A stretch of 64,000 nt of DNA, from positions 186,001 through 250,000 of the IMG/VR virus record IMGVR_UViG_3300045970_000794; one strand, given 5' to 3'. Below the pieces are notes generated by a model that did not search any database, was not told where the DNA came from, and was given only the letters and a program-made list of their open reading frames with translations. How positions within the stretch are numbered: the first letter of the stretch is position 1; each line of letters starts with the position of its first letter. The translations under genes were made by a program, and so were the position numbers. Shown here in pieces: positions 1 to 64,000 of the stretch.

Positions 1-482
1 CTAATTGTTTTTTCACCATTAGATTCAGAACACATTGGGCATCCACGACCTTTTTTATGGTGATGTGGTATCTGTGTAAAATCACCATGTATTGGACATG
101 TGATGATTATTTTAGTCGTAGAATTAACATATATAACTTTTGAATAGTTATAAAAACCATTATGTATTTTTGATAATTCATTAATATATGATTCGGTCGT
201 TATTCTTGGTATTTTTAATTTGTATGCCTTTTCTTTAATGTCTTTAGCATCTCTTCTTAATTTTTCCCCACAATATTTACTACCAAAATTACTATAGTTT
301 TCTTTTAAAAATAAAATTTCATCAGTACCCCAAACATTTAAAATATTTAATCCTAATTTATTTGCTTTAACACGTATTGCATTTTTATTTCTATCTAAAA
401 ACGATGTACATCCAGCTACACCGTTAATCGGGTAGTTTTTGATTAATATATCAATTTCTTCATTAGTCCAATATGTGTTCAT
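1..482 (-). CDS. Putative mobile endonuclease with Zn-finger-like CPIHG..CPxC repeat and N-terminal helical repeats; 3' end beyond window
   Basis: Manual translation from ATG 482: MNTYWTNEEIDILIKNY...NYSKVIYVNSTTKIIITCPIHGDFTQIPHHHKKGRGCPMCSESNGEKT. Same repeat and SxGEK linker as 1874..2791; open to the window edge. Confidence 0.8.
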   Translation of the reverse strand, partial: MNTYWTNEEIDILIKNYPINGVAGCTSFLDRNKNAIRVKANKLGLNILNVWGTDEILFLKENYSNFGSKYCGEKLRRDAKDIKEKAYKLKIPRITTESYINELSKIHNGFYNYSKVIYVNSTTKIIITCPIHGDFTQIPHHHKKGRGCPMCSESNGEKTI

Positions 483-642
483 GTTTTATACCTATATTAA
501 TTTTTTCCCTTATTATTTCAGATAATTTAACTATTCTATTTTCTTCATTACTACGCTTAATCGTTAAATTAACCAATTGATTATAGATATTTTCATCTAT
601 TTTAATTGATATGTGTTTCAAATTCATTTTATTTCGTCCCAT
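463..642 (-). CDS. Small ribbon-helix-helix-like protein (59 aa), overlapping the nuclease start
   Basis: Manual translation MGRNKMNLKHISIKIDENIYNQLVNLTIKRSNEENRIVKLSEIIREKINIGIKHEHILD: alternating beta strand HISIKID, then two helices. ATATTTAT motif upstream at 664-671 (minus). Confidence 0.6.
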   Translation of the reverse strand: MGRNKMNLKHISIKIDENIYNQLVNLTIKRSNEENRIVKLSEIIREKINIGIKHEHILD

Positions 643-724
643 AATATATTGTATTACTTTATAATAAATATACGAATATTTAAAAAATTAGTTGCATTCA
701 GATATTTATTTAAAAAATAAAATT

Positions 725-1894
725 ATGGCTGCAAGTGAAATTGAGAAAACACGCTTATTTAGACAAGTTAGACATCAACTAGGTGCTCCAATGCGTAAAA
801 TTGAGTTACCAGACGAAAATTTAGTAACTTTATTGGAATTATCTATTGAAGATTACGCTGAATATGTACATAATTGGCTAATAGATAGTCAATGGTCATC
901 ATTTATAGGTCAACCTATTGATACTTTAGATATGGCATTCGCATTAACAACTAGAACATTAGATTTTGAGACACAATTTACTTATGCTTACTCAAAACAA
1001 GTTGGTTTACAAGCTAGAGGTCCATGGGAACTCAAAAAAGATTATGTTGAGATAGAAGCTGGTAGACAAGTTTATGAAATTCCAGCTGGTCGTGAGGTAA
1101 ATCAAGTATTATGGTTAACCCCATCGGTAACTAATCGTGCATTATTTGCTAATTTTGGTGGTTTTGATAACGGTATTGGTGGTGGTTACGCTCAAACTGG
1201 TTTTGGAGTCGGTGGTGGTGGTACTGGTGCTGGTTCTGGTGGTATGGGTGGAAGAGGTGGATATTATATCGCACCAGCATTTGATGTTTTATTGACTGCG
1301 GCCGATATGAATCTTAAACATAGATTATTAAGAAGTGATTTAGTATATAAAATAACCGCTGGGCCTAATGGTACTAAGTTATTACATTTAATTAGCACAC
1401 CAGGTTCTAAAATGACATTCGGTATGGGTGGTCAAGGTGGAAGTATGGCTGGTTCTAGTTCTTTAGGTATTGCTGGATGTCACGTATGGTATCATTATTA
1501 CGATACTAATGGTGATGTTGATGCATGTAGAGCGGCTAATTTAGATATTATTACGATGCCGAATGAAGTACCATTAACTAGATTAGATTTTGATGTGTTA
1601 AATGAACCTACAAAAATATTAATTCGTCAAATATTAACAGCTAGAGCTAAAATAACCTTAGGAAGAACTAGGGGTAAGTTTGGTGGTGTTGTTGGTCCAC
1701 CAGAAGCTGAAAGAACTATGGATTGGGAAAGTTTATTAACTGAAGGTAATGAAGAATATGGTAAAATATTTGAAAGATTAGCTGCTAGGTTAGAGCAAAT
1801 GACTAATACTAAAATGTTAGAGCGAAAAGCTAATGAAGCTGAAAACTTAAATAAAACATTAGCTTATAGACCCTTAGGATTTTACGTTATTTAG
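725..1894 (+). CDS. Neck/head-completion protein (T4 gp13-like)
   Basis: RHQLGAPMRKIELPDE N-terminus and GRTRGKFGGV C-terminal motif typical of gp13-like neck proteins. ATG 725 preferred to TTG 692 because it follows the ATATTTAT motif at 702. Confidence 0.7.
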   Translation: MAASEIEKTRLFRQVRHQLGAPMRKIELPDENLVTLLELSIEDYAEYVHNWLIDSQWSSFIGQPIDTLDMAFALTTRTLDFETQFTYAYSKQVGLQARGPWELKKDYVEIEAGRQVYEIPAGREVNQVLWLTPSVTNRALFANFGGFDNGIGGGYAQTGFGVGGGGTGAGSGGMGGRGGYYIAPAFDVLLTAADMNLKHRLLRSDLVYKITAGPNGTKLLHLISTPGSKMTFGMGGQGGSMAGSSSLGIAGCHVWYHYYDTNGDVDACRAANLDIITMPNEVPLTRLDFDVLNEPTKILIRQILTARAKITLGRTRGKFGGVVGPPEAERTMDWESLLTEGNEEYGKIFERLAARLEQMTNTKMLERKANEAENLNKTLAYRPLGFYVI

Positions 1895-2791
1895 TAATTT
1901 TTTTTCTAATTTTTTAATTATATCTTCATTATACCTAATAATAATTAAAGGGATGCTATTAATATAACAGTATCTCTTTTTTATTTTATCTCTTTTTCTA
2001 ATTGATTTTAGATTATCTAATCCACCCCAATATTTAATTGACCTATAATGTTGTTCACCATTATATTCGATACAAACATTATAATCTGGTAAATAAAAAT
2101 CAAATGGTAACATTATTTTATCTTTACAACCATTAAATCTATGCTGTGGTAAATATTTAATATTATTTATTAATAAAAATTCTCTAATAATTTTTTCACC
2201 CTTTGATGATTTACACTTAGAACACCCTTGACCTTTTAAATGATTACTAGGGGTTTGCTCAAATTCACCATGAATTGAACATATAATTTTAACTTTATTA
2301 TGTGCATTAATATAAATTACATTAGAATAATCATATTTATTTGTGTGAATTTCTAAAGATTTAGTTATGAATTTATCATTTTTAAACCTTTTACTATCAC
2401 CAACTGCTTTCCAACCACATTTTTGACAACCATAACTCTCCAAATGCCATTTAGCTTTTTGTTTAAATTCACCATGTATTGGGCATATTATATCTAAAAC
2501 ACTATGTTTATTTATATAATTAATGTTAGTATAATCGTATTTATTACCATGTTTTTGTTTTGCTTTAATTATAAATTCTTCATTAGTTAATTTTGAGTTT
2601 ATTTTACATTTTGGACATCCACTATTACTTCTTAGATGATTTCTTGGTTCCATTAAAAACTCACCATGTATTGGACATATTATGATTATGTTTTCGTATT
2701 GTGTTATATAATTAGCTTTTGAATAATCATATTTATCACCATGTTTTTGTACTGCTCGTTTAATAAAAATTTCTGTAGTTATCATATTCAT
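1874..2791 (-). CDS. Free-standing endonuclease: three Zn-finger-like repeats (YDYS..IICPIHGEF..GCxKC) plus C-terminal PD-(D/E)xK-like (Vsr/DUF559-type) domain
   Basis: Repeats visible in translation; C-terminal LPFDFYLPDYNVCIEYNGEQHY...RDKIKKRYC...IPLIIIRY. Confidence 0.8.
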   Translation of the reverse strand: MNMITTEIFIKRAVQKHGDKYDYSKANYITQYENIIIICPIHGEFLMEPRNHLRSNSGCPKCKINSKLTNEEFIIKAKQKHGNKYDYTNINYINKHSVLDIICPIHGEFKQKAKWHLESYGCQKCGWKAVGDSKRFKNDKFITKSLEIHTNKYDYSNVIYINAHNKVKIICSIHGEFEQTPSNHLKGQGCSKCKSSKGEKIIREFLLINNIKYLPQHRFNGCKDKIMLPFDFYLPDYNVCIEYNGEQHYRSIKYWGGLDNLKSIRKRDKIKKRYCYINSIPLIIIRYNEDIIKKLEKKLLNNVKS

Positions 2792-2831
2792 TTTATTATA
2801 AATATATTGAAATTAATAAAAGAAATTTTAA

Positions 2832-2870
2832 ACTATGAAATATCGTCCTATGGGATTCTATGTAATATAA
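2832..2870 (+). repeat. Orphan second copy of the neck gene 3' end
   Basis: Reads TMKYRPMGFYVI* versus TLAYRPLGFYVI* at 1856..1894; followed directly by a terminator. Confidence 0.85.
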
Positions 2871-2871
2871 A

Positions 2872-2901
2872 AAAAGCGGGCTAATACCCGCTTTATTTTT
2901 T
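2872..2901. terminator. Intrinsic terminator, probably bidirectional
   Basis: aaaaGCGGG-ctaata-CCCGCtttattttt between convergent genes. Confidence 0.75.
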
Positions 2902-2902
2902 A

Positions 2903-5900
2903 CTAGAAATTCCATTCATCATCGTCTTCGTTAAGAGTTATCTCAGCAACTTCTTGTATTGCTTCGACAATGACCTTTTCCTCTTCGTTAATGGACTGAT
3001 TTGGTTCTACTGATAGTACTGATTCATTTAATACTTTTTGTTGTTCTAAATGTTTTAACCAAAAGTCATAAGGTTTTTTAAGTTCATCATCATTAAGAGT
3101 CTCGTAAAATTCAGCTCTAGTTATGGCTTCATCCTCGTATTTAAATATATCATCTAGCTTACCGATTTCCTCATCGTATTTTTTAGATAGGAATATTAAT
3201 TCACCTTCTTCGTTAACACTTAAATACGCTATATTTACGTAGTTATTAATAACATCTATCGCAACATCATAATCAGAAGCTAATAATTCATTAATATTTT
3301 CTAATTGGTTAGCTTCAAGTCGTTTAATTAAATCATCAATTTTTTTACGTTCGAAAATAAGGTCACCTTCTTTCATTTTAGCTACTCTATCTAAATAGTC
3401 AGCTTTAATTCCTTCCCAATCTTCTAGCGAAACACCAATATCTTCTAGGTTATTTGGTGTTTTATTTACTTTAAGCCAAAATTTAATTTCTTTATCTTCG
3501 AAATTCATTAAATCTTTTTCGTAGTCATCTTGGTCGATTGGTTCATCTGGAATACCAGATACAAGTATACATTCTTCTTCGGTGAATATTTGAGGCTCCG
3601 CTAATGTCATTTTTTTAGTCTTCCTATCGGTTTTAGTTTCAACAAAAATCTTATCACGAATTTCTTTTTTGAATACAACCAATAATGGGGTTATTCGATT
3701 ATTAAATGCTGTTAAATACTTAGCCACATTATATTCTTCTGTGGTTAAATTGGAATCACTTTCAATATCCTCAGTTGGAATCAATTTACAATTTAATTTA
3801 ACGACACCTTTTTCAGTTTTAATATCACCATGTGATTTTTTTTCACCAGTATTAACATAGTAGATTACATCACCTAATTCAACTTTTAAATTATGTAAAA
3901 TTGCTAATTCCATATGTGCTTGCTTAGGCATTGGTTTACCAGCTTTATTAGTTTTTTTACATTTTTTCTTGTATTCATCAATACTAATCTTAACTTTAGA
4001 TTTTGATGCAATTTTAATTAAAGGAATTGAATAACTATAAATCATATCGACATATTTTTGATATAACTCAATAAATTCACTACCTTTATTATCCAATAAT
4101 AATACAATTGCTTCATCTAAAAATTCTTCAATGTATGTTGGCATTTTCTTAGATTTGATAGTATTACCAACCAATTTAATCTTAGTTTTACCTTTTTTGA
4201 TGATTTTATTAGCGTAATTCTTTCTAGCGAAATTAATAGTTGATTCACCGATTTCATCAATATCCAATCCCATTCTACCAATCATGTAAGTATCATTGAA
4301 TTCAGCAACTACAGCTTTTACACCGATATATTCTTTATCTTTTTCATTGAATGAATGTTTTCCATTTGAAATATACGTTATATTATCAATATCCAGTGGT
4401 ATTTCAAAGTTAAAACCATCGGTATTTTTAAGATTAATTAATCCAATTCCACCAATAAAAGTCCCATCATCAGTTGATATGTCATAAACAAAATTATTAA
4501 TATCTTTATTAGAAATTATTTCATTTTTCCAAACTTCATCAGACTTTTTTAATGTTTTTTTAGTAAAACTAGATAAATTACGATTATTATTTTTTAATGA
4601 AAATGAAATAAAATTTTGTTTATCTTTTCTGGTTTTAATTTTATACTCAATATTTAAATTTTTCATTAATAAACCAATACCAGCCATAGCAACTTGAGAC
4701 TTCATACCAATATCTGAACAAGTATCTATAGTATTTCCATAACCATCAGATGCACACACACCTTCTAAAAAATATTTTTTAATATCATTATTAGAATTTA
4801 AAATAATATTAGGTATTTTTTTCTCCCTGTAAGAAGTGTAAAAGTTTTCACAGAAAAATGTTGCGAATGTTGCATTGTGAACAACTAAATTATAGACACT
4901 ACTAGATTTTAAGTGGTTTTTTATTTCAGATTTAATTTTAAATTTAGTTTCTAAAATTAATTTTAATTTCTCCAAAAATTCTAAATTTGAATTGGATATC
5001 TTCCAGTCACTTCGTTTACCTTTATTAATATGTATTTCACCAGTTTTTTTGGACCTATATTTTTGCGTTCTTTTTGAACAATTAGCTGAACCATCACCCA
5101 AGAAAAAACCATATAACCAAGCCTCATCACTTGATATGCTATTTATTGAGTTAAAATCATTTAAATCATTACAAACATCAATCTTATCACCTCTTTTTAA
5201 TTTTGATGGTTTTATTTGAATATTATTCTGAAACAATGAATGGTCTTCAGTTACATTAACTAACCTATCTTTAGTGGTTATTCGGTGAATTGTTTTTTCA
5301 GTTTCATGTCTAAAAACATATTTAATATTTTTCCAACCATTTACAGTTAAAACTTCATATGGTTTAGCTTCAAAATCACGTAATTTATGAGAATCAATAT
5401 AGTTTGAATTTTCATTAAATAAATCACAAATTGGTAATATATCTAACATTCCATTTTTATATCTAATATAAACTGGTGTATCATATGTAACTGAATCACC
5501 CACAAGTGGTATAAAACCATATTTTTCAACAAAGAACTTAACCATAAGTCTTAAATACATTCTACCTCTACATGTTGTTTCTTCAGCCAAATCCATTTGT
5601 GACCATGGGAATACATCTGGCGCACCATAAGAACCGAAGAATGAGTTAGCAAGTATTTTAAGTGGTAATTGTTTTCTATCATAGAAACTACCAGTCTTCG
5701 TATCACCAAGACCATAAGCTTCATTCATCAAAGCTTTGTATTTATCACGATAATCAACAATATAGGTTAATAAACCTTTCATAACACCACTGATATCAAT
5801 ATCAGAGAATATATTCCAAGTTAATTGAGTTTTTGGGTAAAGAGCTGCATAATCGAGTTTTGAATATTTACCAGCTTTACCAACTCTAAGTAATCTTGAT

Positions 5901-7267
5901 AAACCACCAGTAAAATCACGTTTCTTATCAAATTCTGGAATAGCCAAATCATTTTCATATGACCAAGCTAACATTATCAACTTCCAAATGGTTGCAGTAC
6001 CCATGGTAAGGGTACGCATAAATGATGTTGGTAAAATTTTAGATAATAAGAATGATGCTTGATTAAAAATGAAACCTACTTGTTCGGTTTCCCATAAATC
6101 ATCTAAAAGATATCGTTCAGCAATATATTGCCCTGTAACAATTTCATATTCATCTTTAAGTGGTTTATTTTCAGTTATTTTATACCAATCACCATTGACA
6201 TCATTAAATGCATACTCATTTACTTTATCGGACCAAATAGTACCAATCATTCTACCATCATTAATATAAACACGATTTGGTTTATTAATTTCGGAAAATT
6301 TAGTAATATATTTTAATCCAGCTTTTTTAATATCAGAATTAATCGCTTGAGCTCTACGAACTGAATGATAAATGTCGGCAATGTTATATCCCCACATGTA
6401 TGTTTGTTCATAATATTCAGTATCACTACCTAATTTTAATGTTGATTGTTTACGTTTAATTTTAACATTAGGGTTTAATGTTTTTACCATTTTAGTAATA
6501 TCAACATTTAATAATCTACATCTTTCAAAGATATAGTACCAGTCAAATGTTTCTGAATTATAACCTTCAATAATATCTGGCTTTAATGCATCAATAATAC
6601 CAAAAAATGTTTCTAATGCTTGAACTTCTCTACTTAATCTATTTGGACCATCTTCAATTGTTAATATTGTCTCCCACCCACGATTATTTTTAATACCTAT
6701 TTGATTAATATGTGTATTATGTGGGTCTAAACCAGTTGTTTCTAAGTCGAACTGAAGTCTATGCAAATCATTATAATCATCAAATCCCTTGAATAATCGT
6801 TTACCAGATTGAATCATATATTGCTCAATTGGTGGTAATGTCATGAAATTCTTATTACCATTTATCTCACAACCAGCATCTTTAAAGAAATTTAATAATT
6901 GAAGGTAATTTTTGCTTCCAGTGATAAGGTATTTATATCCAGCGGCTAATCGTTGTGGTTCAGTACCTTCATCATTTTTAGTTTTAAGTAATTTAACTTT
7001 AATTTCAGCTTTACGCATTTCATTCTTCAACTTACCTCTATTTCCACCGTATAAATCATCCAATGCGGCTTCTTTCATCCAAAGGAATGGCTTATACTTT
7101 TCTTTTTTGACTATTTTAGTTGAAGTACCATAACCATTTGGTTGGTTAATTATTACTGAAACAGTTTCATCGTAATAATTAGCTTCAATTGCTGTAATGT
7201 ATTTTTGTGGGTCGTGACCATCGAAAAATTGTTCAATAGCCTCAGGTGTAACTTGTTTTTGCTCCAT
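2903..7267 (-). CDS. polB: Family B DNA polymerase containing an intein
   Basis: ExoI FDLETTG, ExoII GYNSETFDW, motif A DYAALYP, motif B KILANSFFG, motif C VGD|TDG split by intein, RKNYA. Likely start MEQKQ at 7267 (ORF track starts 7306). Confidence 0.95.
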   Translation of the reverse strand: MEQKQVTPEAIEQFFDGHDPQKYITAIEANYYDETVSVIINQPNGYGTSTKIVKKEKYKPFLWMKEAALDDLYGGNRGKLKNEMRKAEIKVKLLKTKNDEGTEPQRLAAGYKYLITGSKNYLQLLNFFKDAGCEINGNKNFMTLPPIEQYMIQSGKRLFKGFDDYNDLHRLQFDLETTGLDPHNTHINQIGIKNNRGWETILTIEDGPNRLSREVQALETFFGIIDALKPDIIEGYNSETFDWYYIFERCRLLNVDITKMVKTLNPNVKIKRKQSTLKLGSDTEYYEQTYMWGYNIADIYHSVRRAQAINSDIKKAGLKYITKFSEINKPNRVYINDGRMIGTIWSDKVNEYAFNDVNGDWYKITENKPLKDEYEIVTGQYIAERYLLDDLWETEQVGFIFNQASFLLSKILPTSFMRTLTMGTATIWKLIMLAWSYENDLAIPEFDKKRDFTGGLSRLLRVGKAGKYSKLDYAALYPKTQLTWNIFSDIDISGVMKGLLTYIVDYRDKYKALMNEAYGLGDTKTGSFYDRKQLPLKILANSFFGSYGAPDVFPWSQMDLAEETTCRGRMYLRLMVKFFVEKYGFIPLVGDSVTYDTPVYIRYKNGMLDILPICDLFNENSNYIDSHKLRDFEAKPYEVLTVNGWKNIKYVFRHETEKTIHRITTKDRLVNVTEDHSLFQNNIQIKPSKLKRGDKIDVCNDLNDFNSINSISSDEAWLYGFFLGDGSANCSKRTQKYRSKKTGEIHINKGKRSDWKISNSNLEFLEKLKLILETKFKIKSEIKNHLKSSSVYNLVVHNATFATFFCENFYTSYREKKIPNIILNSNNDIKKYFLEGVCASDGYGNTIDTCSDIGMKSQVAMAGIGLLMKNLNIEYKIKTRKDKQNFISFSLKNNNRNLSSFTKKTLKKSDEVWKNEIISNKDINNFVYDISTDDGTFIGGIGLINLKNTDGFNFEIPLDIDNITYISNGKHSFNEKDKEYIGVKAVVAEFNDTYMIGRMGLDIDEIGESTINFARKNYANKIIKKGKTKIKLVGNTIKSKKMPTYIEEFLDEAIVLLLDNKGSEFIELYQKYVDMIYSYSIPLIKIASKSKVKISIDEYKKKCKKTNKAGKPMPKQAHMELAILHNLKVELGDVIYYVNTGEKKSHGDIKTEKGVVKLNCKLIPTEDIESDSNLTTEEYNVAKYLTAFNNRITPLLVVFKKEIRDKIFVETKTDRKTKKMTLAEPQIFTEEECILVSGIPDEPIDQDDYEKDLMNFEDKEIKFWLKVNKTPNNLEDIGVSLEDWEGIKADYLDRVAKMKEGDLIFERKKIDDLIKRLEANQLENINELLASDYDVAIDVINNYVNIAYLSVNEEGELIFLSKKYDEEIGKLDDIFKYEDEAITRAEFYETLNDDELKKPYDFWLKHLEQQKVLNESVLSVEPNQSINEEEKVIVEAIQEVAEITLNEDDDEWNF
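4424..5494 (-). mobile_element. Intein (357 aa) with LAGLIDADG homing endonuclease in polymerase motif C
   Basis: Starts SVTYDTPVY after VGD; block B VTEDHSL; WLYGFFLGDGS and FLEGVCASDGY; ends VYDIST...INLKN before T(+1)DG. Confidence 0.92.
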
Positions 7268-7346
7268 ATGTATATAAAAAAATTCAGAAATAATGTAGAA
7301 ATACAAAATAACTTAATTTTTTCGTAAAAAGCAATAAAAAACGTAA

Positions 7347-7385
7347 TTATTTTATACTACCATCTAAAACATGTAATTTTAATGT
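7347..7385 (-). repeat. Orphan second copy of the 3' end of the BppU-like gene (8757..9152)
   Basis: Reads TLKLHVLDGSIK* versus TLTIHVLDADIKNR* at 8757..8801; 8 of 12 residues identical. Confidence 0.7.
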
Positions 7386-7422
7386 TAAAAACTTTATCTT
7401 TTTTATAAATTAGTTATATTTA

Positions 7423-7451
7423 TATTTGTGGGAACATTGTTCCCACAAATA
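7423..7451. promoter_or_regulatory. Perfect 14-bp inverted repeat, candidate operator
   Basis: TATTTGTGGGAACA-T-TGTTCCCACAAATA; overlaps ATATTTAT (7416) and TATATTTG (7421); ends 21 nt before ATG 7473. Confidence 0.65.
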
Positions 7452-7472
7452 ACATTAATTAACTTATATGCC

Positions 7473-8045
7473 ATGAGAGAAGAAGAAATTAAAATTAGAA
7501 TATCATCGGACATTAAAACGGATTTTCAAAATATATGTGAAATTGAAAATACAACGATGTCTAATAAATTAACTGGATTTATTATTGATGAAATACATCG
7601 CAAAATAATTAAAACATTGGATAATAATACAATAACTAAACGTTTAATTAAATTTGGGATTAATAAAGGGGGTAGGTTCTATCAAAAGAATGAATTACTT
7701 AAAATTATATTGGATGAAGATGGTTTTGAAATATCTCATCTAGATTTTTTAAATAAAAAGACGTTATATGGTCAATTTGGTTTCCATTCTGAGGGTGATG
7801 TAATACATAAATATAATGCAACTCACTCTATCAAAAATCTTAGAATTGATGGTGATTGGTTAATTGGTGATATTACCATTTTGAATCCATCTATACTACC
7901 AGTATTGGATAATTTAGTTTTTAGACCTCGTTCATTTGGTATTATTAGTGAAAACGGTATTGTTAAAGATTTGGAGATAATCGGTTTTGATGCTATACTT
8001 AAAACAGATGATAAATTTATTGATTATGGTGATGAAGATATGTAG
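7473..8045 (+). CDS. RHH-like N-terminus fused to a degenerate prohead-protease (gp21-like) domain
   Basis: N-terminal EIKIRISSDIKTDFQNICE..TMSNKL; INKGGRFY, LYGQFGFH, ATHSIKNLRIDGDWLIGDITI, FRPRSFG and LEIIGFDAI align by eye with the protease at 59567..60268. Confidence 0.65.
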   Translation: MREEEIKIRISSDIKTDFQNICEIENTTMSNKLTGFIIDEIHRKIIKTLDNNTITKRLIKFGINKGGRFYQKNELLKIILDEDGFEISHLDFLNKKTLYGQFGFHSEGDVIHKYNATHSIKNLRIDGDWLIGDITILNPSILPVLDNLVFRPRSFGIISENGIVKDLEIIGFDAILKTDDKFIDYGDEDM

Positions 8046-8760
8046 TAAATGTCAATTACCTAAAGAATTGACTGAATTTAATAAACGAAGTAATTCTAAG
8101 GATGGTTTACGTTATGAATGTAAGTCATGTCAAAAATTAATTTATGAACAAAAAAGAGAATATTACATTATTAAAATGAAAAATAATCGTATTAAACACA
8201 TTGATGAATATGCTAAACGAGATAGAGAATATTATGAAACTAATCGAAATGGTATATTATATCAGAAAAAAGAATATTATAAAGAAAATAGAAATGAAAT
8301 ATTAATAAAGAAAAAAGAATATGATAAAGAAAATAGTGAACATAAAAAAGAATATAATAAAAATTATCGTAAAAATAATAAACCTAAACTAATGAAGTAT
8401 GCTAGGGATTACTCAAAAGAATGGCGTAAAACACATTCACATATTGTAGCTTGGAGGCGTGTACTATCATGCTCATTAAAAAGATTAAATAAATCAAAAG
8501 AAGGTCATACCATTGATTTACTAGGATATTCACCACACCAATTAAAAGAGCATTTAGAATCACTATTTACTGATGGTATGTCATGGGATAATTATGGTGA
8601 ATGGCATATTGACCATAAAATACCAGTTTGTAGCTTTTCAGCTGATACACCACCTAGTGTTGTAAATGCATTAAGTAATTTACAACCATTATGGGCTACC
8701 ACAAGGGAAATAAATGGGATTATTTACGAAGGTAATTTAAATAAATGGAAATATGATTAA
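7987..8760 (+). CDS. HNH homing endonuclease with N-terminal CxxC..CxxC finger; true start probably near 8026-8032
   Basis: KICSKC..ECKSC; GMSWDNYGEWHIDHKIP...NLQPLW..NLNK; paralog of 55292..55975. Confidence 0.85.
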   Translation: MMLYLKQMINLLIMVMKICSKCQLPKELTEFNKRSNSKDGLRYECKSCQKLIYEQKREYYIIKMKNNRIKHIDEYAKRDREYYETNRNGILYQKKEYYKENRNEILIKKKEYDKENSEHKKEYNKNYRKNNKPKLMKYARDYSKEWRKTHSHIVAWRRVLSCSLKRLNKSKEGHTIDLLGYSPHQLKEHLESLFTDGMSWDNYGEWHIDHKIPVCSFSADTPPSVVNALSNLQPLWATTREINGIIYEGNLNKWKYD

Positions 8761-9152
8761 CGATTTTTAATATCCGCATCCAAGACATGGATTGTTAAAG
8801 TATCTCTAATTGGTACTATCAGTGTTCCGATTACTTCCATATCATTTAATCCACCTAAAAATTCAATAGTGAATTGTCCACGATATGTTCCAGCTCTATT
8901 AGTATCTTTAGTTCTAAATGTATAGGTTACATAATATTCTTCAGTCATATCCAATGGAGTATCTAGTTTTAACTCACACCCAGCTGGTCGTTTTGCAACC
9001 TTAATTAAACCAGTATCAACATCAACCATACTGAAGTAAACGTTGGAGTTTTGTATTTGCTCGTGAAATGCTTTATAGTCATTTCTACCATCTTGAATTA
9101 ATTCCATCTTCAAAATATTTAATGTAGCACCTTTATTTATGAAAAAATCCAT
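8757..9152 (-). CDS. BppU-like baseplate/Ig-like virion protein
   Basis: MDFFINKGATLNILKMEL...YTFRTKDTNRAGTYRGQFTIEF..TLIVP pattern; end of the tail-fibre operon. Confidence 0.5.
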   Translation of the reverse strand: MDFFINKGATLNILKMELIQDGRNDYKAFHEQIQNSNVYFSMVDVDTGLIKVAKRPAGCELKLDTPLDMTEEYYVTYTFRTKDTNRAGTYRGQFTIEFLGGLNDMEVIGTLIVPIRDTLTIHVLDADIKNR

Positions 9153-9861
9153 ATAATTCACTGATTTTAATTTTATTATTTATTCTTTCAGTTACATTAA
9201 TTAATAACATTTGTGGTGAAAATAATGAGCTAGAACCTTTAGAAAGATTTTCAAAACTCGGAATCGCCCTTAAATTAATAATATCAGCAACTATTTTAAC
9301 ATCTAAATTAACCATAAAACAATCTTTTATTGATACTATATGGTCTATATGGTAATCATTCAGACCTTTACCTACTTTATCTAAATTTTCAATTTGTGTA
9401 GAGCATTGTTTTATAGTTTTTTTAGTATAATATTTAACCCTACTCTTATATTTATAAAATTCTGATTTAGTTTTTAAATATTCATCATATTCAATACCAT
9501 ATTTAGTTTTAAACATTTTAACCATTGATTTATTTCTATCAATATATTTATGGTCTCGTTTAATTATTGGTAAATTTTTTAATTTTATTATTTTATTTAA
9601 AGTATCATATTTAATACCACACTCAATTGCAATTGTTTTTAATGTTTTAGTTTTATCATAATAAATAGATAATACTTTTGAAATAATTCCTTCATTTAAA
9701 TATTTTATATTAACCCCACCACGTTTTTTTCTATTACATTTCATACATAATGTATTTTTATTCGTGGTAGATTTATAACTATCTTTTCGTGTGTAAGTTA
9801 TATTTTCACCACACCCGTCAGTTGGGCATTTACGTTCGAATATTTTATTATCAGTTGTCAT
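9133..9861 (-). CDS. HNH homing endonuclease
   Basis: N-terminal CPTDGC..CMKC; C-terminal YHIDHIVS...NLRAIPSFENLSKG. Confidence 0.8.
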   Translation of the reverse strand: MTTDNKIFERKCPTDGCGENITYTRKDSYKSTTNKNTLCMKCNRKKRGGVNIKYLNEGIISKVLSIYYDKTKTLKTIAIECGIKYDTLNKIIKLKNLPIIKRDHKYIDRNKSMVKMFKTKYGIEYDEYLKTKSEFYKYKSRVKYYTKKTIKQCSTQIENLDKVGKGLNDYHIDHIVSIKDCFMVNLDVKIVADIINLRAIPSFENLSKGSSSLFSPQMLLINVTERINNKIKISELYGFFHK

Positions 9862-9881
9862 ATGATTATAAATATAACACT

Positions 9882-11768
9882 TTAAACCAATAATATGTTT
9901 AAAGTTCCACCTGTAATAAATAATTTATATCTTAGACCAGTATCAGCGGCTGCAAGTATTATTGATGTATCAGCATTTGATACTACTTCTAATGCATTAA
10001 CATAAGTTGTATTGTTAGTATTACCCGTTACTCCAATACCCAATACTACAGTTCCAATACCATTTGCTGTTGATGCTGAACCATGGACAAATGATAATAC
10101 TCCAATCGCCTCTGTTAAATAACCACCAGCATGACTTGATATACCACTTGCGGTAGTTGACCAACCTTCGCTATGACTTGTATAACCAATCGCAGTTGTA
10201 CTAATACCTTCAGAGTGACTACCACTACCACTAGCAGTAGTTCGATATCCTTCAGCATGTGAACCAAATAAACCAATTGCTGTGGTTTCTTTACCTTCAG
10301 CATGACTATTATTACCAACCGCAGTAGTTCGATATCCTTCACTATGACTGTAATCACCGATTGCAGTTGTATCATAACCTTCACCATGACTAGCAGAGCC
10401 ACTTGTTACAGTATTAACACCTTCAGCATGACTATAATCACCAAATGTTTTTGAACCTATACCTTCAGCATGACTGTATAATCCAGTTGTTATTGTATTA
10501 ACACCTTCAACGTGACTATAATCACCCAAAGCAATTGTTTGACTACCTTCTGCATGTGTATATTGACCTAATGCTTTAGAAAAGCGTCCTTCAGCATGAC
10601 TAATTTGACCATTTGCTATAGTACTATTACCTTCAGCATGACTATAATCACCCAAAGCAATTGTTTGACTACCTTCTGCATGTGAATTGATTCCAATTGC
10701 TGTCGTATTGGTACCTTCAGCATGACTAACCCATCCATTTGCTGTGGTTGAAAGACCTTCAGTATGACTAATTTGACCATTTGCTATAGTACTATTACCT
10801 TCTGCATGACTACCACCACCAATTGCCGTTGTCATTTGCCCTTCGGCATGACTATAAGTTCCGCTAGCTATTGTACTACCACCTTCAGCATGACTATTAT
10901 CACCAACCGCAGTAGTTGAACCACCTTCACTATGACTATAAACACCCCCAGCTATCGTAGCATTACCTTCAGCATGACTACTTTGACCAGTTGCTATTGT
11001 ACTATCACCTTCAGCATGACTATTTACACCTAACGCATGTACATTAGTTCCAATAGCAAATGCTGGGCGACCTAATAAAGTAATTAAATTATAAAAACTA
11101 TCACCACTTATAATATTATAAGTTAAAGCTGATATTGAAGAATCAACAATATAAGTTGAATTACTAACAGCATCATAATAATAATCAGTATAACTACAAC
11201 CAACATTAATTAATTGTGTTACTCCAACACCATCATCTAATAAAAATTCAGAGCAAAATTCACCAATATAAACACTCCATTCATTTACAACATCACCAGT
11301 CAAAACTATAGCTGGACCAGAGTATGTTGGGTCACTTGCTGTTATTGTTATAGCTGATACTATTGTTATTGGTGTTTGAATGTAAAGTATTTCACTAGCA
11401 TTTGCTATCGAACCTACACCAATTGCAAAACTAGCTGTAGTCATAGCAGTTGTACCAGACCCAGCAGCTAAAGCATAATCACCAGTAGAATAAATACCAC
11501 TATTATTAATCGCTTTAATTGAATAATTACCAGTAGAACCAGATGTCCAATAGCCCGCATCAATTAAGCCACTAAGATTGGTTGATATTATTTCACCATT
11601 TAATTTAGTATAAACCAAATTACCGCCACTATAAGTTAATCCAGATAATGACATACCTTTTAGATTAACAAAATTATAATCAACATCAGAATGTGATAAT
11701 ACTGAACCAACGGTAATATCATTATATGGACTCGTAATTGTCCTAAGTTTTAATTGTTCATTTGCCAT
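9882..11768 (-). CDS. Tail fibre/spike-like protein with about 20 14-aa SHAEG repeats (YadA-head-like beta-roll)
   Basis: Tandem SHAEGxxTxAxGxx repeats; N-terminal domain shared with 13075..15951. Confidence 0.75.
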   Translation of the reverse strand: MANEQLKLRTITSPYNDITVGSVLSHSDVDYNFVNLKGMSLSGLTYSGGNLVYTKLNGEIISTNLSGLIDAGYWTSGSTGNYSIKAINNSGIYSTGDYALAAGSGTTAMTTASFAIGVGSIANASEILYIQTPITIVSAITITASDPTYSGPAIVLTGDVVNEWSVYIGEFCSEFLLDDGVGVTQLINVGCSYTDYYYDAVSNSTYIVDSSISALTYNIISGDSFYNLITLLGRPAFAIGTNVHALGVNSHAEGDSTIATGQSSHAEGNATIAGGVYSHSEGGSTTAVGDNSHAEGGSTIASGTYSHAEGQMTTAIGGGSHAEGNSTIANGQISHTEGLSTTANGWVSHAEGTNTTAIGINSHAEGSQTIALGDYSHAEGNSTIANGQISHAEGRFSKALGQYTHAEGSQTIALGDYSHVEGVNTITTGLYSHAEGIGSKTFGDYSHAEGVNTVTSGSASHGEGYDTTAIGDYSHSEGYRTTAVGNNSHAEGKETTAIGLFGSHAEGYRTTASGSGSHSEGISTTAIGYTSHSEGWSTTASGISSHAGGYLTEAIGVLSFVHGSASTANGIGTVVLGIGVTGNTNNTTYVNALEVVSNADTSIILAAADTGLRYKLFITGGTLNILLV

Positions 11769-11840
11769 TTTTTTTGTTTTTATATAAATATTAATAAAAT
11801 TAGATTACCACTAAATAATGTTGTGATATATTAATTAATA

Positions 11841-13052
11841 TTAATATTCCTTAACATTTATAACACCATTTACAGTTACATTAGTAGTTATTGGTCTAAT
11901 ACAAAGAACTATTTGGTCCATCGTATTATTCAAACTACAACCAAGAAATGCTAAGAAATCTTTTTCAAATAAATTGGTTGGTATTTGTTGACCTGTACCA
12001 ATAATTCCACTACATAATTCCCTTCCACTTGCAGTTACTGTGGTTGATATAGCTGCGACTGCTGAACCATTTGCTTCCTCAATACATGAGCCAGAAAGTG
12101 ATGTATATGTTAGTGGTGCAGATAATGTAGGATTTAATTGTAATGTCCAGTAAACAATATCATTTGTACTAGAACAATATACACCAACACCAGTTACTTT
12201 TACAGCGCAATCCCTATGTGTTGCTAGTTTTCTTATTGCTTTAAGTGGGTATATTGTACCAATAACTGCGATAGTATTTGATGCTACGGCCGCTGTAGAT
12301 AATGACTGTACTGAATTGTTGTAACCATGTTCTTCAGTACTTCCTTCAGTAGCTACTTGAGAACAAATATATCTGAGAGAACCAGTTCCAGTTGTACTTT
12401 TTATTTCATATCGTATTGGTTGATTTGGTGATAGAATGAATACATCAGTTGCACTTCCCGCATAATTTACTGTATGACATAAAACAAATCCTTGGTCTGT
12501 TTTTAAAAACAATCTTAAAACTGCACCCCCAAGCCATAAAAAGTCAAATAATATAACTGTAAAATGACTCCAATCATATGTTGATACTGAATTATAATTC
12601 GTCCAAGCACTCATAGGTACATCAACTGTTGTTGTTCCAGACCTTGATGCTTTTATCGAAATTGTTGTTCCGTTATTTTCTAACCAAAACCCATCAGTTG
12701 TCGCTGAATATGGTACTGTTGCTGATGTACTAAAGTACCCAACCCTCTTTGTTGTACCAGTTTCCGATTGAAAATTATCAAATGTACATTCACACATTTG
12801 CGATTTACCAGCAAAATACGGTGCAAATCTTCTCGTTTGTCTTACGAGATATTGGCCAGCAGTGACACTCATATTATATTTATTTTGACCATATAACCCA
12901 GTTCCAGTACCTTGTGTGTCAAAAACATTTGTATTGTCAGTATTAAGGATTTTACCATCAACCAAAGTCGTTATTTGTGAAATTCTCACACGTGTTCCAG
13001 CATCAAGAGTTGATGTTGCTGGGTTTAAACTTGTTGTTCCAAAGTAACTCAT
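11841..13052 (-). CDS. Putative virion structural protein
   Basis: Thr/Ser/Gly-rich beta-type composition within the tail-fibre operon. Confidence 0.5.
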   Translation of the reverse strand: MSYFGTTSLNPATSTLDAGTRVRISQITTLVDGKILNTDNTNVFDTQGTGTGLYGQNKYNMSVTAGQYLVRQTRRFAPYFAGKSQMCECTFDNFQSETGTTKRVGYFSTSATVPYSATTDGFWLENNGTTISIKASRSGTTTVDVPMSAWTNYNSVSTYDWSHFTVILFDFLWLGGAVLRLFLKTDQGFVLCHTVNYAGSATDVFILSPNQPIRYEIKSTTGTGSLRYICSQVATEGSTEEHGYNNSVQSLSTAAVASNTIAVIGTIYPLKAIRKLATHRDCAVKVTGVGVYCSSTNDIVYWTLQLNPTLSAPLTYTSLSGSCIEEANGSAVAAISTTVTASGRELCSGIIGTGQQIPTNLFEKDFLAFLGCSLNNTMDQIVLCIRPITTNVTVNGVINVKEY

Positions 13053-13074
13053 ATTATTTATTTTTATATTGTTA

Positions 13075-15951
13075 TTAAATTATCCACCATGCTATTCCAT
13101 CTGTTACAATTTTCATTGCATTTGGTTTTATTATTGTTTGTGTTAGTTCTTCTTCAATTTTTTCACTTGCATTACCGTCCATAGTGCAAACTCCTGTATT
13201 TATATTTTTAATTGTATAAACCCTATTGGTACATCCAGAAGCTGGGGGTAATGTCACTGTTGTTGCTCCTGTTGAATTAACAAGAACAATATTATGTGCT
13301 GATGATAATGTTGTATTTCCAGTTATTGTTGTAACTTTCTTACCTTCTGAACCAGCATTATCTAGAGTTGAAACTGGTGCTGTTGTTCCAATACCAACAT
13401 TACCATTTCCTTTTACACTAAACCTTATTCCACTTGTTAAAGTATATGCAACTGCGGAACGAGGAGTTGTTGAAAAAGCTACAGTTGTATCTAACACTGT
13501 ATCAGAAGTAATTGTAGAAATTGTTCTAACTGTTTCACCTGCTACTGTAAGTGTGTCACCTACTTTAAATGTATTTGTAAATTGAGTTTTTACACCTATT
13601 AATGTTGTAGAGCTTCCAGTAGTAGACACTGTTCCAGGACCTGTTGTTGCTTGTGCAACGTCCAAATTTGATGTAGGTGTAGCAGTTCCAAATCCATTAT
13701 TTTGATTTAATTTAACAATAAATTTTGAATAAACAGCTGGGTTAAAAGCATCTAATAATCCACCATTATAACCATCTCTCAATGCAACATTAAAATCTCC
13801 AGTTGCATTTGATACTTGGAATAATGCCATATTTGTAACATCACTTGTAGATTTAACGAATGAATTATTTATCAACGGGTCTGATTTTACTGAAAATCCA
13901 AAGTAAGGTTGATAACCACTTCTTGTTACTCCTATATTATAATAACTAAGATTTACTGCTGTTCCCCAACTTATATTATCTCTACCTGCTCCTTGTATTC
14001 CAATAGATAATCTGTCGGTTGGAGCTGTTAAACCAATTCCAACGCTACCATTACCTAATACAGTCATTCTATTTCCACCAACTAATGTATATGCTTTAGC
14101 TGATATTGCAGCACCTACAGCATTTGTGGTTAAAGATGTATTACTAGCAATAGTAGCAATAGTTAAAGTTTGTCCTTCACTTGTAATAGTATCACCAACT
14201 TTAAATGTATTTAAAAACCAAGTGTCAACTCCTGTCCAAGTAGTTCCACTTGCTGCTACTGAAACAGTTCCAATACCTGTAGTTGGTTGCCATACATCAA
14301 GATTACCATAAGCAGTAGTTCCACCAATTGTTACTCTTGTAGCATTTGCACCTGTTCCACCAAGAACCATTAAATTAGATTCATCACCCACAGCATTAAA
14401 ACCAATACAAGTTAAATAATTTCTTTGTGTTGCTGATGCTTGACCAGTATTTACTCCAAGTAATGTTTGATATTGTCCCGATGTTGTTGCATTAGCTGTA
14501 ACATTATTAGCATTATATCCAGCTCCTGAACCTACTGCTGTATTATAACTACCAGTGGTAGTTAATAAAGTATAATAACCTACTGCTGTATTGTAAGTTG
14601 TATATATTCCATCCCTTAAAGTCCAAGCTCCTAATGCTGTGTTACCAGCACCTGTATTTGAATAACCAGCTCTATTACCAACAAGAGTATTATAACTACC
14701 AGTTATATTATTATAACCAGCATAATAACCTGAAAAATAATTATATACTCCTGTTGTGTTTTTATTACCAGCATAAGCTCCAAAAAAATCTCCTGAACCA
14801 AAAGTTAAAGCTAGCCCAGCACCTTTTCCTAATTTAGTAGTCTGCGCATCAATCATCATTGATTTTACATTATCTACTTTAATAAAATCGTTTGTTGTAT
14901 TTGGTCTTGAATAATAACCTGCTGTACTACCTAGTGAAGCATCAGTAGCAGTATCAACATAAGTAGTATCTATATTATTATTTATTGTTGCAACTAAAAA
15001 ATCATTATACCAATAAGGACTAGCTGCCTTACTTCTATAAATTCTTCTTCCTGTAACTCTAGGGTCTGATGATACTGGTAAATTAACTGTTACTGTATTA
15101 TTTCCAGCTGTTGTTGTTATTGTCGCACCTTGTCCTGATGATTCTGTTTCACCTAGTGCAGTAATATACATAACTTGATACCAATGCTGTCCAGTATCTA
15201 CTGAACCTCCTGCACTAACTGTTCCTGTTGTTTGTGGTGCTTTTATAACAAAATTAAAATTCATTCCTGTATCAGTTGTTATATTGTCTGATGAAGTTGT
15301 ACCACCAACATATAATGCGGTTGTTCCTGTTGCAGCCGCATTTCCTATTATAACTCTTTTATTTGTTGAATTAATAGTTAAAATTGGTGTTGTTCCATCT
15401 GACTTTGTAATTGTAACCGCACTAATAGAATCAATTGATGGTGATATATTTGGTGTAATTATTTTGGTTGATGCTGATAATGTTGGCACAGTAAGGTTAC
15501 CCGTCATTGTATCACCAGTAATATGAACAAATATATCAGTTAAACTTGAACCATTTATAGTTATTGTATTAGCAGAAATTGTTGTAGCACTAATGGTTGG
15601 TACATTTAATTGACCAGTCATTGTATCACCAGTGATATTTACATATAATCCATCTAATTCAGTAATTGTATGATGAATTGATGTATCACCAGTATGATTA
15701 CTAAATTGAATCAACGTGGTATAACCAGATGTTATACCAGAAGCTGACGATATGTTAGTATATAATACATCACCATTTAATTTTGTGTAAATTAATGTAT
15801 CACCACTCATTACAATCCCAGATACTGATAATCCTTTTAGATTAATGAGATTATTATCAACCTCAATTGCTGATATAGCCCCATTAACCGTTATATCATC
15901 ATACGGACTAGTTGTAAACCTTAGTTTTATTTTATCACTTGTAATACTCAT
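13075..15951 (-). CDS. Tail fibre-like protein
   Basis: N-terminal anchor domain, NTAVG repeats, GNVGIGT motifs, duplicated GTVS..FxNTFKVGDT module, C-terminal TVTLP..YTIKN domain. Confidence 0.75.
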   Translation of the reverse strand: MSITSDKIKLRFTTSPYDDITVNGAISAIEVDNNLINLKGLSVSGIVMSGDTLIYTKLNGDVLYTNISSASGITSGYTTLIQFSNHTGDTSIHHTITELDGLYVNITGDTMTGQLNVPTISATTISANTITINGSSLTDIFVHITGDTMTGNLTVPTLSASTKIITPNISPSIDSISAVTITKSDGTTPILTINSTNKRVIIGNAAATGTTALYVGGTTSSDNITTDTGMNFNFVIKAPQTTGTVSAGGSVDTGQHWYQVMYITALGETESSGQGATITTTAGNNTVTVNLPVSSDPRVTGRRIYRSKAASPYWYNDFLVATINNNIDTTYVDTATDASLGSTAGYYSRPNTTNDFIKVDNVKSMMIDAQTTKLGKGAGLALTFGSGDFFGAYAGNKNTTGVYNYFSGYYAGYNNITGSYNTLVGNRAGYSNTGAGNTALGAWTLRDGIYTTYNTAVGYYTLLTTTGSYNTAVGSGAGYNANNVTANATTSGQYQTLLGVNTGQASATQRNYLTCIGFNAVGDESNLMVLGGTGANATRVTIGGTTAYGNLDVWQPTTGIGTVSVAASGTTWTGVDTWFLNTFKVGDTITSEGQTLTIATIASNTSLTTNAVGAAISAKAYTLVGGNRMTVLGNGSVGIGLTAPTDRLSIGIQGAGRDNISWGTAVNLSYYNIGVTRSGYQPYFGFSVKSDPLINNSFVKSTSDVTNMALFQVSNATGDFNVALRDGYNGGLLDAFNPAVYSKFIVKLNQNNGFGTATPTSNLDVAQATTGPGTVSTTGSSTTLIGVKTQFTNTFKVGDTLTVAGETVRTISTITSDTVLDTTVAFSTTPRSAVAYTLTSGIRFSVKGNGNVGIGTTAPVSTLDNAGSEGKKVTTITGNTTLSSAHNIVLVNSTGATTVTLPPASGCTNRVYTIKNINTGVCTMDGNASEKIEEELTQTIIKPNAMKIVTDGIAWWII

Positions 15952-15967
15952 TTTATAATTGTTTTAA

Positions 15968-18115
15968 TTAAACTGGAATTGTTGATAAATTTCCACTATC
16001 ATCAACAACCAATCTAAATTCTGTTCCACCAGATGATTTAATTATTATACCATTCACAGTATTAACATATAATTGTGTAACATATGTAGTATAAGCACTA
16101 GTAGCAGTAATCCCACTACCAGCGATAATTGCGCTACTTTCGGCTGATACATTTGTTGTATTACCACTACCACCTAATATTTGAGAATAAGGTGCATTGG
16201 TAATATTATATTGACCACTTACATGTGAACAAATAGCTATTGCTGTTGTATATCTACCTTCACTATGTGACGCATCACCACTTGCTATAGTGCTTAAACC
16301 TTCAGCGTGACTACCATAATTACCACCAGCTATCGTAATATGACCTTCAGCATGACTACTTTCGCCAGATGCTATCGTACCAATACCTTCAGAGTGACTA
16401 CCATTATTACCACTGGCTTTAGTTCCATACCCTTCAGCATGACTACCACGTAGACCAATGCTAGTGGTTAATTCACCTTCTGCATGACTTGATGAACCAC
16501 TTGCTACTGTAGCATTACCTTCAGCATGACTATAATCACCAAATGCTTTTGTATTATTACCTTCAGTATGTGAATTGATTCCAATTGCTGATGTATATTC
16601 ACCTTCAGCATGACTAACCCACCCATTTGCTATCGTATTCATACCTTCAGCATGACTAACCTGACCAAAAGCAGTAGTATTGGTACCTTCAGCATGACTA
16701 GCACCACCATTTGCCGTTGTCATTTGCCCTTCGGCATGACTACCAAAAATACCGATAGCAATTGTTCGGTCACCTTCAGCATGACTTCGAATTCCACTTG
16801 CTATAGTAGTGTATCCTTCAGCGTGACTATTATCACCACCAGCAGTAGTACCAGCACCTTCAGCATGACTACTACTACCAGTTGCTTTAGTATTATTACC
16901 TTCAGCATGGCTTGAACTACCTAAAGCAATTGTAAAATTACCTTCAGCTACTGAATAATCACCAATTGCATCTAAATCTGTACTATTATTTGCCTTAATT
17001 GATGATATACCAGCAGAGCCACCTAACCATAATGAACTACCAGCACCACCATTAACGACATTGCCACTTACATCAATACCTAAATTATTTATTGAAGTTC
17101 CAGTATTTAAATTTAAAATATTAAGGTAAGGTACATATACTGTATCATCGGATGGTCCAGTCATTCCACTTCCACCAATAACAACACTTCTAGCACCATC
17201 AACGGTTGAATTGTATGAATGTATAAATGAAGCTAAACCATTTGCCGTTGTAGTAAAACCACCAGCATGACTATAATTACCAATAGCTTTAGCCATATAT
17301 CCTTGAGCATGTGACGTTGAACCACTAGCAGTTGAGTTATTACCCTCAGCATGTGACCTAACACCAATCGTAGTGGTTAAATAACCTTCTGCGTGACTAT
17401 TATCGCCATAAGCTTTAGTTAAATTACCTTCTGCATGTGTTGTTGAACCAGTAGCAGTTGTTGACCAACCTTCAGTGTGACTATAATTACCTAAAGCTTT
17501 AGTTAATCGACCTTCAGCATGAACAGCATCACCACTTGCAGTAGTTCCACTACCTTCAGCATGACTTGAATTACCAAATGCTTTAGTACTTTCACCTTCA
17601 GTGTGAGTATAAAATCCAGTTGCTGTGGTTAGATGTCCTTCAGTATGTGTACCAGTACCACTAGATACAGTTCTCCAACCTTCACTATGTGAATAATCAC
17701 CATATGCGACTGTTGAATTATTTTGTGAATGTGAATTAGGTCCTAATGCTGTTGTATTTTGACCTTCAGCGTGACTATTAGCACCGCTAGCAATCGTACT
17801 TATACCTTCGGAATGACTATTATTTCCACTTGCAGTAGTTGAACCACCTTCAGCGTGCGCCCCAAAACTACCAGTTGCTTTAGTTCTATAACCCTCAGCA
17901 ATAGCGTAATTACCAGTAGCATCAATAGTAGTATTACCAGTACTAGTAGCCATTCTAACTGATGTAATACCAGTAGAACCAGGTTGCCAAGGTAATGTTG
18001 TAGTAATACCACTTAATGTAATTTTTTTAGTTACACCACCAGCTACTGTTACGAATAAATCGGAACCGCTTGGTGTTAAATTCTCTGTATATTGAGATAT
18101 TTTTTTATTTGACAT
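15968..18115 (-). CDS. Tail fibre/spike-like protein with two arrays of SHAEG repeats
   Basis: N-terminal KKISQY motif; two blocks of 14-aa repeats. Confidence 0.75.
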   Translation of the reverse strand: MSNKKISQYTENLTPSGSDLFVTVAGGVTKKITLSGITTTLPWQPGSTGITSVRMATSTGNTTIDATGNYAIAEGYRTKATGSFGAHAEGGSTTASGNNSHSEGISTIASGANSHAEGQNTTALGPNSHSQNNSTVAYGDYSHSEGWRTVSSGTGTHTEGHLTTATGFYTHTEGESTKAFGNSSHAEGSGTTASGDAVHAEGRLTKALGNYSHTEGWSTTATGSTTHAEGNLTKAYGDNSHAEGYLTTTIGVRSHAEGNNSTASGSTSHAQGYMAKAIGNYSHAGGFTTTANGLASFIHSYNSTVDGARSVVIGGSGMTGPSDDTVYVPYLNILNLNTGTSINNLGIDVSGNVVNGGAGSSLWLGGSAGISSIKANNSTDLDAIGDYSVAEGNFTIALGSSSHAEGNNTKATGSSSHAEGAGTTAGGDNSHAEGYTTIASGIRSHAEGDRTIAIGIFGSHAEGQMTTANGGASHAEGTNTTAFGQVSHAEGMNTIANGWVSHAEGEYTSAIGINSHTEGNNTKAFGDYSHAEGNATVASGSSSHAEGELTTSIGLRGSHAEGYGTKASGNNGSHSEGIGTIASGESSHAEGHITIAGGNYGSHAEGLSTIASGDASHSEGRYTTAIAICSHVSGQYNITNAPYSQILGGSGNTTNVSAESSAIIAGSGITATSAYTTYVTQLYVNTVNGIIIKSSGGTEFRLVVDDSGNLSTIPV

Positions 18116-18127
18116 AGTTTATAGTTT

Positions 18128-19909
18128 TTATTCTTCAATTATATGATTTCCATTTTCATCTAAGATGATACTTCCATTTTCAGCTAATATTCCATCACCG
18201 CTTATTATTACGCTTGGACCACAAGGGCATGCACATGAATGGCCATATTGATTCATTTCACTTTCATAATTATTTTTAATTGCACACCATGATAATTCCT
18301 CATCATAGTATCTGAATTGTGAAATACCACCAATGAATGTTCCAGCAAAGTTTTCCTCAATTAATAAATTAAAATCTGATGGGTCTGGACCATCAAATGT
18401 TTGTGATTCCAATAATCCTTGTGAACCACCACCAATACTTATATTGAAAGGAACACCCTGTTGTTTTTCTTTGAATTCATCCAATTCTCTAGGTACAATC
18501 TCAATAAAATCTCGTACAATATATTTAAGATGACCATTAATGTAAAACATTAACTTTCCAACTCTTGGTGGACCGTATAATAATTGACACTCATCATAAG
18601 TTGTATCGGCAACCCATCTAACAACAACATGGGTCCATTCATCATTACTAACTAACCCACTCATTGAGTAAGATTCTTCAATAGTAGCCGCAGTTGTACC
18701 ACCACTAGTACAAGTATATATTATTCTTCGATAGCCAACACTACCATCTTCTCTAATCCTAAAGCCAGCCGCATTGTAAACAACATCACCAGACCAATTA
18801 AGTGGATTAATTTCAGTTGTTCTACCAGTATAATCACACGCAGTAAATCCAGTACCATCACCACCACAGCCACAACCTGTTGAACCACTATGTACACGAT
18901 TATAAATTAAAAATTGATTTTCGTAATCAGTATAAACTGTTGTTGATGTTACACTTATTGAACCACCAGTAAAATTACATGCAGTTACATTATGTGGTAA
19001 ACCATTATCATCACCATTGCAACTATTACAACTACCGCTAAAAGAACGATTATAAATTAAAAATTGATTATCGATATCTCTAATAAATAATTTTGGTGGG
19101 TCCAATGGATATCCACTACTACTTGTCATTTCATATTCTTTTGGAATTGTGCACCATTCTGTACATCCAGAAGTACATCCAGAAGCAATCTCATTTTGAC
19201 CACTCCAAACATTCCAAAATTTATTTTCAGCTCTAGCACCAATGTATAAAAAGAATCCCACATTATTTGGATAATCATCATTCAATGTCGTACCAGTGTA
19301 ACCACTACACATATCTTGTTTATTCAACCAAAACTCAGTAACCCAGCCTTTATGCATTCTATTAGGTAATGTTTGATAATCATAATCATGTAGTTTGTAG
19401 AATCCTTGATAGAATCCACCACAAAGTTGAACATATTGACCAACAGTATTTGCAGTGCTAGCACCAACAATATCAATCGGGTAAATATAATTATTAGTCA
19501 TACCAGTTACTTGATGCATCCAAAACATTGTATCACTTGATAATATTGTCAATGATGACATAGTAAGAGCACTCAATAAGGCATTATTTTCAGTATCGCC
19601 ACTAGCTTTAATATATGTAATTAAACCATTATCAATACCAACTAACCCGATATCAATTAATGTTAAACCAGTAGTACCAATAGCACTGGCAGTAGCACCA
19701 GTCCATGTAGATAAACTGTATATGTTTGTATTTCCAGTATTAAAAATATCTAAATTATTGAAATCGAAATATCCAACTAATGAATCACCAGTTAGAACCC
19801 CAATATAAGGTTCATAGTAGGTTTCATCAGAACTGATATACATATCCCAATAATCGCTATCACTTAAACGTAAATCGATATTTCTAAAATAATAATTTCT
19901 TAAACCCAT
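18128..19909 (-). CDS. Cys-rich virion protein with LamG/concanavalin-like domain
   Basis: WTHVVVRW..LMFYING..ISIGGG..FIGGISQFRYYDEEL; duplicated NQFLIYNR..C module. Confidence 0.6.
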   Translation of the reverse strand: MGLRNYYFRNIDLRLSDSDYWDMYISSDETYYEPYIGVLTGDSLVGYFDFNNLDIFNTGNTNIYSLSTWTGATASAIGTTGLTLIDIGLVGIDNGLITYIKASGDTENNALLSALTMSSLTILSSDTMFWMHQVTGMTNNYIYPIDIVGASTANTVGQYVQLCGGFYQGFYKLHDYDYQTLPNRMHKGWVTEFWLNKQDMCSGYTGTTLNDDYPNNVGFFLYIGARAENKFWNVWSGQNEIASGCTSGCTEWCTIPKEYEMTSSSGYPLDPPKLFIRDIDNQFLIYNRSFSGSCNSCNGDDNGLPHNVTACNFTGGSISVTSTTVYTDYENQFLIYNRVHSGSTGCGCGGDGTGFTACDYTGRTTEINPLNWSGDVVYNAAGFRIREDGSVGYRRIIYTCTSGGTTAATIEESYSMSGLVSNDEWTHVVVRWVADTTYDECQLLYGPPRVGKLMFYINGHLKYIVRDFIEIVPRELDEFKEKQQGVPFNISIGGGSQGLLESQTFDGPDPSDFNLLIEENFAGTFIGGISQFRYYDEELSWCAIKNNYESEMNQYGHSCACPCGPSVIISGDGILAENGSIILDENGNHIIEE

Positions 19910-19911
19910 GA

Positions 19912-21843
19912 TTAAAATGTTTCTAAATTAGTTCTTCTCCACCCATTATTTGTTTTGATATACATATAATTATCATCCCAACGGATTTCACCAACTTCAC
20001 CACTAGAATCATTTGAAGATTGTGGTGTATATTTTGGTAATATTAATTTTTCTGGGATAATGCTAGGTGATACAATGAAATTACCATTATTATCAATTAA
20101 TAATAATGAATTAGTATTTTCGTCAACACCTTTAAGTATTACAATACCACCGTTAATTGCTGTATTATGTGTTCCATTGTAATTTAATTCGATATTATTA
20201 TCTTCAGCAACAATTCTTTCAGTATTGAAGATTTGTGTATCACCAGATACTAATTCTTTAACTGCCTCCACTAATAATGGTACAATTTCATTATAATTAA
20301 GTGATAACATATCATCACTTTTAGCTCTATTTCTAACAATATCTGGTATAATACTTTGTACTTCTTGTGCTATGAAACCATATCGAATACCGCCACCCAT
20401 ATTAGATTCTGTTGTATATTCAAATGACACACCTCTAAGATTTTTTATTTTATCTAAAGAATTTTCTAGTTTAACAATATTTTGTTTAAGTCTAGCATCT
20501 GAAACACCAGCAACAATTTTTCCACTAGCATCAGTAGCAATTGGGTCTGTAGTTGTTAAACCATCGATGACTAAATCTGGTACATAAACCATATTACTTG
20601 TAATTGCGGTAATATTAGTACCACCAATTATTACTGAATTAGTACAACCAGTACCAATTCGATTACTATCACCACCTAATATTGATGATGAAGAAGAACC
20701 AGTATTAATATTATGATTAGTACCACCTAAAATTGTTGAATAATCAGAATATACTCCGATATTAGGTGTAGTTACATATGAATGATTAAATGATGTTTTA
20801 TTATTTGCAATTACATATGACCCAACACTAGCTAATCCCCCAACATGTGCACACCAACCACCAGCCAATGTATATTCACCTTGTGAGTGACTTGATGCGC
20901 CACTTGCTATTGTATTATTACCTTCAGCATGACTATATTGACCTATCGCAAGTGTACTTGAACCTTGAGCATGACTTAATAGTCCACTGGCTATTGTATT
21001 ATCACCTTCAGCATGTGCCCCAATACCACTGGCTGTTGTATACCTACCTTCAGCATGACTATATCTACCAATAGAAGTTGTACCACTACCTTCAGCATGA
21101 CTAAAATTTCCTTTTGCTTCAGTTAATCGACCTTCAACTAATGAATAATTACCACTAGCATTACCATCACTATAATTCATAACAACAGCATTTGTACCAC
21201 TACCCGCCGACCAAAATGATGAACCAGATGATGAACCAGATGCTGGTTGAAATTCAACCATACCTTCACTGTTTGTACAAGTTAAAACATACCCAACTAC
21301 TGGGTTATTTGATATGATAAATTTTTCAGTTCTTAAAATACCTTTAACATCAGCCCATAGTGTTCTACCTGTAAAATCTAACGTTCCAGCTGATAAGGTT
21401 TGTGTATTATTAGTATAACCAGTTCCACTAAATATTGGTCCCGCACCAGAGAATACATCAGTAATAGTTAATCCATAACTAACACCTGTATATGATAATG
21501 CAACTAAATTTCCATCAATTGTTGTTGTTGAATCAGCTGTAAATGCACTAACACTTTGCACTTCACCACTAGTAATATCGGTAATAGCACTAAAACTAGA
21601 GCTACCTAAATTCAATATTGGGTTGGTAAATGTAAATACGGTTGCACTAGGGTTACCAGAAAATGAAAAATATACGTCAGCTAATGTTAAAGTCACACCA
21701 GAAGTTGATGGGTCTGGACCAGAAGTTATTGCACTAAACGTAACTCCATGCACTGTAGTACCTGATAAATCAGTACTTGTGTTAATATATTGACGTATCT
21801 GTCTATTATCTGAATAATCAATTTTTGTTATAAATCCACTCAT
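19912..21843 (-). CDS. Tail fibre/spike with SHAEG repeats and intramolecular chaperone (peptidase S74) domain
   Basis: SDARLKQNI..LDKIKNLRGVSF..GFIAQEV..LNYNEIVPLLVEAVKEL; ATG 21843 follows the ATATTTAT motif. Confidence 0.8.
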   Translation of the reverse strand: MSGFITKIDYSDNRQIRQYINTSTDLSGTTVHGVTFSAITSGPDPSTSGVTLTLADVYFSFSGNPSATVFTFTNPILNLGSSSFSAITDITSGEVQSVSAFTADSTTTIDGNLVALSYTGVSYGLTITDVFSGAGPIFSGTGYTNNTQTLSAGTLDFTGRTLWADVKGILRTEKFIISNNPVVGYVLTCTNSEGMVEFQPASGSSSGSSFWSAGSGTNAVVMNYSDGNASGNYSLVEGRLTEAKGNFSHAEGSGTTSIGRYSHAEGRYTTASGIGAHAEGDNTIASGLLSHAQGSSTLAIGQYSHAEGNNTIASGASSHSQGEYTLAGGWCAHVGGLASVGSYVIANNKTSFNHSYVTTPNIGVYSDYSTILGGTNHNINTGSSSSSILGGDSNRIGTGCTNSVIIGGTNITAITSNMVYVPDLVIDGLTTTDPIATDASGKIVAGVSDARLKQNIVKLENSLDKIKNLRGVSFEYTTESNMGGGIRYGFIAQEVQSIIPDIVRNRAKSDDMLSLNYNEIVPLLVEAVKELVSGDTQIFNTERIVAEDNNIELNYNGTHNTAINGGIVILKGVDENTNSLLLIDNNGNFIVSPSIIPEKLILPKYTPQSSNDSSGEVGEIRWDDNYMYIKTNNGWRRTNLETF

Positions 21844-21902
21844 AATATATTTATTAATAAATATTCTCAATTCAAGGTATATTTATAGAGAAATGAATTA
21901 TT

Positions 21903-22532
21903 ATGGCAATAATTAAGAAAAAAGACTTATATGACGTTAAACTGGATGAACTAATTGATTTGGATGGTTCACCAATTGAAGGTGATGAAAGATATGATAC
22001 TACTAGTCAAATAAATGTTGGTGTTGATAAAGCTGGTTCTGGAGTACCAGAACTTACTACCGATAAATTTGCTAAATCATCAAGGCAAGGTAATAGATAT
22101 TATTATGGTCCACAAGGTATTAGTGGTTCAGCTGGTGCTGTACATAAAACCGTTGGCGATTTACCAGACCCACGTGGTATAGGTTTAGATTTTGAGGGTA
22201 GTGAAAAAGAATTAGATGAATCTATTAATAAATTAGCCGAGGAAAAGATGATAAAAATGGTTGAAGATATAATCTCAACTAGGTCAGTTGGTAATGATAT
22301 GGTTAAAAAAACTAATAGACCAGATGTTGATAGAAATAATATTCCAGATATTGACGAATTGAGAAAATCAAAACCTGTTACAACTAATTCAACTATTGAA
22401 TTTGTTAATGAGTTTAAAAATGAGCCATTACAAGGTGATGAAGCTGCTATTATATTAAATTATATTATGAGTAATTTAGATTTATCAACAGTTTCACCAG
22501 ATTATAAAAGAATTTTAAGAAGTAAATTATAA
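21903..22532 (+). CDS. Hypothetical protein, possibly head-associated
   Basis: 209-aa ORF after ATATTTAT at 21879. Confidence 0.6.
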   Translation: MAIIKKKDLYDVKLDELIDLDGSPIEGDERYDTTSQINVGVDKAGSGVPELTTDKFAKSSRQGNRYYYGPQGISGSAGAVHKTVGDLPDPRGIGLDFEGSEKELDESINKLAEEKMIKMVEDIISTRSVGNDMVKKTNRPDVDRNNIPDIDELRKSKPVTTNSTIEFVNEFKNEPLQGDEAAIILNYIMSNLDLSTVSPDYKRILRSKL

Positions 22533-22538
22533 AATCAT

Positions 22539-23027
22539 ATGAATAGTGATTTAAAAGATAAAGTTTGGCAATGTCCCGATGAATTACTAGGTAAATTAAA
22601 ATCTAATTTAGCTAATTTTGGTGGGAAAGAAGGTAGTCGTGGTGTTCAAAGGATTAAAGATATTATTGATTATCCAAAAGTATCTTATTCTCAAATGAAA
22701 CGATTGAAAAATTACTTTGATACATATGAAGGTGATGGTTCAGATAATGAATATAAGATGATTGGTGGTGATGAAATGAAAAATTGGGTTAATAATTCAT
22801 TAAAAACTTCACGTGATGCTATTTATAATGTAAAGAATACTAGAATGATGGCTGGTGAAGAAAATCAATTCATTGATACCCATGAAAAAGATAATAATTC
22901 AAACCCAACCGATGTTAGTATTCCTAAATTACATAAAATGAGTAAATCTAAATATATTATGCTCGATAGAGGATTTACTGAGCAAATAAGTCGAATCAAG
23001 CAATTGATTGAGCATATGAATAAATAA
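22539..23027 (+). CDS. Hypothetical phage protein
   Basis: 162-aa ORF in operon. Confidence 0.6.
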   Translation: MNSDLKDKVWQCPDELLGKLKSNLANFGGKEGSRGVQRIKDIIDYPKVSYSQMKRLKNYFDTYEGDGSDNEYKMIGGDEMKNWVNNSLKTSRDAIYNVKNTRMMAGEENQFIDTHEKDNNSNPTDVSIPKLHKMSKSKYIMLDRGFTEQISRIKQLIEHMNK

Positions 23028-23051
23028 CGAGTAAATTAAATACATTGTATT

Positions 23052-23390
23052 ATGTCAAATAAATTAGAACAAGCAGCAATTCAACAAAGAGCAATCTTAA
23101 TACCACAAAATGCGTATAATGATGCTGCACCAGCTAATGAGTATACTGCAACTCATACTAAAGCACTTGCTGATGCTACAACACCAGAAAAAGGTAGAGG
23201 TACAGGGTCTGTTGACCCTCAAACAGCTGCTGTTGATTATAATGGTGGTACTAATACTGATAAATTTGGTAATCCTAGTATCCCAGGTTCTGGTCGTGAA
23301 CCAGCATTTAGTATGAATCAATATAATCTAAATAATGGTTATAGTGCACCAGACACATCAGCTAACGTAGGTCAAGTAGTAATTGATTAA
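23052..23390 (+). CDS. Hypothetical protein, possibly structural
   Basis: 112-aa Ala/Gly/Asn-rich ORF in operon. Confidence 0.6.
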   Translation: MSNKLEQAAIQQRAILIPQNAYNDAAPANEYTATHTKALADATTPEKGRGTGSVDPQTAAVDYNGGTNTDKFGNPSIPGSGREPAFSMNQYNLNNGYSAPDTSANVGQVVID

Positions 23391-23398
23391 TTAGAAAA

Positions 23399-24067
23399 GT
23401 GGAACTGAAACTTTACAATATTTACGAAAGTCTTATATTAGAATCGGTAGGTAGAAATCAAATCATGGATTCAATACATCTTCCTTATAGGGTTAAGATT
23501 TATTATCAAGGTGAAGATGAAAACCATCCGAGCTGGCGTTCTATTGACCCATATGTTTTAGGTATGTCAACAGCTGGTAATGAAATATTAAGAGCATATC
23601 AAGCTTTTGGTTTCACAACTAGTAATGGTGCATCTTGGAAAACATTTAGAGTTGATAGAATATTAAGATGGGAGCCAACTAATTTTAAAATTGGTAATAA
23701 ACCAATAAATGAATATGACCCTACTATTCCAGCGTATAAAAATGATGGTAGTGACCAAAAAATGGTTAATATTAGTGCATGGAGAAAATTTGGTGACCAA
23801 GTAAAAGATATTGAAACACAAAAACAAGTTAATGCATTCAATGATACTAAAGGTAATGTCACACCAACTAAAGAACCTATAACTCCAGCTAAACCAATAG
23901 CTCAACCAACAACTGAACCTAAAATTCAGCCAAAAGTTGAACCAAAAGCTCAAATTAATAAAAAAATTGAGCCAGAAATAAATAAAGAACCGTTGCCAAT
24001 TAAAAAGCAACCAAATATAACAGCTGAACCAGATGAAGAAGCTGACATTGATAAAAAAATTGAATAA
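23399..24067 (+). CDS. WYL-domain protein with Pro/Glu/Lys-rich tail
   Basis: IYY..RSIDPYVLG..ILRAYQ..WKTFRVDRI matches the WYL pattern; no HTH domain. Confidence 0.7.
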   Translation: MELKLYNIYESLILESVGRNQIMDSIHLPYRVKIYYQGEDENHPSWRSIDPYVLGMSTAGNEILRAYQAFGFTTSNGASWKTFRVDRILRWEPTNFKIGNKPINEYDPTIPAYKNDGSDQKMVNISAWRKFGDQVKDIETQKQVNAFNDTKGNVTPTKEPITPAKPIAQPTTEPKIQPKVEPKAQINKKIEPEINKEPLPIKKQPNITAEPDEEADIDKKIE

Positions 24068-24636
24068 TGGATATGCCTCCACAAGTACCAATGGATTTCC
24101 TTAGGAAATTATCAGGTGCTAAAAAATTAATGGATAAAGTAGAATCGGGTGATTATGAAACTGGTCACGTTGACGCTAGAGCATTAACTGAAGATGGTGT
24201 TCAAGGTATGATGGCCGAAGGCGTTGCACCAAGAAGAATGCAACAAACACAAACGCCTACTGTTAATGAAATTACACCAGAAAGAATTGCGGCATCTAAA
24301 ATGCCAGACGCAATTAAAAAAGCTATGCTTGAAAACCCAATCCCACAAGTTACAATGGGACATACATTCACATTAGAAGATGTGGCTCAATTCGCTAAAG
24401 ATGAGAAACCATTACCACTTCCAAAAGCAAATGCATTTAAAAAACCTAATCAGATGGTTAGTGAACAATCAATACATAATATGGTTGGATTGACTGAAGC
24501 TGAAGTTAGAGTAATTGTTAAAGATGAAATGATTGAGTTTTTAACTAAATACTTTACAAAATCGCTTACTGAAGATGTACAAAATAAGGTAATTAAACAA
24601 TTACTAGAAGCTGGGAAAATTAGAGTTAAGAAATAG
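24067..24636 (+). CDS. Hypothetical protein
   Basis: 189-aa ORF coupled to the previous gene. Confidence 0.6.
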   Translation: MDMPPQVPMDFLRKLSGAKKLMDKVESGDYETGHVDARALTEDGVQGMMAEGVAPRRMQQTQTPTVNEITPERIAASKMPDAIKKAMLENPIPQVTMGHTFTLEDVAQFAKDEKPLPLPKANAFKKPNQMVSEQSIHNMVGLTEAEVRVIVKDEMIEFLTKYFTKSLTEDVQNKVIKQLLEAGKIRVKK

Positions 24637-24642
24637 TAAGGT

Positions 24643-24670
24643 AAGCCCACAAAAAAGTGGGTTTATTTAT
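24643..24670 (+). terminator. Intrinsic terminator
   Basis: AGCCCAC-aaaaaa-GTGGGTT followed by T-rich tract. Confidence 0.65.
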
Positions 24671-24716
24671 TTACTAAATTAATTCAATCGTTATATTTTT
24701 AAAAAATAGTTTACAT

Positions 24717-25946
24717 ATGAAAGAAAAAATTAAAGTTTTAGTACATCCTAGCGATAGGACAGGAGTTGGTTATTTCCGTTCAACAAGACCACATATTGCA
24801 TTAGAAGACATGTATCCAGATGATTTTCATGTTGATATTGATTATGACCCTAGATATGATGACGAAGAATTCTTAAAACAATATGATATAATTCATTATC
24901 ATAGAACATTTGGTCCATATGAACAAATGAGTGCTACAACCGAAACACTTAAAAGATTGGGAATTAAAGGTATTATGGATTTGGATGATTATTGGTCACC
25001 AGGTACTCACCACCCAGCTTATTTAATTATTAAACAAAATGGCTTAGATAAGAAATTAGTTGAAAATATTAAAGTAGCTGAATATGTGATGACAACAACC
25101 CCAATTTTTGCTAAAGAAATGAATAAATTTAATAAAAACACTTTAGTTATTCCTAATGCAATTGACCCATCCGAAAAACAATTTATTCATAACCCAGAAC
25201 CAAGTGAAAGAATTCGAATTGGTTGGTTAGGTGGTAGTAGTCACCTTAAAGATTTAGAAATACTTAAAGGTGTTGTTAGTCGATTGAAAAGTGAAGGTTT
25301 AATCGATAAGGTTCAATTTGTTTTATGTGGATTCGACACTAGAGGTACTATTACTTCAATTAATGAAGAAACAAAAGAACAATCAACTAGAAAAATTCTT
25401 CCTCATGAAAGTGTTTGGACTAAATATGAAGAAATATTCACAGATAACTATAGCACAATCAGCCCAGAATATAAAGCATTTTTATTGAAGTTTAGTAAAG
25501 ATGAATGGCCAGATGTTGCTAATGAAGCGTATAGACGTGTTTGGACGAAACCAATTAATACATATGCAAGTAATTACAATTTATTTGATATTAGTTTAGC
25601 TCCATTGGAAGAAAACATTTTCAATAAAGTTAAGAGTCAACTTAAAGTAATTGAAGCTGGTTTCCATAAAAAAGCTTTAATCGCTCAAAATTATGGACCA
25701 TATCAAGTTGATTGTATCGAAGCTTACGAACGTGGTGGTACTATTAACCCAAAAGGTAATGCATTTTTAATTGATTCAGTAAAAAACCATAAAGATTGGT
25801 TTGAACAATTAAAACGATTAATAAAAAACCCACAGCTAATTAATCAATTAGCAAATAATTTATATGATACAGTTAAAGATACATACTCATTAGAGTCTGT
25901 TACAAAACTAAGAGCTGAAACGTATAAAAAATTATTAGATAGATAA
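24717..25946 (+). CDS. GT-B glycosyltransferase
   Basis: GVGYFRS..P, MDLDD, RIGWLGGSSH..DL, DISLAPLEEN.FNKVKSQLKVIEAG. Confidence 0.8.
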   Translation: MKEKIKVLVHPSDRTGVGYFRSTRPHIALEDMYPDDFHVDIDYDPRYDDEEFLKQYDIIHYHRTFGPYEQMSATTETLKRLGIKGIMDLDDYWSPGTHHPAYLIIKQNGLDKKLVENIKVAEYVMTTTPIFAKEMNKFNKNTLVIPNAIDPSEKQFIHNPEPSERIRIGWLGGSSHLKDLEILKGVVSRLKSEGLIDKVQFVLCGFDTRGTITSINEETKEQSTRKILPHESVWTKYEEIFTDNYSTISPEYKAFLLKFSKDEWPDVANEAYRRVWTKPINTYASNYNLFDISLAPLEENIFNKVKSQLKVIEAGFHKKALIAQNYGPYQVDCIEAYERGGTINPKGNAFLIDSVKNHKDWFEQLKRLIKNPQLINQLANNLYDTVKDTYSLESVTKLRAETYKKLLDR

Positions 25947-25947
25947 T

Positions 25948-26519
25948 ATGAAATTATTTAAAAAAAGTAAAAAAGAAACAATTAAAATTAATGTTAATAA
26001 AATTAAGTTAATTAATAAAAAAATTGAGCAAATGGGAAAACCAAAGTAGTCGCTCAAGTTAAGCCAAATATTTTTAAAAGAATTTATGGTGAAATTAAAA
26101 ACATTTTTAAACGTAAATTTGTAAAAGTTCCAGTAACTAAATTTAAAATTGATACTAAGTTAGTTAAACCTTTTGGACATGAAGCACTAGCTAGTGAAAG
26201 GATTAATGAATTAATCCAATGGGCACCACCACAAACAATGACTTATGATGAGGATTTGTATAATGAAGAATTGATGAAATCAGCTTATGAGAATTCTTGT
26301 GGTAAAGGGTCACCAAGATTTGTTGATTTTGTTGATATTGATGAACATAATTGGTTGAATAAGAATAATACTGATGAAAGTAAATCAATACAAAATTTAA
26401 TTAGTCAAGATATTAAAGAAACTAATATGGAACTCGCTTTACAAAATAAAAAATTGAATCGTAAACCACCATTATTAATTCATAAAAAAACACAGGTTAA
26501 AAATCAAATATTTGAATAA
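25948..26519 (+). other. Two-frame ORF joined by a -1 shift at G GGA AAA (programmed frameshift, pseudogene or indel error)
   Basis: Frame 0 runs ATG 25948 to TAG 26049; the -1 frame is open from 26040 into ORF 26238..26519. Confidence 0.45.
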
Positions 26520-26533
26520 AAGATTAAAATATC

Positions 26534-26564
26534 TTGACACTTGGTAATTTTTTGAGTATCTTTG
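26534..26564 (+). promoter_or_regulatory. Bacteroidota-type promoter
   Basis: TTG at 26534 and TATCTTTG at 26557-26564, upstream of 26593. Confidence 0.65.
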
Positions 26565-26592
26565 GTTAAAATATTAATTAACTCAAAAAAAT

Positions 26593-27159
26593 ATGAATCT
26601 ATCACAAGAAAAAATAACCAAAAACGCCAAAAAGTTCTTCCAAACTGGTCAAGAATATGGCTTTATGCCTGAAAGTCTAGTGACTTTCTTAGGTACTGAA
26701 ATAATAGCAGCACCAGCTTCTACTAGAAAAGATATGCATAATGCATTCGAAGGTGGTTTAATTGACCACACTCTTAAAGTTACTAGTTATGCTGTTAAAT
26801 TAAATGATATTTTACCAGAAGCTAAAAAAATTGATAAAGCATCATTAGTTAAAGTTTGTTGCCTTCACCAAATAGGTAAAGCTAAATTATACAAAATATG
26901 CGAGTCTCAATGGCATAGAGATAACCAAGGTAAAATGTATGATTTTAATGATGACATGATATCAATGAAAGTTGGTGAAAGGTCTGCATTATATGCATTA
27001 CAACATGGTGTTGAATTAACCGAGGAAGAATTTTCCGCTATTGTGTTTCATGATAGAGATGAAAGTGACGCTCAAGTTAAATGGCATAATTCAATGTTAG
27101 GTGAAATATTGAAAATGGCTAATATATTGGCAATTAGAGAAGAAAAAATAATGCAGTAG
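26593..27159 (+). CDS. HD-superfamily protein (YhaM-like) with HQ in place of HD
   Basis: APAS..HNAFEGGLIDHTL..LHQIGK..AIVFHD. Confidence 0.7.
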   Translation: MNLSQEKITKNAKKFFQTGQEYGFMPESLVTFLGTEIIAAPASTRKDMHNAFEGGLIDHTLKVTSYAVKLNDILPEAKKIDKASLVKVCCLHQIGKAKLYKICESQWHRDNQGKMYDFNDDMISMKVGERSALYALQHGVELTEEEFSAIVFHDRDESDAQVKWHNSMLGEILKMANILAIREEKIMQ

Positions 27160-27197
27160 ACTTTAGTTTTTTCCAAAAAATCATATATTTATAATAT

Positions 27198-28130
27198 ATG
27201 GGTCGAAAGAAAAAATACGATGAAATTGAAAAAATAGACCAACAACGAAAATGGTCTAATAAATATTATAATAAAAAAAATAAATTTTATGTATATGTTT
27301 ATTTAGACCCACGAAAAGTTGGTCCATTTTATTATGGTGAATATATGTTTAATTATGAACCAATATATATTGGTAAAGGTAAGGGATATAGATATAAGAT
27401 TCACTTAAAAATGGCTGAAAATAATATAGATGATAAAACTTTTAAATTTTATAAAATTAAATCAATATTAAATGATGGGCTCACCCCTATTGTTTTTAAA
27501 TTAATTGAAAATATTACTGAAAATAGAGCTCTAGAATATGAGAAACAACTAATTAAACTTATAGGTCGTTATGATAATAATAGTGGACCATTGACAAACT
27601 TAACTGATGGTGGTGACGGTATTTCTGGTTATAAACAAAAAGAAAATTATTTAATAACTAGACGTAGAAAAATTAATCAATTTGATTTAGATGGTAAATT
27701 AGTGAAAACTTGGAATTCAATAATAGATGCTAAAACTAGTTTAAATATTAAGGCACCAATATCAGATTCATGTAAAGGTAAACGATTAATTATTGGTGGT
27801 TATATTTGGAAATATTTTGATGAAAATTATAATTCTCAAGATATTTTAAACTTAATTCAAAATCAAATTGAAAAAGAATTCACCATTAGGCAAATTAATG
27901 GTAAAAAAAATAGTCAGTTAATATTTGAAATTAATTTAAATGGTGAAATTATTAAAGAATGGGATTCAGCTAGTAGTGCTGCTAGATTTTATGGGGTTAA
28001 TAAAACTGCAATATGTAATGCTATAACAAAAAAAAGGTTATGTAATAATAAAATTTGGTGTAAAAAAGAAAAATATAGTATAAGTGAAATTTCAACAATT
28101 GTTGAAAAATATAAATTAAAAAAAAAATAA
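27198..28130 (+). CDS. GIY-YIG homing endonuclease with NUMOD1-like repeats
   Basis: YVYVYLDPR..PIYIGKG..RY..H..E..LTNLTDGGDG; INQFDLDGKLVKTWNS and FEINLNGEIIKEWDS. Confidence 0.8.
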   Translation: MGRKKKYDEIEKIDQQRKWSNKYYNKKNKFYVYVYLDPRKVGPFYYGEYMFNYEPIYIGKGKGYRYKIHLKMAENNIDDKTFKFYKIKSILNDGLTPIVFKLIENITENRALEYEKQLIKLIGRYDNNSGPLTNLTDGGDGISGYKQKENYLITRRRKINQFDLDGKLVKTWNSIIDAKTSLNIKAPISDSCKGKRLIIGGYIWKYFDENYNSQDILNLIQNQIEKEFTIRQINGKKNSQLIFEINLNGEIIKEWDSASSAARFYGVNKTAICNAITKKRLCNNKIWCKKEKYSISEISTIVEKYKLKKK

Positions 28131-28133
28131 AAA

Positions 28134-28736
28134 ATGAGTAATGAAGCTGATGAATTAAGAAAGTTATTTCTTTCTAAAGTAATTGAAGACCCATCTATTT
28201 TGACTGATGATGAAAAATTTAATGAAGTCTTAAATACATTAGATTCTGAAAGTGAACCTTCGATTAAATTTAATAACAATTTTTGTAAACTAGTTCTCAA
28301 ATGTGAGAATAAATCTACTAATGATAATCCAGAGTACCAAAAAGAAGGTGATTCTGGATTTGATTTGCGAGCTAATTTAACTGAACCCGTATGGATAAAC
28401 CCATTAGAACGTAAGCTAATACCAACTGGTTTATTTTTCGAAATACCATTAGGTTTCGAAATCCAAGTTAGACCTCGTTCTGGTTTAGCACTTAAAAATG
28501 GTATCACAGTATTAAACACACCTGGTACCATAGATTCTGGATATCGTGGTGAAGTCTGCATTATTCTTGTTAATTTAAGCGATACACCATTCTGCGTTAA
28601 TCATGGTGAAAGAATTGCTCAAGGAGTATTTGCCGCTGTAATTGGTAAACAATTGGTTAACATCGAAATGATTGATAAAGTTTCACCAGATACTGACAGA
28701 GGTGCTGGTGGATTCGGACATACTGGTTTGAGTTAA
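28134..28736 (+). CDS. dut: Trimeric dUTPase
   Basis: SGFDL, RPRSGLA, GTIDSGYRGE, RIAQ, RGAGGFGHTG. Confidence 0.95.
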   Translation: MSNEADELRKLFLSKVIEDPSILTDDEKFNEVLNTLDSESEPSIKFNNNFCKLVLKCENKSTNDNPEYQKEGDSGFDLRANLTEPVWINPLERKLIPTGLFFEIPLGFEIQVRPRSGLALKNGITVLNTPGTIDSGYRGEVCIILVNLSDTPFCVNHGERIAQGVFAAVIGKQLVNIEMIDKVSPDTDRGAGGFGHTGLS

Positions 28737-28737
28737 T

Positions 28738-28971
28738 ATGAGTAAAGAATCAATAGAGTCAACCAAGATTGAAATATCGAATATAGAGGCTGAAATAGAG
28801 CGTCTGGCGAACTTAAATGAGAAAGTGGATGCTATGCTTGTTTTGAAGTTAAATCATCTTAAAACGAAGCTAAAATGGGATGAGAGTGGTTTGCTTGAAG
28901 GACTTAAAGGTAAACCTAATAAAAATTTAGCATCACTATTAGAATGCTTTAAATCATCAAAAATTAAATAA
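28738..28971 (+). CDS. Hypothetical protein
   Basis: 77-aa ORF followed by terminator. Confidence 0.5.
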   Translation: MSKESIESTKIEISNIEAEIERLANLNEKVDAMLVLKLNHLKTKLKWDESGLLEGLKGKPNKNLASLLECFKSSKIK

Positions 28972-28996
28972 AAGCGGTTAAATTCCGCTTTTTTTG
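28971..28996 (+). terminator. Intrinsic terminator
   Basis: aaaGCGG-ttaaatt-CCGCtttttttg. Confidence 0.7.
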
Positions 28997-29043
28997 TTTA
29001 CTTTGAAAAATATTTTTAATATATTTAACTAAAAATTAAATAT

Positions 29044-30690
29044 ATGATAAGTGTTTTTTACTGTACCCGAGCTTCAAATCCGAAGCATCTAGAACATCTA
29101 AAGAAAACCTGTGGGTTAAAAGATGTTGAAATAATTGAATACATTAACAATGGTGAAGGTTTGACCAAACCATATAATGACGCATTGAAATCTGCAAAAT
29201 ATGATATTGTAGTATTTCTGCATGACGATATTGAAATTCGTACCGATAATTGGGGGAATAAAATATTAAAACATTATAAACGTAATCCAGAGTACGGCAT
29301 ATTAGGTGTTGCTGGTACTAAATACCTTTCTACTACTGGTAAATGGTGGGATGATAAAAAGAAAATGTATGGTCAAGTTTTCCATACACATGAAGGTAAA
29401 ACTTGGTTATCAGCTTATAGTAAAGACCAAGGTAATCAACTAGAAGAAGTATGTTTAGTTGATGGACTATTTTTCTCTGTTTGTAAATCTAGACTTAAAC
29501 ATAATTTTGATGAATCCGTTACTGGTTTCCACTTTTATGATGTAACCTTCTGCGTTCCAAATTACTTATCTGGCGTTAAAATTGGTGTTCATACCGATAT
29601 TAAAGTTAATCACATGTCAATTGGTGTGACCAATGATGAATGGGAGCAAAATAGGGTTTTATTTGCCGCTGAAAATAAAGAGCATTTACCAATCAATATT
29701 AAAAAAATATATGGTAAGAATGATAAGATTAAAGTACTTATCGGGTGCCTTAATTTTAATAGTTATACTGGCTCTGAACTACATTTCTATGAATTAGCCA
29801 AAGAATTAATTAAACAAGGTTGTGAAGTTAGTATTTGTTCTAATTTAGCTGGTGGTGATTTGGCTAATAGAGCTAAAACATTGGGGATTAAATTATACAA
29901 TCTTAATGAGCCACCAGGATATAAACTTGGTGATGGTAAATGGATGCTTAAAACAGCACAAGGTGATGTAGCATCTAAAGAAAATACGTTATATTCTGTA
30001 ACACCAACCGATTTCGATATTCTTCATTTGAGCCATAAACCAATTGTTGAACATTTAATGAAGTTATACCCAGATGTTCCAGTAATATCAACAATTCATT
30101 CTGAGGTTATTGAATTGGAATATCCAGTAATTAATGATAGAATTAAAAAATACATTGCAATTCGCCCAGAAATTAAACAATTTTTGATTGACCGTTTTAA
30201 TATTGATGAATCCAAAATTGGTGTGATTTATAATCCAATTAATAATACTCGATTTAAACCAATTGTAACAAAGAAAAGAGATAAAAAACGTATTTTATTT
30301 GTTGGTACGATGGACTATTTAAGAGAAAACACCATTAATGACTTAATTAATGAAACAAGAATAAATGGCTCTGAATTATATTTGGTTGGTAAAAAGAATG
30401 GTTTAAATGTTGATTCATTGTTAATAGGTAATGACCATGTTAAATATTTCCCACCAGTATGGAATATTGAAAAATATATTCAAGATTGTGATGAAACTGC
30501 TGGTATATTGCTTGGTAGAACTACAATTGAATCATGGATGTGTGAAAAGCCAGCGTGGATATACGAAATTGACGAACAAGGGAATATTAAATCAAAAAGA
30601 TTAAACGAAGTACCAAGTGATATTGATAAATTCATTAGTAGAAATGTAGTTAATCAAACTATTGAAGAATATAAAAATATTATCTCTTAA
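29044..30690 (+). CDS. Two-domain glycosyltransferase (GT-A plus GT-B)
   Basis: VFLHDD..GVAG..VDGLF..FHFYD in first domain; YTGSELHFYELAKEL..GRTTIE in second. Confidence 0.8.
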   Translation: MISVFYCTRASNPKHLEHLKKTCGLKDVEIIEYINNGEGLTKPYNDALKSAKYDIVVFLHDDIEIRTDNWGNKILKHYKRNPEYGILGVAGTKYLSTTGKWWDDKKKMYGQVFHTHEGKTWLSAYSKDQGNQLEEVCLVDGLFFSVCKSRLKHNFDESVTGFHFYDVTFCVPNYLSGVKIGVHTDIKVNHMSIGVTNDEWEQNRVLFAAENKEHLPINIKKIYGKNDKIKVLIGCLNFNSYTGSELHFYELAKELIKQGCEVSICSNLAGGDLANRAKTLGIKLYNLNEPPGYKLGDGKWMLKTAQGDVASKENTLYSVTPTDFDILHLSHKPIVEHLMKLYPDVPVISTIHSEVIELEYPVINDRIKKYIAIRPEIKQFLIDRFNIDESKIGVIYNPINNTRFKPIVTKKRDKKRILFVGTMDYLRENTINDLINETRINGSELYLVGKKNGLNVDSLLIGNDHVKYFPPVWNIEKYIQDCDETAGILLGRTTIESWMCEKPAWIYEIDEQGNIKSKRLNEVPSDIDKFISRNVVNQTIEEYKNIIS

Positions 30691-30691
30691 T

Positions 30692-31573
30692 ATGGACTGG
30701 AAATATCCCGAAATACCTAAAACTATGCATTTTTACTGGGGATTAAATACCCCAGTATCATATTTACAAATGCTTACAATTAAAAGTTTTAGATTACTAA
30801 ACCCAGATTGGGTAATAAACCTATGGGTACCAATATCTCCATTTAAAGAAACTCATTCGTGGTCCACTAATGAACAGAAAGTAGAATATACTGGTCTTGA
30901 TTATTATGATGAAATGATTAAGTATGTTAACCATGTTTTTGTAACTGATTTTGAAAAAATTGGCTTTAGAAATGATGTGTCGGAAGTATATAAATCTGAT
31001 TTTATTAGATTATATATACTATACCATGAAGGTGGCTTTTGGAGTGATATTGATATTTTATACATCAAACCAATGTCTGAATTAAATTTAGACTCTGGTA
31101 TTATACAAGGGGGTTCTTATAGTTTGAATATGGGTGTTGTTTATAATGACCCAGTTGGATATATTGGTATTGGTTTTATGTTCTCAAAAGCTAAGAATAA
31201 ATATTTTGAAGCTTTATTAAATTCAGCACTAGAGAATCTAAATACGGCCCAATATGAATCTATTGGCGTTGGGTTATACCGTAAATTATTCCATTCAATA
31301 TATGCTATTCAACATAAATTTAAAGGAATTACTTTTGCAAACATACCAATGGATGTAGTATATCCATTCGAATGGCACCAAGTTGATAAAATTTTCAATA
31401 GTACTGAAGATTTAACAACCAACCGAACTATTGGTATTCACTGGTTTAATGGTGCTACTGATGCAAAGAATTTCCAAAATTTATTAACACCAAATAATTT
31501 AGATGAAATAATTCAATCAACCATTGTTAGATATGTTAAACAAATCAATAAAGAATGGAGTGAAATTAATTAA
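30692..31573 (+). CDS. DXD glycosyltransferase (GT32-like)
   Basis: IPKTMHFYW; SDFIRLYILYHEGGFWSDID. Confidence 0.85.
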   Translation: MDWKYPEIPKTMHFYWGLNTPVSYLQMLTIKSFRLLNPDWVINLWVPISPFKETHSWSTNEQKVEYTGLDYYDEMIKYVNHVFVTDFEKIGFRNDVSEVYKSDFIRLYILYHEGGFWSDIDILYIKPMSELNLDSGIIQGGSYSLNMGVVYNDPVGYIGIGFMFSKAKNKYFEALLNSALENLNTAQYESIGVGLYRKLFHSIYAIQHKFKGITFANIPMDVVYPFEWHQVDKIFNSTEDLTTNRTIGIHWFNGATDAKNFQNLLTPNNLDEIIQSTIVRYVKQINKEWSEIN

Positions 31574-31576
31574 AAT

Positions 31577-32659
31577 ATGAAAACAGTAGTAACTATAACT
31601 GGTATTAGACCAGATTTTATTAGAATGTCAGAGATATTCAAAAAATTAGACGATAATTTTAATCATATTTTAATACATACTGGTCAGCATTATGATGCGC
31701 TATTGTCTGATGTATTTTTTAATGAATTAGAAATTAGGAAACCAGATTATAACTTAGAAATCGGTGGCCGTGGTAAAGAACATTTCCACCAATCAGCTGA
31801 TTTGTCGGTTAAAATTATTGAATTATTACGTAAAGAGGATATCAAACCAGATATTATTTTATTTCTTGGTGATTCTAATTCAGCAATGGCTGCTACCCCA
31901 TTAAAAAAAGAAGGTTATAAAATAGGTCATATTGAAGCTGGTATGCGGTCATATGATAAACGAATGTTAGAAGAAATAAATAGAGTGTGTTGTGACCATT
32001 GTAGTGATTTATTATTTGTTTATCATGATGACTATAAAAATAATTTATTAAAAGAAAATTTTGATTCAAAATCAATACATGTTGTTGGTAATACAATAGT
32101 CGAGGTTGCTATGAAATTCAATGATTTACTTAATACTAAATCAAAGACTAAAGATTTTATATTATTAGATATTCATCGGCCAGAAAACTTTAAACATCGT
32201 AGTAGGTTAGAAAATATTATAAAATATGCACAATATTTTTCAAATTTAACTGGATTACCAATTAAGTTATTAGGTTTTAAGCGTACTATGGATTATATTA
32301 CTGAGTTTAAAATTGATTTAACATCAATAGATTGTATTGAACTTATGTCATACAAAGATTTTATGCTAACGCAATATAATGCGGCATTTATGATTAGTGA
32401 TAGTGGAACTGCACAAGAAGAACCAGCATTGTTGAGGACTCCAGTATTAGTTCCTAGAGATTATACTGAAAGACCACAATCATATGCTAATAATTGTTCA
32501 CATTATTTAGATGTAAATGAATTCAAAATTGAAACATTAAAATTAGCTAATGATTGGCTAAAATCAATTTCAGATGGAAACTTAATTATGAAATCAGATT
32601 GGCTCGGTGATGGTAAAACATCGACCGACATAATTACAATTTTAAAACATTCAATATGA
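31577..32659 (+). CDS. wecB: UDP-N-acetylglucosamine 2-epimerase family
   Basis: GIRPDFIRM, HTGQHYD, GD, HIEAGMRS, EEINR, HRPEN, SDSGTAQEE, TERP. Confidence 0.9.
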   Translation: MKTVVTITGIRPDFIRMSEIFKKLDDNFNHILIHTGQHYDALLSDVFFNELEIRKPDYNLEIGGRGKEHFHQSADLSVKIIELLRKEDIKPDIILFLGDSNSAMAATPLKKEGYKIGHIEAGMRSYDKRMLEEINRVCCDHCSDLLFVYHDDYKNNLLKENFDSKSIHVVGNTIVEVAMKFNDLLNTKSKTKDFILLDIHRPENFKHRSRLENIIKYAQYFSNLTGLPIKLLGFKRTMDYITEFKIDLTSIDCIELMSYKDFMLTQYNAAFMISDSGTAQEEPALLRTPVLVPRDYTERPQSYANNCSHYLDVNEFKIETLKLANDWLKSISDGNLIMKSDWLGDGKTSTDIITILKHSI

Positions 32660-33468
32660 TTAGATTTTCAGTCGTAATGGCATATTATAATAGAAAGCCA
32701 CAATTGATTAGAACATTAAAATCAATCGAAAAATCCATTAAAGTGGATGAAGTTGAAGTGATTATAACTAACGATTGTAGCGCACCAGAACATTCAATTG
32801 ATGATTTAAATGGTCAGTTTAAGTTTCCAATTAACGTGATTAATGTGGACCCAAAAGACCGTTGGTATATTAACCCATGTGTACCATTTAATATGGCAAT
32901 CAAAGAAGCTAAAGGTGAATTCATAATACTTCAAAATCCAGAATGTATGCACGTTGGTGATATATTATTAGATGTAAGTTATTGTTTAAATCCAAAATTA
33001 TATATAACATATGGTTGTTATTCGATTAATCAAGATACTACAAATAGTTTAGGTACATTAAACCTAGAATCTGAAACATTATATGATGATACAATGAAAT
33101 TAATAAGTCCACTTACAACCGCTAGTGTTATTGTTGGTGAAAATTCTTGGTATAATCATTCACTTTATAGACCAAATGCATATCATTTTATATCAGCAAT
33201 TAATAAAGTTAATATTACTGATTTAGGTGGGTTTGATGAGCGATACGCAATGGGTATTGGCTTTGATGATGATGAATTATTATGGCGAATAAAACTAAAA
33301 GGATTATCGGTTTTAATACAAGATTCACCAATGGGTATACATCAATGGCACTATAGTGAGAATAATTTTTTCGCAAAAGCGGTTAACCCATCAGATGCAT
33401 TATATAAAAATCAGGTATTATTCAATAATATAACAAAAAAAGAAACAACATGGATAGTAAACAAATAA
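32656..33468 (+). CDS. GT2-family glycosyltransferase
   Basis: SVVMAYYNR; GGFDERY..GFDDDE. Confidence 0.85.
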   Translation: MIRFSVVMAYYNRKPQLIRTLKSIEKSIKVDEVEVIITNDCSAPEHSIDDLNGQFKFPINVINVDPKDRWYINPCVPFNMAIKEAKGEFIILQNPECMHVGDILLDVSYCLNPKLYITYGCYSINQDTTNSLGTLNLESETLYDDTMKLISPLTTASVIVGENSWYNHSLYRPNAYHFISAINKVNITDLGGFDERYAMGIGFDDDELLWRIKLKGLSVLIQDSPMGIHQWHYSENNFFAKAVNPSDALYKNQVLFNNITKKETTWIVNK

Positions 33469-34262
33469 AAATAATTGCATTCTGTCAATTAAGAAACGAA
33501 TTACAAAAAGGTAACCTAGAAAATTGGTTCAAACAATTAGAGTTTTGCGATTATATTTACGTATACGACCAGAATTCAATAGATGGTAGTTTAGAATATT
33601 ACAAAACAATCCCTAATGCGGTCGTTATTGAATCAAGTGTTAATCGATTCAGTGAAGAATTAATTTGCAAGGGTGAATTATTAAATAAATTATTAACAGA
33701 ACACCCAGATGTTGATTGGATATTATGGGTTGATGGTGATACATTACTAGATGGTAGATTATTAAGAGATAATGCTAAACAGTTCAAAGAATTATGCCAA
33801 TATGGAAATGATAATTCAATTGATTGCTTTATGTTCGAACATTATAATTTATGGCGTAGTGACATTTATTATAGAGTTGATAGTCAATATCATGATTTAT
33901 CTGGTAATGTTAGAGCATTATGGAGGAATACTGGTAATTTAAGTTTCAATGCTAGTGCTGGTCTACATGGCCAACAATACCCTAATGGTTTAAAAAAATT
34001 CAGTAAAATTGAATATGGTTTAATACACCGTGGATTTGCAACCGATTATCAAATTATCACAAAATATGATGTTTACAATGACAGAGGGCAACTAGGATTA
34101 GAGCGATTATTAAGTGAAACAAATCTAAATGTAGTTCAATTACCCGATGGTTTATTACCAGACTGGTTCGTTCTTACTGATATTGAACATCCAGCTAATA
34201 AAAGGAAAATTAAAGAGATTTACGATGAACAAAAACTTAGAGATAATAGCACTAATATTTAA
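33450..34262 (+). CDS. GT2-like glycosyltransferase
   Basis: RNE..YDQNSIDGS..WILWVDGD. Confidence 0.75.
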   Translation: MDSKQIKIIAFCQLRNELQKGNLENWFKQLEFCDYIYVYDQNSIDGSLEYYKTIPNAVVIESSVNRFSEELICKGELLNKLLTEHPDVDWILWVDGDTLLDGRLLRDNAKQFKELCQYGNDNSIDCFMFEHYNLWRSDIYYRVDSQYHDLSGNVRALWRNTGNLSFNASAGLHGQQYPNGLKKFSKIEYGLIHRGFATDYQIITKYDVYNDRGQLGLERLLSETNLNVVQLPDGLLPDWFVLTDIEHPANKRKIKEIYDEQKLRDNSTNI

Positions 34263-34956
34263 ATCGGTTGATTATTTAGAATTAATCTATAAGGAATTAA
34301 TTTCAGATAAATGTAAAGTTGATGGTTGGGATATTGGTGTTAGAATAGTTGCAAATGATGCGACACCAGAAGTTCTAGAACGATTAAAAGAGTTAAATAT
34401 TAAATGTTCAATTTATAATGACCCAAAGCCAAATGACTATTATTTGAATAGAGTTTATAGGTGTTGGAATTATGGTGGAAAAACCAGTGAATATGATAAT
34501 ATTTGTTTCGTTAATTCAGATATGGTATTTACTGAAAATTGGTTACCAAATTTATTAAAACACCATGATGGTATTAATATTCCATGCTCTAGGTTAGTGG
34601 AGAGTGGTAAAATGCTAAGCGGTTTGCATGCAGTATCAAAAAACTTCGGGAAAACAGCTAAAGATATTAATTTTGTTGATTGGGAAGCATTTGCGAAAAA
34701 CATAGCAATACCAACCACAATGCCGAATGGTTTATATATGCCATGCATTTTCACTAAAGAACGATTTGTTGAAAGCGGTATGTATCCAGAAGGTAATATC
34801 TATCATGATGGTGTTGGAACATTAGGTGCTTTTGTTAAAAGCGGTGATGTGTATTTTTTTAATGATGTTTTAAAACAAAAATATAATATGAATCATATAA
34901 CAGTGTTTGATTCATTAGTTTATCATATACAAGAAGGGGAAAAAGATGAATCATAG
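34225..34956 (+). CDS. GT2-like glycosyltransferase
   Basis: WNYG..ICFVNSDM..WL..VYH. Confidence 0.7.
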   Translation: MNKNLEIIALIFKSVDYLELIYKELISDKCKVDGWDIGVRIVANDATPEVLERLKELNIKCSIYNDPKPNDYYLNRVYRCWNYGGKTSEYDNICFVNSDMVFTENWLPNLLKHHDGINIPCSRLVESGKMLSGLHAVSKNFGKTAKDINFVDWEAFAKNIAIPTTMPNGLYMPCIFTKERFVESGMYPEGNIYHDGVGTLGAFVKSGDVYFFNDVLKQKYNMNHITVFDSLVYHIQEGEKDES

Positions 34957-35455
34957 TGAAGTAATATATCAAATTTGCGCTGGGCTAGCTATTAAACCAA
35001 ACAGCTATTTAGAACTCGGGCTTTATGAAGGTGAAACCTTTAAAATGTTAAGTAAATTAATTCCAAATTGTATTGGGGTTGATTTTTCACCAAAAAATTT
35101 AGATGGTTACGGTGGAATATTAGTAATGTCAACCGATGAATTCTTTAATCAAAATAAAGAAACTTTTGATATTATTTTTATTGATGCTGACCATAAATTT
35201 GAATCAGTTAAAACCGATTTATTGAATGCTATCAAAATATTAAATTATAATGGGATGATATTTTTACATGATACTGACCCAGAATCCGAATATCTATTAC
35301 AAGATGGGTATTGTAGTAATTCATATAAAATATTAGAATATATTAATAATGAATTACCAGAATTAACTCAAATTACTTTACCTGTAACACAGGCTGGGTT
35401 AACGATTGTAAAGAGAAAACATGATTCGAGAGTTAAAACTTATTTAAATGTCTAA
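34946..35455 (+). CDS. Class I SAM methyltransferase (Methyltransf_24-like)
   Basis: YLELG..G; FDIIFIDADH; GMIFLHD. Confidence 0.85.
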   Translation: MNHSEVIYQICAGLAIKPNSYLELGLYEGETFKMLSKLIPNCIGVDFSPKNLDGYGGILVMSTDEFFNQNKETFDIIFIDADHKFESVKTDLLNAIKILNYNGMIFLHDTDPESEYLLQDGYCSNSYKILEYINNELPELTQITLPVTQAGLTIVKRKHDSRVKTYLNV

Positions 35456-36080
35456 ATTATCAATAACAACATCTGATTTTATCAGTCATATTAAAAATAA
35501 TCTACCAATCGATAAAATTAAAACTATTATTGAAATTGGGAGTCTAGATGGTGCTGATTCATTAGCATTAAAAAAAGCTTTTCCAGCTGCAACCGTATAT
35601 ACAATTGAAGGATTGCCAGATAATTTTGAGCAATATTTAAAAAATCAAACTGAAATCAGAGCATTTAATATTGTAATTTGTAATTATATTGGTATGGTTG
35701 ATTATCATGTTAAAGATATTAATGGTTTACATGGTATTTTTAACCGTGGGAATGAATATGGGAATAAAATAATTAAGCTACCTTGCACCACTGCTGAGAA
35801 ATTTTGCGAGGTGAATGATATAACCTCAATTGATGTTTTGAAGATTGATGTTGAAGGTGCAACTTATGAAGTATTAGAGAGTTTAGGTAACATGCTTACT
35901 AAAACTAAATTAATTCATTTAGAAACTGAAACATTTCCATTTTTTGATGGTCAGAAATTACATAATGAAGTTTGTAATTTTTTATTAAATAATAATTTTG
36001 AATTACTTGAAATGACATTTGCAAATATTACTTCAGATGGTAAACAAAGTGATTCAGTTTGGATAAATAAGAATATATGA
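35448..36080 (+). CDS. FkbM-family methyltransferase
   Basis: IEIGSLDG; IDVLKIDVEGA. Confidence 0.85.
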   Translation: MSKLSITTSDFISHIKNNLPIDKIKTIIEIGSLDGADSLALKKAFPAATVYTIEGLPDNFEQYLKNQTEIRAFNIVICNYIGMVDYHVKDINGLHGIFNRGNEYGNKIIKLPCTTAEKFCEVNDITSIDVLKIDVEGATYEVLESLGNMLTKTKLIHLETETFPFFDGQKLHNEVCNFLLNNNFELLEMTFANITSDGKQSDSVWINKNI

Positions 36081-36994
36081 AAACGGGTTGGTTAATTAAT
36101 GATACTCTAACATGTATACCAAATACTAAAACATTCTGGCATGATTTATTAGATTGGTTACCAAATTTAATTGATAAAACCAATGGTTATACCGCTTATT
36201 CATCATTACCAAATAAAATCGAGTTAGATTATTCAACAATAAATAATAAGCCAGAGTATCTAATACGAAATGCATCGTTTTTTAGACGAATGAATATCCC
36301 AATAAAAACAATTTCATTATTACAAGACGTTTGGGATGAACCTACCCAGCTAGATGTGTGTAATAATTCTAGTTATACTGTGTTTAATTCACCGTTTACA
36401 TATGAATTATATAAAGATAAAATAACATCTAGATTTGAGGTAATACCATTAGGTACTGATTTTAATCTGTTTCAACCATTAAATAACAATTTTTCAGATG
36501 AATTCGGGATTCTACCTAATTCAATATGCTTTATTGGTGCTAATAATGACTACCCAAAAGGGTTCAATACAATATTAGATTTAATTAATTCAACTAATTA
36601 TAATTTTTGTTTAATCATGAAAGATAGTTTCGAGATGAATCACCCTAGAGTTAAAGTTTTTAATCGAATGTCACAGGAAAATGTTGTAAAAATATTAAAT
36701 TCTTGTGAGATGCTATGTACTTCTAGAATTGAAACATTACATTTATCTGGTGTTGAAGCTGCTGCTTGTAATTTACCACTAATAACAACCAATGTTGGTG
36801 TTTATTATAATAAAGAAAATGGTGATTGGGGTAGAAAAGCATCAACAGTCAATGAATTTAAAGAAAATATTGAATTCGTATTTAATAATTATAATAGTTT
36901 TAACCCTAGAGAACATTTTTTAAAACTAGGATATGATAAATCAACTTGTAAGAATAAGTGGGTTGAATTAGTTAATAAAATTGAAAATGAGTAA
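36077..36994 (+). CDS. GT4-like glycosyltransferase
   Basis: IPLGTD..F; KG; ETLHLSGVEAAACNLPLITTNVG. Confidence 0.8.
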   Translation: MKTGWLINDTLTCIPNTKTFWHDLLDWLPNLIDKTNGYTAYSSLPNKIELDYSTINNKPEYLIRNASFFRRMNIPIKTISLLQDVWDEPTQLDVCNNSSYTVFNSPFTYELYKDKITSRFEVIPLGTDFNLFQPLNNNFSDEFGILPNSICFIGANNDYPKGFNTILDLINSTNYNFCLIMKDSFEMNHPRVKVFNRMSQENVVKILNSCEMLCTSRIETLHLSGVEAAACNLPLITTNVGVYYNKENGDWGRKASTVNEFKENIEFVFNNYNSFNPREHFLKLGYDKSTCKNKWVELVNKIENE

Positions 36995-37940
36995 AGTTTT
37001 AGTTGTTGGTGGTGCTGGTTATATAGGCGGTTTAACTTCCGACTTATTATCATCTAAAGGTCACGATGTTACAGTATATGATAATTTATTGTATGAATCT
37101 AGATACCTTAAAAATGTTAAATTTGTTTATGGCGATATTCGTGAAACTGATAGAATAATTGAATTATCAAAATCTTTTGATGTAATTGTTTTAATGGCGG
37201 CATTAGTTGGTGACCCAGCGTGTAGTGTTGACCCACAACTTACTGAGGATATTAATTTTAAACCAATAAAAAAATTAGCTAATGGTATTCCATTGGGTAA
37301 ACATATAATATTCATGTCTACTTGCTCAGTGTATGGTGCCCAAGATACCCTATTAGATGAGTCTAGTTCAACGAACCCATTATCATCATATGCAAGTACC
37401 AAATTAAAGGCTGAAGAGTTTATAACGAAGCGTAATGGTACGATTTTTAGATTAGGTACTGTATTTGGTTTAGGTGATACATATAGTCGCATTAGAATGG
37501 ATTTAGTGGTTAATGTATTAGTAATGAAAGCACTAAAATATGGTGAGATAACAATTAATGGTGGTGAACAATGGAGACCAATTATTGCGGTGAAAGATAT
37601 TGCAAATTATATTTGTGAAGCTGTTGATTATCAATATAATGGTACATATATTTTAGCGTATGAAAACGTTATAATCAAAGAATTGGGTGTGAAAGTTGCA
37701 AGTTTAATTCCAAACACAAAAATTAATTACACTGATATTTCTTTCCAAGATGCTAGAAATTATCGAGTTAATAATAGTAAATCATTGGCAACGTTCAAAT
37801 ATAAACCTATTGTATCAGTTGAAGAAGAAGTTGGTAGGATGGTAAAAATGTTCAACGAACAACGAATTAAAAACCCAGAAGACATGATTTATAATAATGG
37901 TTCTTATTTAAGAGAATTAAAAAAAACAAACGAATTATAA
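36987..37940 (+). CDS. NAD-dependent nucleotide-sugar epimerase/dehydratase
   Basis: GGAGYIG, STCSVYG, YASTK. Confidence 0.9.
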   Translation: MSKVLVVGGAGYIGGLTSDLLSSKGHDVTVYDNLLYESRYLKNVKFVYGDIRETDRIIELSKSFDVIVLMAALVGDPACSVDPQLTEDINFKPIKKLANGIPLGKHIIFMSTCSVYGAQDTLLDESSSTNPLSSYASTKLKAEEFITKRNGTIFRLGTVFGLGDTYSRIRMDLVVNVLVMKALKYGEITINGGEQWRPIIAVKDIANYICEAVDYQYNGTYILAYENVIIKELGVKVASLIPNTKINYTDISFQDARNYRVNNSKSLATFKYKPIVSVEEEVGRMVKMFNEQRIKNPEDMIYNNGSYLRELKKTNEL

Positions 37941-37941
37941 T

Positions 37942-38544
37942 ATGAATATTGATAAAAGTTTCTGGGAGAGTAAACACTCTGATAGTGATAGATATTGGTT
38001 AACTGGTTCAAGTTTAAGAGATATTATGCATTTACATAATCTAACTATTGATGATATTAAAAATAAAAAAATGTTAGAAATTGGGGTTGGATTTGGTAAC
38101 CTATCGATAGATGCTGTGAATCACGTAAAAGAATTAATTTGTTGTGATATATCTGAAGTAGCATTAACGAAAGTTCATCCTTTAGTAACTAAAAAATATT
38201 TAACAACTGAACTTTCAAAAATTGAACCAGTTGATTTAGCTGTTTGTCATTTAGTGTTTCAACATTGTATTGATTCTGAGATTGAGAGGATAATCAATGA
38301 TGTTGTATTGAGTGATGATGGAATATTTTCATTTCAATTCGCATTTTTACGTGAAAATGAAGAACCAAATGAAAATGTTAAAAATTTAATTAATGGTGGT
38401 TCACATCATTTCAGAAGTATTGAAACTATTACTGATATGGTTAATAAAGCAAATAAAGAGATTATATCAATTTCGGAACCAATGAATTATTATAATCCAG
38501 AAAATTTTAGCTGGTTAATGATTAAAATTAAAAACAAAAAATAA
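37942..38544 (+). CDS. Class I SAM methyltransferase
   Basis: MLEIGVGFG; CDIS; VFQH. Confidence 0.8.
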   Translation: MNIDKSFWESKHSDSDRYWLTGSSLRDIMHLHNLTIDDIKNKKMLEIGVGFGNLSIDAVNHVKELICCDISEVALTKVHPLVTKKYLTTELSKIEPVDLAVCHLVFQHCIDSEIERIINDVVLSDDGIFSFQFAFLRENEEPNENVKNLINGGSHHFRSIETITDMVNKANKEIISISEPMNYYNPENFSWLMIKIKNKK

Positions 38545-38999
38545 TGGAAAAAGATATTAAATTATACAAAGGTGACATTGCGGTTGATGACCGAGGTTCA
38601 CTATCATTCGTAAATGACTTCAATTTTGAAGGTGTTAAACGATTCTATCAAGTAGAAAATCATAGAGCTGGTTTCATTCGTGCATGGCATGGTCATATAA
38701 AAGAGGGTAAATACGTATATGTTACTGAAGGTAGTATATTAATTGCGGTATTACCAATTACAATTGAGGGTGATAAAGCAGTTTGTGATGAAACAAAGAT
38801 TAAATCTTTCACATTATCAGCTAAGAAACCAAGTATTTTATGGATTCCAGCTGGTTATGCAAATGGATTTAAAACATTAACACCTAACACTAAAGTTATA
38901 TTCTTCTCAACATCAACACTAGAAGAAAGTAATGGTGATGATTATAGATTTGAAAGTAATAAATTTGGTAATAACATTTGGGAAGAAAATTTTAGATAA
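38544..38999 (+). CDS. rmlC: dTDP-4-dehydrorhamnose 3,5-epimerase-like cupin
   Basis: DDRG, IRAWHGH, WIPAGYANGF. Confidence 0.75.
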   Translation: MEKDIKLYKGDIAVDDRGSLSFVNDFNFEGVKRFYQVENHRAGFIRAWHGHIKEGKYVYVTEGSILIAVLPITIEGDKAVCDETKIKSFTLSAKKPSILWIPAGYANGFKTLTPNTKVIFFSTSTLEESNGDDYRFESNKFGNNIWEENFR

Positions 39000-39000
39000 T

Positions 39001-39837
39001 ATGAAAATATATGTTTTTGGTGCAACAGGTATGCTAGGTGAATATGTAACAACATATTTATCTGAATTTTATGATGTAATTATTATTAATAGGGATATGA
39101 TTGATGCTAGCTCAATAACTGAACGTCAATTGAGTGCTAAATTATTTCATTTAGGTGTTAAAAAAAATGATGTAATAATTAATTGTATGGGAACGATTAA
39201 ACCTAGAGTTGATGAGCTTGGCCCATTAAATGCTATTCTGGTTAACTCAGTATTCCCAAGAATTTTGGCGAATGCTTGCCAATCATTAGAAGCTAAAATG
39301 ATTCACCCAACTACTGATTGTGTTTTCACTGGTAATGATGGTGATTATACTGAAGATTCAATTCATGATGTAACAGATACTTATGGACGTACTAAATCAT
39401 TAGGTGAACCAGAAAATTGCACAGTTATTCGAACATCTATAATTGGTGAGGAAGTCAGTCAAGGTCGTTCATTAGTTGAATGGATTAAATCTTGTAAAGA
39501 TAAGGAAGCTAATGGTTATAATAATCATTATTGGAATGGAATGACATGTTTGCAATTTGCAAAAGTATGTCACATAATAATAGACGAGAATTTATTTTGG
39601 AATGGTGTTAAACATATTCATTCTAATTATGTTGATAAATGTAATTTATTAAAAATGGTTAGTGATGTGTATAAATTAAATATTAAAGTTAATGAAATAT
39701 CAGGTCCTACTAGTTGTGACCGAACATTGAAAAGTATTAGTATTGAACCTCAATTTAATATTCCAGAGTTGTACACACAAATTGTTGATATGAAAAATTT
39801 CTCAAAAAAACTATATGAAAATTATGAGTTGGATTAA
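39001..39837 (+). CDS. rmlD: dTDP-4-dehydrorhamnose reductase-like SDR
   Basis: GATGMLG, TTDCVF, YGRTK..GE, RTS. Confidence 0.8.
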   Translation: MKIYVFGATGMLGEYVTTYLSEFYDVIIINRDMIDASSITERQLSAKLFHLGVKKNDVIINCMGTIKPRVDELGPLNAILVNSVFPRILANACQSLEAKMIHPTTDCVFTGNDGDYTEDSIHDVTDTYGRTKSLGEPENCTVIRTSIIGEEVSQGRSLVEWIKSCKDKEANGYNNHYWNGMTCLQFAKVCHIIIDENLFWNGVKHIHSNYVDKCNLLKMVSDVYKLNIKVNEISGPTSCDRTLKSISIEPQFNIPELYTQIVDMKNFSKKLYENYELD

Positions 39838-40669
39838 AAATAAAATAGCAATACTATCATTAGCAATGTCTAATGTTGAAAAAAACGCATTAACGCAAGA
39901 AGGTACTACACTTTCTGATGATACACAACACATACAACGCCATAGGCAAGGTATGTTATCAGATGACCTTATGCAAGGTAGAGTTACTGAAGAAGTTAAA
40001 CTACTTAGGCACCGTATGTATAAAATATTGGATGAATCATCAAAATTAAAAGTTCATTTTAAAAAAGATTCTAATGGTAATTTAACATACGATTTGGTTG
40101 ATAAAACAATCATCCCATCGAAATTAGTAATTGACCCTTTTGATGATTATAAAGTTGAATTAGTTATTGATAATTCACCAATAACTGGTGGTATGGACTT
40201 AACATCGGAACATCCAGATGAAACTATTGTTGAAAGACAAGTGTATTGCAGTCGTGGTATCACACCTAAATTTGAGATTGAGAAATATTGTACTAAATTA
40301 TTTGTTAGGTACATTAAAAATGATGAGCGATTGTTAGAATTCCACATACCAAAATATGTTGATAATTACGACCGAAAAACAGTTTTCTTAATTAGTGAAA
40401 TTAAAAAATTAATTGAAAAAACTAGATATTCAGATATATTAGATATAAAAACTGTTGGCTTCGTAACATTCAACGCTATCGGGGCTCAAGATTTCCGTGA
40501 ATTTACGTATGATGTTGATAAATTTGATAAAATAGTTGAATTTGATGGTGTTTATATTATTAAATTCAAAGCCACAGTAATCGCCAATGGTGATAATATC
40601 ATCGACAAATACAAACATGAATTGCAAGATGAGCGATATGCAAATAAAGAAGCTAGAATAGTTAAATAA
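39815..40669 (+). CDS. Hypothetical protein
   Basis: 284-aa ORF. Confidence 0.6.
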   Translation: MKIMSWIKNKIAILSLAMSNVEKNALTQEGTTLSDDTQHIQRHRQGMLSDDLMQGRVTEEVKLLRHRMYKILDESSKLKVHFKKDSNGNLTYDLVDKTIIPSKLVIDPFDDYKVELVIDNSPITGGMDLTSEHPDETIVERQVYCSRGITPKFEIEKYCTKLFVRYIKNDERLLEFHIPKYVDNYDRKTVFLISEIKKLIEKTRYSDILDIKTVGFVTFNAIGAQDFREFTYDVDKFDKIVEFDGVYIIKFKATVIANGDNIIDKYKHELQDERYANKEARIVK

Positions 40670-40671
40670 TA

Positions 40672-40896
40672 TTATCGTTTCTTACGCACACTACCCGATT
40701 TTTTACTTTTTTTAATATTAACCTCTTTATTAGCTACTTTAACGATAACTTTTGGTTTATCATCAACTTCTATTGGTGCTAATCCATTTAATTTACGATA
40801 AGTTATAATTAGTGATTTAATTTCAGATTCAGTCAAACCAGTAATCTCAACTGGATATATATCGTGAAAAACTTTACTCCCAAGACCATTACTCAT
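40672..40896 (-). CDS. Small protein with basic C-terminus
   Basis: MSNGLG...KKSKKSGSVRKKR; ATATTTAT upstream at 40916-40923. Confidence 0.5.
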   Translation of the reverse strand: MSNGLGSKVFHDIYPVEITGLTESEIKSLIITYRKLNGLAPIEVDDKPKVIVKVANKEVNIKKSKKSGSVRKKR

Positions 40897-40982
40897 ATGT
40901 TTAAGTTTATTTATTATAAATATCTTCAAATTTATCAATAATTAATATTTACTTTAACTATAATTATGATTATTTTAATATT

Positions 40983-41582
40983 ATGAAAATAGGTATTGAA
41001 TTAAATGAAGTGTTACGTGATTTCATCGGCCAATTCGAATATGTGTATAATAAGTATTTAAACGCAGAGTTAGATACTCAACAAAATCCAGTCAAATCAT
41101 TTGACTTAGTGGATTATTTTACATTTTCTGGTGGTACTGATGAAATGAATATGTTTCTTTATGAAGAAGCGGCACTCGAGGTTTTTGGTCATGCAGATGA
41201 ACTGTATACTAATTTAATTAATCGTTTAAATATTTTTTTAATGGATATTAAAGACGATGAAGAACATGAAATTTGGTTAGTTAGTAGAGAGGCTGTGAAT
41301 AGTATTCCAGCAACTTTCTTTTTCTTATCCAAAACAGGTGCCAGATTTGATAGAATCAAATTTGTGCAAAAATACTCTGACGAGTGGGATGATATTGATG
41401 TATTAGTAACCGCAAACCCTAGAGTATTAGATTGTAAACCAGATGGTAAAATTGCTGTTAAAGTGAAAGCTAGTTACAACGATGATTCAATCTCCGATTA
41501 CCAAATAAAATCCTTATTTGAATTCATTGATAATGATGAATTAAGGGATAAAATTTTTAAAAAACTAAAAGAAAATGAATAG
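40983..41582 (+). CDS. HAD/5'(3')-deoxyribonucleotidase-like protein with non-canonical motif I
   Basis: KIGIELNEVLRD (canonical IxIDxDGVL); C-terminal YN..I. Confidence 0.6.
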   Translation: MKIGIELNEVLRDFIGQFEYVYNKYLNAELDTQQNPVKSFDLVDYFTFSGGTDEMNMFLYEEAALEVFGHADELYTNLINRLNIFLMDIKDDEEHEIWLVSREAVNSIPATFFFLSKTGARFDRIKFVQKYSDEWDDIDVLVTANPRVLDCKPDGKIAVKVKASYNDDSISDYQIKSLFEFIDNDELRDKIFKKLKENE

Positions 41583-41946
41583 TGTTGATTATTTGGAAAT
41601 TGGTGGAGTAGCGTATTCACTAGATTTCGATTCATTCGAATCATTGTTAAGCCTTGATATAACAAAAGAAAATGAAGAACCAGTTGAAATTGAAACAACA
41701 ACTGAGTTCGATGGTACTGGAAACCCAGTCGGGTCATCAATTATGACAAGGCAAATTAGACGTGGTAAAGAAATTGATATGTCTAAATATGAAGTCATCA
41801 AACATATGTTAGAAATTGTATTAGGTTACAATGAAGAACTTGATGATAGTTTAGGAATACAACGAGCATTTGATAAGCTCCCAATAAGTTTTAAAATTGC
41901 CTTCAATACTTTAGTAAAGTATGGTGTTTTAAATGAAATAAAATAA
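41575..41946 (+). CDS. Hypothetical protein
   Basis: 123-aa ORF in operon. Confidence 0.6.
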   Translation: MNSVDYLEIGGVAYSLDFDSFESLLSLDITKENEEPVEIETTTEFDGTGNPVGSSIMTRQIRRGKEIDMSKYEVIKHMLEIVLGYNEELDDSLGIQRAFDKLPISFKIAFNTLVKYGVLNEIK

Positions 41947-41968
41947 AAATGTTTTAATAAAAATTAGA

Positions 41969-43045
41969 ATGGAAAACAATGAATTAAGTAGCCACATAAA
42001 AGCGGTAATTGAAAAACTAGATGCAAAAGATTTTGGGTTTTATTTTTTCACATTAGATACTAAAGGTAACCCAACGGCTGGTGTTGCTAATATCTACGAA
42101 CATGTGAAAATTCTCACAGAATTAGGGTATAAAGCATACATTATGCATGAAAAAAATGAATACATCGGTGTTGGTGGTTGGTTAGGTGAAGAGTATATGA
42201 AATTACCACACGTATCAATTGAAAATCAAACATTGAATGTTGGTCCACAAGACTTCATCATAATACCAGAAGTATTTGCAAATGTTATGGACCAAACTAA
42301 AAACTTTCCTTCAAAAAGAATCGTTTTATGTCAATCATATGACTATATTTTTGAATTAATGAATTTTGGTTTAACATGGGGTGTATTCGGAATTAATGAT
42401 GTTATTACTACTAGTCAAAAACAGGCTAGCTACATCAAAACATTATTCCCAAATATTAACACACATATTATTCCAGTATCAATACCAGAATATTTTAAAC
42501 CACAAGAAAAGCCAGTGAAACCAGTGATTTCAATCATGGCCAGAGACCAAAAAGATGCGTTGAAAATTATCAAATCATTCTATATTCAATATCCAACATA
42601 TAAGTGGATTACATTTAAAGAATTAAGAGGTGTACCAAAAGAAGAGTTCGCTAGTTCTTTAGCTGATTCATGTTTAGCTGTTTGGGTTGATGGTATTTCT
42701 GGTTTCGGAACATTCCCATTGGAAGCAATTGAATGTAATGTACCTGTGATTGGTAAAATCCCAGAATTGGTTCCAGAGTGGATGGAAGATAATGTAACAC
42801 CAGAAGGTATTACTAATCTAAAAGCTAATGGTGTTTGGAGTACTAGTATATTAGAAATACCACATTTGATTGCACAATACCTTAAAGTTTGGTTAGAAGA
42901 TTCAGTACCTGAGAATATTTTAGATGCAATGAAAGAAAGCAAAGGTCAATACACGTATGAAAAACAAAAATTAGCTGTTGAACAAATTTACACTGATTTT
43001 GTTAATAAACGTAAAGAAGAGATAATGTTATTACAAAATAAATAA
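41969..43045 (+). CDS. GT-B glycosyltransferase-like protein
   Basis: AGVANIYEH..L; IIIPE; GFGTFPLEAIECNVPVIG. Confidence 0.7.
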   Translation: MENNELSSHIKAVIEKLDAKDFGFYFFTLDTKGNPTAGVANIYEHVKILTELGYKAYIMHEKNEYIGVGGWLGEEYMKLPHVSIENQTLNVGPQDFIIIPEVFANVMDQTKNFPSKRIVLCQSYDYIFELMNFGLTWGVFGINDVITTSQKQASYIKTLFPNINTHIIPVSIPEYFKPQEKPVKPVISIMARDQKDALKIIKSFYIQYPTYKWITFKELRGVPKEEFASSLADSCLAVWVDGISGFGTFPLEAIECNVPVIGKIPELVPEWMEDNVTPEGITNLKANGVWSTSILEIPHLIAQYLKVWLEDSVPENILDAMKESKGQYTYEKQKLAVEQIYTDFVNKRKEEIMLLQNK

Positions 43046-43049
43046 AAAT

Positions 43050-43862
43050 ATGAAAGAAATGAATGGAATTACGGTTATTCTTCCAGTATACGAAGTTAAC
43101 CAAGAAATTGAACAATATTTTGCTTTGGCGATTGCTAGTATTAATAATCAAGCAATATTACCAGATGAATTATTAATTGTTACTTCTTCAAATGAAGAAC
43201 TTAAAACATTTGTTAATGGTTTTGATTATGGTACAATTAAAGAAAATGTTAGAATTATCGAAAATACTGGTAATACTGACTTCCCTAGTCAATTCAATTT
43301 TGGTGTTGAAAATGCTAAAACTGAATGGGTATCATTCCTTGAGGTAGATGATGAATTCTCTAGAATTTGGATTAAAAATGTTATCACCTATCGTGAAGCT
43401 TATCCAGAAATCAACACATTCTTACCTATAATCGTAGATGTTGATGCTGAAGGTCAATTCATCGGTTTAACTAACGAACCTGTATGGGCTGCTGAGTTTT
43501 GTGATGAATTAGGTATATTAGACCATCAAGCATTGATTGGTTACCAAAACTTCAATTTTGCTGGTATGGTTATTCGCAAAAGTGTTATTGAGGAATTTTA
43601 CGGTATGAAATCAAACTTGAAATTAACGTTTATGTACGAATTTTTATTAAGGTTGACACATTTTGATACAAAAATCATGGTAATACCTAAAATCGGATAT
43701 AAACACACAAATCAAAGAGTTAATAGTTTGTTTTATAACTATAAACAAGAAATGAAACCTAATGAAGGAAAATGGTGGTTAGCTCAAGCTAAAAAAGAGT
43801 TCTATTTCACACACGATAACAGAGGCTTAACCTATACTGAGCCAGCTGAAAAAGAAGTATAA
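43050..43862 (+). CDS. GT2-like glycosyltransferase
   Basis: ITVILPVY; NFGV..EWVSFLEVDD. Confidence 0.7.
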   Translation: MKEMNGITVILPVYEVNQEIEQYFALAIASINNQAILPDELLIVTSSNEELKTFVNGFDYGTIKENVRIIENTGNTDFPSQFNFGVENAKTEWVSFLEVDDEFSRIWIKNVITYREAYPEINTFLPIIVDVDAEGQFIGLTNEPVWAAEFCDELGILDHQALIGYQNFNFAGMVIRKSVIEEFYGMKSNLKLTFMYEFLLRLTHFDTKIMVIPKIGYKHTNQRVNSLFYNYKQEMKPNEGKWWLAQAKKEFYFTHDNRGLTYTEPAEKEV

Positions 43863-43872
43863 ATCAACAATA

Positions 43873-44667
43873 ATGGCAAAAAGAGGACGAAAAACTCAAG
43901 TAGGTATTTATTTTGGTCCTATAGAAGAAGAAGCTGTTAGTAGATATATGTCACTTGGTACTATGATTTATCATCCAGATTTTCCAGAGGATGAGAATAA
44001 AAAGATTTGGATTGGTACTGATGAAGAAGAAAAAGAACGGAATTCAATTTATAGTGAATTTTTAAAAAACCCACTAGATAAAATGATTGAATCAATCATT
44101 AGGCGATACAAATTATATCGAAAATCGATATCATTTGAAGAACTTCATTCCGATACTTTATCATTTTTAATGACAAAAGCTCACAAATTCGAAGATGCAC
44201 GAGGTAAAAAAGCATATTCTTACTATGGAACTATTTGTAAAAACTACATACTTGGATTATTAATTAAAGATGAAAAAACTATCAAACAAGTTACTTCGTA
44301 TGACGATATCTATGAAACTATCGAAGAACGAGAAGATTTATCATATGAAATTGACACACATGTAATAGATGCTAATTCTTTGATTAATGATATAACAACT
44401 GAAATTCGAAACGAACTTAGAGTTAATGAAACCAGTGAAAAGGTATATCTTAATGAAAACGAACGAAAAGTTGGTGAAGAATTAATTAATATTTTAGAGA
44501 ATTGGCAAACTGTTATTAATATTAGTGGTGGGAATAAATATAATAAAAATTCCATATTATCCTGTTTACGTGAGGGTACTCATTTAAATACTAAAGATAT
44601 TAGAAATGCAATGCGTAAGTATAAAAAAATGTATAGCCTAATTCTAGAGGAAAAATTAAACAATTGA
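43873..44667 (+). CDS. Phage sigma factor, gp55-like (region 2 recognisable)
   Basis: KMIESIIRRY..FEEL..KFEDARGKKAYSYYGTICKNYIL resembles sigma region 2 of T4 late-sigma homologues. Confidence 0.6.
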   Translation: MAKRGRKTQVGIYFGPIEEEAVSRYMSLGTMIYHPDFPEDENKKIWIGTDEEEKERNSIYSEFLKNPLDKMIESIIRRYKLYRKSISFEELHSDTLSFLMTKAHKFEDARGKKAYSYYGTICKNYILGLLIKDEKTIKQVTSYDDIYETIEEREDLSYEIDTHVIDANSLINDITTEIRNELRVNETSEKVYLNENERKVGEELINILENWQTVINISGGNKYNKNSILSCLREGTHLNTKDIRNAMRKYKKMYSLILEEKLNN

Positions 44668-44715
44668 TAGCTACTAGTTTTTTTTTCTGAGATATTTATA
44701 ATAAAAGAAAATACT

Positions 44716-45108
44716 ATGTCTAAAAGAAAAAGAAATAAAATACAACTGAATAGCGTTGAGAATTTGGAAAACATTATGCAAGAAGTGTATAACGATGCTA
44801 ATGTCCAAATTAATGACGCTAATCGTGCTATTAACGAGCTTGTTAATAGTACTGCACCCGAAGATGTTAGTGATTATGCAATGATAGCTAAAGAAAAGGG
44901 TAATCTTATTAAACTTAAAGATTCTGCAACTAAAATTAAATTAGAATTAGCTAAGTTAGAAGCCGATATTATGAAAAGCAAAGGTAATACTGAAGAAGCC
45001 GTTCAAGCATTTGCTGGTCCAACCAAAGCCGATTTTAAATCAGTTAGAGAATTAATAACTAGAAATAAGGAAAATAACGATACCGAATCATACGAAATAC
45101 CAGAATAA
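44716..45108 (+). CDS. Hypothetical helical protein
   Basis: 130-aa ORF after ATATTTAT at 44692. Confidence 0.6.
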   Translation: MSKRKRNKIQLNSVENLENIMQEVYNDANVQINDANRAINELVNSTAPEDVSDYAMIAKEKGNLIKLKDSATKIKLELAKLEADIMKSKGNTEEAVQAFAGPTKADFKSVRELITRNKENNDTESYEIPE

Positions 45109-46658
45109 TGCCTGTTTTTGATACAAAGAGTGGTTTATATAGAGAAATTTCAGCGATGAAAACTCTTTCTGATGGATATCCAAGTCTAATCAAAAATAAA
45201 GCATTCGATGAAGTTACCGATAAAAAATCTAGTTTACTATCTAAAGCTGGTGAAAAGAAAGCTGGTGTTATTGCTAAATCTAAAGATAAAACAACTGGTG
45301 CAATGAGTTTCGTTAAAAATGTTTTATTGATAATTTCTGGTCTTAATGCAATACAATCATTAGTGGTTGCAACACTTTCTCGTGAATTACCTAAGATTGA
45401 AGATTTCATAAAGAAAGCTTTGAAGGACCAATTAAAAGAAATGGTTAATTGCGGGTCTGACCCACAGTTGCCAGATTATTTAAAACAAGGTGGTGCTGGA
45501 ATTAATGTTAATCTTAATAATGTTGATTTCTTTAAATTATTTAATCTTGACCCAACAGCTGATAATGGTAAATTACTATATTCAGATGCGCAAGCTGGTT
45601 TAAGTAGTACTGATATGCATACTTTTCTATATGATGTAATTCAAGATGATGCATTAGTTGGTGGTACTTCACATGACTGGGGTGCTCAAACAATGAGTGA
45701 CCCGATTATGAGTATCACATATAGCTCACAAACACCAACAGCTGCTAGAGTTTTAAACATTAAAGCTAGTCAATACTATAGTGATAATAAGTCATTAACT
45801 GATTTTAATAACGATTATATTGATAGTTTAACGATATTACCAACTGCACAAGTATTCAATCAATTAATTGATGCAATATTTGGCTCTGTGTCGGTTGATT
45901 TAGAAATACCAAAAGATTGGCTCAAAAAGCAAGAAGAAGTTAATAAAATCATTGAAAGAATGATAAGTGCTGAAGAAGAAATTGTGATAGATGATTCATT
46001 TTTCGAATTTACAGGTCAAGATTTATGGGATATTGAAGAAGCTGCAAGGCAAAGAAGTAAAGGAATTAGATATTTTATCACCTGTGATAATGTTGCAACA
46101 TCAGTGAGTATTGATACATTATTAAGTTCAACAACTCAAATGGAAACTGCATCGACTAAACAAGAATTAGAAGATATAGTTAAATTAACGATAAATACTA
46201 TTAGTACTGAAGTATCTAAAGATGTAGCGGAAAAAGATAAACCTAAATTTAGTTTCGAATTTTTTGATTCAATATTCGAATCAATTAGTATGACTGTTTG
46301 TAATTCAATATTAAGCCCTAAATTAGCTACATTACTTCAAGTTAACAATAAAATAGTTTACGGTGACCAAGCTGAAGAATTCAATAATCCAACTGATTAT
46401 ATATTTAAAAATAGAACATTATACGATGCAGTAATAAAAGCAATAAAATCAATGTTATTAGCTATATTAATGGCGTATGCTCTTAAAAAATTAAATGAAT
46501 TAATATCAAACACTAAAGCTAAAAACAATGCCGAACAAACAAAATTAGCTAAAGCTCAAATATTAAGTTTAATTGGTATGCCAGCCGCATTAACTAAATT
46601 AATGAATATGATTTCTAGTTTCTCATCAACTGCTGATGATAAAATAAATAAAATTTAA
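45108..46658 (+). CDS. Hypothetical protein, baseplate/tail region
   Basis: 516-aa ORF. Confidence 0.6.
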   Translation: MPVFDTKSGLYREISAMKTLSDGYPSLIKNKAFDEVTDKKSSLLSKAGEKKAGVIAKSKDKTTGAMSFVKNVLLIISGLNAIQSLVVATLSRELPKIEDFIKKALKDQLKEMVNCGSDPQLPDYLKQGGAGINVNLNNVDFFKLFNLDPTADNGKLLYSDAQAGLSSTDMHTFLYDVIQDDALVGGTSHDWGAQTMSDPIMSITYSSQTPTAARVLNIKASQYYSDNKSLTDFNNDYIDSLTILPTAQVFNQLIDAIFGSVSVDLEIPKDWLKKQEEVNKIIERMISAEEEIVIDDSFFEFTGQDLWDIEEAARQRSKGIRYFITCDNVATSVSIDTLLSSTTQMETASTKQELEDIVKLTINTISTEVSKDVAEKDKPKFSFEFFDSIFESISMTVCNSILSPKLATLLQVNNKIVYGDQAEEFNNPTDYIFKNRTLYDAVIKAIKSMLLAILMAYALKKLNELISNTKAKNNAEQTKLAKAQILSLIGMPAALTKLMNMISSFSSTADDKINKI

Positions 46659-46669
46659 TTTATATAAAC

Positions 46670-47098
46670 ATGGCTAATACTGAATTTAACCCAAATAATA
46701 CTAGTTCAATTAGTTTACCAATTGGTGATATCATTAAAATGTTTTCATCATTACTGGTACCAACTACTAAATTGCCTAGTATACCACCAGCATTAATATT
46801 AAGCGGGGCTCAATTTAGAACTGGATTAAGCCCTAGGAAAATTGCTTCTAGAATTATATCAAGACAACATGAAGCTGGTGCACCACAAGGCCCACTTAAT
46901 GATGGTAGTGATAATATTGAAGAAAAAATGGAAGTAATTCGTGTTGAAGAAATGATATACGCATTACAAAATGAAGCAAAAGTAGAGGTTACAGTTAAAC
47001 CAGGTCAACAAGTCGATGGTACATTTGCTGGAATTGGTTCTGGTTATATAAAAGGTCAAACAATTACCAATGGTAAGGGTCAAGCCGTTATACGTTAA
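46670..47098 (+). CDS. Hypothetical protein, baseplate region
   Basis: 142-aa ORF. Confidence 0.6.
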   Translation: MANTEFNPNNTSSISLPIGDIIKMFSSLLVPTTKLPSIPPALILSGAQFRTGLSPRKIASRIISRQHEAGAPQGPLNDGSDNIEEKMEVIRVEEMIYALQNEAKVEVTVKPGQQVDGTFAGIGSGYIKGQTITNGKGQAVIR

Positions 47099-47109
47099 AA
47101 TTTTTTGAA

Positions 47110-47289
47110 ATGGAAAAATTAAAAGACATGACAAATAATGAAATCTTAATGGAAATTAAGAAAATGCAAGCCGACCATGATGTTATCAAATTAAGGATGC
47201 TTAGGGATAACGATTTGTTGGATGCAATTGAGAAAAGTTTCGCTTTGGCGAATGAAGAACTAATTAAAAGACTTAAAGGGGAAAAATAA
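47110..47289 (+). CDS. Small coiled-coil protein (59 aa), absent from ORF track
   Basis: MEKLKDMTNNEILMEIKKMQADHDVIKLRM...KRLKGEK*; stop overlaps next ATG. Confidence 0.6.
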   Translation: MEKLKDMTNNEILMEIKKMQADHDVIKLRMLRDNDLLDAIEKSFALANEELIKRLKGEK

Positions 47290-48302
47290 TGTACTTTTTT
47301 AATGATTTACCAAGATTTGGTGGTGGCGGTGGTTTACCTAGCATTAATGATATTAAAGCAAGTCAATTTAATGTTCATATTGCAACTGTTATTGATATCG
47401 ATGATACCAATGATAGTGGTAGGATATGTGCAATAATTAAAGGTAAAGATGATAGTGCTAAACATAGACTAGATAATGCTAGAACAAAAGAAGAAATTGC
47501 ATCAATAAAAAATGAAATTTATGCATTACCATTATTACCAAAATATCTTAACGTTTTCCCTAAAAAAAATGAAATAGTTTTTATCTTCATACAGGATGAT
47601 AATAAACCATATGGTGAACGATTCTGGGTTGGACCAATTATATCACAACCACAATATTTAAGAATTGATGATACTGTTAAAAATAAATCAAATTTAAAAT
47701 ATGGTGGCGTGGCCGCACCATCGCCAGCACCTAGTACCATACCAGAAGCTAATGGTGTTTATCCTAGAAAGAATGAAATCGCTTTTCAAGGTAGAGATAA
47801 TGCTGATTTAATATTTAGAAGTGGCGAGGCAATTCTTAGAGCTGGAAAATATAAAAATGAAATCCCTAAAGAAACTAATATCCCTGTTTTTAATCCTAAG
47901 CAAGCATATTTCAAATTAGCTAATAATGTTTCAGTTAAAAAGAATTCGGATAATTCAACTACTAAAGGTAGCGTTGCTACTATGGTTGCTGATAAATTGT
48001 TATTATTAACATATGATGGTAGGCAAAATCATTTTGATGAATACAAATTAACCGATGGTAGTAACAAAGACCCAAATATTGGTTACGAAATTACTGAAAA
48101 AACACTATTAGAAGTGTTGGAAAAGGCTGAACCAGCAGTATATGGTAATGTTCTTGTTAGTTTTATGAAATTAATCAAAGAGTTTGCTAGTAATCATACC
48201 CACCCATATTCTGGTTTACCACCAGTTAGAGATAAATTTGTTTTGAATGTACTGGAATATGATTTAAATAGTTTATTAGCTAAAAATATCCGTCTTGTTT
48301 AA
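47289..48302 (+). CDS. Baseplate hub/spike protein (gp5/GpV-like OB fold)
   Basis: ATVIDIDDTNDSGRI..PKKNEIVFIF..RFWVG; C-terminal HTH(P) metal-binding tip motif. Confidence 0.65.
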   Translation: MYFFNDLPRFGGGGGLPSINDIKASQFNVHIATVIDIDDTNDSGRICAIIKGKDDSAKHRLDNARTKEEIASIKNEIYALPLLPKYLNVFPKKNEIVFIFIQDDNKPYGERFWVGPIISQPQYLRIDDTVKNKSNLKYGGVAAPSPAPSTIPEANGVYPRKNEIAFQGRDNADLIFRSGEAILRAGKYKNEIPKETNIPVFNPKQAYFKLANNVSVKKNSDNSTTKGSVATMVADKLLLLTYDGRQNHFDEYKLTDGSNKDPNIGYEITEKTLLEVLEKAEPAVYGNVLVSFMKLIKEFASNHTHPYSGLPPVRDKFVLNVLEYDLNSLLAKNIRLV

Positions 48303-48336
48303 TATTATTAGGATATTTATTAATAAATGATTTATT

Positions 48337-49737
48337 ATGGTAATTAGGACATATTTTGATAAGAATAATACACTTATTCGCAATACTTTAACCAATACAG
48401 CTAGAAATCCAATAGTTGAATTATACTATGGTGGTGATTCATCTAGTTTAGAATTCAGTAGATATATTTTTCATTTCGATGAAACCACATTAAGAGATTT
48501 ATACTCTGGTGGTACTTTTCCAGATATCACTAAAATGACACATACACTTAAAATGACTAATACTGGGTTATTTGATACTGATTTACTTAATACAACAGCA
48601 TCAAATGGTATGAGTAGAACATGTTCATTTGATTTAATAGCATTTACCATTAATCAAGTATGGGATGAAGGAACTGGTTATGATTATCGACTACCAGTAC
48701 TTATTACGGGTACTACTGATTTCGCTACTGTGCCTTCTAACTGGAGCTATTCACAAACTTTAATTCCTTGGACTAACAGTGGTGTTTATTCTGGGTCTCC
48801 AACTGGTATTACAATAGCAACACAACATTTTGATTTAGGTAATGAAAATTTAGAAATGGATATTACTAATGCGGTTAATGCTATCATTACTGGCGATACT
48901 AATTATGGATTTGGAATAGCATTCCCACATGATTATGAACTCACATCAAGTGATGGGTTAAATTATGTTGGGTTCTTCAGTAAATTCACTCAAACATTTT
49001 ATGAACCATATATTGAAACAACTTACAGTGAAAAAATTAAGGATGACCGAGGAAAATTCTATTTAGATAAACCAAATAAATTATATTTATACGTTAATTT
49101 AGGTAATATGCCGACTAATTTGGATACTATACCAAGTGTTATTGTATATGACCAAAATGGAGTTCAATTTAGTTCATACACAACATCAGACGTAACACAC
49201 GTTACCAAAGGGGTTTATTCAATTGATATTATGGTTCCAACAACAACTGATTATACTGATTGTGTTGGTTTTACTGATTTATGGTGTAATATTATGATTA
49301 ATGGGGTTTCCAGACCAGATGTTGAATTAGATTTCGTATTAGCTGATGCTGGTAGTTATTATAACATTGGAAACAGTGATACGATGCCTCAAGAATATGG
49401 ATTTTCAATACATGGGATTAAAATGGAAGAAAAAATTATTCGTGGTGATATTAGAAAAGTATTAGTGTCGGCCCGCATACCGTATACTGTAAATCAAAAA
49501 TCAATTATTGATAATTTACAATATCGTTTATATGTTAAAGAAGGTAGAAATGAATTAACTGTTATTGATTATGAGGATGTTGAGCGTGCATTTACTAATA
49601 ATTACTTTTTATTGGATACCGCTAGTTTAATTCCGAATACGTATTATTTGGATTTAAAAGTTGAATCAAACTATCAAGTAACAACAATAAAAGATGCGGT
49701 TAATTTCGATATCGTAGGTCAAGTAGAATTAAGATAA
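48337..49737 (+). CDS. Putative virion structural protein
   Basis: 466-aa beta-rich ORF (SRYIFHFD, WDEGTG) after ATATTTAT at 48313. Confidence 0.55.
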   Translation: MVIRTYFDKNNTLIRNTLTNTARNPIVELYYGGDSSSLEFSRYIFHFDETTLRDLYSGGTFPDITKMTHTLKMTNTGLFDTDLLNTTASNGMSRTCSFDLIAFTINQVWDEGTGYDYRLPVLITGTTDFATVPSNWSYSQTLIPWTNSGVYSGSPTGITIATQHFDLGNENLEMDITNAVNAIITGDTNYGFGIAFPHDYELTSSDGLNYVGFFSKFTQTFYEPYIETTYSEKIKDDRGKFYLDKPNKLYLYVNLGNMPTNLDTIPSVIVYDQNGVQFSSYTTSDVTHVTKGVYSIDIMVPTTTDYTDCVGFTDLWCNIMINGVSRPDVELDFVLADAGSYYNIGNSDTMPQEYGFSIHGIKMEEKIIRGDIRKVLVSARIPYTVNQKSIIDNLQYRLYVKEGRNELTVIDYEDVERAFTNNYFLLDTASLIPNTYYLDLKVESNYQVTTIKDAVNFDIVGQVELR

Positions 49738-49738
49738 T

Positions 49739-50119
49739 ATGAGAATATATGAAACATATCGGGATTTATTATCAGAGGTTAAGCCTAGTGATGTAAACAA
49801 TAATTATGATTCAGTTGAAACCATCGTTAATCGTTTAAGAAATATTGGATTCATTGTTGACCCTAATCATTTAGTTAGTGAATTAATAAGTCGAAATGGT
49901 TTAAGATTATTAAGAGTCCCATCAAACCCATATAAAGCATATGTGGTTTATAGGGCTGGTAGTGAAAAACATGCTAATGAATTAGTTGCTATCGCTGAAA
50001 AATATGGTGGATATTTAAGTCCAGACGCATCAGATGAAGATTCAATTAAAATAGGTCAATTATTAAATTACGACCAATCAGAGATTGAAGCATTTATTAA
50101 TAGAAGAAAACAAATTTAA
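49739..50119 (+). CDS. Hypothetical protein, candidate internal head protein
   Basis: N-terminus MRIYETYRDLLSE. Confidence 0.55.
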   Translation: MRIYETYRDLLSEVKPSDVNNNYDSVETIVNRLRNIGFIVDPNHLVSELISRNGLRLLRVPSNPYKAYVVYRAGSEKHANELVAIAEKYGGYLSPDASDEDSIKIGQLLNYDQSEIEAFINRRKQI

Positions 50120-50122
50120 ATT

Positions 50123-50425
50123 ATGGAAATACATCAACGATTAAGAGAGGCAATAAATAGAGCACACTGCTTAGCAGCTGTATGTGATACTATGAGTGTT
50201 GCTACCTATCAAGAAGGTATGAAATTATTGGTAGATGCTTTAGGTACACCAGAAGAAAATCCAAAAGTTTGGCAAAGTATTGCTAAACCAGTTAGTAATT
50301 GGAAAAGTGAAAATAAATTAATTAACGGTGAAGTTAAGCAAAAACAAATGTCTGGCGATTCTATGGTAGATGAATCGAATACATGGTGGGCCGCAATACA
50401 ATCAACAATTTGTAGAAACTCATAA
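50123..50425 (+). CDS. Hypothetical protein
   Basis: 100-aa ORF. Confidence 0.55.
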   Translation: MEIHQRLREAINRAHCLAAVCDTMSVATYQEGMKLLVDALGTPEENPKVWQSIAKPVSNWKSENKLINGEVKQKQMSGDSMVDESNTWWAAIQSTICRNS

Positions 50426-50428
50426 ATT

Positions 50429-50950
50429 ATGGATATTCGAAATAAGTTTATTAAAGTAATCCGAGAATACGAGGATGTTAACCAACAGCAATATTTGGAT
50501 TGGGTTAATAAAGTATCTAGAAAAGTTGATATGGCTGATTTAGATGGTAATCTACGTTCTGATTCAACCGAACCTTACACATTAAAAAAAATGGTTAGGC
50601 AGTTATTAGCCAATTATATTAAACAAAATGAATGCTTCACAAACGCATCATTAGTTTTTAAAGCTATGAGTGGTATTGAAGGTGTTAAAGTCGCATATGT
50701 TTTAGGATTTATGGTTGAAAATGGTAAAAAATTTGGCCATGCATGGAATATTATAAACGGTAAACATTATGATTTTACCGCTAGAATATCAGAAGAAATG
50801 GATAATGAATATTATCAAATTGCAATTATCGATGATTTAAATAAGATTAAAAGCTTACCAGTGTTCAATCCAAGTGGTGAGTGTGAAAATGAAGAATATG
50901 ATGTTGATGGTATGTGTTCTATTTACCCATATTATAAAAATAATCTTTAA
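50429..50950 (+). CDS. Transglutaminase/papain-like fold protein
   Basis: NECFTNA...GHAWN..HYDFT gives a Cys-His-Asp triad. Confidence 0.6.
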   Translation: MDIRNKFIKVIREYEDVNQQQYLDWVNKVSRKVDMADLDGNLRSDSTEPYTLKKMVRQLLANYIKQNECFTNASLVFKAMSGIEGVKVAYVLGFMVENGKKFGHAWNIINGKHYDFTARISEEMDNEYYQIAIIDDLNKIKSLPVFNPSGECENEEYDVDGMCSIYPYYKNNL

Positions 50951-51001
50951 AACATTTACAATTTACAAACTACCCTTATATTTATATTTGATGATTAACC
51001 C

Positions 51002-51065
51002 AATGTGTTGGTCTTGAGTCGAAAGTCGGCTTTAAAGGTATTAATACCGAAAAGATTTGCACGTT
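51002..51065 (+). ncRNA. Candidate structured 5' leader RNA (three-way junction)
   Basis: Stems 51002-15/51052-65, 51016-22/51026-32 and 51037-40/51045-48, downstream of promoter-like motifs at 50978-50990. Confidence 0.4.
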
Positions 51066-51097
51066 AACATTATAACATTGTTAAAAAAGTTAAAATT

Positions 51098-51967
51098 ATG
51101 AAAACAAATTATGCTTCCGTTGCGGAGCCAACTGTTGGTATAGCTATCAACAAAAGTAAATTAAAGCTGTATAATAAGAACAGCAATGTTCCTGTATATT
51201 ATCTACAAAAAGGACAGGAATTTCAGATTGAAATATTCAATCCAACAAGCGACACAATTCTCGCCAAAATCAATTTAAACAGTAAGATGATATCACAAGG
51301 TGGCTTAGTATTAAGACCTAGTGAAAGAGTATTCTTAGACCGTTATTTCGATGTATCTAAAAAATTTAAATTTGATACGTATGAAGTTGGTAATTCTGAA
51401 GCTGTAAAACAAGCCATTCAAGATAATGGTGATGTTAAAGTTGAATTTTATCGTGAACAACAAGTAAATTCATATTATTACAACCCAGTTATTAATTTAT
51501 GTAGTAATAATCATACTGGAACATTTACTCGTACACCATTAATTGGTGGTACATGTAATGCTACTTATAATTCAACATCATTCGGTTATAATAGTAATAA
51601 CACTAGTAGTATTGCTAATACTGTTACCACTACAGTAGCAAGTTTTGGTACTATGGATATGTTATCTGATTGCGCTGGAACTCATGTTGATATTGGTAAA
51701 AAGAAAACATTAAAACGTTCATTAAGTGCATCAAAATCAATTGAAACTGGTAGAGTTGAACAAGGTAGTGAATCAAATCAAAAATTCCAATCGGTAAATA
51801 AAAAATTTGAATACCTTCCATTCCACATAGTAGAATATAAATTACTTCCAATATCTCAGAAAATTAATACTTCTAGTGATATGAAAGTTAAAATATATTG
51901 CGGTAATTGTGGCGCAAAAGCCAATGCTGGCGATAAGTTTTGTCGTGAGTGTGGTAATAAACACTAA
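51098..51967 (+). CDS. Uncharacterised protein with C-terminal zinc ribbon
   Basis: YCGNCG..FCRECG at C-terminus. Confidence 0.65.
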   Translation: MKTNYASVAEPTVGIAINKSKLKLYNKNSNVPVYYLQKGQEFQIEIFNPTSDTILAKINLNSKMISQGGLVLRPSERVFLDRYFDVSKKFKFDTYEVGNSEAVKQAIQDNGDVKVEFYREQQVNSYYYNPVINLCSNNHTGTFTRTPLIGGTCNATYNSTSFGYNSNNTSSIANTVTTTVASFGTMDMLSDCAGTHVDIGKKKTLKRSLSASKSIETGRVEQGSESNQKFQSVNKKFEYLPFHIVEYKLLPISQKINTSSDMKVKIYCGNCGAKANAGDKFCRECGNKH

Positions 51968-51994
51968 ATAAAAATAAGGGTTAATCATAAAAAT

Positions 51995-52027
51995 GTGGGG
52001 AAAATTTTGTTTTCCCCATTTTTTTTT
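51995..52027 (+). terminator. Intrinsic terminator overlapping next promoter
   Basis: TGGGGAAAA-ttttg-TTTTCCCCA plus T tract. Confidence 0.7.
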
Positions 52028-52036
52028 ATATCTTTG
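52006..52036 (+). promoter_or_regulatory. Bacteroidota-type promoter
   Basis: TTTG-N19-TATCTTTG, 4 nt before ATG 52041. Confidence 0.7.
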
Positions 52037-52040
52037 CAAA

Positions 52041-52376
52041 ATGAAAAGAAAAAAATTATATTTAGACGATGATAGAGTGTATAGGATTCCACCAAATGAT
52101 TCTTGGGTACGAATCTATTCATTTGATGAGTTCGTTGCTTATATCGAAGCTAATGGCCTCCCAGATGAAATTTCGTTTGACCATGATTTAGGTGAGTTAA
52201 ATGGAGTGATTCAAAAAGATGGAAAAGACTGTGCTAATTATTTGGTTAATTATTGCATTGACCATAATTTAGATTTACCTAAATATGATTGTCATTCAGC
52301 TAATCCATGTGGTTGGGATAATATAAAAGGATTACTCGATTCTTATAGTAAATTTAGGTTAAAGAATGGCATTTAA
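52041..52376 (+). CDS. Cyclic-phosphate-processing receiver-domain protein
   Basis: LYLDDDR..ISFDHDLG..GKDCANYL..HSANP.G. Confidence 0.75.
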   Translation: MKRKKLYLDDDRVYRIPPNDSWVRIYSFDEFVAYIEANGLPDEISFDHDLGELNGVIQKDGKDCANYLVNYCIDHNLDLPKYDCHSANPCGWDNIKGLLDSYSKFRLKNGI

Positions 52377-52383
52377 CCTTTAA

Positions 52384-52959
52384 TTGGTATATTTATATAG
52401 AAATGTATTAATTGTGAATTTATCAGATAAACTACATAATAAATTGACTCAATATCTATTCGAAAATAGTCAGTTTACCAATTGGGTTATGCCTTCCGAT
52501 GAAGATTTAGCTTTAGAGTATAATCTTGAATATGAAATGAAGCATTTAGGTTCATATATTCAAGATGTTATGGATGAATACGGTTACGATACTGGTGATA
52601 GTATTTTCCCTAATGCAATGTCTTTTGTTAAAGCAGCTAAAGCTGGACGAGTTATAATGGTTGATAAATCGTTAGATAATCTAATTGATTATCGTTCAAA
52701 TTGTAATTCTATTGAATGTTTAATTTCATTGATTAAAGGGTATCGTTCATATCCAAAATATAGGAATGAAGATACTATTAATGCAATGGCCCAAGGATTC
52801 GACCAAAATAAACCAATGAAATTACCAATCGTACTGAAATTTTCAGATGATGAATATAGGGTAATGGGTGGAAATACTAGAATGGACATGGCTTTTATTA
52901 AAGGCATTAACCCAAAAGTATTGGTGGTTGATTTAAGAAGATTTGCTAAGAAATTATAA
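52384..52959 (+). CDS. ParB/sulfiredoxin-like domain protein; start probably near 52414
   Basis: PIVLK..YRVMGGNTRMDMA. Confidence 0.55.
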   Translation: MVYLYRNVLIVNLSDKLHNKLTQYLFENSQFTNWVMPSDEDLALEYNLEYEMKHLGSYIQDVMDEYGYDTGDSIFPNAMSFVKAAKAGRVIMVDKSLDNLIDYRSNCNSIECLISLIKGYRSYPKYRNEDTINAMAQGFDQNKPMKLPIVLKFSDDEYRVMGGNTRMDMAFIKGINPKVLVVDLRRFAKKL

Positions 52960-53280
52960 TTTATTTAATATATCTTTCATAGCCTCATCAATTGTTTTAC
53001 CAATATATTTTTGACTCCTACAGAAATTAACTTGGCATTTACCTAATTCATTACTTTCTTTACCAGTTGGCTTAAATTCAAGACTTCTAGTGTTATTTCC
53101 CCATATTTTATAATCCCGTAACATTTCAGTGCCACAGCATTCTGAGTTACAACCAAGAGACATACAGTGATTATCAGCGACAAAAAATTTAAGATTATAT
53201 TTTTCACATAATTCTTTAGCTAAATTAATGTACTCTTCTTTTTTTACTTTATCCATTTCCCAATCAGAACCAGTTTTCAT
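52954..53280 (-). pseudogene. Cys-rich ORF resembling an isolated C-terminal part of a radical-SAM-like protein
   Basis: AKELCEKYNLKFFVADN..ECCG; no CxxxCxxC motif; in-frame stop about 8 codons upstream of the ATG. Confidence 0.3.
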
Positions 53281-53336
53281 ACCATAATTTCTTTTCCATG
53301 ATTAAAATATAACCAGTGGAAAATATAAGTAAATAA

Positions 53337-53364
53337 AAAAGCCACACGTTAATGTGGCTTTCTT
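53337..53364 (-). terminator. Intrinsic terminator
   Basis: aaaaGCCACAcgttaaTGTGGCttt. Confidence 0.7.
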
Positions 53365-53790
53365 TTATTTATCTCCCCCGACTAAAAGTACGAAGGTATA
53401 CGTACCATTACAATCACCATCGGCAAACCATTCTTTAGTTTTACCAGTTGTTATTGCATAAATAGTTTTATAACCTTTTTTAGCTTTCAACGTGGTATTT
53501 GACCAACCATCTAACACACCTTTAGAAACACCATCAACATAAACTTCAACCATATATCCTGTGTTGTTAGCAATTTCAATTGAGCATTCTTTAGAACCAC
53601 GTGTTCTTTGTTGGTCCAAAGCTGGGTCTTCTAATGGATTGTCATCATTAGTTGTTATCGCTGTTTTAATCATTGGATTATTCCAAGCTTCACGAACAAC
53701 ATTTTTTGATTTAACTTCCACTTTCAATTCTTGTGCGAATGAACTTCCAACGAAGGTCATAATTGCAATTAATAATAATAATTTTTTCAT
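53365..53790 (-). CDS. Secreted protein with Sec signal peptide
   Basis: MKKLLLLIAIMTFVGSSFA|Q; C-terminal beta domain (NNTGYMVEVYVDG). Confidence 0.7.
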   Translation of the reverse strand: MKKLLLLIAIMTFVGSSFAQELKVEVKSKNVVREAWNNPMIKTAITTNDDNPLEDPALDQQRTRGSKECSIEIANNTGYMVEVYVDGVSKGVLDGWSNTTLKAKKGYKTIYAITTGKTKEWFADGDCNGTYTFVLLVGGDK

Positions 53791-53845
53791 TTTTAATTTG
53801 TTTTTATATTAATAAAATAACTAATGAAAAGGTAACCACAAAAAA

Positions 53846-53877
53846 AAAGCCCTACATTACTGTAAGGCTTTTCTTTA
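53846..53877 (-). terminator. Intrinsic terminator after the orphan capsid 3' end
   Basis: aaaGCC(C)TACA-ttac-TGTAAGGCttt flanked by A and T tracts. Confidence 0.65.
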
Positions 53878-53892
53878 TTTATCTAGAAGAGA

Positions 53893-53961
53893 TTATCTCA
53901 ATTCATTGATGTTGAATGTAGGAACACCATCTACTCTTACATGCCCGTAAAACCTGTTGTT
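53893..53961 (-). repeat. Orphan, synonymously recoded copy of the major capsid gene 3' end
   Basis: Encodes NNRFYGHVRVDGVPTFNINELR*, identical to 56072..56140; 11 of 69 nt differ, all silent. Confidence 0.95.
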
Positions 53962-53964
53962 AAA

Positions 53965-53996
53965 TTTGCATTTTTAAAATAATTTTAGTATCTTTG
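53965..53996 (+). promoter_or_regulatory. Bacteroidota-type promoter of the Zn-finger nuclease gene
   Basis: TTTG-N20-TATCTTTG, 5 nt before ATG 54002. Confidence 0.75.
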
Positions 53997-54001
53997 TATT
54001 T

Positions 54002-55318
54002 ATGAAAAAATTAACAAATGAAGCGTTTTTTAAAGGAATAGAAAAAGAACATGGGGATAAATATGATTATTCTAAACTTGAGTATATAAATATGAGTACT
54101 AAAGTAACTATCATATGTCCAATACATGGCGAATTTAAGCAAAGACCACATAATCATGTAGAAGGTAAAGGGTGTCCTAAATGTGGATTTGATAGAACAA
54201 GAAATAGTAAAGTTAAAACAACTAATAAATTTATTGCACAAGCCAATGAAATTCACAATAATAAATATGATTATTCTAAAACCAATTATACAACTGGTAT
54301 TATAAAAGTAATTATTATATGTCCAATACACGGTGAATTTAAACAAGACCCATATAACCACCTACAAGGTAAGGGGTGCCCTAAATGTGGTAAAGTTTAT
54401 AAACCAACAACAGAAGAGTTCATTCAAAAAGTTAGGGGAGTTCATGGAGATAAATATGATTATTCTTTATTTAAATATGTTACCAGTTCAACAGCAAGTG
54501 AAATAATATGTCCAATACATGGAAAATTTAAACAAACACCACAAAACCACCTTAAAGGGAAAGGCTGTTTTAAATGTGGTAAAGCTTATGCTAGTAGGTA
54601 AAGAAGATATAAATTAGATGATGTTATTATTAAATTAAAAAATAAAGGGTTTTATGATGAATCATATAAATATGAAGAAATTTTATTTATAGATGGTGGG
54701 TCGAAAATGTTAATTACTAATAAATATACTAATACAAAACATATTACACCAGTACACAATATATTAAGACGAAAAACTAATTGTTGTTTTGATAATGCTA
54801 TTAATAAACAAGAATACCTTATTAGTATGAGTAATATTGTTCATGATAATAAATATAATTATTCTAAAGTTAATTATAAATCAGCTATATTTAAAATTAT
54901 AATTACATGTCCTACGCATGGTGATTTTAAACAAACTTTTAATTCACATTTAAGAGGTTCTGGGTGTCCTAGATGTTCTGATAGTAAAGGTGAGAAAAAA
55001 ATAAGAAAATTACTAAAGAGTAATGATATTATATTTATCCATCAATATAAATTTAATAATTGTAAGAATGTAAGACCTTTACCTTTTGATTTTTATTTAC
55101 CAGATTATAACGTGTGTATTGAATATAATGGAAAACAACATTATGAACCGATTAAACATTTTGGTGGTAAAAAACAATTAATTTATATACAAAAAAATGA
55201 TAAAATTAAACAAGAATTTTGTGAAAAAGAAGGTATTAAATTAATCACTGTAAAATATAATGAAGATATTGAAGAACGATTAACCGAAGAGTTAAAGAAT
55301 TTGAGTTCCTTTACTTAA
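54002..55318 (+). pseudogene. Zn-finger-repeat PD-(D/E)xK-like endonuclease interrupted by one in-frame TAA
   Basis: ORFs 54002..54601 and 54707..55318 are in one frame; only TAA 54599-54601 interrupts. C-terminus PFDFYLPDYNVCIEYNG matches 1874..2791. Confidence 0.8.
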
Positions 55319-55975
55319 ATTGTCCTCACCCCATAATGGTTGAAGATTATCCAAACGCCAACACTCCTTAAACTCTAGGTCATCAGTACTTTCAAACATA
55401 AAACTATTCATCGGTTTTTTATGGTCTACATGCCACTCACCATAATTATCCCACGTCATTCCATCGGTAAATAAGTTCTCTAAATGAATCATCAATTCTT
55501 CGATACTATAACCTAATAATGCAAATGTTTTATTCGTCTTATTAACATTACGTTCTTTAAGCATTTGCCATACCGCTGTGCGTGTTCTAACACCTAAACG
55601 ATACTTTGGGTCCTCAGCACGTCTTTTACGCTCATAATCACGCTTATATTTGTTTACATGTTCTTTATTTTCATCTCTCCAACTTGAGTGATACTTTCGC
55701 AATTCTTTTCTATTTTCGTTAGACCATTCTTTATGGTATTCGCTAAGGTCTTCTTTATTTTTTTCATAATAACGTTTAGCGGCAGCTGGTTTCCCACCTA
55801 TAAATCGTTTACCAGAAGGTCCAAACACAACACCGTTTTCTTTAAGTGTTCTAATTATTATCGTTTTATGTATACCCATTCGTTCACTAATAGTCGTAGA
55901 CCCAAGTAATTTATCATTATACATTTTCAAACACTCTTGTGTTTGCTCTGGTGTTAATTCTATTTTTTTACTCAT
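55292..55975 (-). CDS. HNH homing endonuclease with N-terminal HTH
   Basis: GMTWDNYGEWHVDHKKP..NLQPLWGEDNLSKG; own TATCTTTG promoter at 55979-55986 (minus). Confidence 0.85.
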   Translation of the reverse strand: MSKKIELTPEQTQECLKMYNDKLLGSTTISERMGIHKTIIIRTLKENGVVFGPSGKRFIGGKPAAAKRYYEKNKEDLSEYHKEWSNENRKELRKYHSSWRDENKEHVNKYKRDYERKRRAEDPKYRLGVRTRTAVWQMLKERNVNKTNKTFALLGYSIEELMIHLENLFTDGMTWDNYGEWHVDHKKPMNSFMFESTDDLEFKECWRLDNLQPLWGEDNLSKGTQIL

Positions 55976-56022
55976 ATACAAAGATACTAATAATAGTTTA
56001 TAAAGTCAAGTAATATTAACAA

Positions 56023-56048
56023 AAAAGGTGGAGATAAATCCACCTTTT
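56023..56048 (-). terminator. Terminator of the major capsid gene
   Basis: aaaaGGTGGA-gataaa-TCCACCtttt. Confidence 0.75.
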
Positions 56049-56071
56049 AAGTTTTATATTATCAAGAGTGA

Positions 56072-57859
56072 TTATCTCAACTCATTAATATTGAATGTAG
56101 GTACACCATCAACTCTTACGTGACCATAGAAACGGTTGTTCACAACTTTCTTAGCGTAACGTGTCATTATACCCTTAACAGGGGCAAAGTTGAATGGGTT
56201 GTACATTGTTGGAGTAAGTTGCAAAGGCACGTATGGTGCGTAGATGTAACCAGTATCCAATAATGATTTACCTTTATGACCGATAATCATTGAGTAGTAA
56301 GGAGCATAAGGGTCACGATACACTTGGTAACGTCCACTTAATGAACCAATTCTTTCAATACCCATGTTGTATTGGTCTTGTTCTGGACTTGCGTCAGAAA
56401 CGTGGAAATATTCTAAATCGTCAAATATAGCACTGATTTCAGAAGATACAACGATGAAGTTAGCACCACCTCTAAGTGTAGATTTATGGATTTGTGCTGA
56501 AATTTGGTTAACTTTAGTTAATAAAGTTTGATTCCAGTCTTTTTGAGTGTAAGGACTTGCAGCTGTAGAAGCTTTTCTCCAACCTTGGTAATCCCATCTC
56601 ATTTGCCATGCAGCAGCTTTACGTAAATCACGAAGGATTTCACGGTCAATTTCAGCAGCTACTTGTTCAGACAACATAGCAGTCAATTCAGCTTCAGCAT
56701 CGATGTTGTGGAATGCACTAACGTCTTGAGCCAATTCTGGTGACCATGTTGCACGTAATTTTCTTTCTTCAACAGATACAACAACTTCGTCAAGTTTGAA
56801 AGAAATTTCAGCAAGTTCAGTTTCTAATTCAAGAGTTGCATAAGTTGCATATGATACTGTAAATGCAGTTGCACCAGTTGCAGCATAAGTACTAGAACTT
56901 ACAGCTCCAACATAACCATCATATGTAGATGTACCGTTAGATGATACTGGGTGACTTAAATCAAGGTCTAAATACATAATACCTTCAGCGTCACAAATAT
57001 CAGTATATTCAACAATACCTTTACCGTATTTTTGAGTTACAATTCTAAATGGAACTTCAGCATTTTGTGCAATGATTACTTTACCATCTGGGTCAGTAAT
57101 TGCAGCGTTTGCACTAACAATTTTAAGACCAGCTAAGAAGCTTTCAGTATCCATTGGATGTCCATCAGGTCCGTTTAATCTACCAGCACCACTACCAGTG
57201 AAACCAGTTACTTTAAGGATTACGTTTCTGATTGAACCATCAACTGCGTAAGTTGGGGTTGTTGCATTAGCCCAAACACCATTAGCATTTAATGTAACAG
57301 GTTGAGTCAATGTCATTGCATTGATAGTTATTGTACCTTTTGAGTTGTCAAATAAACCATCATTGTAATATAAATCGTAAAGTGATTTACTTCTGAAAGT
57401 TGTTTCTAAACAACCATCAATAACACAACTTGGAAGTTGTCCAACAGCCATACCAGTGTGAGCTGAATATGTTGCACCGTCAATCCATGGGTCACCATAA
57501 GTTCCAGTTGAATTATTTGTTCTGTAAGAAGTTTGTGGTACGAAGAAGAACAATTTACCAATTGGCATGTTCAACGCTTGTACAGACACGATATCGTTAG
57601 CTAAAAGCTTAGAGAATACTCTTCTTACGATAGGGAATACTACTGTTTCGAAAGAACCAGAAGAATCCGCTGTAGTGTTTTCGGTTAATAAAGTACTAGC
57701 TTGGTTTTCATAAAGCTGAGCAATATTTTCCTTAACGTGGCCTTTAAGACCTTCTAAGAATCCAAGAGATTCCCATTTTTCTTGAGTCATTTTACGGATA
57801 ACTTTCATGTGGTTTAATCCAATGTTACCTACTTGACCTGATGTTAATAAATGTCCCAT
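56072..57859 (-). CDS. Major capsid protein (T4 gp23-like)
   Basis: PIVRRVF..VSVQ..P.GKLF; RKLRATWSPELAQD..DAEAEL..EIDREI; YAPYVPL..GIMTRY. Confidence 0.97.
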   Translation of the reverse strand: MGHLLTSGQVGNIGLNHMKVIRKMTQEKWESLGFLEGLKGHVKENIAQLYENQASTLLTENTTADSSGSFETVVFPIVRRVFSKLLANDIVSVQALNMPIGKLFFFVPQTSYRTNNSTGTYGDPWIDGATYSAHTGMAVGQLPSCVIDGCLETTFRSKSLYDLYYNDGLFDNSKGTITINAMTLTQPVTLNANGVWANATTPTYAVDGSIRNVILKVTGFTGSGAGRLNGPDGHPMDTESFLAGLKIVSANAAITDPDGKVIIAQNAEVPFRIVTQKYGKGIVEYTDICDAEGIMYLDLDLSHPVSSNGTSTYDGYVGAVSSSTYAATGATAFTVSYATYATLELETELAEISFKLDEVVVSVEERKLRATWSPELAQDVSAFHNIDAEAELTAMLSEQVAAEIDREILRDLRKAAAWQMRWDYQGWRKASTAASPYTQKDWNQTLLTKVNQISAQIHKSTLRGGANFIVVSSEISAIFDDLEYFHVSDASPEQDQYNMGIERIGSLSGRYQVYRDPYAPYYSMIIGHKGKSLLDTGYIYAPYVPLQLTPTMYNPFNFAPVKGIMTRYAKKVVNNRFYGHVRVDGVPTFNINELR

Positions 57860-57894
57860 AATTTAATATGTTTAATTTTTAATTTTTATTATTA

Positions 57895-59409
57895 TTATCT
57901 TGTTTCAACTCTATTGATTAAGTCAATTATTCTTTTTGTTGATTGGTCAACATATGCTGTTGATTCACTCAATTGACTTGCTCCAGAGCCTTGAACCTTA
58001 GTTGTTTTATCAACGATAGATTCGGTTATTGTTTTCTTGCTACCTAATTCGTTAGCAATTGTTTTGTAAAGCCTTTTAGATTCTTTCAATGAAGTTACTT
58101 CGCTATCGAATCTCTTCATGATGTCTTCTTTTTCCACCTTAGTAGTACTGTGTTCAGTAACCAATTTAACTACGTATGTTAAATTAGAGTTGTATACTAC
58201 GGCTTCAGCTAACATATCTCTAAATTTGCCTAAGTTAGCTTTGAATTCTTCTCTCTCTTGGCGAAGTGCTTTAACTTCAGTCAATAGAGCATTATATCTT
58301 TTTGTAACTTCTTCAGTAACTAATTTTTTAGCTGATGCTACTTTGGATTCAGCAGTTGTTCCAGCAGCTTTTCTTGCTGGTTCGTGACGTTGTGGTTGAT
58401 TTTGGCCACCAGCTTTTCTGCCTTGTGCGTATGTCAATCTTTCGCCTTCTTCCATAGTTTCTGGTTCAACTTCTTCAGTTTCCATTACATGTTCTGCGTG
58501 TCCTGTTTTAGAACCGTTAGGGTCTTTTTCAGTAAATCCACCAGTTAAATTGTCGCCTTTAATAGTGTCTGATTTTTCACCTTTTTGACCTTCAATGTTT
58601 CCGCTTGGTAATTTTCCACCACCAACTTCATCACTCTTGTCATGACCATCTTTTCTTGGCTTTCCAGTAGATGCAATATCTCTACCAATGTTTTCCATTT
58701 CATGAAGTTCTATTTCGTAAACTACACTTTCACCTTTTAATTCATCGTCATCGTCACCTTCAGCTTTTTCCTCAGCTTCTTCACCTGGAGTTTCGCCAGC
58801 TTCATGTTCTGGGGTTTCGTCTTTAGCTTCGTCACCTAGGCTAAATTCGTATTCTGGTTCGTTTGACTCTTCATCACCAATGCCTAATTCTGGAGTTTCA
58901 ATTGATTCTTCAGAACCGATACCAGCTTCAGTAGGTTCACCACCGCCAAGTTTAACAACATATTCGTTGCCACTTTGAGGGTCTTTAATTTTAACTTCAT
59001 TGTTTGACACAATTTCGATTTCGTCTTCACCACTAAGTTTTTTGAATACTGAAATAACTTCATCATCAGATGCAGTAGTTAAATCTAATGTATCCATGCC
59101 TCCCATTTCTGGTTCCATTTCTGGTTCCATTTCTGGTTCCATTTCTGGTGTTTCGGCTGACTCTGGATTTTCATCATCCATTGGAAGAGCTGGAAGGTTT
59201 TCGCCGCCCATTTCGTCATCGGTGTCTAATTTTGGAGTGTTGACATCTTCTTCATCATAATCTGCTTCACTAAGCGATTCTTTCACAACAGCATTAATTT
59301 CTTCATGCATAGTAGCACGTAGTATTTCTTTCGTGTTTGCTTTCAAGACAGCTTGAATTGATTCAATATCAATTAATGCTTCGTCTATTAATTTTTTCTT
59401 TTCAGCCAT
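57895..59409 (-). CDS. Prohead scaffolding/core protein
   Basis: Very acidic, coiled-coil C-terminus, located between protease and capsid genes. Confidence 0.75.
   Translation of the reverse strand: MAEKKKLIDEALIDIESIQAVLKANTKEILRATMHEEINAVVKESLSEADYDEEDVNTPKLDTDDEMGGENLPALPMDDENPESAETPEMEPEMEPEMEPEMGGMDTLDLTTASDDEVISVFKKLSGEDEIEIVSNNEVKIKDPQSGNEYVVKLGGGEPTEAGIGSEESIETPELGIGDEESNEPEYEFSLGDEAKDETPEHEAGETPGEEAEEKAEGDDDDELKGESVVYEIELHEMENIGRDIASTGKPRKDGHDKSDEVGGGKLPSGNIEGQKGEKSDTIKGDNLTGGFTEKDPNGSKTGHAEHVMETEEVEPETMEEGERLTYAQGRKAGGQNQPQRHEPARKAAGTTAESKVASAKKLVTEEVTKRYNALLTEVKALRQEREEFKANLGKFRDMLAEAVVYNSNLTYVVKLVTEHSTTKVEKEDIMKRFDSEVTSLKESKRLYKTIANELGSKKTITESIVDKTTKVQGSGASQLSESTAYVDQSTKRIIDLINRVETR
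59104..59149. repeat. 12-bp tandem repeat encoding PEME
   Basis: (catttctggttc)x3 plus partial copy. Confidence 0.8.
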
Positions 59410-59566
59410 TTCAAACTAATTTAATTATAAGTTTATTTCTGTAATTAATAAATATGTGTTATTTTTAGAAAGTATAAATTGATTATCAATAAATGCACAC
59501 ATTTTTTAATCTTATTGTTTGGTTTTATTTAAAAACCTTTTAATTTTAGGTAAAAATCATTGTTTA

Positions 59567-60268
59567 TTACAATAAAAATTTATCTAAAAAATCATTTAAA
59601 TTTTCATTTATTATTTTACTACCATTAATTTTTGATTCCATGAATGGTGATGCTTTTTCTCTATTTCTGAATATCCAAGAACCTGGTGTACTAGGACTAG
59701 TAACAATATCCCAACAAATTATTTCAAAATCATCTTGTACGATAAATCTACCATTAACTTCTTCCAATGAACCAACACCTCTTGATGAAACACCAATCAT
59801 AATACCTTTTCTTAGTAAATTAGCAACCATATCACCTTGACATGAAATAATACCAAAATTGATAAATCCTGGTGACATAATAATTTCCATTTCACCTACC
59901 AAGGTATTACCTTCCCACCACATTTTGGTTATATTGTGTGCGATGCGTTCAACTGAAATAATAGAAGATTCTGGATGGTCTGATTCACCAATAGCTCTAA
60001 CGTCTCTGATTAGCTCTTGATAATTATTTGCTTCACGTTTTAATATTTGTTCGGAATAAATTCGTCCATTACGGTTTTCAATACCATATTTTTGTAATAC
60101 AACGAATACTTTTAATGGTTCTTCAATTACGAATTGTCTGGATTCTAGTTTCTGAATTTCAGTTATGAATTTTTTGTTTCGAGAATCCCTAGGGTCAATA
60201 TACCCATCATTCTCGATTAAATATCCATAACCAGATTCACCAGCTTTTAATATTTTAATATCTGACAT
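59567..60268 (-). CDS. Prohead core protease (T4 gp21-like)
   Basis: NRNGRIY, GESDHP, GVSSRGVGS, DIVTSPS. Confidence 0.93.
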   Translation of the reverse strand: MSDIKILKAGESGYGYLIENDGYIDPRDSRNKKFITEIQKLESRQFVIEEPLKVFVVLQKYGIENRNGRIYSEQILKREANNYQELIRDVRAIGESDHPESSIISVERIAHNITKMWWEGNTLVGEMEIIMSPGFINFGIISCQGDMVANLLRKGIMIGVSSRGVGSLEEVNGRFIVQDDFEIICWDIVTSPSTPGSWIFRNREKASPFMESKINGSKIINENLNDFLDKFLL

Positions 60269-60306
60269 ATTCTAACATTTTATTATAAATATGTCCAATA
60301 AATCAA

Positions 60307-60335
60307 AAAGCCCTAGATGTATATCTAGGGCCTTT
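60307..60335 (-). terminator. Intrinsic terminator
   Basis: GCCCTAGAT-gtat-ATCTAGGGC. Confidence 0.7.
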
Positions 60336-60353
60336 AGTTATAGTTAAGTTTAA

Positions 60354-60788
60354 TTATTTTTTACTTTTATAAAAGCTAAAAAACTCATTAGAATCCAATA
60401 TTTCATCAACAATTAATTTCGTAATATTAGTTAATTCAGTATTCAATTCATCCGAATCAATACTCAATTCATTTTTCTGGTATAATGTTATTTCACAATT
60501 CATAAAACTACGCTTACCGTATTGAATCCCAGATTCTCGCATATCCAAATCAACTAATATTCGGTCATGGATGAATTGCTGTTTATTTATTTTAGAATAT
60601 AATTTTTGCTTTATTTGCTTATTGATTTGACTTATTACCCTATCATATGAAACATCACCTTCAAGCTTTGGTTCACCCCACGCTGACATGTTAATATAGA
60701 TTGATTTTGGGTTTTTAGTATCAACAGTACCAGAAACGATACAGTAATTGTTGGAAACATTAATTTTATTTTCTTTACCTCTTTTCAT
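60354..60788 (-). CDS. Hypothetical protein
   Basis: 144-aa ORF. Confidence 0.6.
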   Translation of the reverse strand: MKRGKENKINVSNNYCIVSGTVDTKNPKSIYINMSAWGEPKLEGDVSYDRVISQINKQIKQKLYSKINKQQFIHDRILVDLDMRESGIQYGKRSFMNCEITLYQKNELSIDSDELNTELTNITKLIVDEILDSNEFFSFYKSKK

Positions 60789-60859
60789 AATAAAAAATCC
60801 TCACTCTTTTCACCAATTATAGTGAAAAAAATGAGGATTGTCAAGTATTATTTAATATA

Positions 60860-61234
60860 TTATTTAAATATGTTCTGTGCGAATATTGCGATTGCCATAA
60901 GTGCTTGGATAACAATCCAAATCATTAGTGCCTGAGTTCTAAAAGTTTTTAATCTATCAATATCACTTATTTTTTCTTTTAATTGTGTAGGGGAAACGAT
61001 TTCTTCCATTCTTCGTTTCCAATTAGTCAATTCTTTGAGTTCACTAGGTGATGTTACTGCATCAAAATTTGATTTCCACTCATTAATAGTTTTAATCTCA
61101 AATTCGTGAGTTCCAATAACATTAAGTCTTTCCTCAATATGCCCTAGTCGCTCACTAAAGCTCACTTGATTTTCAGCGATTGTATTTAATCTATGAAGTA
61201 TTAATTCTAAATTAATTTTTTGTTCATCTGCCAT
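60860..61234 (-). CDS. Coiled-coil protein with C-terminal transmembrane helix
   Basis: Ends ALMIWIVIQALMAIAIFAQNIFK. Confidence 0.55.
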   Translation of the reverse strand: MADEQKINLELILHRLNTIAENQVSFSERLGHIEERLNVIGTHEFEIKTINEWKSNFDAVTSPSELKELTNWKRRMEEIVSPTQLKEKISDIDRLKTFRTQALMIWIVIQALMAIAIFAQNIFK

Positions 61235-61249
61235 AACATACTTTTGTTT

Positions 61250-62032
61250 TTAATTATTCGTTAAATCTGTTTTTAAAACAATAAGTTTATTCATATTTTC
61301 GTTGTAATTCGATGAATTATAAGTCATAGTTAGTAATTTATCTTTAACTTGTGATAATTTTTCTTTTACATTAGAATCATTGTTAATTAATTTTGCGTCA
61401 ATTAAATCAACGCATTCAGTTACAATATCTTTTTGTGATTGTTCTTTAACCACTTCATCAGTTTCAATTAAAGTTTTAAGTAATATTCGTTCATTTTCAT
61501 TTAAATCACTATATTTCTCATTAAATTTCTTAATGGCAATAGTAGCGATAGCGTTCGTTGGGATTAAATTTTCTTTAATCGTTTCTTTTGGTTTATTACT
61601 TTTAATGTAATTAGTTATGTTGTTATAAGACTCTGTAATAGTTTCAACGTATAAAGGATTGTTACTCATGAAAATTATTTTAGTAATATCTTCATGTAAT
61701 TTAGTCATTTTATCGTCATAAGGTTTATCTAACCTTGTTTTATATTTACCTAATTTTTCAGCTAAATTTTCATTAGCTTTTTGAATGTCAGTTTTTTTGA
61801 AATCTCTTAAATATTGAACGTTAAGTTTTGTAAAATTAATAGCATTATTTTCATTGATATCAGATTTATCTTCTAAATTGGTATAAACCAAGAATTCAGT
61901 TCTTAAAATTTTATCTTTTTTAATAGCCTTAACATATTCACTAAATATCGCTTTCTTAGTCTCATCTTTTTTAATGATGGACTCAATTAATAGGTCATAA
62001 AAAGCATTTTTTATTTTACCAAAATTCTGCAT
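61250..62032 (-). CDS. Hypothetical head-module protein
   Basis: 260-aa helical ORF downstream of portal. Confidence 0.6.
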   Translation of the reverse strand: MQNFGKIKNAFYDLLIESIIKKDETKKAIFSEYVKAIKKDKILRTEFLVYTNLEDKSDINENNAINFTKLNVQYLRDFKKTDIQKANENLAEKLGKYKTRLDKPYDDKMTKLHEDITKIIFMSNNPLYVETITESYNNITNYIKSNKPKETIKENLIPTNAIATIAIKKFNEKYSDLNENERILLKTLIETDEVVKEQSQKDIVTECVDLIDAKLINNDSNVKEKLSQVKDKLLTMTYNSSNYNENMNKLIVLKTDLTNN

Positions 62033-62074
62033 AACATTTATTTATTAATAAATATTGTAATTACTCGAAAGAGC

Positions 62075-64000
62075 CTATATTTCTCTTAACTTTTTATTAA
62101 TATCCTCAATCATATTGTTGATATTATCATTAATCTTTAGGTTTTTATCCGAAATCTTAGTAGTATGTTCACGAATTAATTTATCTTCTGGCACTTGTGA
62201 ATTGATTAATCGGTCCATATACATCGATTGATACTTTGATGTTTTAGCATCTAATTTTTCACTAAGCAATTTTTTTTGCTCAGCTAATAATTTTTCAGCA
62301 TTCTTTAATAATATTCTGTTAGATTCACCAAATGCTGGGACTTCAGTATCTTCAGCACCAGCTTCACCGCCAGCTTCTGTATCAGCACCAAATTCAGTTT
62401 CTGCACCAGCTTCACCACCAGTATCTTCACCACCTTCAACAGGGGTTTCATCACCGAATCCACCACCCCCGAAGCCGCCTCCACCGCCGCCTCCACTAGC
62501 ACCAGCATCACCACCAGCTTCTTCACCACCACCAACATCTTCACCAGCAGCAATTTTTTCTAAAGCTTTAGGGTCACCATAAATGTTGTCAACTTTATCA
62601 AAGAAACCAGTTTGTTTAATAATAGAAGCTGTTTTAGCAAGTTCAGCAGCCGCAGCTTTTTCAATCCTTTGCTCAAGTAAATCTTGTTTAATTTCTTCAT
62701 CACTAAATCCTAGGATTTCTTTTTTAGCTTTTGTCATTGACATTGCTTGGAAACCATTACCAGAATCACCAACTGCATCTCTATATAACGTGATTTTTTG
62801 TTGTAAATGTTCAATTTTCAACATCTCAGCTTGAGTTGATGGGTTATTAAGTGTTAGAATGAAATTATCCAATTCATCATCAAAACCTAAAATGTATAAA
62901 TGTATGATGGCAATTTTATTTAATTCCATCAATATAGCTTGTTGTATACGGTTAATTGTTCTAGAGAAACGAATATCCATCAATGCTAAATTTTTACCTT
63001 CACCAATAGCAGCATCAAAACCTAAAAATGGTTTTGGAATACGTAAAGCGGTAAATAATTTATTCTGTAAATATTCAATATCAGCAATTTCAGATAAGTT
63101 TGATGCACCTGGTAACGTATCAATTGGGCTTGGTGCGTTTTCATCACGAACTGGAACGAAAATATCTTGGTCTTGCCCTAGTTGATTATACCTTAAATCG
63201 ATTTGCCCTGTTGCTGAATCAACAACTGGTAAACGTTTGAATCTACTTGCAATCTCATTAACATAAGCTGCAACATCATTATCATCAATGTTACCAACAT
63301 ATATCTTATAAATTCTACGTTCTGGAGCTCTAGTAACACGATAAATTAACATCGCATCTTCCGATAACAATAATTGTTTCCAGATTCTACGAGCTTTTTC
63401 AAGTACTGATGTACCATATGGTAATTTTCTATCATCACCTAATAATCTGAAATGCGCTATTTGCCATGAATTGAATTCAACATCTTTGGTTTTCCAATAA
63501 AACTTAATCTTATTATCATACTCAGTTTTAGTACTATCAGAACCCATTACACGACTTCTAGCCAATAACATGTTATATAAATCACCTTCTCTACGTTCCA
63601 TTTCGAAATTAGGCATTTGTCTAGCACCAATAACGCCACCTTTTTCATCAACATTTAAAAACACAAAGTTATCACCATATTTACAAAGATTTCTAGCCCA
63701 TGCTGGTAAATTAGTATGACAATCTAAACGATTGAAGAATAAATCTTCCAATATTGTTTTAACTCTACTACTTTCAGAATAAATGTTTAGAATTTTACCT
63801 TTATCATTAGGTGTTGTTGATTCTTCCATCATAATATCCAATGCGGCCGCAATTTCTGGAAAAAATTCCATAGATTCAAAGTCACTATAAGAACCAATTC
63901 TAGTTACTTCATAATGAATTGATTGTTGATACATTTCTCCATCAACTTTTTGCCATAATTGGCTAAGATAACGATTTTGTTGTGCTTGTGTCTTAGCTAC
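62075..64000 (-). CDS. Portal protein (T4 gp20-like); 5' end beyond window
   Basis: PEIAAALD, EDAMLIYRVTRAPERRIY, IDTLPGASNL, DIEYL..LF.AL; frame open to 64000. Confidence 0.95.
   Translation of the reverse strand, partial: VAKTQAQQNRYLSQLWQKVDGEMYQQSIHYEVTRIGSYSDFESMEFFPEIAAALDIMMEESTTPNDKGKILNIYSESSRVKTILEDLFFNRLDCHTNLPAWARNLCKYGDNFVFLNVDEKGGVIGARQMPNFEMERREGDLYNMLLARSRVMGSDSTKTEYDNKIKFYWKTKDVEFNSWQIAHFRLLGDDRKLPYGTSVLEKARRIWKQLLLSEDAMLIYRVTRAPERRIYKIYVGNIDDNDVAAYVNEIASRFKRLPVVDSATGQIDLRYNQLGQDQDIFVPVRDENAPSPIDTLPGASNLSEIADIEYLQNKLFTALRIPKPFLGFDAAIGEGKNLALMDIRFSRTINRIQQAILMELNKIAIIHLYILGFDDELDNFILTLNNPSTQAEMLKIEHLQQKITLYRDAVGDSGNGFQAMSMTKAKKEILGFSDEEIKQDLLEQRIEKAAAAELAKTASIIKQTGFFDKVDNIYGDPKALEKIAAGEDVGGGEEAGGDAGASGGGGGGGFGGGGFGDETPVEGGEDTGGEAGAETEFGADTEAGGEAGAEDTEVPAFGESNRILLKNAEKLLAEQKKLLSEKLDAKTSKYQSMYMDRLINSQVPEDKLIREHTTKISDKNLKINDNINNMIEDINKKLREI

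What the first reader, a model, noticed from the sequence alone, without database searches (positions are those of the whole stretch)
7347..8801. BppU-like locus: two-gene cassette between duplicated ends
The orphan TLKLHVLDGSIK* and the active TLTIHVLDADIKNR* bracket an inverted repeat, the RHH-protease fusion and an HNH gene. The HNH stop overlaps the target stop (TTAA, 8757-8760). This would mean the cassettes can carry cargo and regulation. It is the weakest of the three duplications (8 of 12 aa).
Basis: partly seen in the sequence, partly recalled or inferred. Interest (0 to 1): 0.65.

Follow-up and report, generated by a model that had tools for sequence, protein, structure and literature searches.

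The report
Homing cassette that replaces a gene's end
A mobile two-gene cassette (a DNA-binding regulator plus an HNH nuclease) has landed inside the last dozen codons of a small jumbo-phage gene, supplies that gene with a substitute ending, and leaves the original ending behind as a dead fragment. This way for a selfish nuclease gene to invade a coding region harmlessly was previously described in yeast and fungal mitochondria.

Summary
The 131-aa gene (8757-9152, minus strand) ends TLTIHVLDADIKNR*. An orphan TLKLHVLDGSIK* lies at 7347-7385, 79 nt before the DNA polymerase B start.

- **Family match:** about 190 homologues typically end ...HVLDGSIKK*. The orphan scores 21.5 bits against a profile of their tails, second in the 362-kb genome only to the live end. 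About 0.01 such hits are expected per genome.
- **Empty alleles:** in 70 of 83 related loci the polymerase starts 49-212 nt after the homologue's stop. None of the 83 has a second tail.
- **The insert:** a conserved leader with a 29-bp palindrome, a 190-aa protein with an RHH domain and a T4 gp21-like fold, and an overlapping 242-aa HNH gene whose stop shares TTAA with the target's stop.
- **Mobility:** in about 30 related contigs the same module abuts the 3' end of an SNF2 helicase gene. Five of these keep an orphan SNF2 end. This genome's SNF2 site is empty.
- **Recurrence:** at least four more nuclease genes in this genome are bracketed by duplicated gene ends, including the major capsid gene (22 codons, 10 synonymous and 0 nonsynonymous differences).

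Best reading: a homing element that replaces the 3' end of its target, like yeast WHO elements and fungal mitochondrial mORFs. I rate it a new variant of a known kind. Cleavage and repression are inferred, not shown.

The parts
7347..7385 (-). Orphan (displaced, native) 3' end of the 131-aa gene: TLKLHVLDGSIK plus stop. Robust homology covers 7347-7373 (HVLDGSIK*). The first three or four codons may overlap the cassette's left edge.
   Evidence: 21.5 bits, P 1.5e-8 per position. It aligns with the 3' ends of relatives. It lies 79 nt from the polB ATG, against 49-212 nt in 70 relatives.
7383..7472 (+). Conserved leader of the cassette. It holds a TGT(A/T)AA block, a T-run, an ATATTTAT box (7416-7423) and a 29-bp perfect palindrome (7423-7451; core TGTGGGAACAtTGTTCCCACA). 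I read the palindrome as the operator and promoter region of the RHH gene.
   Evidence: palindrome; the same box and dyad lie upstream of homologues at both insertion sites, with symmetric changes in L012 and L107. No terminator-like site. No Rfam family apart from a chance hairpin hit.
7473..8045 (+). 190-aa protein ('p190'): N-terminal ribbon-helix-helix domain plus a C-terminal domain with the fold of T4 prohead protease gp21. It is probably not catalytic.
   Evidence: 49 homologues, 55-68% identical. AF2 pLDDT 78. Foldseek 5jbl E 1e-3. hhalign against the phage's own gp21 E 3.6e-5. No Pfam hit.
8032..8760 (+). 242-aa HNH (His-Me finger) endonuclease with an N-terminal zinc ribbon and a basic repeat region. 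It overlaps the upstream gene by 14 nt. Its stop shares TTAA with the target gene's stop.
   Evidence: phrog_1035 E 7e-22. Invariant WH.DH...N...N.L.P.W. 11 family matches in this genome against 1-2 in relatives.
8757..8801 (-). Substitute (imported) 3' end of the target gene: TLTIHVLDADIKNR plus stop. It is in frame with the gene body and is two codons longer than the orphan, so that its stop meets the HNH stop.
   Evidence: It scores 23.1 bits against the family tail profile. It diverges from the closest relative (P0002) exactly from this point on.
8757..9152 (-). Target gene: a 131-aa beta-sandwich protein conserved next to polB in this clade of jumbo phages. It shows weak baseplate (BppU N-domain-like) fold matches.
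   Evidence: 193 homologues. Alignment A2. AF2 pLDDT 82. Foldseek E about 1e-2.
2903..7267 (-). DNA polymerase B gene (context). In empty alleles it directly follows the target gene.
   Evidence: Pfam DNA_pol_B_exo1. Synteny.

Best explanation
The stretch from about 7386 to 8801 is a homing-endonuclease cassette that sits inside the 3' end of a conserved 131-aa phage gene. It supplies that gene with a replacement ending.

**The unit, read on the minus strand**
1. A substitute gene end (14 codons plus stop).
2. A convergent HNH nuclease gene.
3. Its upstream partner, an RHH/gp21-fold protein.
4. A leader with a palindromic operator.

The displaced native end (the orphan), the 79-nt spacer and polB follow.

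**What is shown**
- The orphan is the ancestral end.
- Relatives have empty sites.
- The two-gene module with its leader is a conserved unit. It is found at a second target (SNF2) with the same convergent, stop-overlapping geometry, and sometimes with an orphan there too.
- The same architecture recurs around other nuclease genes in this genome.

**What is inferred**
- During co-infection, the HNH cuts the cassette-free allele in or near the conserved ...GTLIVPIR/ELFIHVLDGSIKK coding stretch.
- The break is repaired from the cassette-bearing genome. The gene body serves as one homology arm. The orphan, spacer and polB serve as the other.
- The imported end keeps the gene functional and is presumably not cleavable. 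This is the logic of WHO elements at yeast FBA1 and of fungal mitochondrial mORFs.
- The RHH protein most likely represses the operon by binding the palindrome next to its promoter. This would limit nuclease expression.
For: **Orphan is the ancestral end**
- The family tail consensus and profile score support this.
- The orphan ends ...GSIK* at the same position as the closest relative P0002 (85% identical; 7 of 11 residues shared). The live end shares 6 of 11 and has two extra residues.

**Empty alleles**
- The gene tables of P0002, P0003 and P0004 show gaps of 80, 80 and 67 nt to the next gene. In the P0004 contig that gene carries DNA polymerase B domains.
- L001-L003 show gaps of 85, 85 and 78 nt.
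- 70 of 83 loci show gaps of 49-212 nt.
- There is no second tail in 626 kb of related sequence.

**The module is a mobile unit**
- p190 plus HNH, with overlapping genes, lies between Grx and SNF2 in L009-11, L013-15, L098-102, L104-108, L113-115, L118-119, L122, L124 and L126.
- The HNH stop overlaps the SNF2 stop through a shared TTATAA.
- Orphan SNF2 ends, starting at helicase motif VI, are present in L100, L105, L116, L122 and L130.
- The SNF2 site is empty in this genome.
- p190 is absent from three complete relatives; a positive control worked.

**Leader is conserved at both sites:**

**Recurrence in this genome**
- Capsid gene: 22 codons, 10 synonymous and 0 nonsynonymous differences.
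- gp13-like gene: 9 of 12 residues.
- Genes at genome positions 51988 and 105629.

**Other support**
- The occupied allele is seen in contigs of a second pond metagenome from another study.
- Published analogues: PMC7282813 (WHO elements), PMC3630166 and PMC6279837 (mitochondrial mORFs).
Against: - No cleavage, homing or repression has been measured.
- No donor carrying the DADIKNR end was found among about 190 homologues.
- No empty allele was seen in the two metagenomes that hold this phage.
- DNA of the closest relative was not retrievable, so the junction is mapped only at protein level.
- The duplication is short (12 codons). 'Native versus imported' rests on 7 of 11 against 6 of 11 residues plus the stop position.
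- p190 occurs without any HNH at both sites (L103, L121, L123, L127). The nuclease is therefore not always the resident driver.
- The HNH gene has no Pfam hit. It is identified by PHROG profiles and motif conservation only.
Confidence: 0.75

Rival explanations
1. In-situ duplication. The insertion event itself duplicated about 36 nt of this genome's own gene end (a long target-site duplication or slippage during illegitimate recombination). The live copy then diverged, perhaps under selection to escape self-cleavage. Nothing was imported.
For: No donor with the DADIKNR end was found. The repeat is short. 4 synonymous and 4 nonsynonymous codon differences could also arise from selection for a recoded, uncleavable site.
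Against: The unselected orphan is the copy that stays consensus-like, while the selected copy is the deviant one. In the capsid duplication all 10 differences are synonymous. In L100 and L105 the two SNF2 ends belong to two allelic types that both occur as live ends elsewhere. That is what import from another lineage predicts, as shown for WHO elements and mORFs (PMC7282813, PMC3630166).
Confidence: 0.12
2. The RHH/gp21-fold gene is the element under selection: a useful accessory regulator that moves by ordinary recombination. The HNH is a secondary hitch-hiker that invaded the spot next to it. The orphan is a by-product of illegitimate recombination and not part of a homing mechanism.
For: p190 is more conserved (55-68%) than typical selfish nucleases. 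It is found without the HNH at both sites (L103, L121, L123, L127) and in another context (L012). In L123 the p190 stop itself overlaps the target stop in TTAA.
Against: HNH genes of the same family are bracketed by duplicated gene ends at three other places in this genome without any p190. A different nuclease family shows the same pattern at gp13. The common factor is a nuclease gene. Loss of the nuclease after fixation is the expected end of a homing cycle.
Confidence: 0.1
3. The pair is a toxin-antitoxin-like or defence/counter-defence module: an RHH antitoxin or repressor followed by an overlapping nuclease toxin behind a palindromic operator. It is stationary in this genome, and its position next to a repeated gene end is incidental.
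For: The gene order, the 14-nt overlap, the RHH first gene and the upstream palindrome are the classic type II layout. One homologue is named a RelBE/DinJ-type antitoxin by its source.
Against: The pair shows presence/absence polymorphism and occupies two alternative sites in syntenic genomes, each time abutting a gene's 3' end and leaving orphans. The nuclease belongs to a family with 11 matches in this genome.
Confidence: 0.03
4. Chance resemblance, or an intron. Either the orphan is a random match in AT-rich spacer, or the insert is a self-splicing intron and the orphan is the true last exon.
For: Only 8 of 12 residues are shared between the two copies. tblastn on the whole genome gives E = 8.
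Against: The family-profile probability is 1.5e-8 per position, with the correct strand, an immediate stop and the ancestral spacing to polB. There is no group I or II intron signal. The live end is itself a full family-like terminus (23.1 bits), so no splicing is needed. The inserted genes lie on the opposite strand.
Confidence: 0.01

Closest known systems
WHO elements of Torulaspora/Lachancea yeasts (Coughlan et al. 2020, eLife, PMC7282813)
   Same: A free-standing homing nuclease gene sits between a full-length target gene, whose 3' end came with the element, and a displaced 3' fragment of the same gene. The unit is the nuclease gene plus a resistance-conferring 3' end. The fragment serves as the downstream homology arm. 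Repeated events build clusters; compare the capsid locus here, with three nuclease ORFs before the orphan.
   Different: This host is a jumbo phage and not a yeast nucleus. The nuclease is an HNH and not an intein-like LAGLIDADG/zinc-finger protein. The replaced piece is 12-14 codons (up to about 70 at SNF2) and not about 140. The nuclease is convergent with the target, with overlapping stops. A second gene (RHH/gp21-fold) and an operator travel with it. Cleavage and allele specificity are untested.
Mobile ORF elements (mORFs) of fungal mitochondria: Allomyces macrogynus atp6; Glomus atp6, atp9, cox2, nad3; Endoconidiophora cob and atp6 (PMC3630166, PMC6279837)
   Same: They have an inserted C-terminal segment, an endonuclease ORF and a native C-terminal remnant downstream. 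The inserted end is more divergent than the native remnant. Differences are often synonymous. Relatives have empty alleles.
   Different: Those nucleases are LAGLIDADG or GIY-YIG, usually on the same strand and often fused in frame with the host gene. No regulator gene accompanies them.
Free-standing homing endonucleases of T4-type phages (Seg, Mob; 'intronless homing'; review PMC2988022)
   Same: These are phage-borne stand-alone nuclease genes with patchy distribution between conserved genes. They spread in co-infection by break repair with co-conversion of flanking markers. The present phage is T4-like (gp20, gp21, gp23 and gp13 homologues).
   Different: The described T4 cases sit between genes or split a gene into two working pieces (Aeh1 nrdA). 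The review does not mention duplicated or displaced gene ends. Here the element lies inside the coding region and brings a replacement end.
Integrating elements that restore the 3' end of their target (phages and islands in tRNA genes)
   Same: The incoming element carries a copy of the target's 3' end, so the interrupted gene stays intact, and the old end is displaced. This comparison rests on my own knowledge.
   Different: Those use site-specific recombinases and near-identical attachment repeats. Here there is no integrase, and the repeats are divergent coding sequence.

Membership tests
3'-end-replacing homing element (WHO-like / mORF-like) | An endonuclease gene lies between a full-length target gene and a displaced 3' fragment of the same gene. 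| tested here: met
   Orphan 7347-7385, HNH 8032-8760, live end 8757-8801.
3'-end-replacing homing element (WHO-like / mORF-like) | Cassette-free alleles exist in related genomes, with the gene running straight into its normal downstream neighbour. | tested here: met
   70 of 83 loci have polB 49-212 nt after the stop. The closest relatives P0002-P0006 are empty.
3'-end-replacing homing element (WHO-like / mORF-like) | The displaced fragment is the native end; the live end is foreign (discordant ancestry of body and end). | tested here: inconclusive
   The orphan shares the ...GSIK* stop position and 7 of 11 residues with the nearest relative, against 6 of 11 for the live end. The stretch is too short for a tree and no donor was found. 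The case is clearer at SNF2 (L100, L105) and in the all-synonymous capsid repeat.
3'-end-replacing homing element (WHO-like / mORF-like) | The nuclease cuts the empty allele near the junction and spares the allele with the imported end. | not testable with these tools
   This needs enzyme assays or phage crosses.
HNH (His-Me finger) homing endonuclease | HNH catalytic motif and family profile match. | tested here: met
   phrog_1035 'endonuclease VII' E 7e-22, phrog_2255 'HNH endonuclease'. Invariant W191 H192 D194 H195 N212 N216. Caveat: no Pfam family reached E 0.05.
HNH (His-Me finger) homing endonuclease | Patchy, multi-copy distribution typical of selfish nuclease genes. | tested here: met
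   11 matches in this genome against 1-2 in three complete relatives. Present or absent at the same sites.
Ribbon-helix-helix (Arc/MetJ/CopG) repressor | N-terminal strand-helix-helix DNA-binding domain. | tested here: inconclusive
   The model shows helices 12-24 and 29-48 after a short N-terminal segment of low confidence. Two homologues carry precomputed PF10723. A homologue hits phrog_228 'Arc-like repressor' at E 0.005. The window protein itself has no Pfam hit.
Ribbon-helix-helix (Arc/MetJ/CopG) repressor | A dyad-symmetric operator lies at its own promoter. | tested here: met
   The 29-bp palindrome lies 22 nt before the start codon. It is conserved with an ATATTTAT box in 14 of 16 loci. 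Binding itself was not tested.
T4 gp21 prohead protease (Peptidase S77) | Family profile match and the catalytic His/Ser pair. | tested here: not met
   There is fold similarity only (5jbl E 1e-3, TM 0.57), plus hhalign against the phage's own gp21 at Prob 71%, E 3.6e-5. There is no Pfam S77 hit and no PDB sequence hit. A His aligns, but the Ser-rich stretch of gp21 aligns with R-P in this family. The genuine gp21 is at 59567-60268.
Group I/II intron | Ribozyme core detectable by covariance models. | tested here: not met
   No intron family matched in 6800-9600 at E up to 1.
BppU-type baseplate protein (the target gene) | Fold or sequence match to the BppU N-terminal domain. | tested here: inconclusive
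   Foldseek: NF5 baseplate 9m8o_P E 2e-3 TM 0.57; 80alpha 6v8i; TP901-1 baseplate 4v96_AA E 1e-2 TM 0.55. No Pfam or PHROG hit.

The most novel reading that the evidence does not exclude
The RHH/gp21-fold protein is more than a repressor. It may be a dedicated partner that makes this family of phage homing elements work. One possibility is that it shields the resident genome or times the nuclease, like an antitoxin. Another is that its prohead-protease-like domain gets it packaged into capsids, so that it acts at the very start of the next (co-)infection. If so, this would be a regulated, two-component homing system that retargets between unrelated genes (SNF2, the 131-aa gene). Together with the other end-replacing cassettes, it would show that jumbo phages routinely exchange the 3' ends of essential genes, including the capsid gene, through nuclease-driven gene-end replacement.
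Probability: 0.15. Interest if true: 0.8.

Novelty: new variant of a known kind. Interest (0 to 1): 0.62.

Why it matters
- **A third invasion strategy.** Introns and inteins are the textbook ways for a homing nuclease gene to sit inside an essential gene without harm. This locus and its siblings in the same genome show a third way operating in phages: bring a replacement gene end and push the old one aside.
- **Chimeric gene ends.** It explains chimeric 3' ends of conserved phage genes (capsid, helicase, gp13-like, baseplate-like). These can mislead phylogenies and annotation.
- **Dated fossils.** The orphans let past homing events and their donors be traced in metagenomes.
- **A testable candidate.** The locus points to a conserved regulator/nuclease pair whose targets can be read directly from the orphans. 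Its specificity could be tested in vitro even though the phage is uncultured.

Tried and rejected
- **No close isolate.** DNA (megablast) and protein (tblastn) searches of the phage collection with the locus and with the 131-aa protein found nothing. A single-sequence scan of viral contigs also failed; the alignment-based scan worked.
- **Missing DNA.** The DNA of the closest relatives (P0002, P0003, and one contig of P0004) could not be fetched. Only their gene tables were available. The junction therefore could not be mapped at nucleotide level. L097 (74% identical) is too diverged for that.
- **Reads.** Contigs of the two pond metagenomes show only the occupied allele and no skipping joint. 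That is absence of evidence only, because contigs drop rare variants.
- **Site-b relatives.** I found no convincing orphan in L109, L123 and L132. A possible decayed ...HLKK* about 105 nt before polB is not significant.
- **SNF2 tails.** I expected them to be uniform next to the module. They are only loosely so, so I dropped that argument. What remains is the two allelic types seen in L100 and L105.
- **Complex prediction.** I make no binding claim.
- **A faulty script.** My first polB query in a script was out of frame. I redid it correctly.
- **Rejected readings.** I rejected the palindrome as a terminator, the insert as an intron, and p190 as the phage's working prohead protease, since the real gp21 is elsewhere.
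Full report
**Setting.** The window is bases 186001-250000 of a single 362,102-bp virus record with direct terminal repeats and about 30% G+C. It is a T4-like jumbo phage:
- portal gp20, prohead protease gp21 and capsid gp23 homologues lie at 62075-63934, 59567-60268 and 56072-57859;
- a gp13-like gene lies at 692-1894;
- a family B DNA polymerase with a LAGLIDADG insert lies at 2903-7267.

No close isolate exists in the phage collection. Two pond metagenomes from different studies hold the sequence.

**The observation.**
- On the minus strand, an intact 131-aa ORF (8757-9152) ends ...GTLIVPIRDTLTIHVLDADIKNR*.
- 1.4 kb further on, at 7347-7385, the same strand reads TLKLHVLDGSIK*. It is preceded by unrelated sequence containing stops.
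- Between the two, on the plus strand, lie three elements:
  - a perfect 14+1+14 palindrome (7423-7451);
  - a 190-aa ORF (7473-8045);
  - a 242-aa ORF (8032-8760) that overlaps the 190-aa ORF by 14 nt.
- The stop of the 242-aa ORF shares the tetranucleotide TTAA (8757-8760) with the stop of the 131-aa gene.
- The two ends share 8 of 12 residues and 25 of 36 nt. Four of the eight conserved residues are encoded by different codons.

**Is it more than chance?** On its own the pair is weak (tblastn E = 8 genome-wide). The family settles it.
- The 131-aa protein has 193 homologues of 123-126 aa. Their most common last eight residues are VLDGSIKK, VLEGSIKK and ILDGSIKK.
- I built a position matrix from 115 of these tails, without the window's own protein. 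It scores the live end at 23.1 bits, the orphan at 21.5, and the next best site in 362 kb at 17.1.
- The exact probability of 21.5 bits or more is 1.5e-8 per position. That gives 0.011 expected hits per genome and 4.6e-5 in the local 1.5 kb.
- The maxima of forty simulated genomes ranged from 6.5 to 20.8.
- In 626 kb of 83 related loci, nothing other than each gene's own tail exceeded 10.1 bits.
- The orphan's stop lies 79 nt before the polymerase ATG (7267). In 70 of 83 related loci the polymerase starts 49-212 nt after the homologue's stop. The live stop is 1,489 nt away.

The orphan is therefore the gene's former end, still in its ancestral place.

**Empty alleles.** All of the closest relatives have the gene running straight into the next, long gene. 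In L001, L003 and the P0004 contig that gene carries DNA polymerase B domains.
- P0002 (85% identical), P0003 (78%) and P0004 (74%) show gaps of 80, 80 and 67 nt.
- P0006 (L003, 71%) shows 78 nt, and P0018 (L001, L002) shows 85 nt.
- P0002 shares with the window protein an unusual six-residue insert (GLNDMEV). It is identical up to ...GTLIVPI and then diverges. It ends ...LFIHILEGSIK* with a single K at the same position as the orphan.
- That makes the orphan the likelier native end and the live DADIKNR end the import. With 11 residues this is suggestive, not proven.
- Contigs of both metagenomes show only the occupied form. An independent 226-nt contig spans polB start, orphan, palindrome and the start of the 190-aa gene without a difference.

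**What the insert encodes.**
- *The 242-aa protein.* It matches PHROG nuclease families (phrog_1035, E 7e-22). It keeps an invariant WH.DH...N...N.L.P.W motif. It has an N-terminal CxxC...CxxC ribbon and a basic 11-15-residue repeat region.
  - It has 11 matches in this genome, against one or two in three complete relatives.
- *The 190-aa protein.* It has 49 homologues, 55-68% identical.
  - Its N-terminus is RHH-like. Two homologues carry PF10723, and one homologue hits an Arc-like PHROG weakly.
  - Its C-terminal 140 residues fold like T4 prohead protease gp21 (5jbl, E 1e-3, TM 0.57, rmsd 3.0 over 145 columns). They align with the phage's own gp21 by profile comparison (Prob 71%, E 3.6e-5).
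  - It has no Pfam or PDB sequence match. Where gp21 has its serine-rich stretch, this family has R-P. I therefore take it to be a protease-derived, probably non-catalytic domain (inference).

**The pair is a mobile unit with a second target.**
- In about 30 related contigs the same two overlapping genes sit on the other side of the polymerase. There the order is polB, gp13-like(-), glutaredoxin(-), [190-aa gene(+), HNH(+)], SNF2 helicase(-).
- There too the HNH is convergent with the target. The two stops overlap in a shared TTATAA.
- In L100, L105, L116, L122 and L130 an orphan SNF2 3' end lies between glutaredoxin and the 190-aa gene. In the complete examples it spans 55-70 codons. It starts exactly at helicase motif VI (NEQAEDRAFRIGQ...).
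- In L100 and L105 the HNH-proximal end and the orphan belong to two different allelic types of the SNF2 tail. Both types occur as live ends elsewhere.
- In the window's genome that site is empty: SNF2 (genome 183220-185076) overlaps glutaredoxin, as in cassette-free L001.
- Three complete related genomes lack the 190-aa gene altogether (positive control).
- The gene also occurs at the polB/131-aa site in another lineage (L109, L123, L132) and in L127, there without an HNH. In L123 its own stop overlaps the target's stop in TTAA.
- It occurs without the HNH at the SNF2 site in L103 and L121.

**The leader.**
- Upstream of the 190-aa gene, 14 of 16 loci at either site carry ATATTTAT followed by a 21-23-bp dyad, TGTGGGAACAaTGTTCCCACA.
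- Lineage-specific changes are symmetric in L012 (TGTTACCACAATGTGGTAACA) and L107 (TGTGGTTACAGTGTAACCACA). They are imperfect in others.
- Conservation extends leftwards to about 7383, immediately next to the orphan.
- There is no terminator-like site and no RNA family here.
- An operator for the RHH protein at its own promoter is the simplest reading. Binding is untested.

1. *Capsid gene.* The last 22 codons and the stop are repeated 2.2 kb downstream (53893-53961), identical in protein. They show 10 synonymous and no nonsynonymous differences. An HNH paralogue and two DUF723 nuclease-like ORFs lie between.
2. *gp13-like gene.* TLAYRPLGFYVI* is repeated as TMKYRPMGFYVI*, with a convergent 305-aa DUF723/phrog_559 nuclease gene between.
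3. *This locus.*
4. *Gene at genome 51988-52485.* An HNH paralogue and an orphan follow it.
5. *Gene at genome 105629-107986.* Its orphan is fused to a decayed HNH ORF.

The common factor is a nuclease gene between a live end and a displaced end. All-synonymous divergence means both copies evolved as working gene ends before they were juxtaposed.

**Mechanism.** The architecture is that of WHO elements at yeast FBA1. There the mobile unit is defined as the nuclease gene plus the resistance-conferring 3' end of the target. The displaced fragment supplies the downstream homology for repair (PMC7282813, section 10). It is also the architecture of fungal mitochondrial mORFs, which have an inserted C-terminus, an endonuclease ORF and a native C-terminus (PMC3630166, PMC6279837). 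I infer the following by analogy:
- In co-infection, the HNH cuts cassette-free alleles in or near the conserved end of the 131-aa gene.
- Repair copies [new end, HNH, 190-aa gene, leader] from the donor. The gene body is one homology arm. The orphan, spacer and polB are the other.
- The RHH protein keeps the operon repressed.

Shown: the anatomy, the ancestry of the orphan, the empty sites, the mobility of the unit, and the recurrence. Inferred: cleavage, resistance of the new end, the direction of import, and repression.

**Novelty.** The principle is known from yeasts and fungal mitochondria.
- A full-text search found no paper combining homing endonuclease, bacteriophage and C-terminal duplication.
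- The T4 mobile-DNA review does not mention duplicated ends.
- These searches cover open-access literature only.
- New here: the phage setting, the HNH nuclease, the convergent stop-overlapping geometry, the accompanying RHH/gp21-fold gene with its operator, and retargeting between two unrelated genes.

I rate it a new variant of a known kind.

**Limits.**
- The phage is known from metagenomes only.
- The duplicated stretch is short.
- No donor of the new end was found.
- The complex prediction could not be run.

Noticed in passing
window 692-2870: The tail of the gp13-like gene (692-1894, plus strand), TLAYRPLGFYVI*, is repeated as the orphan TMKYRPMGFYVI* ending at 2870. A convergent 305-aa DUF723/phrog_559 nuclease gene (1874-2791, minus strand) overlaps the live end. 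This is the same architecture with a different nuclease family.
   Followed up: partly
window 53893-57859: The last 22 codons and the stop of the major capsid gene are repeated 2.2 kb downstream, with 100% protein identity and 10 synonymous, 0 nonsynonymous differences. An HNH paralogue (55292-55981) and two DUF723 zinc-ribbon ORFs (54002-54601, 54707-55318) lie between. It looks like a cluster built by successive insertions.
   Followed up: partly
window 2903-7267: The DNA polymerase B is 1,454 aa and carries a LAGLIDADG_3 domain at residues 729-818. Relatives are 1,095-1,262 aa. This is probably an intein with a homing endonuclease.
   Followed up: no
window 9133-9861: A 242-aa ORF with an HNH-like DYHIDH...N...N motif (phrog_5104) lies just upstream of the 131-aa gene and overlaps its start. 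Relatives have a sulfotransferase or a 280-aa gene there. The target gene is therefore flanked by nuclease genes on both sides.
   Followed up: partly
genome 51196-52485 and 104907-107986 (loci L006, L005): Two further genes have their C-terminal 16-19 residues repeated (68% and 81% identical) beyond an HNH paralogue. In the second case the orphan is fused in frame to a decayed HNH ORF.
   Followed up: partly
genome 252381-253363 (L004:2381-3363): A second RHH-plus-HNH pair lies here. The 124-aa protein has an RHH domain 48% identical to that of the 190-aa protein but a different C-terminus. An imperfect dyad, TGTTATAACGTTGTATAAACA, lies upstream.
   Followed up: partly
L076:4001-5210: In a 339-kb relative the 131-aa homologue is cut short (...PIRDTLKINIID*). 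It is overlapped convergently by a 286-aa ORF with a terminase-like Walker B motif and an RHH-like C-terminus. This is a different insertion at the same spot, and no orphan was detected.
   Followed up: partly
L036, L041, L046, L047, L056, L062, L070 (about 4376-5614): In about 11 relatives an ArdC-like (401-412 aa), LRR (324 aa) or unknown gene is inserted directly after the homologue's stop, before polB. The gene/polB boundary is a general insertion hot spot.
   Followed up: partly
window 7416-7424: The conserved ATATTTAT box of the leader reads TATAAATA on the minus strand in the window (7417-7424) and in L013. That is the T4 late-promoter consensus (from memory), and it points towards the orphan and polB. 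I do not know whether it drives polymerase transcription after the insertion.
   Followed up: no

What the first reader, a model, noticed from the sequence alone, without database searches (positions are those of the whole stretch)
7473..8045. DNA-binding domain fused to an apparently inactive prohead protease
After an RHH-like N-terminus the protein follows the real protease motif by motif: NKGGRFY/NRNGRIY, ATHSIKNL/IAHNITKM, LIGDITI/LVGEMEI, LEIIGFD/FEIICWD. The catalytic segments GESDHP and GVSSRG become GQFGFH and VFRPRS. Inference: a pseudo-protease that senses scaffold or capsid propeptides to time nuclease expression, or a dominant-negative inhibitor of head assembly in competing phages.
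Basis: partly seen in the sequence, partly recalled or inferred. Interest (0 to 1): 0.75.

Follow-up and report, generated by a model that had tools for sequence, protein, structure and literature searches.

The report
Phage repressor with dead protease domain
A 362-kb phage fuses a ribbon-helix-helix DNA-binding domain to a catalytically dead copy of its own capsid-maturation protease; the protein most likely represses its own small operon, which also carries a homing-type HNH nuclease.

Summary
ORF 7473-8045 (+) encodes a 190-aa protein with an N-terminal ribbon-helix-helix (RHH) fold (residues 1-48). Residues 50-177 have the T4 gp21 (peptidase S77) fold: Z 12.0 to PDB 5jbl, and hhalign probability 98.8% against the phage's real protease family.

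The catalytic His is Phe here and a Tyr/His/Phe mix across the family. The catalytic Ser is Arg in 158 of 170 family members. The Asp is kept.

New here: a perfect 21-bp palindrome lies 25 nt upstream of the ATG. It is unique in the genome and conserved in position in all relatives examined, which fits an RHH operator. The downstream HNH nuclease overlaps the gene by 14 nt and is present in 12 of 15 related loci.

The same RHH and operator also occur with two unrelated C-terminal domains, and these versions are followed by the same nuclease family too. That argues against the dead protease being a specific nuclease inhibitor. It fits better as an interchangeable oligomerisation or sensor module.

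I rate this a new variant of a known kind (an RHH autoregulator), with moderate interest.

The parts
7398..7422 (+). Promoter-like bipartite motif CTTTTT-N12-TATATTTA. The ATATTTA element lies a fixed 4 nt before the palindrome in most relatives.
   Evidence: The motif class CTTTT-N11-17-ATATTTA occurs 21 times in the genome against 8.8 in shuffles. It also precedes the real protease gene and about 11 homing-endonuclease-like genes. Promoter function is inferred, not shown.
7427..7447 (.). Candidate operator: the perfect 21-bp palindrome TGTGGGAACA-T-TGTTCCCACA, 25 nt upstream of the ATG.
   Evidence: Unique in the 362-kb genome even with 5 mismatches allowed. The relaxed pattern TGTN4ACN2TGTN4ACA hits only this site and the site upstream of the RHH paralogue. 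It is conserved in position in all 15 related loci examined. Its symmetry co-varies: 88.6% of cells paired against 80.5% in shuffles, 0 of 500 shuffles as high. An RNA hairpin is not conserved: -14.6 to -1.5 kcal/mol, with 6 of 13 loci no better than shuffles.
7473..8045 (+). Gene for the RHH / dead-protease fusion protein (190 aa, P0001).
   Evidence: There are 48 homologues besides the query at E<=0.01, most 54-68% identical, all with open frames, on phage contigs of up to about 350 kb.
7473..7616 (+). Ribbon-helix-helix DNA-binding domain (aa 1-48).
   Evidence: VIA-align Z 5-7 to TacA, CopA, NikR, PutA, DinJ, Arc and omega. Weak RelB/DinJ HMM hit at E 0.047. Two homologues carry a precomputed PF10723 hit.
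7620..8003 (+). Catalytically dead S77 (gp21-type) prohead-protease fold (aa 50-177).
7782..7784 (+). Phe104 codon, at the position of the catalytic His (His98 of the real protease).
   Evidence: hhalign register. Across 170 family members this column holds Tyr 65, His 46 and Phe 27.
7923..7925 (+). Arg151 codon, at the position of the catalytic Ser (Ser161 of the real protease), within the family-wide FRPR motif.
   Evidence: Arg in 158 of 170 family members, Ser in 4.
7989..7991 (+). Asp173 codon, the retained third triad position (Asp187 of the real protease).
   Evidence: Asp in 149 of 170. The His-Ser-Asp triad is as stated in PMC5694885.
8004..8042 (+). Acidic C-terminal tail (…KFIDYGDEDM), modelled with low confidence.
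   Evidence: It resembles the DPYGEENW tails of stand-alone family members.
8032..8760 (+). HNH nuclease gene (242 aa, P0317). Its start overlaps the end of the fusion gene by 14 nt. Zn-ribbon N-terminus, K/Y/N-rich linker, C-terminal HNH motif (WHIDH…NLQPL…N).
   Evidence: (PHROG 1035, 6.7e-22). A homologue lies directly downstream in 12 of 15 related loci.
59567..60268 (-). The phage's real prohead protease (233 aa, P0002), the parent fold of the dead domain.
   Evidence: Pfam PF03420 1.6e-22. PDB 5jbl 6.9e-15. It is the only Peptidase_S77 hit in the genome.

Best explanation
The protein is a ribbon-helix-helix transcriptional autorepressor. Two RHH dimers probably bind the unique 21-bp palindrome, which abuts the promoter-like motif of the protein's own gene. 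This would limit transcription of a two-gene operon: the fusion gene, then an HNH homing-type nuclease.

The C-terminal domain is a duplicate of the phage's gp21-type capsid-maturation protease. It has lost its Ser nucleophile (now Arg) and its His base (now Phe) and no longer cleaves. It is kept as a non-catalytic module. The most likely roles are to hold RHH dimers together on the operator, or to receive an input (a bound protein or peptide) that changes DNA binding.

Shown: the two folds, the residue replacements, the palindrome and its conservation, and the operon layout and its recurrence. Inferred: DNA binding at that site, repression, and the role of the dead domain.
For: - Folds and homology.
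- Catalytic columns across 170 family members.
- The 21-bp palindrome is unique in the genome.
- The relaxed pattern hits only two sites in 362 kb, each 25-32 nt before the ATG of one of the genome's only two RHH genes.
- The palindrome sits a fixed 4 nt after the ATATTTA motif in 12 of 14 loci where it was measured, and is present upstream of the gene in all 15 relatives.
- Its symmetry is maintained through changes on both arms, for example GGTTAC/GTAACC in L021 and swapped arms in L004.
- A hairpin is not conserved.
- A scan of IMG/VR using the DNA pattern alone gave 32 stretches. 19 of them lie 7-27 nt before an RHH gene.
- RHH strand residue 7 tracks the operator. Lys goes with G-rich arms in 13 loci, Asn with AAGTCC arms in 2 loci that carry different C-domains, and Thr with AT-rich arms in 1 locus.
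- A 21-bp site made of two 10-bp subsites 11 bp apart matches the Arc and Mnt tetramer operators (established knowledge of the RHH family).
- Operon layout: a 14-nt overlap here, and gaps of 0-3 nt or short overlaps in relatives.
Against: - There is no experimental DNA binding, and no curated RHH HMM reaches its cut-off for this protein.
- The ATATTTA motif is only a promoter candidate.
- T4 gp21 is reported as a pentamer (PMC9958956). If that were retained it would sit awkwardly with 2-fold RHH dimers.
- The invariant FRPR motif at the old active site suggests a specific new ligand or partner rather than a mere glue domain. This explanation does not identify it.
- Three relatives keep the gene and palindrome without the nuclease, so control of the nuclease cannot be the gene's only purpose.
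Confidence: 0.6

Rival explanations
1. The adjacency reflects homing, not regulation. The HNH gene is a free-standing homing endonuclease that targets RHH genes or their operator region and so keeps landing beside them. The fusion protein has a separate job and merely lends its promoter.
For: - The nuclease is one of about ten paralogues in this genome, and only two sit behind RHH genes.
- It is present in 12 related loci and cleanly absent in 3.
- The histories of the two genes disagree: Mantel r 0.34; L005 vs L018 are 97% identical in the fusion protein but 67-68% in the nuclease.
- Between L005 and L018 the fusion gene is 92-98% identical at DNA level across most of its length, while flanking DNA is 64-84%. 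That looks like a gene-conversion tract.
- The same nuclease family follows RHH genes with three different C-domains.
Against: - This rival is compatible with co-transcription, so it is not exclusive of the best explanation.
- No promoter-like ATATTTA motif lies between the two genes.
- No cleavage site is known.
Confidence: 0.3
2. One reading: the dead protease domain still binds protease substrates or products (scaffold or capsid propeptides, or peptides ending in Glu). Such binding would switch the repressor and so tie operon expression to head maturation.
For: - The old active-site loop is the most conserved part of the family and now carries two Arg residues (FRPR). That would suit an acidic ligand.
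- The promoter-like motif class is shared with the real protease gene.
- Having the same RHH with variable C-domains resembles regulators that swap sensor domains.
Against: - There is no direct evidence.
- In T4 the real protease acts inside closed proheads (PMC9958956), so its peptides need not reach a cytoplasmic repressor.
- The cleavage specificity of this phage's protease is unknown.
Confidence: 0.15
3. A toxin-antitoxin-like or immunity pair: the dead protease domain binds and neutralises the HNH nuclease, while the RHH domain represses the operon.
For: - RHH gene first, overlapping the nuclease gene, with a palindromic site at the promoter. This is the classical type II layout.
- The nearest structural matches of the N-domain are antitoxins.
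Against: - Three unrelated C-terminal domains pair with the same nuclease family.
- Three relatives have the fusion gene alone.
- About eight paralogous nucleases in the genome have no RHH partner.
- The histories of the two genes are incongruent.
Confidence: 0.08
4. One reading: the dead domain joins or mimics real prohead proteases. It would act as a dominant-negative against competing phages, as a decoy for host sensors of phage protease activity, or as a tag that loads the DNA-binding protein into proheads.
For: - Same fold as the real protease, with the Asp retained.
- Prohead proteases are now reported as triggers of CBASS defence (PMC12991175).
- The gene evolves faster than the backbone: about 60% identity where the neighbouring helicase is 65-83%. 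That is common for conflict genes.
Against: - It lacks the N- and C-terminal extensions of the real protease.
- It is fused to a site-specific DNA-binding domain.
- It is not in the head gene module.
Confidence: 0.07

Closest known systems
Arc/Mnt/CopG-type ribbon-helix-helix repressors, and the RHH antitoxins (RelB/DinJ, TacA, ParD)
   Same: An N-terminal strand-helix-helix fold of about 45 aa. The gene sits directly behind a short palindromic site at its own promoter, and that site is 21 bp long like the Arc operator. A C-terminal extra domain is present, as in Mnt, NikR and AmrZ.
   Different: The C-terminal domain is a 130-aa dead capsid-protease fold, which I did not find reported for any RHH protein (paper searches). 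No curated RHH HMM passes its cut-off. The downstream gene is an HNH nuclease of a multi-copy homing-type family, not a classical toxin.
T4 gp21 prohead protease (MEROPS/Pfam S77; PDB 5jbl), and the phage's own copy at 59567-60268
   Same: The core fold (Z 12.0, rmsd 1.8 A over 116 residues). The motif order NxNGRxY, GE/Q…, SHxI, LxGD, …RxxG, FDA is kept. The Asp is retained.
   Different: The Ser nucleophile is Arg and the His base is Phe/Tyr/His. The N-terminal propeptide and C-terminal tail are absent. It is not in the head module, and it is fused to a DNA-binding domain.
Small prohead-protease paralogues of phiKZ-like giant phages (SPN3US gp117, 201phi2-1 gp206, PhiPA3 gp143; PMC5694885)
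   Same: A second, short (136-145 aa), diverged copy of the prohead protease encoded away from the head genes of a giant phage, with unknown function. The stand-alone relatives of this domain are 120-170 aa.
   Different: Those descend from the S80 branch and are reported to keep the Ser and Asp. This family has Arg at the Ser position. Here the domain is fused to an RHH domain. A direct relationship between the two groups was not tested.
I-TevI as autorepressor of its own homing-endonuclease gene (phage T4; from my own knowledge of Edgell, Derbyshire and Belfort 2004, not retrieved here)
   Same: Expression of a phage homing-type nuclease is held down by a protein bound to an operator at its promoter.
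   Different: In T4 the nuclease itself is the repressor. Here a separate RHH protein encoded upstream would do the job.

Membership tests
Ribbon-helix-helix (Arc/MetJ/CopG) superfamily | Strand-helix-helix fold of about 45 residues | tested here: met
   Model residues 1-51 superpose on more than 30 solved RHH domains at Z 5-7 and rmsd 1.0-2.9 A. The paralogue's model behaves the same way.
Ribbon-helix-helix (Arc/MetJ/CopG) superfamily | Match to a curated RHH sequence family above its cut-off | tested here: not met
   Pfam gives no RHH hit for P0001. NCBIfam RelB_DinJ scores E 0.047, 13.9 bits, against a cut-off of 45.65. Two close homologues carry a precomputed PF10723 hit.
Ribbon-helix-helix (Arc/MetJ/CopG) superfamily | Binds a repeated or palindromic operator as a dimer or dimer of dimers | tested here: inconclusive
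   A candidate 21-bp operator is unique in the genome, conserved in position, and co-varies with strand residue 7.
Peptidase S77 (T4 gp21 prohead protease) | Herpesvirus-protease-like core fold and sequence homology | tested here: met
   5jbl top hit, Z 12.0; hhalign 98.8%, E 4.9e-17; 1.3e-13.
Peptidase S77 (T4 gp21 prohead protease) | Pfam PF03420 above the gathering score | tested here: not met
   P0001 gives no PF03420 hit at E<=1. The relative P0054 reaches 25.6 bits against a cut-off of 27.
Peptidase S77 (T4 gp21 prohead protease) | Catalytic Ser nucleophile | tested here: not met
   Arg151 here. Arg in 158 of 170 family members, Ser in 4. The aligned residue is Ala in the solved gp21 chain.
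Peptidase S77 (T4 gp21 prohead protease) | Catalytic His | tested here: not met
   Phe104 here. The column is not conserved: Tyr 65, His 46, Phe 27 of 170.
Peptidase S77 (T4 gp21 prohead protease) | Catalytic Asp | tested here: met
   Asp173 aligns with Asp187 of the real protease. Asp in 149 of 170.
Peptidase S77 (T4 gp21 prohead protease) | Encoded in the head module beside portal, scaffold and capsid genes | tested here: not met
   The gene lies beside DNA polymerase here, and beside the gp13-like, glutaredoxin-like and SNF2-helicase genes in relatives. The real protease is about 52 kb away in a run of large same-strand ORFs that looks like a T4-type head module by position; those neighbours were not identified.
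Type II toxin-antitoxin pair (RHH antitoxin) | Antitoxin gene first, overlapping the toxin gene, with an operator at the promoter | tested here: met
Type II toxin-antitoxin pair (RHH antitoxin) | The C-terminal part of the antitoxin is matched to its toxin, and the two are inherited together | tested here: not met
   The same nuclease family follows three unrelated C-domains. 3 of 15 loci lack the nuclease. Pairwise identities of the two genes correlate poorly (r 0.29-0.34).
Type II toxin-antitoxin pair (RHH antitoxin) | Direct binding and neutralisation of the toxin | not testable with these tools
   Needs a pull-down and a toxicity-rescue assay.
Free-standing homing endonuclease (for the downstream gene 8032-8760) | HNH catalytic motif; multi-copy and sporadic distribution between conserved genes | tested here: met
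   The HNH motif residues are invariant. There are about 10 paralogues in the genome. Presence/absence polymorphism occurs at the same site.
Free-standing homing endonuclease (for the downstream gene 8032-8760) | Cleaves nuclease-free alleles and is copied into them | not testable with these tools
   Needs in vitro cleavage assays or co-infection crosses.

The most novel reading that the evidence does not exclude
Large uncultured phages may carry a family of modular regulators. In each, one conserved RHH/operator pair is joined to an interchangeable input domain, one of which is a capsid-maturation protease turned into a non-catalytic receptor, with Arg-Pro-Arg in the old active site. Through that domain the phage would read the state of its own head assembly, or the presence of a rival's protease, and switch a homing nuclease on or off. 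That would be the first transcription factor built from a viral assembly protease, and a direct link between capsid maturation and inter-phage warfare.
Probability: 0.12. Interest if true: 0.85.

Novelty: new variant of a known kind. Interest (0 to 1): 0.55.

Why it matters
Pseudoenzymes reused as regulators are well known in eukaryotes, for example pseudokinases and c-FLIP. For phage structural enzymes they are barely described. The only precedent I found is an unexplained note of small protease paralogues in phiKZ-like phages (PMC5694885).

This locus offers a concrete, testable case. It has a defined DNA site, a defined protein, a downstream nuclease, and a family of at least 170 dead-protease domains with a remodelled active site. 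It also shows how a multi-copy homing nuclease in a giant phage may be kept under repressor control.

If the dead domain proves to be a sensor, it would show how a phage couples gene expression to assembly.

Tried and rejected
- **Complex prediction.** The fusion protein with the nuclease returned 'no answer' (score 0.00). This counts neither for nor against binding.
- **Curated libraries.** Pfam, PHROGs, NCBIfam and PADLOC gave nothing above cut-off on P0001 itself. A profile of the close family found no PDB sequence.
- **The search for related loci with the broad C-domain alignment** failed because no stretch was conserved enough. The close-family alignment was used instead.
- **RNA hairpin reading of the palindrome.** Rejected: stability ranges from -14.6 to -1.5 kcal/mol, and 6 of 13 loci fold no better than shuffles.
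- **Terminator reading.** Rejected: the site lies between divergent gene starts.
- **GTG 7428 as start codon.** Rejected: it lies inside the palindrome, and homologues start at the Met of 7473.
- **Type-2 C-terminal domain of the RHH paralogue.** The fold gave no match beyond the RHH part.
- **Contexts of stand-alone dead proteases.** Short contigs and one 735-kb phage showed neither head genes nor a nuclease nearby, so they gave no functional clue.
- **Cultured phages.** None carries the family. The only tblastn hits were uncultured huge phages, plus the real proteases of Tenacibaculum phages.
- **Literature.** Searches found no report of an RHH/protease-fold fusion.

Full report
**Setting.** The window is bases 186001-250000 of a 362,102-bp virus record with direct terminal repeats and about 30% G+C. 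It is a T4-like giant phage with a gp13-like gene and one S77 protease. It also has a family-B DNA polymerase interrupted by a LAGLIDADG-type intein.

**1. The observation**

The ORF from ATG 7473 to the stop at 8043-8045 encodes 190 aa (P0001). All six quoted peptides are in it. The six partner peptides are in ORF 59567-60268(-) (P0002), which matches Pfam Peptidase_S77 at 1.6e-22 and T4 gp21 (PDB 5jbl) at 6.9e-15.

The direct pairwise likeness is weak: 27% over 59 aa, E 7e-4. It passes.
- P0001 has 48 homologues at E<=0.01, most 54-68% identical.
- It has 158 more distant relatives, most of which are stand-alone 120-170-aa copies of the C-terminal domain.
- A profile of 37 such domains aligns with a profile of 24 real proteases at hhalign probability 98.8%, E 4.9e-17 over 123 columns.
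- In the phage's own genome that profile finds only P0001 and the real protease (1.3e-13).
- Several intermediates hit PHROG 207 'head maturation protease' at 1e-10 to 1e-17.
- An AlphaFold model (pLDDT 79.9) has T4 gp21 as its best structural match. Foldseek gives prob 1.00. An exhaustive VIA-align search gives Z 12.0, rmsd 1.8 A over 116 residues, followed by herpesvirus proteases at Z 6-8.
- Residues 1-51 superpose on more than thirty solved ribbon-helix-helix domains at Z 5-7.

**2. Catalytic residues**

His98 becomes Phe104, Ser161 becomes Arg151, Arg163 matches Arg153 and Gly166 matches Gly156. The two positions are Ala in the solved gp21 chain, as expected for an engineered inactive enzyme.

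I aligned 170 family domains against seven real proteases:

| Triad column | Residues in 170 dead-protease domains |
|---|---|
| Ser | Arg in 158, Ser in 4 |
| His | Tyr 65, His 46, Phe 27 |
| Asp | Asp in 149 |

The His-Ser-Asp triad is as stated in PMC5694885. The nucleophile was therefore lost once, long ago. The remodelled loop (FRPR) is now the most conserved motif of the family. The domain also lacks the roughly 50 N-terminal and 45 C-terminal residues of the real protease.

**3. The candidate operator**

The perfect palindrome TGTGGGAACA-T-TGTTCCCACA lies at 7427-7447, 25 nt before the ATG.
- It is unique in the genome even with five mismatches allowed.
- The relaxed pattern TGTN4ACN2TGTN4ACA occurs at only two places in 362 kb. 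One is here. The other is 32 nt before the ATG of the only other RHH gene of the genome.
- Every related locus has the element upstream of the gene. Where it was measured, it lies 7-32 nt before the ATG, and 4 nt after an invariant ATATTTA in 12 of 14 loci.
- The outer TGT/ACA triplets are fixed, while the centres of the arms change symmetrically. L021 has GGTTAC/GTAACC, and L004 has the arms swapped. 88.6% of cells are paired against 80.5% in shuffles, with 0 of 500 shuffles as high.
- A conserved RNA hairpin is not supported.
- A scan of all IMG/VR with the DNA pattern alone returned 32 stretches. 19 of them lie 7-27 nt before a gene that starts with the RHH sequence.
- RHH strand residue 7 is Lys where the arms are G-rich (13 loci). 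It is Asn in two loci that share AAGTCC arms but carry different C-terminal domains. It is Thr where the arms are AT-rich. This is suggestive but rests on few independent events.

**4. The nuclease link**

The next gene (8032-8760, P0317) overlaps P0001 by 14 nt. It is an HNH nuclease with a Zn-ribbon N-terminus.

A homologue follows the P0001 homologue in 12 of 15 related loci. The genome's second RHH gene has an unrelated 75-aa C-domain and is followed by a paralogous HNH gene, 34% identical at E 5e-19. RHH genes with that second C-domain type, and with a third type, are also followed by this nuclease family in other phages.

Several results show that the nuclease is homing-endonuclease-like and has its own history:
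- It is one of about ten paralogues in this genome.
- It is cleanly absent from three relatives that keep the RHH gene and the palindrome.
- Pairwise identities of the two genes correlate poorly, r 0.29-0.34.
- Between L005 and L018 the fusion gene is 92-98% identical in DNA across most of its length, while everything around it, nuclease included, is 64-84%. Elsewhere the fusion protein plateaus near 60% identity although the neighbouring helicase is 65-83%.

The fusion gene is therefore fast-evolving and occasionally exchanged as a module.

**5. Mechanism**

The best reading is an RHH autorepressor acting on a single operator at its own promoter. It would control an operon in which a homing-type HNH nuclease rides.

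The dead protease is most simply an interchangeable non-catalytic module. Three unrelated C-domains serve the same RHH, operator and nuclease family. That argues against a nuclease-specific inhibitor and for either an oligomerisation domain (as in Mnt, NikR or AmrZ) or a variable input domain. The strictly conserved Arg-Pro-Arg in the former active site hints at a specific acidic ligand or partner, which I could not identify.

**6. Comparison and novelty**

RHH autoregulators are a known kind. Short unexplained paralogues of prohead proteases in giant phages were noted once before (PMC5694885, section 17). I found no report of a fusion of the two, nor of the family-wide Ser-to-Arg remodelling.

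This is a new variant of a known kind, with interest 0.55.

Noticed in passing
window 2903-7306 (-): The family-B DNA polymerase gene (1467-aa ORF) carries a LAGLIDADG-type intein: Pfam PF14528 at aa 716-805. Full-length relatives' polymerases are 1189-1251 aa.
   Followed up: partly
genome-wide; in the window at 2799 (-), 7398 (+) and 60286 (-): A promoter-like class, CTTTT-N11-17-ATATTTA, occurs 21 times against 8.8 in shuffles. It precedes the real protease gene, both RHH genes and about 11 homing-endonuclease-like genes (GIY-YIG, HNH and HGxKYDYS-repeat types). It may be the phage's late promoter.
   Followed up: partly
L002 1440-2483 (genome 252320-253363, just past the window end): A second cassette with the same plan: an ATATTTA motif, the 21-bp site TGTTATAACG-T-TGTATAAACA, an RHH gene with an unrelated 75-aa C-domain (124 aa), then a paralogous HNH nuclease (200 aa).
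   Followed up: yes
window 55292-55981 (-), 9133-9861 (-) and 1874-2791 (-): More homing-endonuclease-like genes lie in the window. One is a paralogue of the HNH nuclease. One is an HNH-like 242-aa ORF (PHROG 5104). One is a 305-aa ORF with three HGxKYDYS repeats.
   Followed up: no
stand-alone family members (P0054, P0061, P0064; L025 3384-3920): Many stand-alone dead proteases end in DPYGEENW(E/D). P0001 and several close relatives end in a similar acidic tail (DYGDEDM, DDGNEDL). This could be a shared partner-binding tail or a self-binding tail.
   Followed up: no
P0051 (500 aa): The RHH domain plus the first half of the dead protease (54% identical over residues 1-110) runs on into the recombinase and zinc-ribbon domains of a large serine recombinase that lacks its own catalytic N-domain. 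This is either a gene disrupted by an integrating element or an assembly chimera.
   Followed up: no
L002 1-1500 (genome 250881-252380): A 1.5-kb stretch with no ORF of 50 aa or more on either strand and no tRNA gene.
   Followed up: no
L018 1243-4194 and L020 1270-4230: The SNF2-type helicase downstream of the cassette is about 370 aa longer in these two relatives than in L005 (983 and 986 aa against 615). This suggests an intein or another insertion.
   Followed up: no
window 9882-11768 (-): A 628-aa ORF is built largely of repeats of the type xxSHAEGxxTxAxG, next to large fibre-like ORFs.
   Followed up: no

What the first reader, a model, noticed from the sequence alone, without database searches (positions are those of the whole stretch)
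24717..43862. Large phage glycan-building region
Nine glycosyltransferase-like genes, a UDP-GlcNAc 2-epimerase, an SDR epimerase, RmlC/RmlD-like enzymes and three methyltransferases. No flippase, polymerase or nucleotidyltransferase is visible, which argues against a surface-polysaccharide export locus. It favours cytoplasmic glycosylation of virion proteins or DNA with methylated sugars. The tightly overlapping block 30692-39837 looks like an exchangeable module.
Basis: partly seen in the sequence, partly recalled or inferred. Interest (0 to 1): 0.6.

Follow-up and report, generated by a model that had tools for sequence, protein, structure and literature searches.

The report
Swappable glycan cassette in jumbo phage
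A 362-kb uncultured water phage carries four conserved sugar-adding enzymes that frame a block of sugar-tailoring genes which related phages swap like bacterial serotype genes, but what the sugar coats (most likely phage particle proteins) is not yet shown.

Summary
Window 24717-43862 carries nine glycosyltransferase-like genes (seven firm, two weak). It also has a WecB-type UDP-GlcNAc 2-epimerase, an SDR, a cupin/reductase pair of RmlC/RmlD type and three SAM methyltransferases. Every GT2, GT1 and SDR hit in the complete 362,102-bp phage genome lies in this locus. No sugar nucleotidyltransferase, Wzx/Wzy/WecA-type membrane protein or transmembrane segment is found.

More than 500 IMG/VR stretches encode relatives of the right-hand frame glycosyltransferase. 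In all relatives examined a frame is conserved: GT-B 24717, GT-A+GT-B fusion 29044, Agt-like GT-B 41969 and GT2 43050. The block between (30662-39837) is replaced, shortened or lengthened, spanning 7-20 kb, by other glycan genes such as fucosyltransferases, aminotransferases and acetyl- or formyltransferases. So "exchangeable module" is well supported.

DNA glycosylation is disfavoured, because ThyA and Dut are ordinary and no hydroxymethylase or TET was found. A virion or phage-protein acceptor is the best reading. The reasons are core-gene status, soluble enzymes, YadA-like fibre genes next door, and kinship of one frame enzyme to Agt, which extends glycans on adhesins in the cytoplasm. This is inference only. 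Remodelling of the host envelope remains a serious rival. It is a new variant of a known kind, the polymorphic glycan clusters of large phages.

The parts
24717..25946 (+). Frame glycosyltransferase 1: GT-B (GT4-like), 409 aa. It is the most conserved gene of the region.
   Evidence: phrog_7162 at 1.9e-42. AF2 model with Foldseek match to PglA/BshA/MshA at E 2e-12. It is 52-68% identical in 15 of 15 relatives with enough flank. In relative L007 it carries an in-frame LAGLIDADG intein.
26593..28736 (+). Non-glycan insert within the span: HD-domain protein (26593-27159), GIY-YIG/NUMOD1 homing endonuclease (27198-28130) and dUTPase (28134-28736).
   Evidence: Pfam. Dut passes the NF001862 cut-off at 172.7 against 103 bits. 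HD and Dut are conserved and adjacent in relatives, which lack the endonuclease.
29044..30690 (+). Frame glycosyltransferase 2: bifunctional GT-A (Glyco_tranf_2_5, residues 14-209) plus GT-B (Glyco_transf_4, from residue 242). It marks the left border of the variable cassette.
   Evidence: Pfam. It is 49-67% identical in 18 viral loci. It has no match in cultured-phage records or PDB.
30662..31573 (+). Cassette: GT32-like DXD glycosyltransferase.
   Evidence: Gly_transf_sug at 8.4e-9. Present in only 1 of 24 surveyed relatives.
31577..32659 (+). Cassette: non-hydrolysing UDP-GlcNAc 2-epimerase (WecB type), which supplies UDP-ManNAc.
   Evidence: Epimerase_2 at 1.1e-65; TIGR00236 at 2e-59.
32656..34956 (+). 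Cassette: GT2 (32656-33468), GT2_4-like (33450-34262) and a weak GT2-like ORF (34147-34956). They travel with WecB as one sub-module.
   Evidence: Pfam. The genes are found together at 44-74% identity in L108 and L110-L112.
34946..36080 (+). Cassette: two SAM methyltransferases, Methyltransf_24 and FkbM family.
   Evidence: TIGR01444 at 60.4 against 37.7 bits.
36077..36994 (+). Cassette: GT-B C-terminal-domain glycosyltransferase (GT1/GT4-like), a borderline hit.
   Evidence: Glycos_transf_1 at 25 bits. Homologues at 43-62% identity in L108, L110, L126 and L189.
36981..37940 (+). Cassette: extended SDR of 4-epimerase/C4-dehydrogenase type. It has the YxxxK motif and reads S-T-C-S where 4,6-dehydratases have T-D-E.
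   Evidence: The best solved relative is 6vo6 at 3.3e-35. More than 7,500 homologues were found. The best are 67-75% identical, and every context inspected is this same phage locus.
37942..38544 (+). Cassette: class I SAM methyltransferase lying between the SDR and the cupin.
   Evidence: Methyltransf_12/25/11. Found in 0 of 24 surveyed relatives.
38544..39837 (+). Cassette: RmlC-like cupin (NDP-4-keto-sugar 3,5-epimerase type) and RmlD-like 4-reductase.
   Evidence: Pfam 2e-11 and 7e-18. PDB RmlC at 7e-5 and RmlD 2ggs at 1.6e-10. They always follow the SDR in L108-L112, L126 and L189.
39815..40669 (+). Conserved 284-aa protein of unknown fold that 'floats'. It sits to the right of the cassette here but directly after the GT fusion in L004, L006, L007 and L108.
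   Evidence: No Pfam, PHROG, PDB or Atlas signal. Present in 18 of 24 relatives.
40983..41946 (+). Two conserved small frame proteins: a 199-aa HAD-fold protein without a conserved nucleophile Asp, and a 123-aa protein of unknown function.
   Evidence: AF2 pLDDT 83.8; the Foldseek HAD hits are weak at TM 0.4-0.5. The motif I position reads E/D/T/S across relatives. The 199-aa protein is present in 24 of 24 and the 123-aa protein in 16 of 24 relatives.
41969..43045 (+). Frame glycosyltransferase 3: retaining GT-B of the Agt/AmGGT family.
   Evidence: Profile against PDB 8xsg at E 2.7e-13, residues 42-343 of 352. 8xsg is AmGGT. Its Agt homologues extend peptide-linked glucose (PMC12159676). At least 510 related stretches occur in IMG/VR.
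43050..43862 (+). Frame glycosyltransferase 4: GT2.
   Evidence: Glycos_transf_2 at 1.2e-11. Present in 23 of 24 relatives at 46-57% identity.
43873..44667 (+). Context: conserved sigma-70 region-2-like protein immediately downstream.
   Evidence: Weak Pfam hit at 6e-4. Present in 23 of 24 relatives.
9882..21870 (-). Context and candidate acceptors: a bank of six fibre or virion genes, divergently placed next to the locus. Serine plus threonine content is 17-27%.
   Evidence: YadA_head repeats in three of them and a Peptidase_S74 chaperone domain in 19912-21870. PHROG tail-fibre and virion hits. Composition.

Best explanation
The locus is a soluble, cytoplasmic glycan assembly line of an abundant family of uncultured aquatic jumbo phages, and it is built in two tiers.

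Tier 1 is a conserved frame of four glycosyltransferases: GT-B 24717, the GT-A+GT-B fusion 29044, the Agt-like GT-B 41969 and GT2 43050. Small conserved proteins accompany them. The frame is present in every family member examined and presumably starts and extends a core glycan on a conserved acceptor.

Tier 2 is a cassette (30662-39837) that relatives exchange by recombination and that sets the outer, variable part. In this phage the cassette does three things:
- It converts host UDP-GlcNAc to UDP-ManNAc (WecB).
- It re-configures a second host NDP-sugar through C4 oxidation, 3,5-epimerisation and C4 reduction (SDR, cupin, reductase). No 4,6-dehydration step is encoded.
- It adds the sugars with five cassette transferases, and three SAM methyltransferases O-methylate them.

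NDP-sugar activation is left to the host.

Shown: gene content, solubility, frame-versus-cassette conservation, and the exchange.

Inferred: the acceptor is a phage-encoded protein exposed on the virion. The YadA-like fibres encoded next door or the capsid are the likeliest candidates. The result would be serotype-like surface diversity.
For: - Gene content.
- All glycan genes of the genome are in this one locus.
- No TM segments, and no initiating, flipping, polymerising or ligating membrane proteins anywhere in the genome.
- Frame conservation: the 409-aa GT is in 15 of 15 relatives. The right-hand frame genes are in 23-24 of 24, at 46-63% identity.
- The cassette span varies between 7.3 and 20.4 kb.
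- Cassette content is unrelated in relatives with close backbones. One has GT25, GT11 x2, GT10, a GMD-like SDR, a HAD+NTP-transferase fusion and FkbM. Another has GT2, GT11, GT10, DegT and an SDR.
- Only 2 of 24 relatives share the window's SDR-cupin-reductase module.
- Cassette genes are 59-71% identical to L110, whose backbone is only 35-45% identical.
- L111 and L112 are 95% identical at nucleotide level up to a point where an acetyltransferase gene is replaced by a formyltransferase gene.

For a phage-protein acceptor:
- Four GTs are core genes and are more conserved than their neighbours.
- One carries an intein at its invariant GGS|SH motif in a relative. Inteins typically sit in conserved sites of proteins the element cannot do without (general knowledge).
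- The nearest characterised kin of 41969 are Agt enzymes, which extend glucose on adhesin glycopeptides in the cytoplasm (PMC5303269 and PMC4550697, listed).
- YadA-head-repeat fibre genes abut the locus.
Against: - No glycosylated protein has been observed.
- No initiating protein glycosyltransferase of a known type is present; GT41/NGT is absent.
- N-X-S/T sequons are enriched in only one of six fibre proteins (z 3.7) and not in the others.
- Soluble GTs also build lipid-linked glycans on the cytoplasmic face of the membrane, so the lack of TM segments does not exclude a host Und-PP-linked acceptor.
- Gene timing is unknown. The promoter scan was uninformative, with 114 sites against 143 expected.
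- The host is unknown.
- The identity of 6vo6 as the C. jejuni C4-dehydrogenase Cj1427 is from my memory. I could not confirm it in the held papers.
Confidence: 0.45

Rival explanations
1. Host-envelope remodelling. The soluble phage GTs act at the inner face of the membrane on host lipid-linked intermediates (O-antigen, capsule, or the general O-glycan of Bacteroidota). Host flippase and ligase then export the altered glycan. This changes the infected cell's surface to block superinfection or to stop progeny adsorbing to debris.
For: - This is the published reading of the polymorphic glycan clusters of P-SSM2 and other jumbo cyanophages (PMC1079782; PMC7824862).
- UDP-ManNAc is a classic precursor of lipid-linked envelope glycans (general knowledge).
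- The weak nearest NCBIfam neighbours of several GTs are EPS, LPS or teichuronic-acid enzymes.
- Cassette diversity looks like O-antigen locus diversity.
Against: - No phosphoglycosyl-transferase, flippase, polymerase, ligase or ABC-2 exporter exists in the whole genome.
- Four GTs are strictly conserved core genes across a family that must meet different host glycans. Accessory host-modifying genes are usually sporadic.
- No integrase or lysogeny signal was looked for or seen in the window, so a long-lived infected state is unsupported.
Confidence: 0.3
2. Free or small-molecule glycoside. The enzymes make a cytoplasmic oligosaccharide, polysaccharide or glycosylated metabolite that is not attached to protein, lipid carrier or DNA. 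Examples would be a storage or compatible solute, or a decoy.
For: - AmGGT, the solved relative of 41969, uses free oligosaccharides and not glycopeptides.
- The bifunctional GT-A+GT-B fusion could polymerise.
- Methylated cytoplasmic polysaccharide synthesis uses similar GT-B enzymes; the methylmannose polysaccharide transferase 7qsg is among the fold hits.
Against: - There is no precedent in phages.
- Serotype-like cassette turnover is hard to explain for an internal product.
- Nine GTs is a large investment for an internal product.
Confidence: 0.08
3. DNA hypermodification. The GTs glycosylate modified bases in phage DNA to evade restriction, as in the T-even phages or the MT-TET-GT systems.
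For: - A conserved GT-B lies next to HD and dUTPase genes.
- Homologues of the 409-aa GT occur in Campylobacter and Phapecoctavirus phages.
- A C5-cytosine methyltransferase exists in the genome.
- Phage GTs are known to put diverse glycans on 5hmC (preprint 10.1101/2023.12.21.572611, listed).
Against: - The single thymidylate-synthase homologue passes ThyA equivalog cut-offs (394.9 against 327 bits) and has the dUMP-type Asn.
- Dut is a true dUTPase.
- No Tet_JBP hit was found, although the control for that search was silent.
- The methyltransferase is 87 kb away with only 76-116-aa neighbours.
- Nine GTs, sugar epimerases and O-methyltransferases far exceed any known DNA glycosylation system.
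Confidence: 0.04
4. Artefact: a bacterial polysaccharide locus mis-assembled into, or recently captured by, a phage contig.
For: Only the bacterial flavour of the enzymes supports this.
Against: - GC and codon use match the genome.
- The locus has the same position between fibre genes and the sigma-like gene in dozens of independent viral contigs from many samples.
- Bacterial genomes held only homologues of the SDR at 39% identity or less.
Confidence: 0.01

Closest known systems
Polymorphic 'LPS/capsular polysaccharide' gene clusters of T4-like and jumbo cyanophages (P-SSM2 type; Sullivan 2005, PMC1079782; Iyer et al. 2021, PMC7824862)
   Same: - Many paralogous GTs of several families together with NDP-sugar epimerases and O-methyltransferases in a lytic large phage.
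- Content differs even between related phages.
- No export machinery.
- The target has not been determined experimentally.
   Different: - There is no sequence kinship. The GT fusion has no hit in 50,697 phage records. The SDR hits Synechococcus phages at only 27-29%.
- Here the variable genes sit as one cassette between four strictly conserved frame GTs.
- This genome lacks the sugar kinases and nucleotidyltransferases described for cyanophage clusters.
Clade-specific fibril glycosylation clusters of Megavirinae giant viruses (PMC10117803)
   Same: - Virus-encoded, host-independent cytoplasmic GTs plus pathways for rare bacterial-type sugars.
- Cluster content differs by clade.
- The product decorates virion surface fibrils.
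   Different: - Those are eukaryotic viruses.
- Their glycans and protein targets have been demonstrated chemically; here nothing has been measured.
- No shared genes were tested.
Mycobacteriophage virion O-glycosylation (Freeman et al. 2023, as summarised in PMC12619734)
   Same: Phage-encoded soluble GTs modify capsid and tail-tube subunits in the cytoplasm.
   Different: - Those systems are small.
- No conserved-frame/variable-cassette design or sugar-nucleotide tailoring pathway is known to me for them (memory; the paper is not held).
NGT/Agt cytoplasmic N-glycosylation of autotransporter adhesins (Actinobacillus, Kingella, Haemophilus; PMC5303269, PMC4550697, PMC12159676)
   Same: - 41969-43045 belongs to the Agt/AmGGT GT-B family (E 2.7e-13, full length).
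- Substrates there are adhesins with YadA-type architecture, and YadA-head-repeat fibres are encoded next to the phage locus.
   Different: - No NGT/HMW1C (GT41) initiator is present in the phage.
- The solved relative itself prefers free oligosaccharides.
- The phage system has eight further GTs.
C. jejuni capsular heptose pathway Cj1427/Cj1430/Cj1428 (PMC10680097)
   Same: - The order of chemistry matches the gene trio SDR, cupin, reductase: C4 oxidation without dehydration, then C3/C5 epimerisation, then C4 reduction.
- The SDR's best solved relative is 6vo6 (3.3e-35), and it lacks dehydratase residues.
   Different: - That 6vo6 is Cj1427 is from memory.
- The cupin and reductase match RmlC/RmlD structures, and only weakly.
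- No GDP-heptose supply genes are present.
- The substrate is unknown.
Moraphages, freshwater jumbo phages with four core glycosyltransferase orthogroups (PMC12619734)
   Same: Aquatic uncultured jumbo phages with a family-B DNA polymerase and four GT families among the core genes.
   Different: - Membership was not testable because the sequences are not at hand.
- Their genomes reach only 307 kb.
- This genome has no HSP70.
- That paper does not describe a cassette.

Membership tests
Wzx/Wzy- or ABC-transporter-dependent surface polysaccharide locus | Initiating phosphoglycosyltransferase (WecA/WbaP type, polytopic) | tested here: not met
   No locus protein has a TM segment. The only multi-TM ORFs in the genome are an ABC-importer permease and a cation-efflux protein.
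Wzx/Wzy- or ABC-transporter-dependent surface polysaccharide locus | Flippase, polymerase, ligase or ABC-2 exporter | tested here: not met
   A genome-wide hydropathy scan found no ORF with 8 or more hydrophobic segments. This is family-agnostic but crude.
Wzx/Wzy- or ABC-transporter-dependent surface polysaccharide locus | Clustered GTs and NDP-sugar pathway genes with serotype-like variation | tested here: met
Phage polymorphic glycan clusters (P-SSM2 type) | Several GT families plus sugar-modifying enzymes in a large lytic phage, differing between relatives | tested here: met
   Description of the kind in PMC7824862.
Phage polymorphic glycan clusters (P-SSM2 type) | Own sugar kinase or nucleotidyltransferase for NDP-sugar supply | tested here: not met
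   PF00483 is absent from the genome. A relative (G005) does carry a HAD+NTP_transferase fusion.
Phage polymorphic glycan clusters (P-SSM2 type) | Sequence homology to the cyanophage clusters | tested here: not met
Virion protein glycosylation systems (mycobacteriophages, giant viruses) | Virus-encoded soluble GTs | tested here: met
Virion protein glycosylation systems (mycobacteriophages, giant viruses) | Glycan covalently bound to a structural protein | not testable with these tools
   This needs virions or co-expression followed by mass spectrometry.
DNA glycosylation (T-even hmC glucosylation; MT-TET-GT systems) | Pathway to a hydroxymethylated base: dCMP/dUMP hydroxymethylase, or C5-MT plus TET/JBP next to the GT | tested here: not met
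   - The only thymidylate-synthase homologue is a true ThyA.
- The C5-MT is distant and has no dioxygenase neighbour.
- The Tet_JBP search found nothing, but its control was silent, so that item alone is inconclusive.
NGT/Agt cytoplasmic N-glycosylation | Agt-family GT-B | tested here: met
   Profile A2 against 8xsg at E 2.7e-13.
NGT/Agt cytoplasmic N-glycosylation | HMW1C/NGT (GT41) initiating enzyme | tested here: not met
   PF13844 is absent.
dTDP-L-rhamnose pathway (RmlABCD) | RmlA nucleotidyltransferase and RmlB 4,6-dehydratase | tested here: not met
   No NTP_transferase is present. There are only two SDRs in the genome. The 319-aa one reads S-T-C-S at the dehydratase T-D-E position, and the other is the RmlD-like reductase.
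dTDP-L-rhamnose pathway (RmlABCD) | RmlC and RmlD at equivalog level | tested here: not met
   TIGR01221 scores 29.8 against 155.75 bits and TIGR01214 scores 52.9 against 224 bits. They are family-level relatives only.

The most novel reading that the evidence does not exclude
An abundant, uncultured family of aquatic jumbo phages glycosylates its own virion with a two-tier system. The fibres, built from YadA-like repeats, are the likeliest target. Four core glycosyltransferases lay a conserved inner glycan. A recombining cassette writes a strain-specific outer glycan containing ManNAc, methylated L-sugars, fucose, or N-acetyl or N-formyl amino sugars. This would give phages 'serotypes', analogous to bacterial O-antigens and to giant-virus fibril glycans. 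The glycan itself might take part in host recognition or in evading host or grazer recognition.
Probability: 0.35. Interest if true: 0.75.

Novelty: new variant of a known kind. Interest (0 to 1): 0.55.

Why it matters
Large phages have been known since 2005 to carry big, polymorphic glycan gene clusters, but what they glycosylate is still an open question. This family offers a clean handle on it.

- The frame enzymes are core genes, so they should have a conserved and findable acceptor.
- The cassette varies like a serotype locus.
- Relatives number in the hundreds to thousands in public metagenomes.

If the acceptor is the virion, phage surface glycans would become a variable trait that could shape host range, adsorption and particle fate in lakes and oceans. 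The cassettes would also be a source of soluble enzymes for rare methylated and L-configured sugars.

If the acceptor is the host envelope, the locus would show a lytic jumbo phage rewriting the cell surface with no export genes of its own.

Tried and rejected
- The megablast of 29000-44000 and the tblastn of the GT fusion against cultured phages found nothing.
- The genome-contig scan with the SDR gave only distant bacterial homologues, at 39% identity or less.
- Profile-profile comparison of the two GT-B frame enzymes showed no detectable relation.
- The 284-aa protein 39815-40669 had no signal in Pfam (even at E 1), PHROGs, NCBIfam, the PDB profile search or the ESM Atlas, whose model has pLDDT 0.34.
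- The 466-aa downstream protein gave only a sub-threshold CBM96 lead.
- There are no repeats flanking the cassette that could mark recombination sites. All repeats found are AT-rich, chance-level matches.
- The sigma-70 promoter scan found fewer sites than expected by chance.
- Rfam found nothing in the window and no group I intron in L007.
- N-X-S/T sequon enrichment was tested as a sign of NGT-type glycosylation. Only one fibre protein stands out, probably because of its repeat motif.
- Moraphage membership could not be tested. HSP70 is absent.
- The paper searches for 8XSG and Cj1427 succeeded. The search for 6VO6 did not, so the Cj1427 identity of 6vo6 stays a recollection.
No read-level coverage, expression or microdiversity check was made, and read laying was not used.
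- Complex prediction and the large representative search were not used.

Full report
**Setting.** The window is bases 186001-250000 of a 362,102-bp IMG/VR virus record with direct terminal repeats, rated 100% complete. The genome is 30.1% G+C. Upstream of the finding, on the minus strand, lie six fibre or virion genes (9882-21870). They carry PHROG tail-fibre hits, YadA-head repeats and a Peptidase_S74 chaperone domain. Further upstream is a 1467-aa family-B DNA polymerase. The finding itself lies on the plus strand, in a long co-oriented run of genes from 21903 to about 52959.

**Checking the observation.**
- Two ORFs without Pfam hits are also glycosyltransferases.
  - The 409-aa protein 24717-25946 folds with pLDDT 82.7 into a GT-B enzyme like PglA, BshA, MshA and PimA.
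  - A profile of 41969-43045 matches PDB 8xsg over its full length at E 2.7e-13.
- With the weak hits 36077-36994 and 34147-34956, the count of nine stands.
- All GT2, GT1 and Epimerase-family hits of the whole genome fall inside window 29119-43439, so the clustering is not chance.
There is no NTP_transferase and no large polytopic membrane protein. No hydrophobic segment occurs in any locus protein.
- Two corrections apply.
  - 26238-28736 is unrelated to glycans. It holds an HD protein, a GIY-YIG homing endonuclease and a dUTPase that passes its equivalog cut-off.
  - The gap-free block runs to 40669.

**Comparative anatomy.** Scans of IMG/VR and of public assemblies returned many relatives. 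At least 510 stretches encode a relative of the GT-B 41969-43045.
- The 409-aa GT, the HD protein, Dut and the GT-A+GT-B fusion 29044-30690 form a left anchor.
- The 199-aa and 123-aa proteins, the GT-B, the GT2 43050-43862 and a sigma-like gene form a right anchor.
- The 409-aa GT is present in 15 of 15 relatives with enough flank, at 52-68% identity.
- In 24 relatives with at least 8 kb upstream of the right anchor, the right-hand frame genes (199-aa protein, GT-B, GT2 and sigma-like gene) are present in 23-24 of 24, at 46-63% identity. The window's cassette genes appear in 0-4 of 24, and the SDR-cupin-reductase module in only 2.
- The distance between the anchors ranges from 7.3 to 20.4 kb.
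- The intervening genes are still glycan genes, but different ones.
  - One relative has GT25, two GT11, a GT10, a GMD-like SDR, a HAD+nucleotidyltransferase fusion and FkbM.
  - Another has GT2, GT11, GT10, a DegT aminotransferase and another SDR.
  - Others have WecB, a DegT aminotransferase and an acetyltransferase.
- Cassette and backbone histories disagree. L110 shares the WecB and SDR modules at 59-71% identity although its frame genes are only 35-45% identical. Backbones at 58-68% identity carry unrelated cassettes.
- At fine scale, L111 and L112 are 95% identical in DNA up to the exact place where a 441-bp acetyltransferase gene is replaced by a 791-bp formyltransferase gene.
Its borders coincide with the end of the GT fusion and the end of the reductase gene.
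- The conserved 284-aa gene 39815-40669 floats. It lies to the right of the cassette here, and to the left in L004, L006, L007 and L108.

**Chemistry that can be read from the genes.**
- WecB makes UDP-ManNAc from UDP-GlcNAc (family knowledge).
- The SDR 36981-37940 has YxxxK but reads S-T-C-S where 4,6-dehydratases carry T-D-E (with textbook SDR motifs).
- Its best solved relative is 6vo6 at 3.3e-35. I recall this as Cj1427, the C. jejuni GDP-heptose C4-dehydrogenase, but could not verify that.
- In that pathway a C4-dehydrogenase, a C3/C5-epimerase and a C4-reductase re-configure a sugar without deoxygenation (PMC10680097). This is the same order as the phage trio SDR, cupin, reductase.
- The cupin and the reductase reach only family-level similarity to RmlC and RmlD.
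- With no RmlA or RmlB in the genome, L-rhamnose is possible only if the host supplies the 4-keto-6-deoxy intermediate.
- Three SAM methyltransferases, one of them FkbM-type, fit O-methylation of sugars.
- The SDR has more than 7,500 homologues. The best are 67-75% identical, and all five contexts inspected are this same phage locus. Bacterial genomes held only distant homologues.

**Which acceptor?**
- DNA is disfavoured.
  - The one thymidylate-synthase homologue passes ThyA equivalog cut-offs and keeps the dUMP-type Asn.
  - No TET/JBP hit appeared (control silent).
  - The lone C5-methyltransferase is 87 kb away among small ORFs.
- Contamination is excluded by composition and by recurrent synteny.
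- Between virion protein and host envelope, the evidence is indirect.
- For a phage-encoded acceptor:
  - The four frame GTs are core genes, more conserved than their neighbours, across a family that must face varied host surfaces.
  - In relative L007 the 409-aa GT carries an in-frame LAGLIDADG intein exactly at its invariant GGS|SH motif, and a second endonuclease insertion near its start.
  - The characterised kin of 41969-43045 are the Agt enzymes. They extend glucose on adhesin glycopeptides in the cytoplasm (PMC12159676; PMC5303269 and PMC4550697).
  - YadA-like fibre genes sit next door.
- Against it:
  - No known initiating protein GT is present.
  - There is no general sequon signal.
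  - Soluble GTs also serve lipid-linked pathways.
- The published reading of comparable cyanophage clusters is host-surface change against superinfection.
- I put the virion or phage-protein reading at about 0.45 and the envelope reading at about 0.3.

**Comparison and novelty.** Polymorphic glycan clusters in large phages are known (PMC1079782, PMC7824862). So are clade-specific virion glycan clusters in giant viruses (PMC10117803). A recent paper on freshwater 'moraphages' lists four core GT orthogroups without analysing them (PMC12619734). Whether this phage belongs to that lineage could not be tested, and it lacks HSP70. Three things are new here:
- the explicit two-tier design of conserved frame and recombining cassette;
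- its scale in public data;
- the Agt kinship next to YadA-like fibres.

I rate it a new variant of a known kind.

**Limits.**
- The host is unknown.
- Gene timing is unknown.

Noticed in passing
L007:4900-8273 (IMGVR_UViG_3300042502_001233, a 362,018-bp relative): The homologue of the 409-aa GT-B is invaded twice. An in-frame intein of about 364 aa with LAGLIDADG motifs sits between the invariant GGS and SH residues. A NUMOD3 endonuclease gene is inserted near codon 19, with the N-terminal coding stretch duplicated on both sides. No Rfam group I intron was found.
   Followed up: partly
window 27198-28130: A GIY-YIG/NUMOD1 homing endonuclease gene lies between the HD and dUTPase genes. These two genes are directly adjacent in the relatives, so this is a recent mobile insertion.
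   Followed up: partly
window 9882-21870 (- strand): A bank of six fibre or virion genes. Three have 2-7 YadA-head repeats and one has a Peptidase_S74 intramolecular chaperone. 15968-18115 has 25 N-X-S/T sequons against 13.4 expected (z 3.7).
   Followed up: partly
window 40983-41582: A conserved 199-aa protein models as a HAD-like fold, but the motif I nucleophile position reads E, D, T or S across relatives. It is possibly a non-catalytic HAD-like protein.
   Followed up: partly
window 48337-49737: A 466-aa protein, 51-60% identical in relatives, has only viral look-alikes and a sub-threshold CBM96 (carbohydrate-binding module) similarity at residues 129-197.
   Followed up: partly
L005:1599-2637: The small low-complexity protein 23052-23390 of the window has four tandem homologous copies in relative L005.
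   Followed up: no
window 23399-24067: A WYL-domain protein with a long Pro/Lys/Glu-rich C-terminal tail lies among five small conserved genes between the fibres and the first GT.
   Followed up: no
window 28970-28992: A G+C-rich hairpin followed by a T run (terminator-like on both strands) lies in the 308-bp gap between dUTPase and the GT fusion. This suggests the glycan operon starts a new transcription unit.
   Followed up: no
window 33450-34956: ORF 34147-34956 overlaps the preceding gene by 116 nt, so its real start is probably further downstream. Similarly, 38932 overlaps 38999 by 68 nt.
   Followed up: no
L108:12290-13045, L110:12227-12958 and the contig: Several relatives carry a PhoH gene at the right edge of the cassette, where the window has the 284-aa gene.
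   Followed up: no
genome C1:281630-282619, 310645-311562, 316718-317614, 259684-260625 (outside the window): The phage encodes an ABC-importer permease (BPD_transp_1), a cation-efflux protein, a C5-cytosine DNA methyltransferase, and a ThyA with an insertion of about 50 aa.
   Followed up: partly
window 2903-7306 (- strand): The DNA polymerase ORF is 1467 aa, but only residues 130-625 or so match phage family-B polymerases. The rest is unexplained.
   Followed up: no
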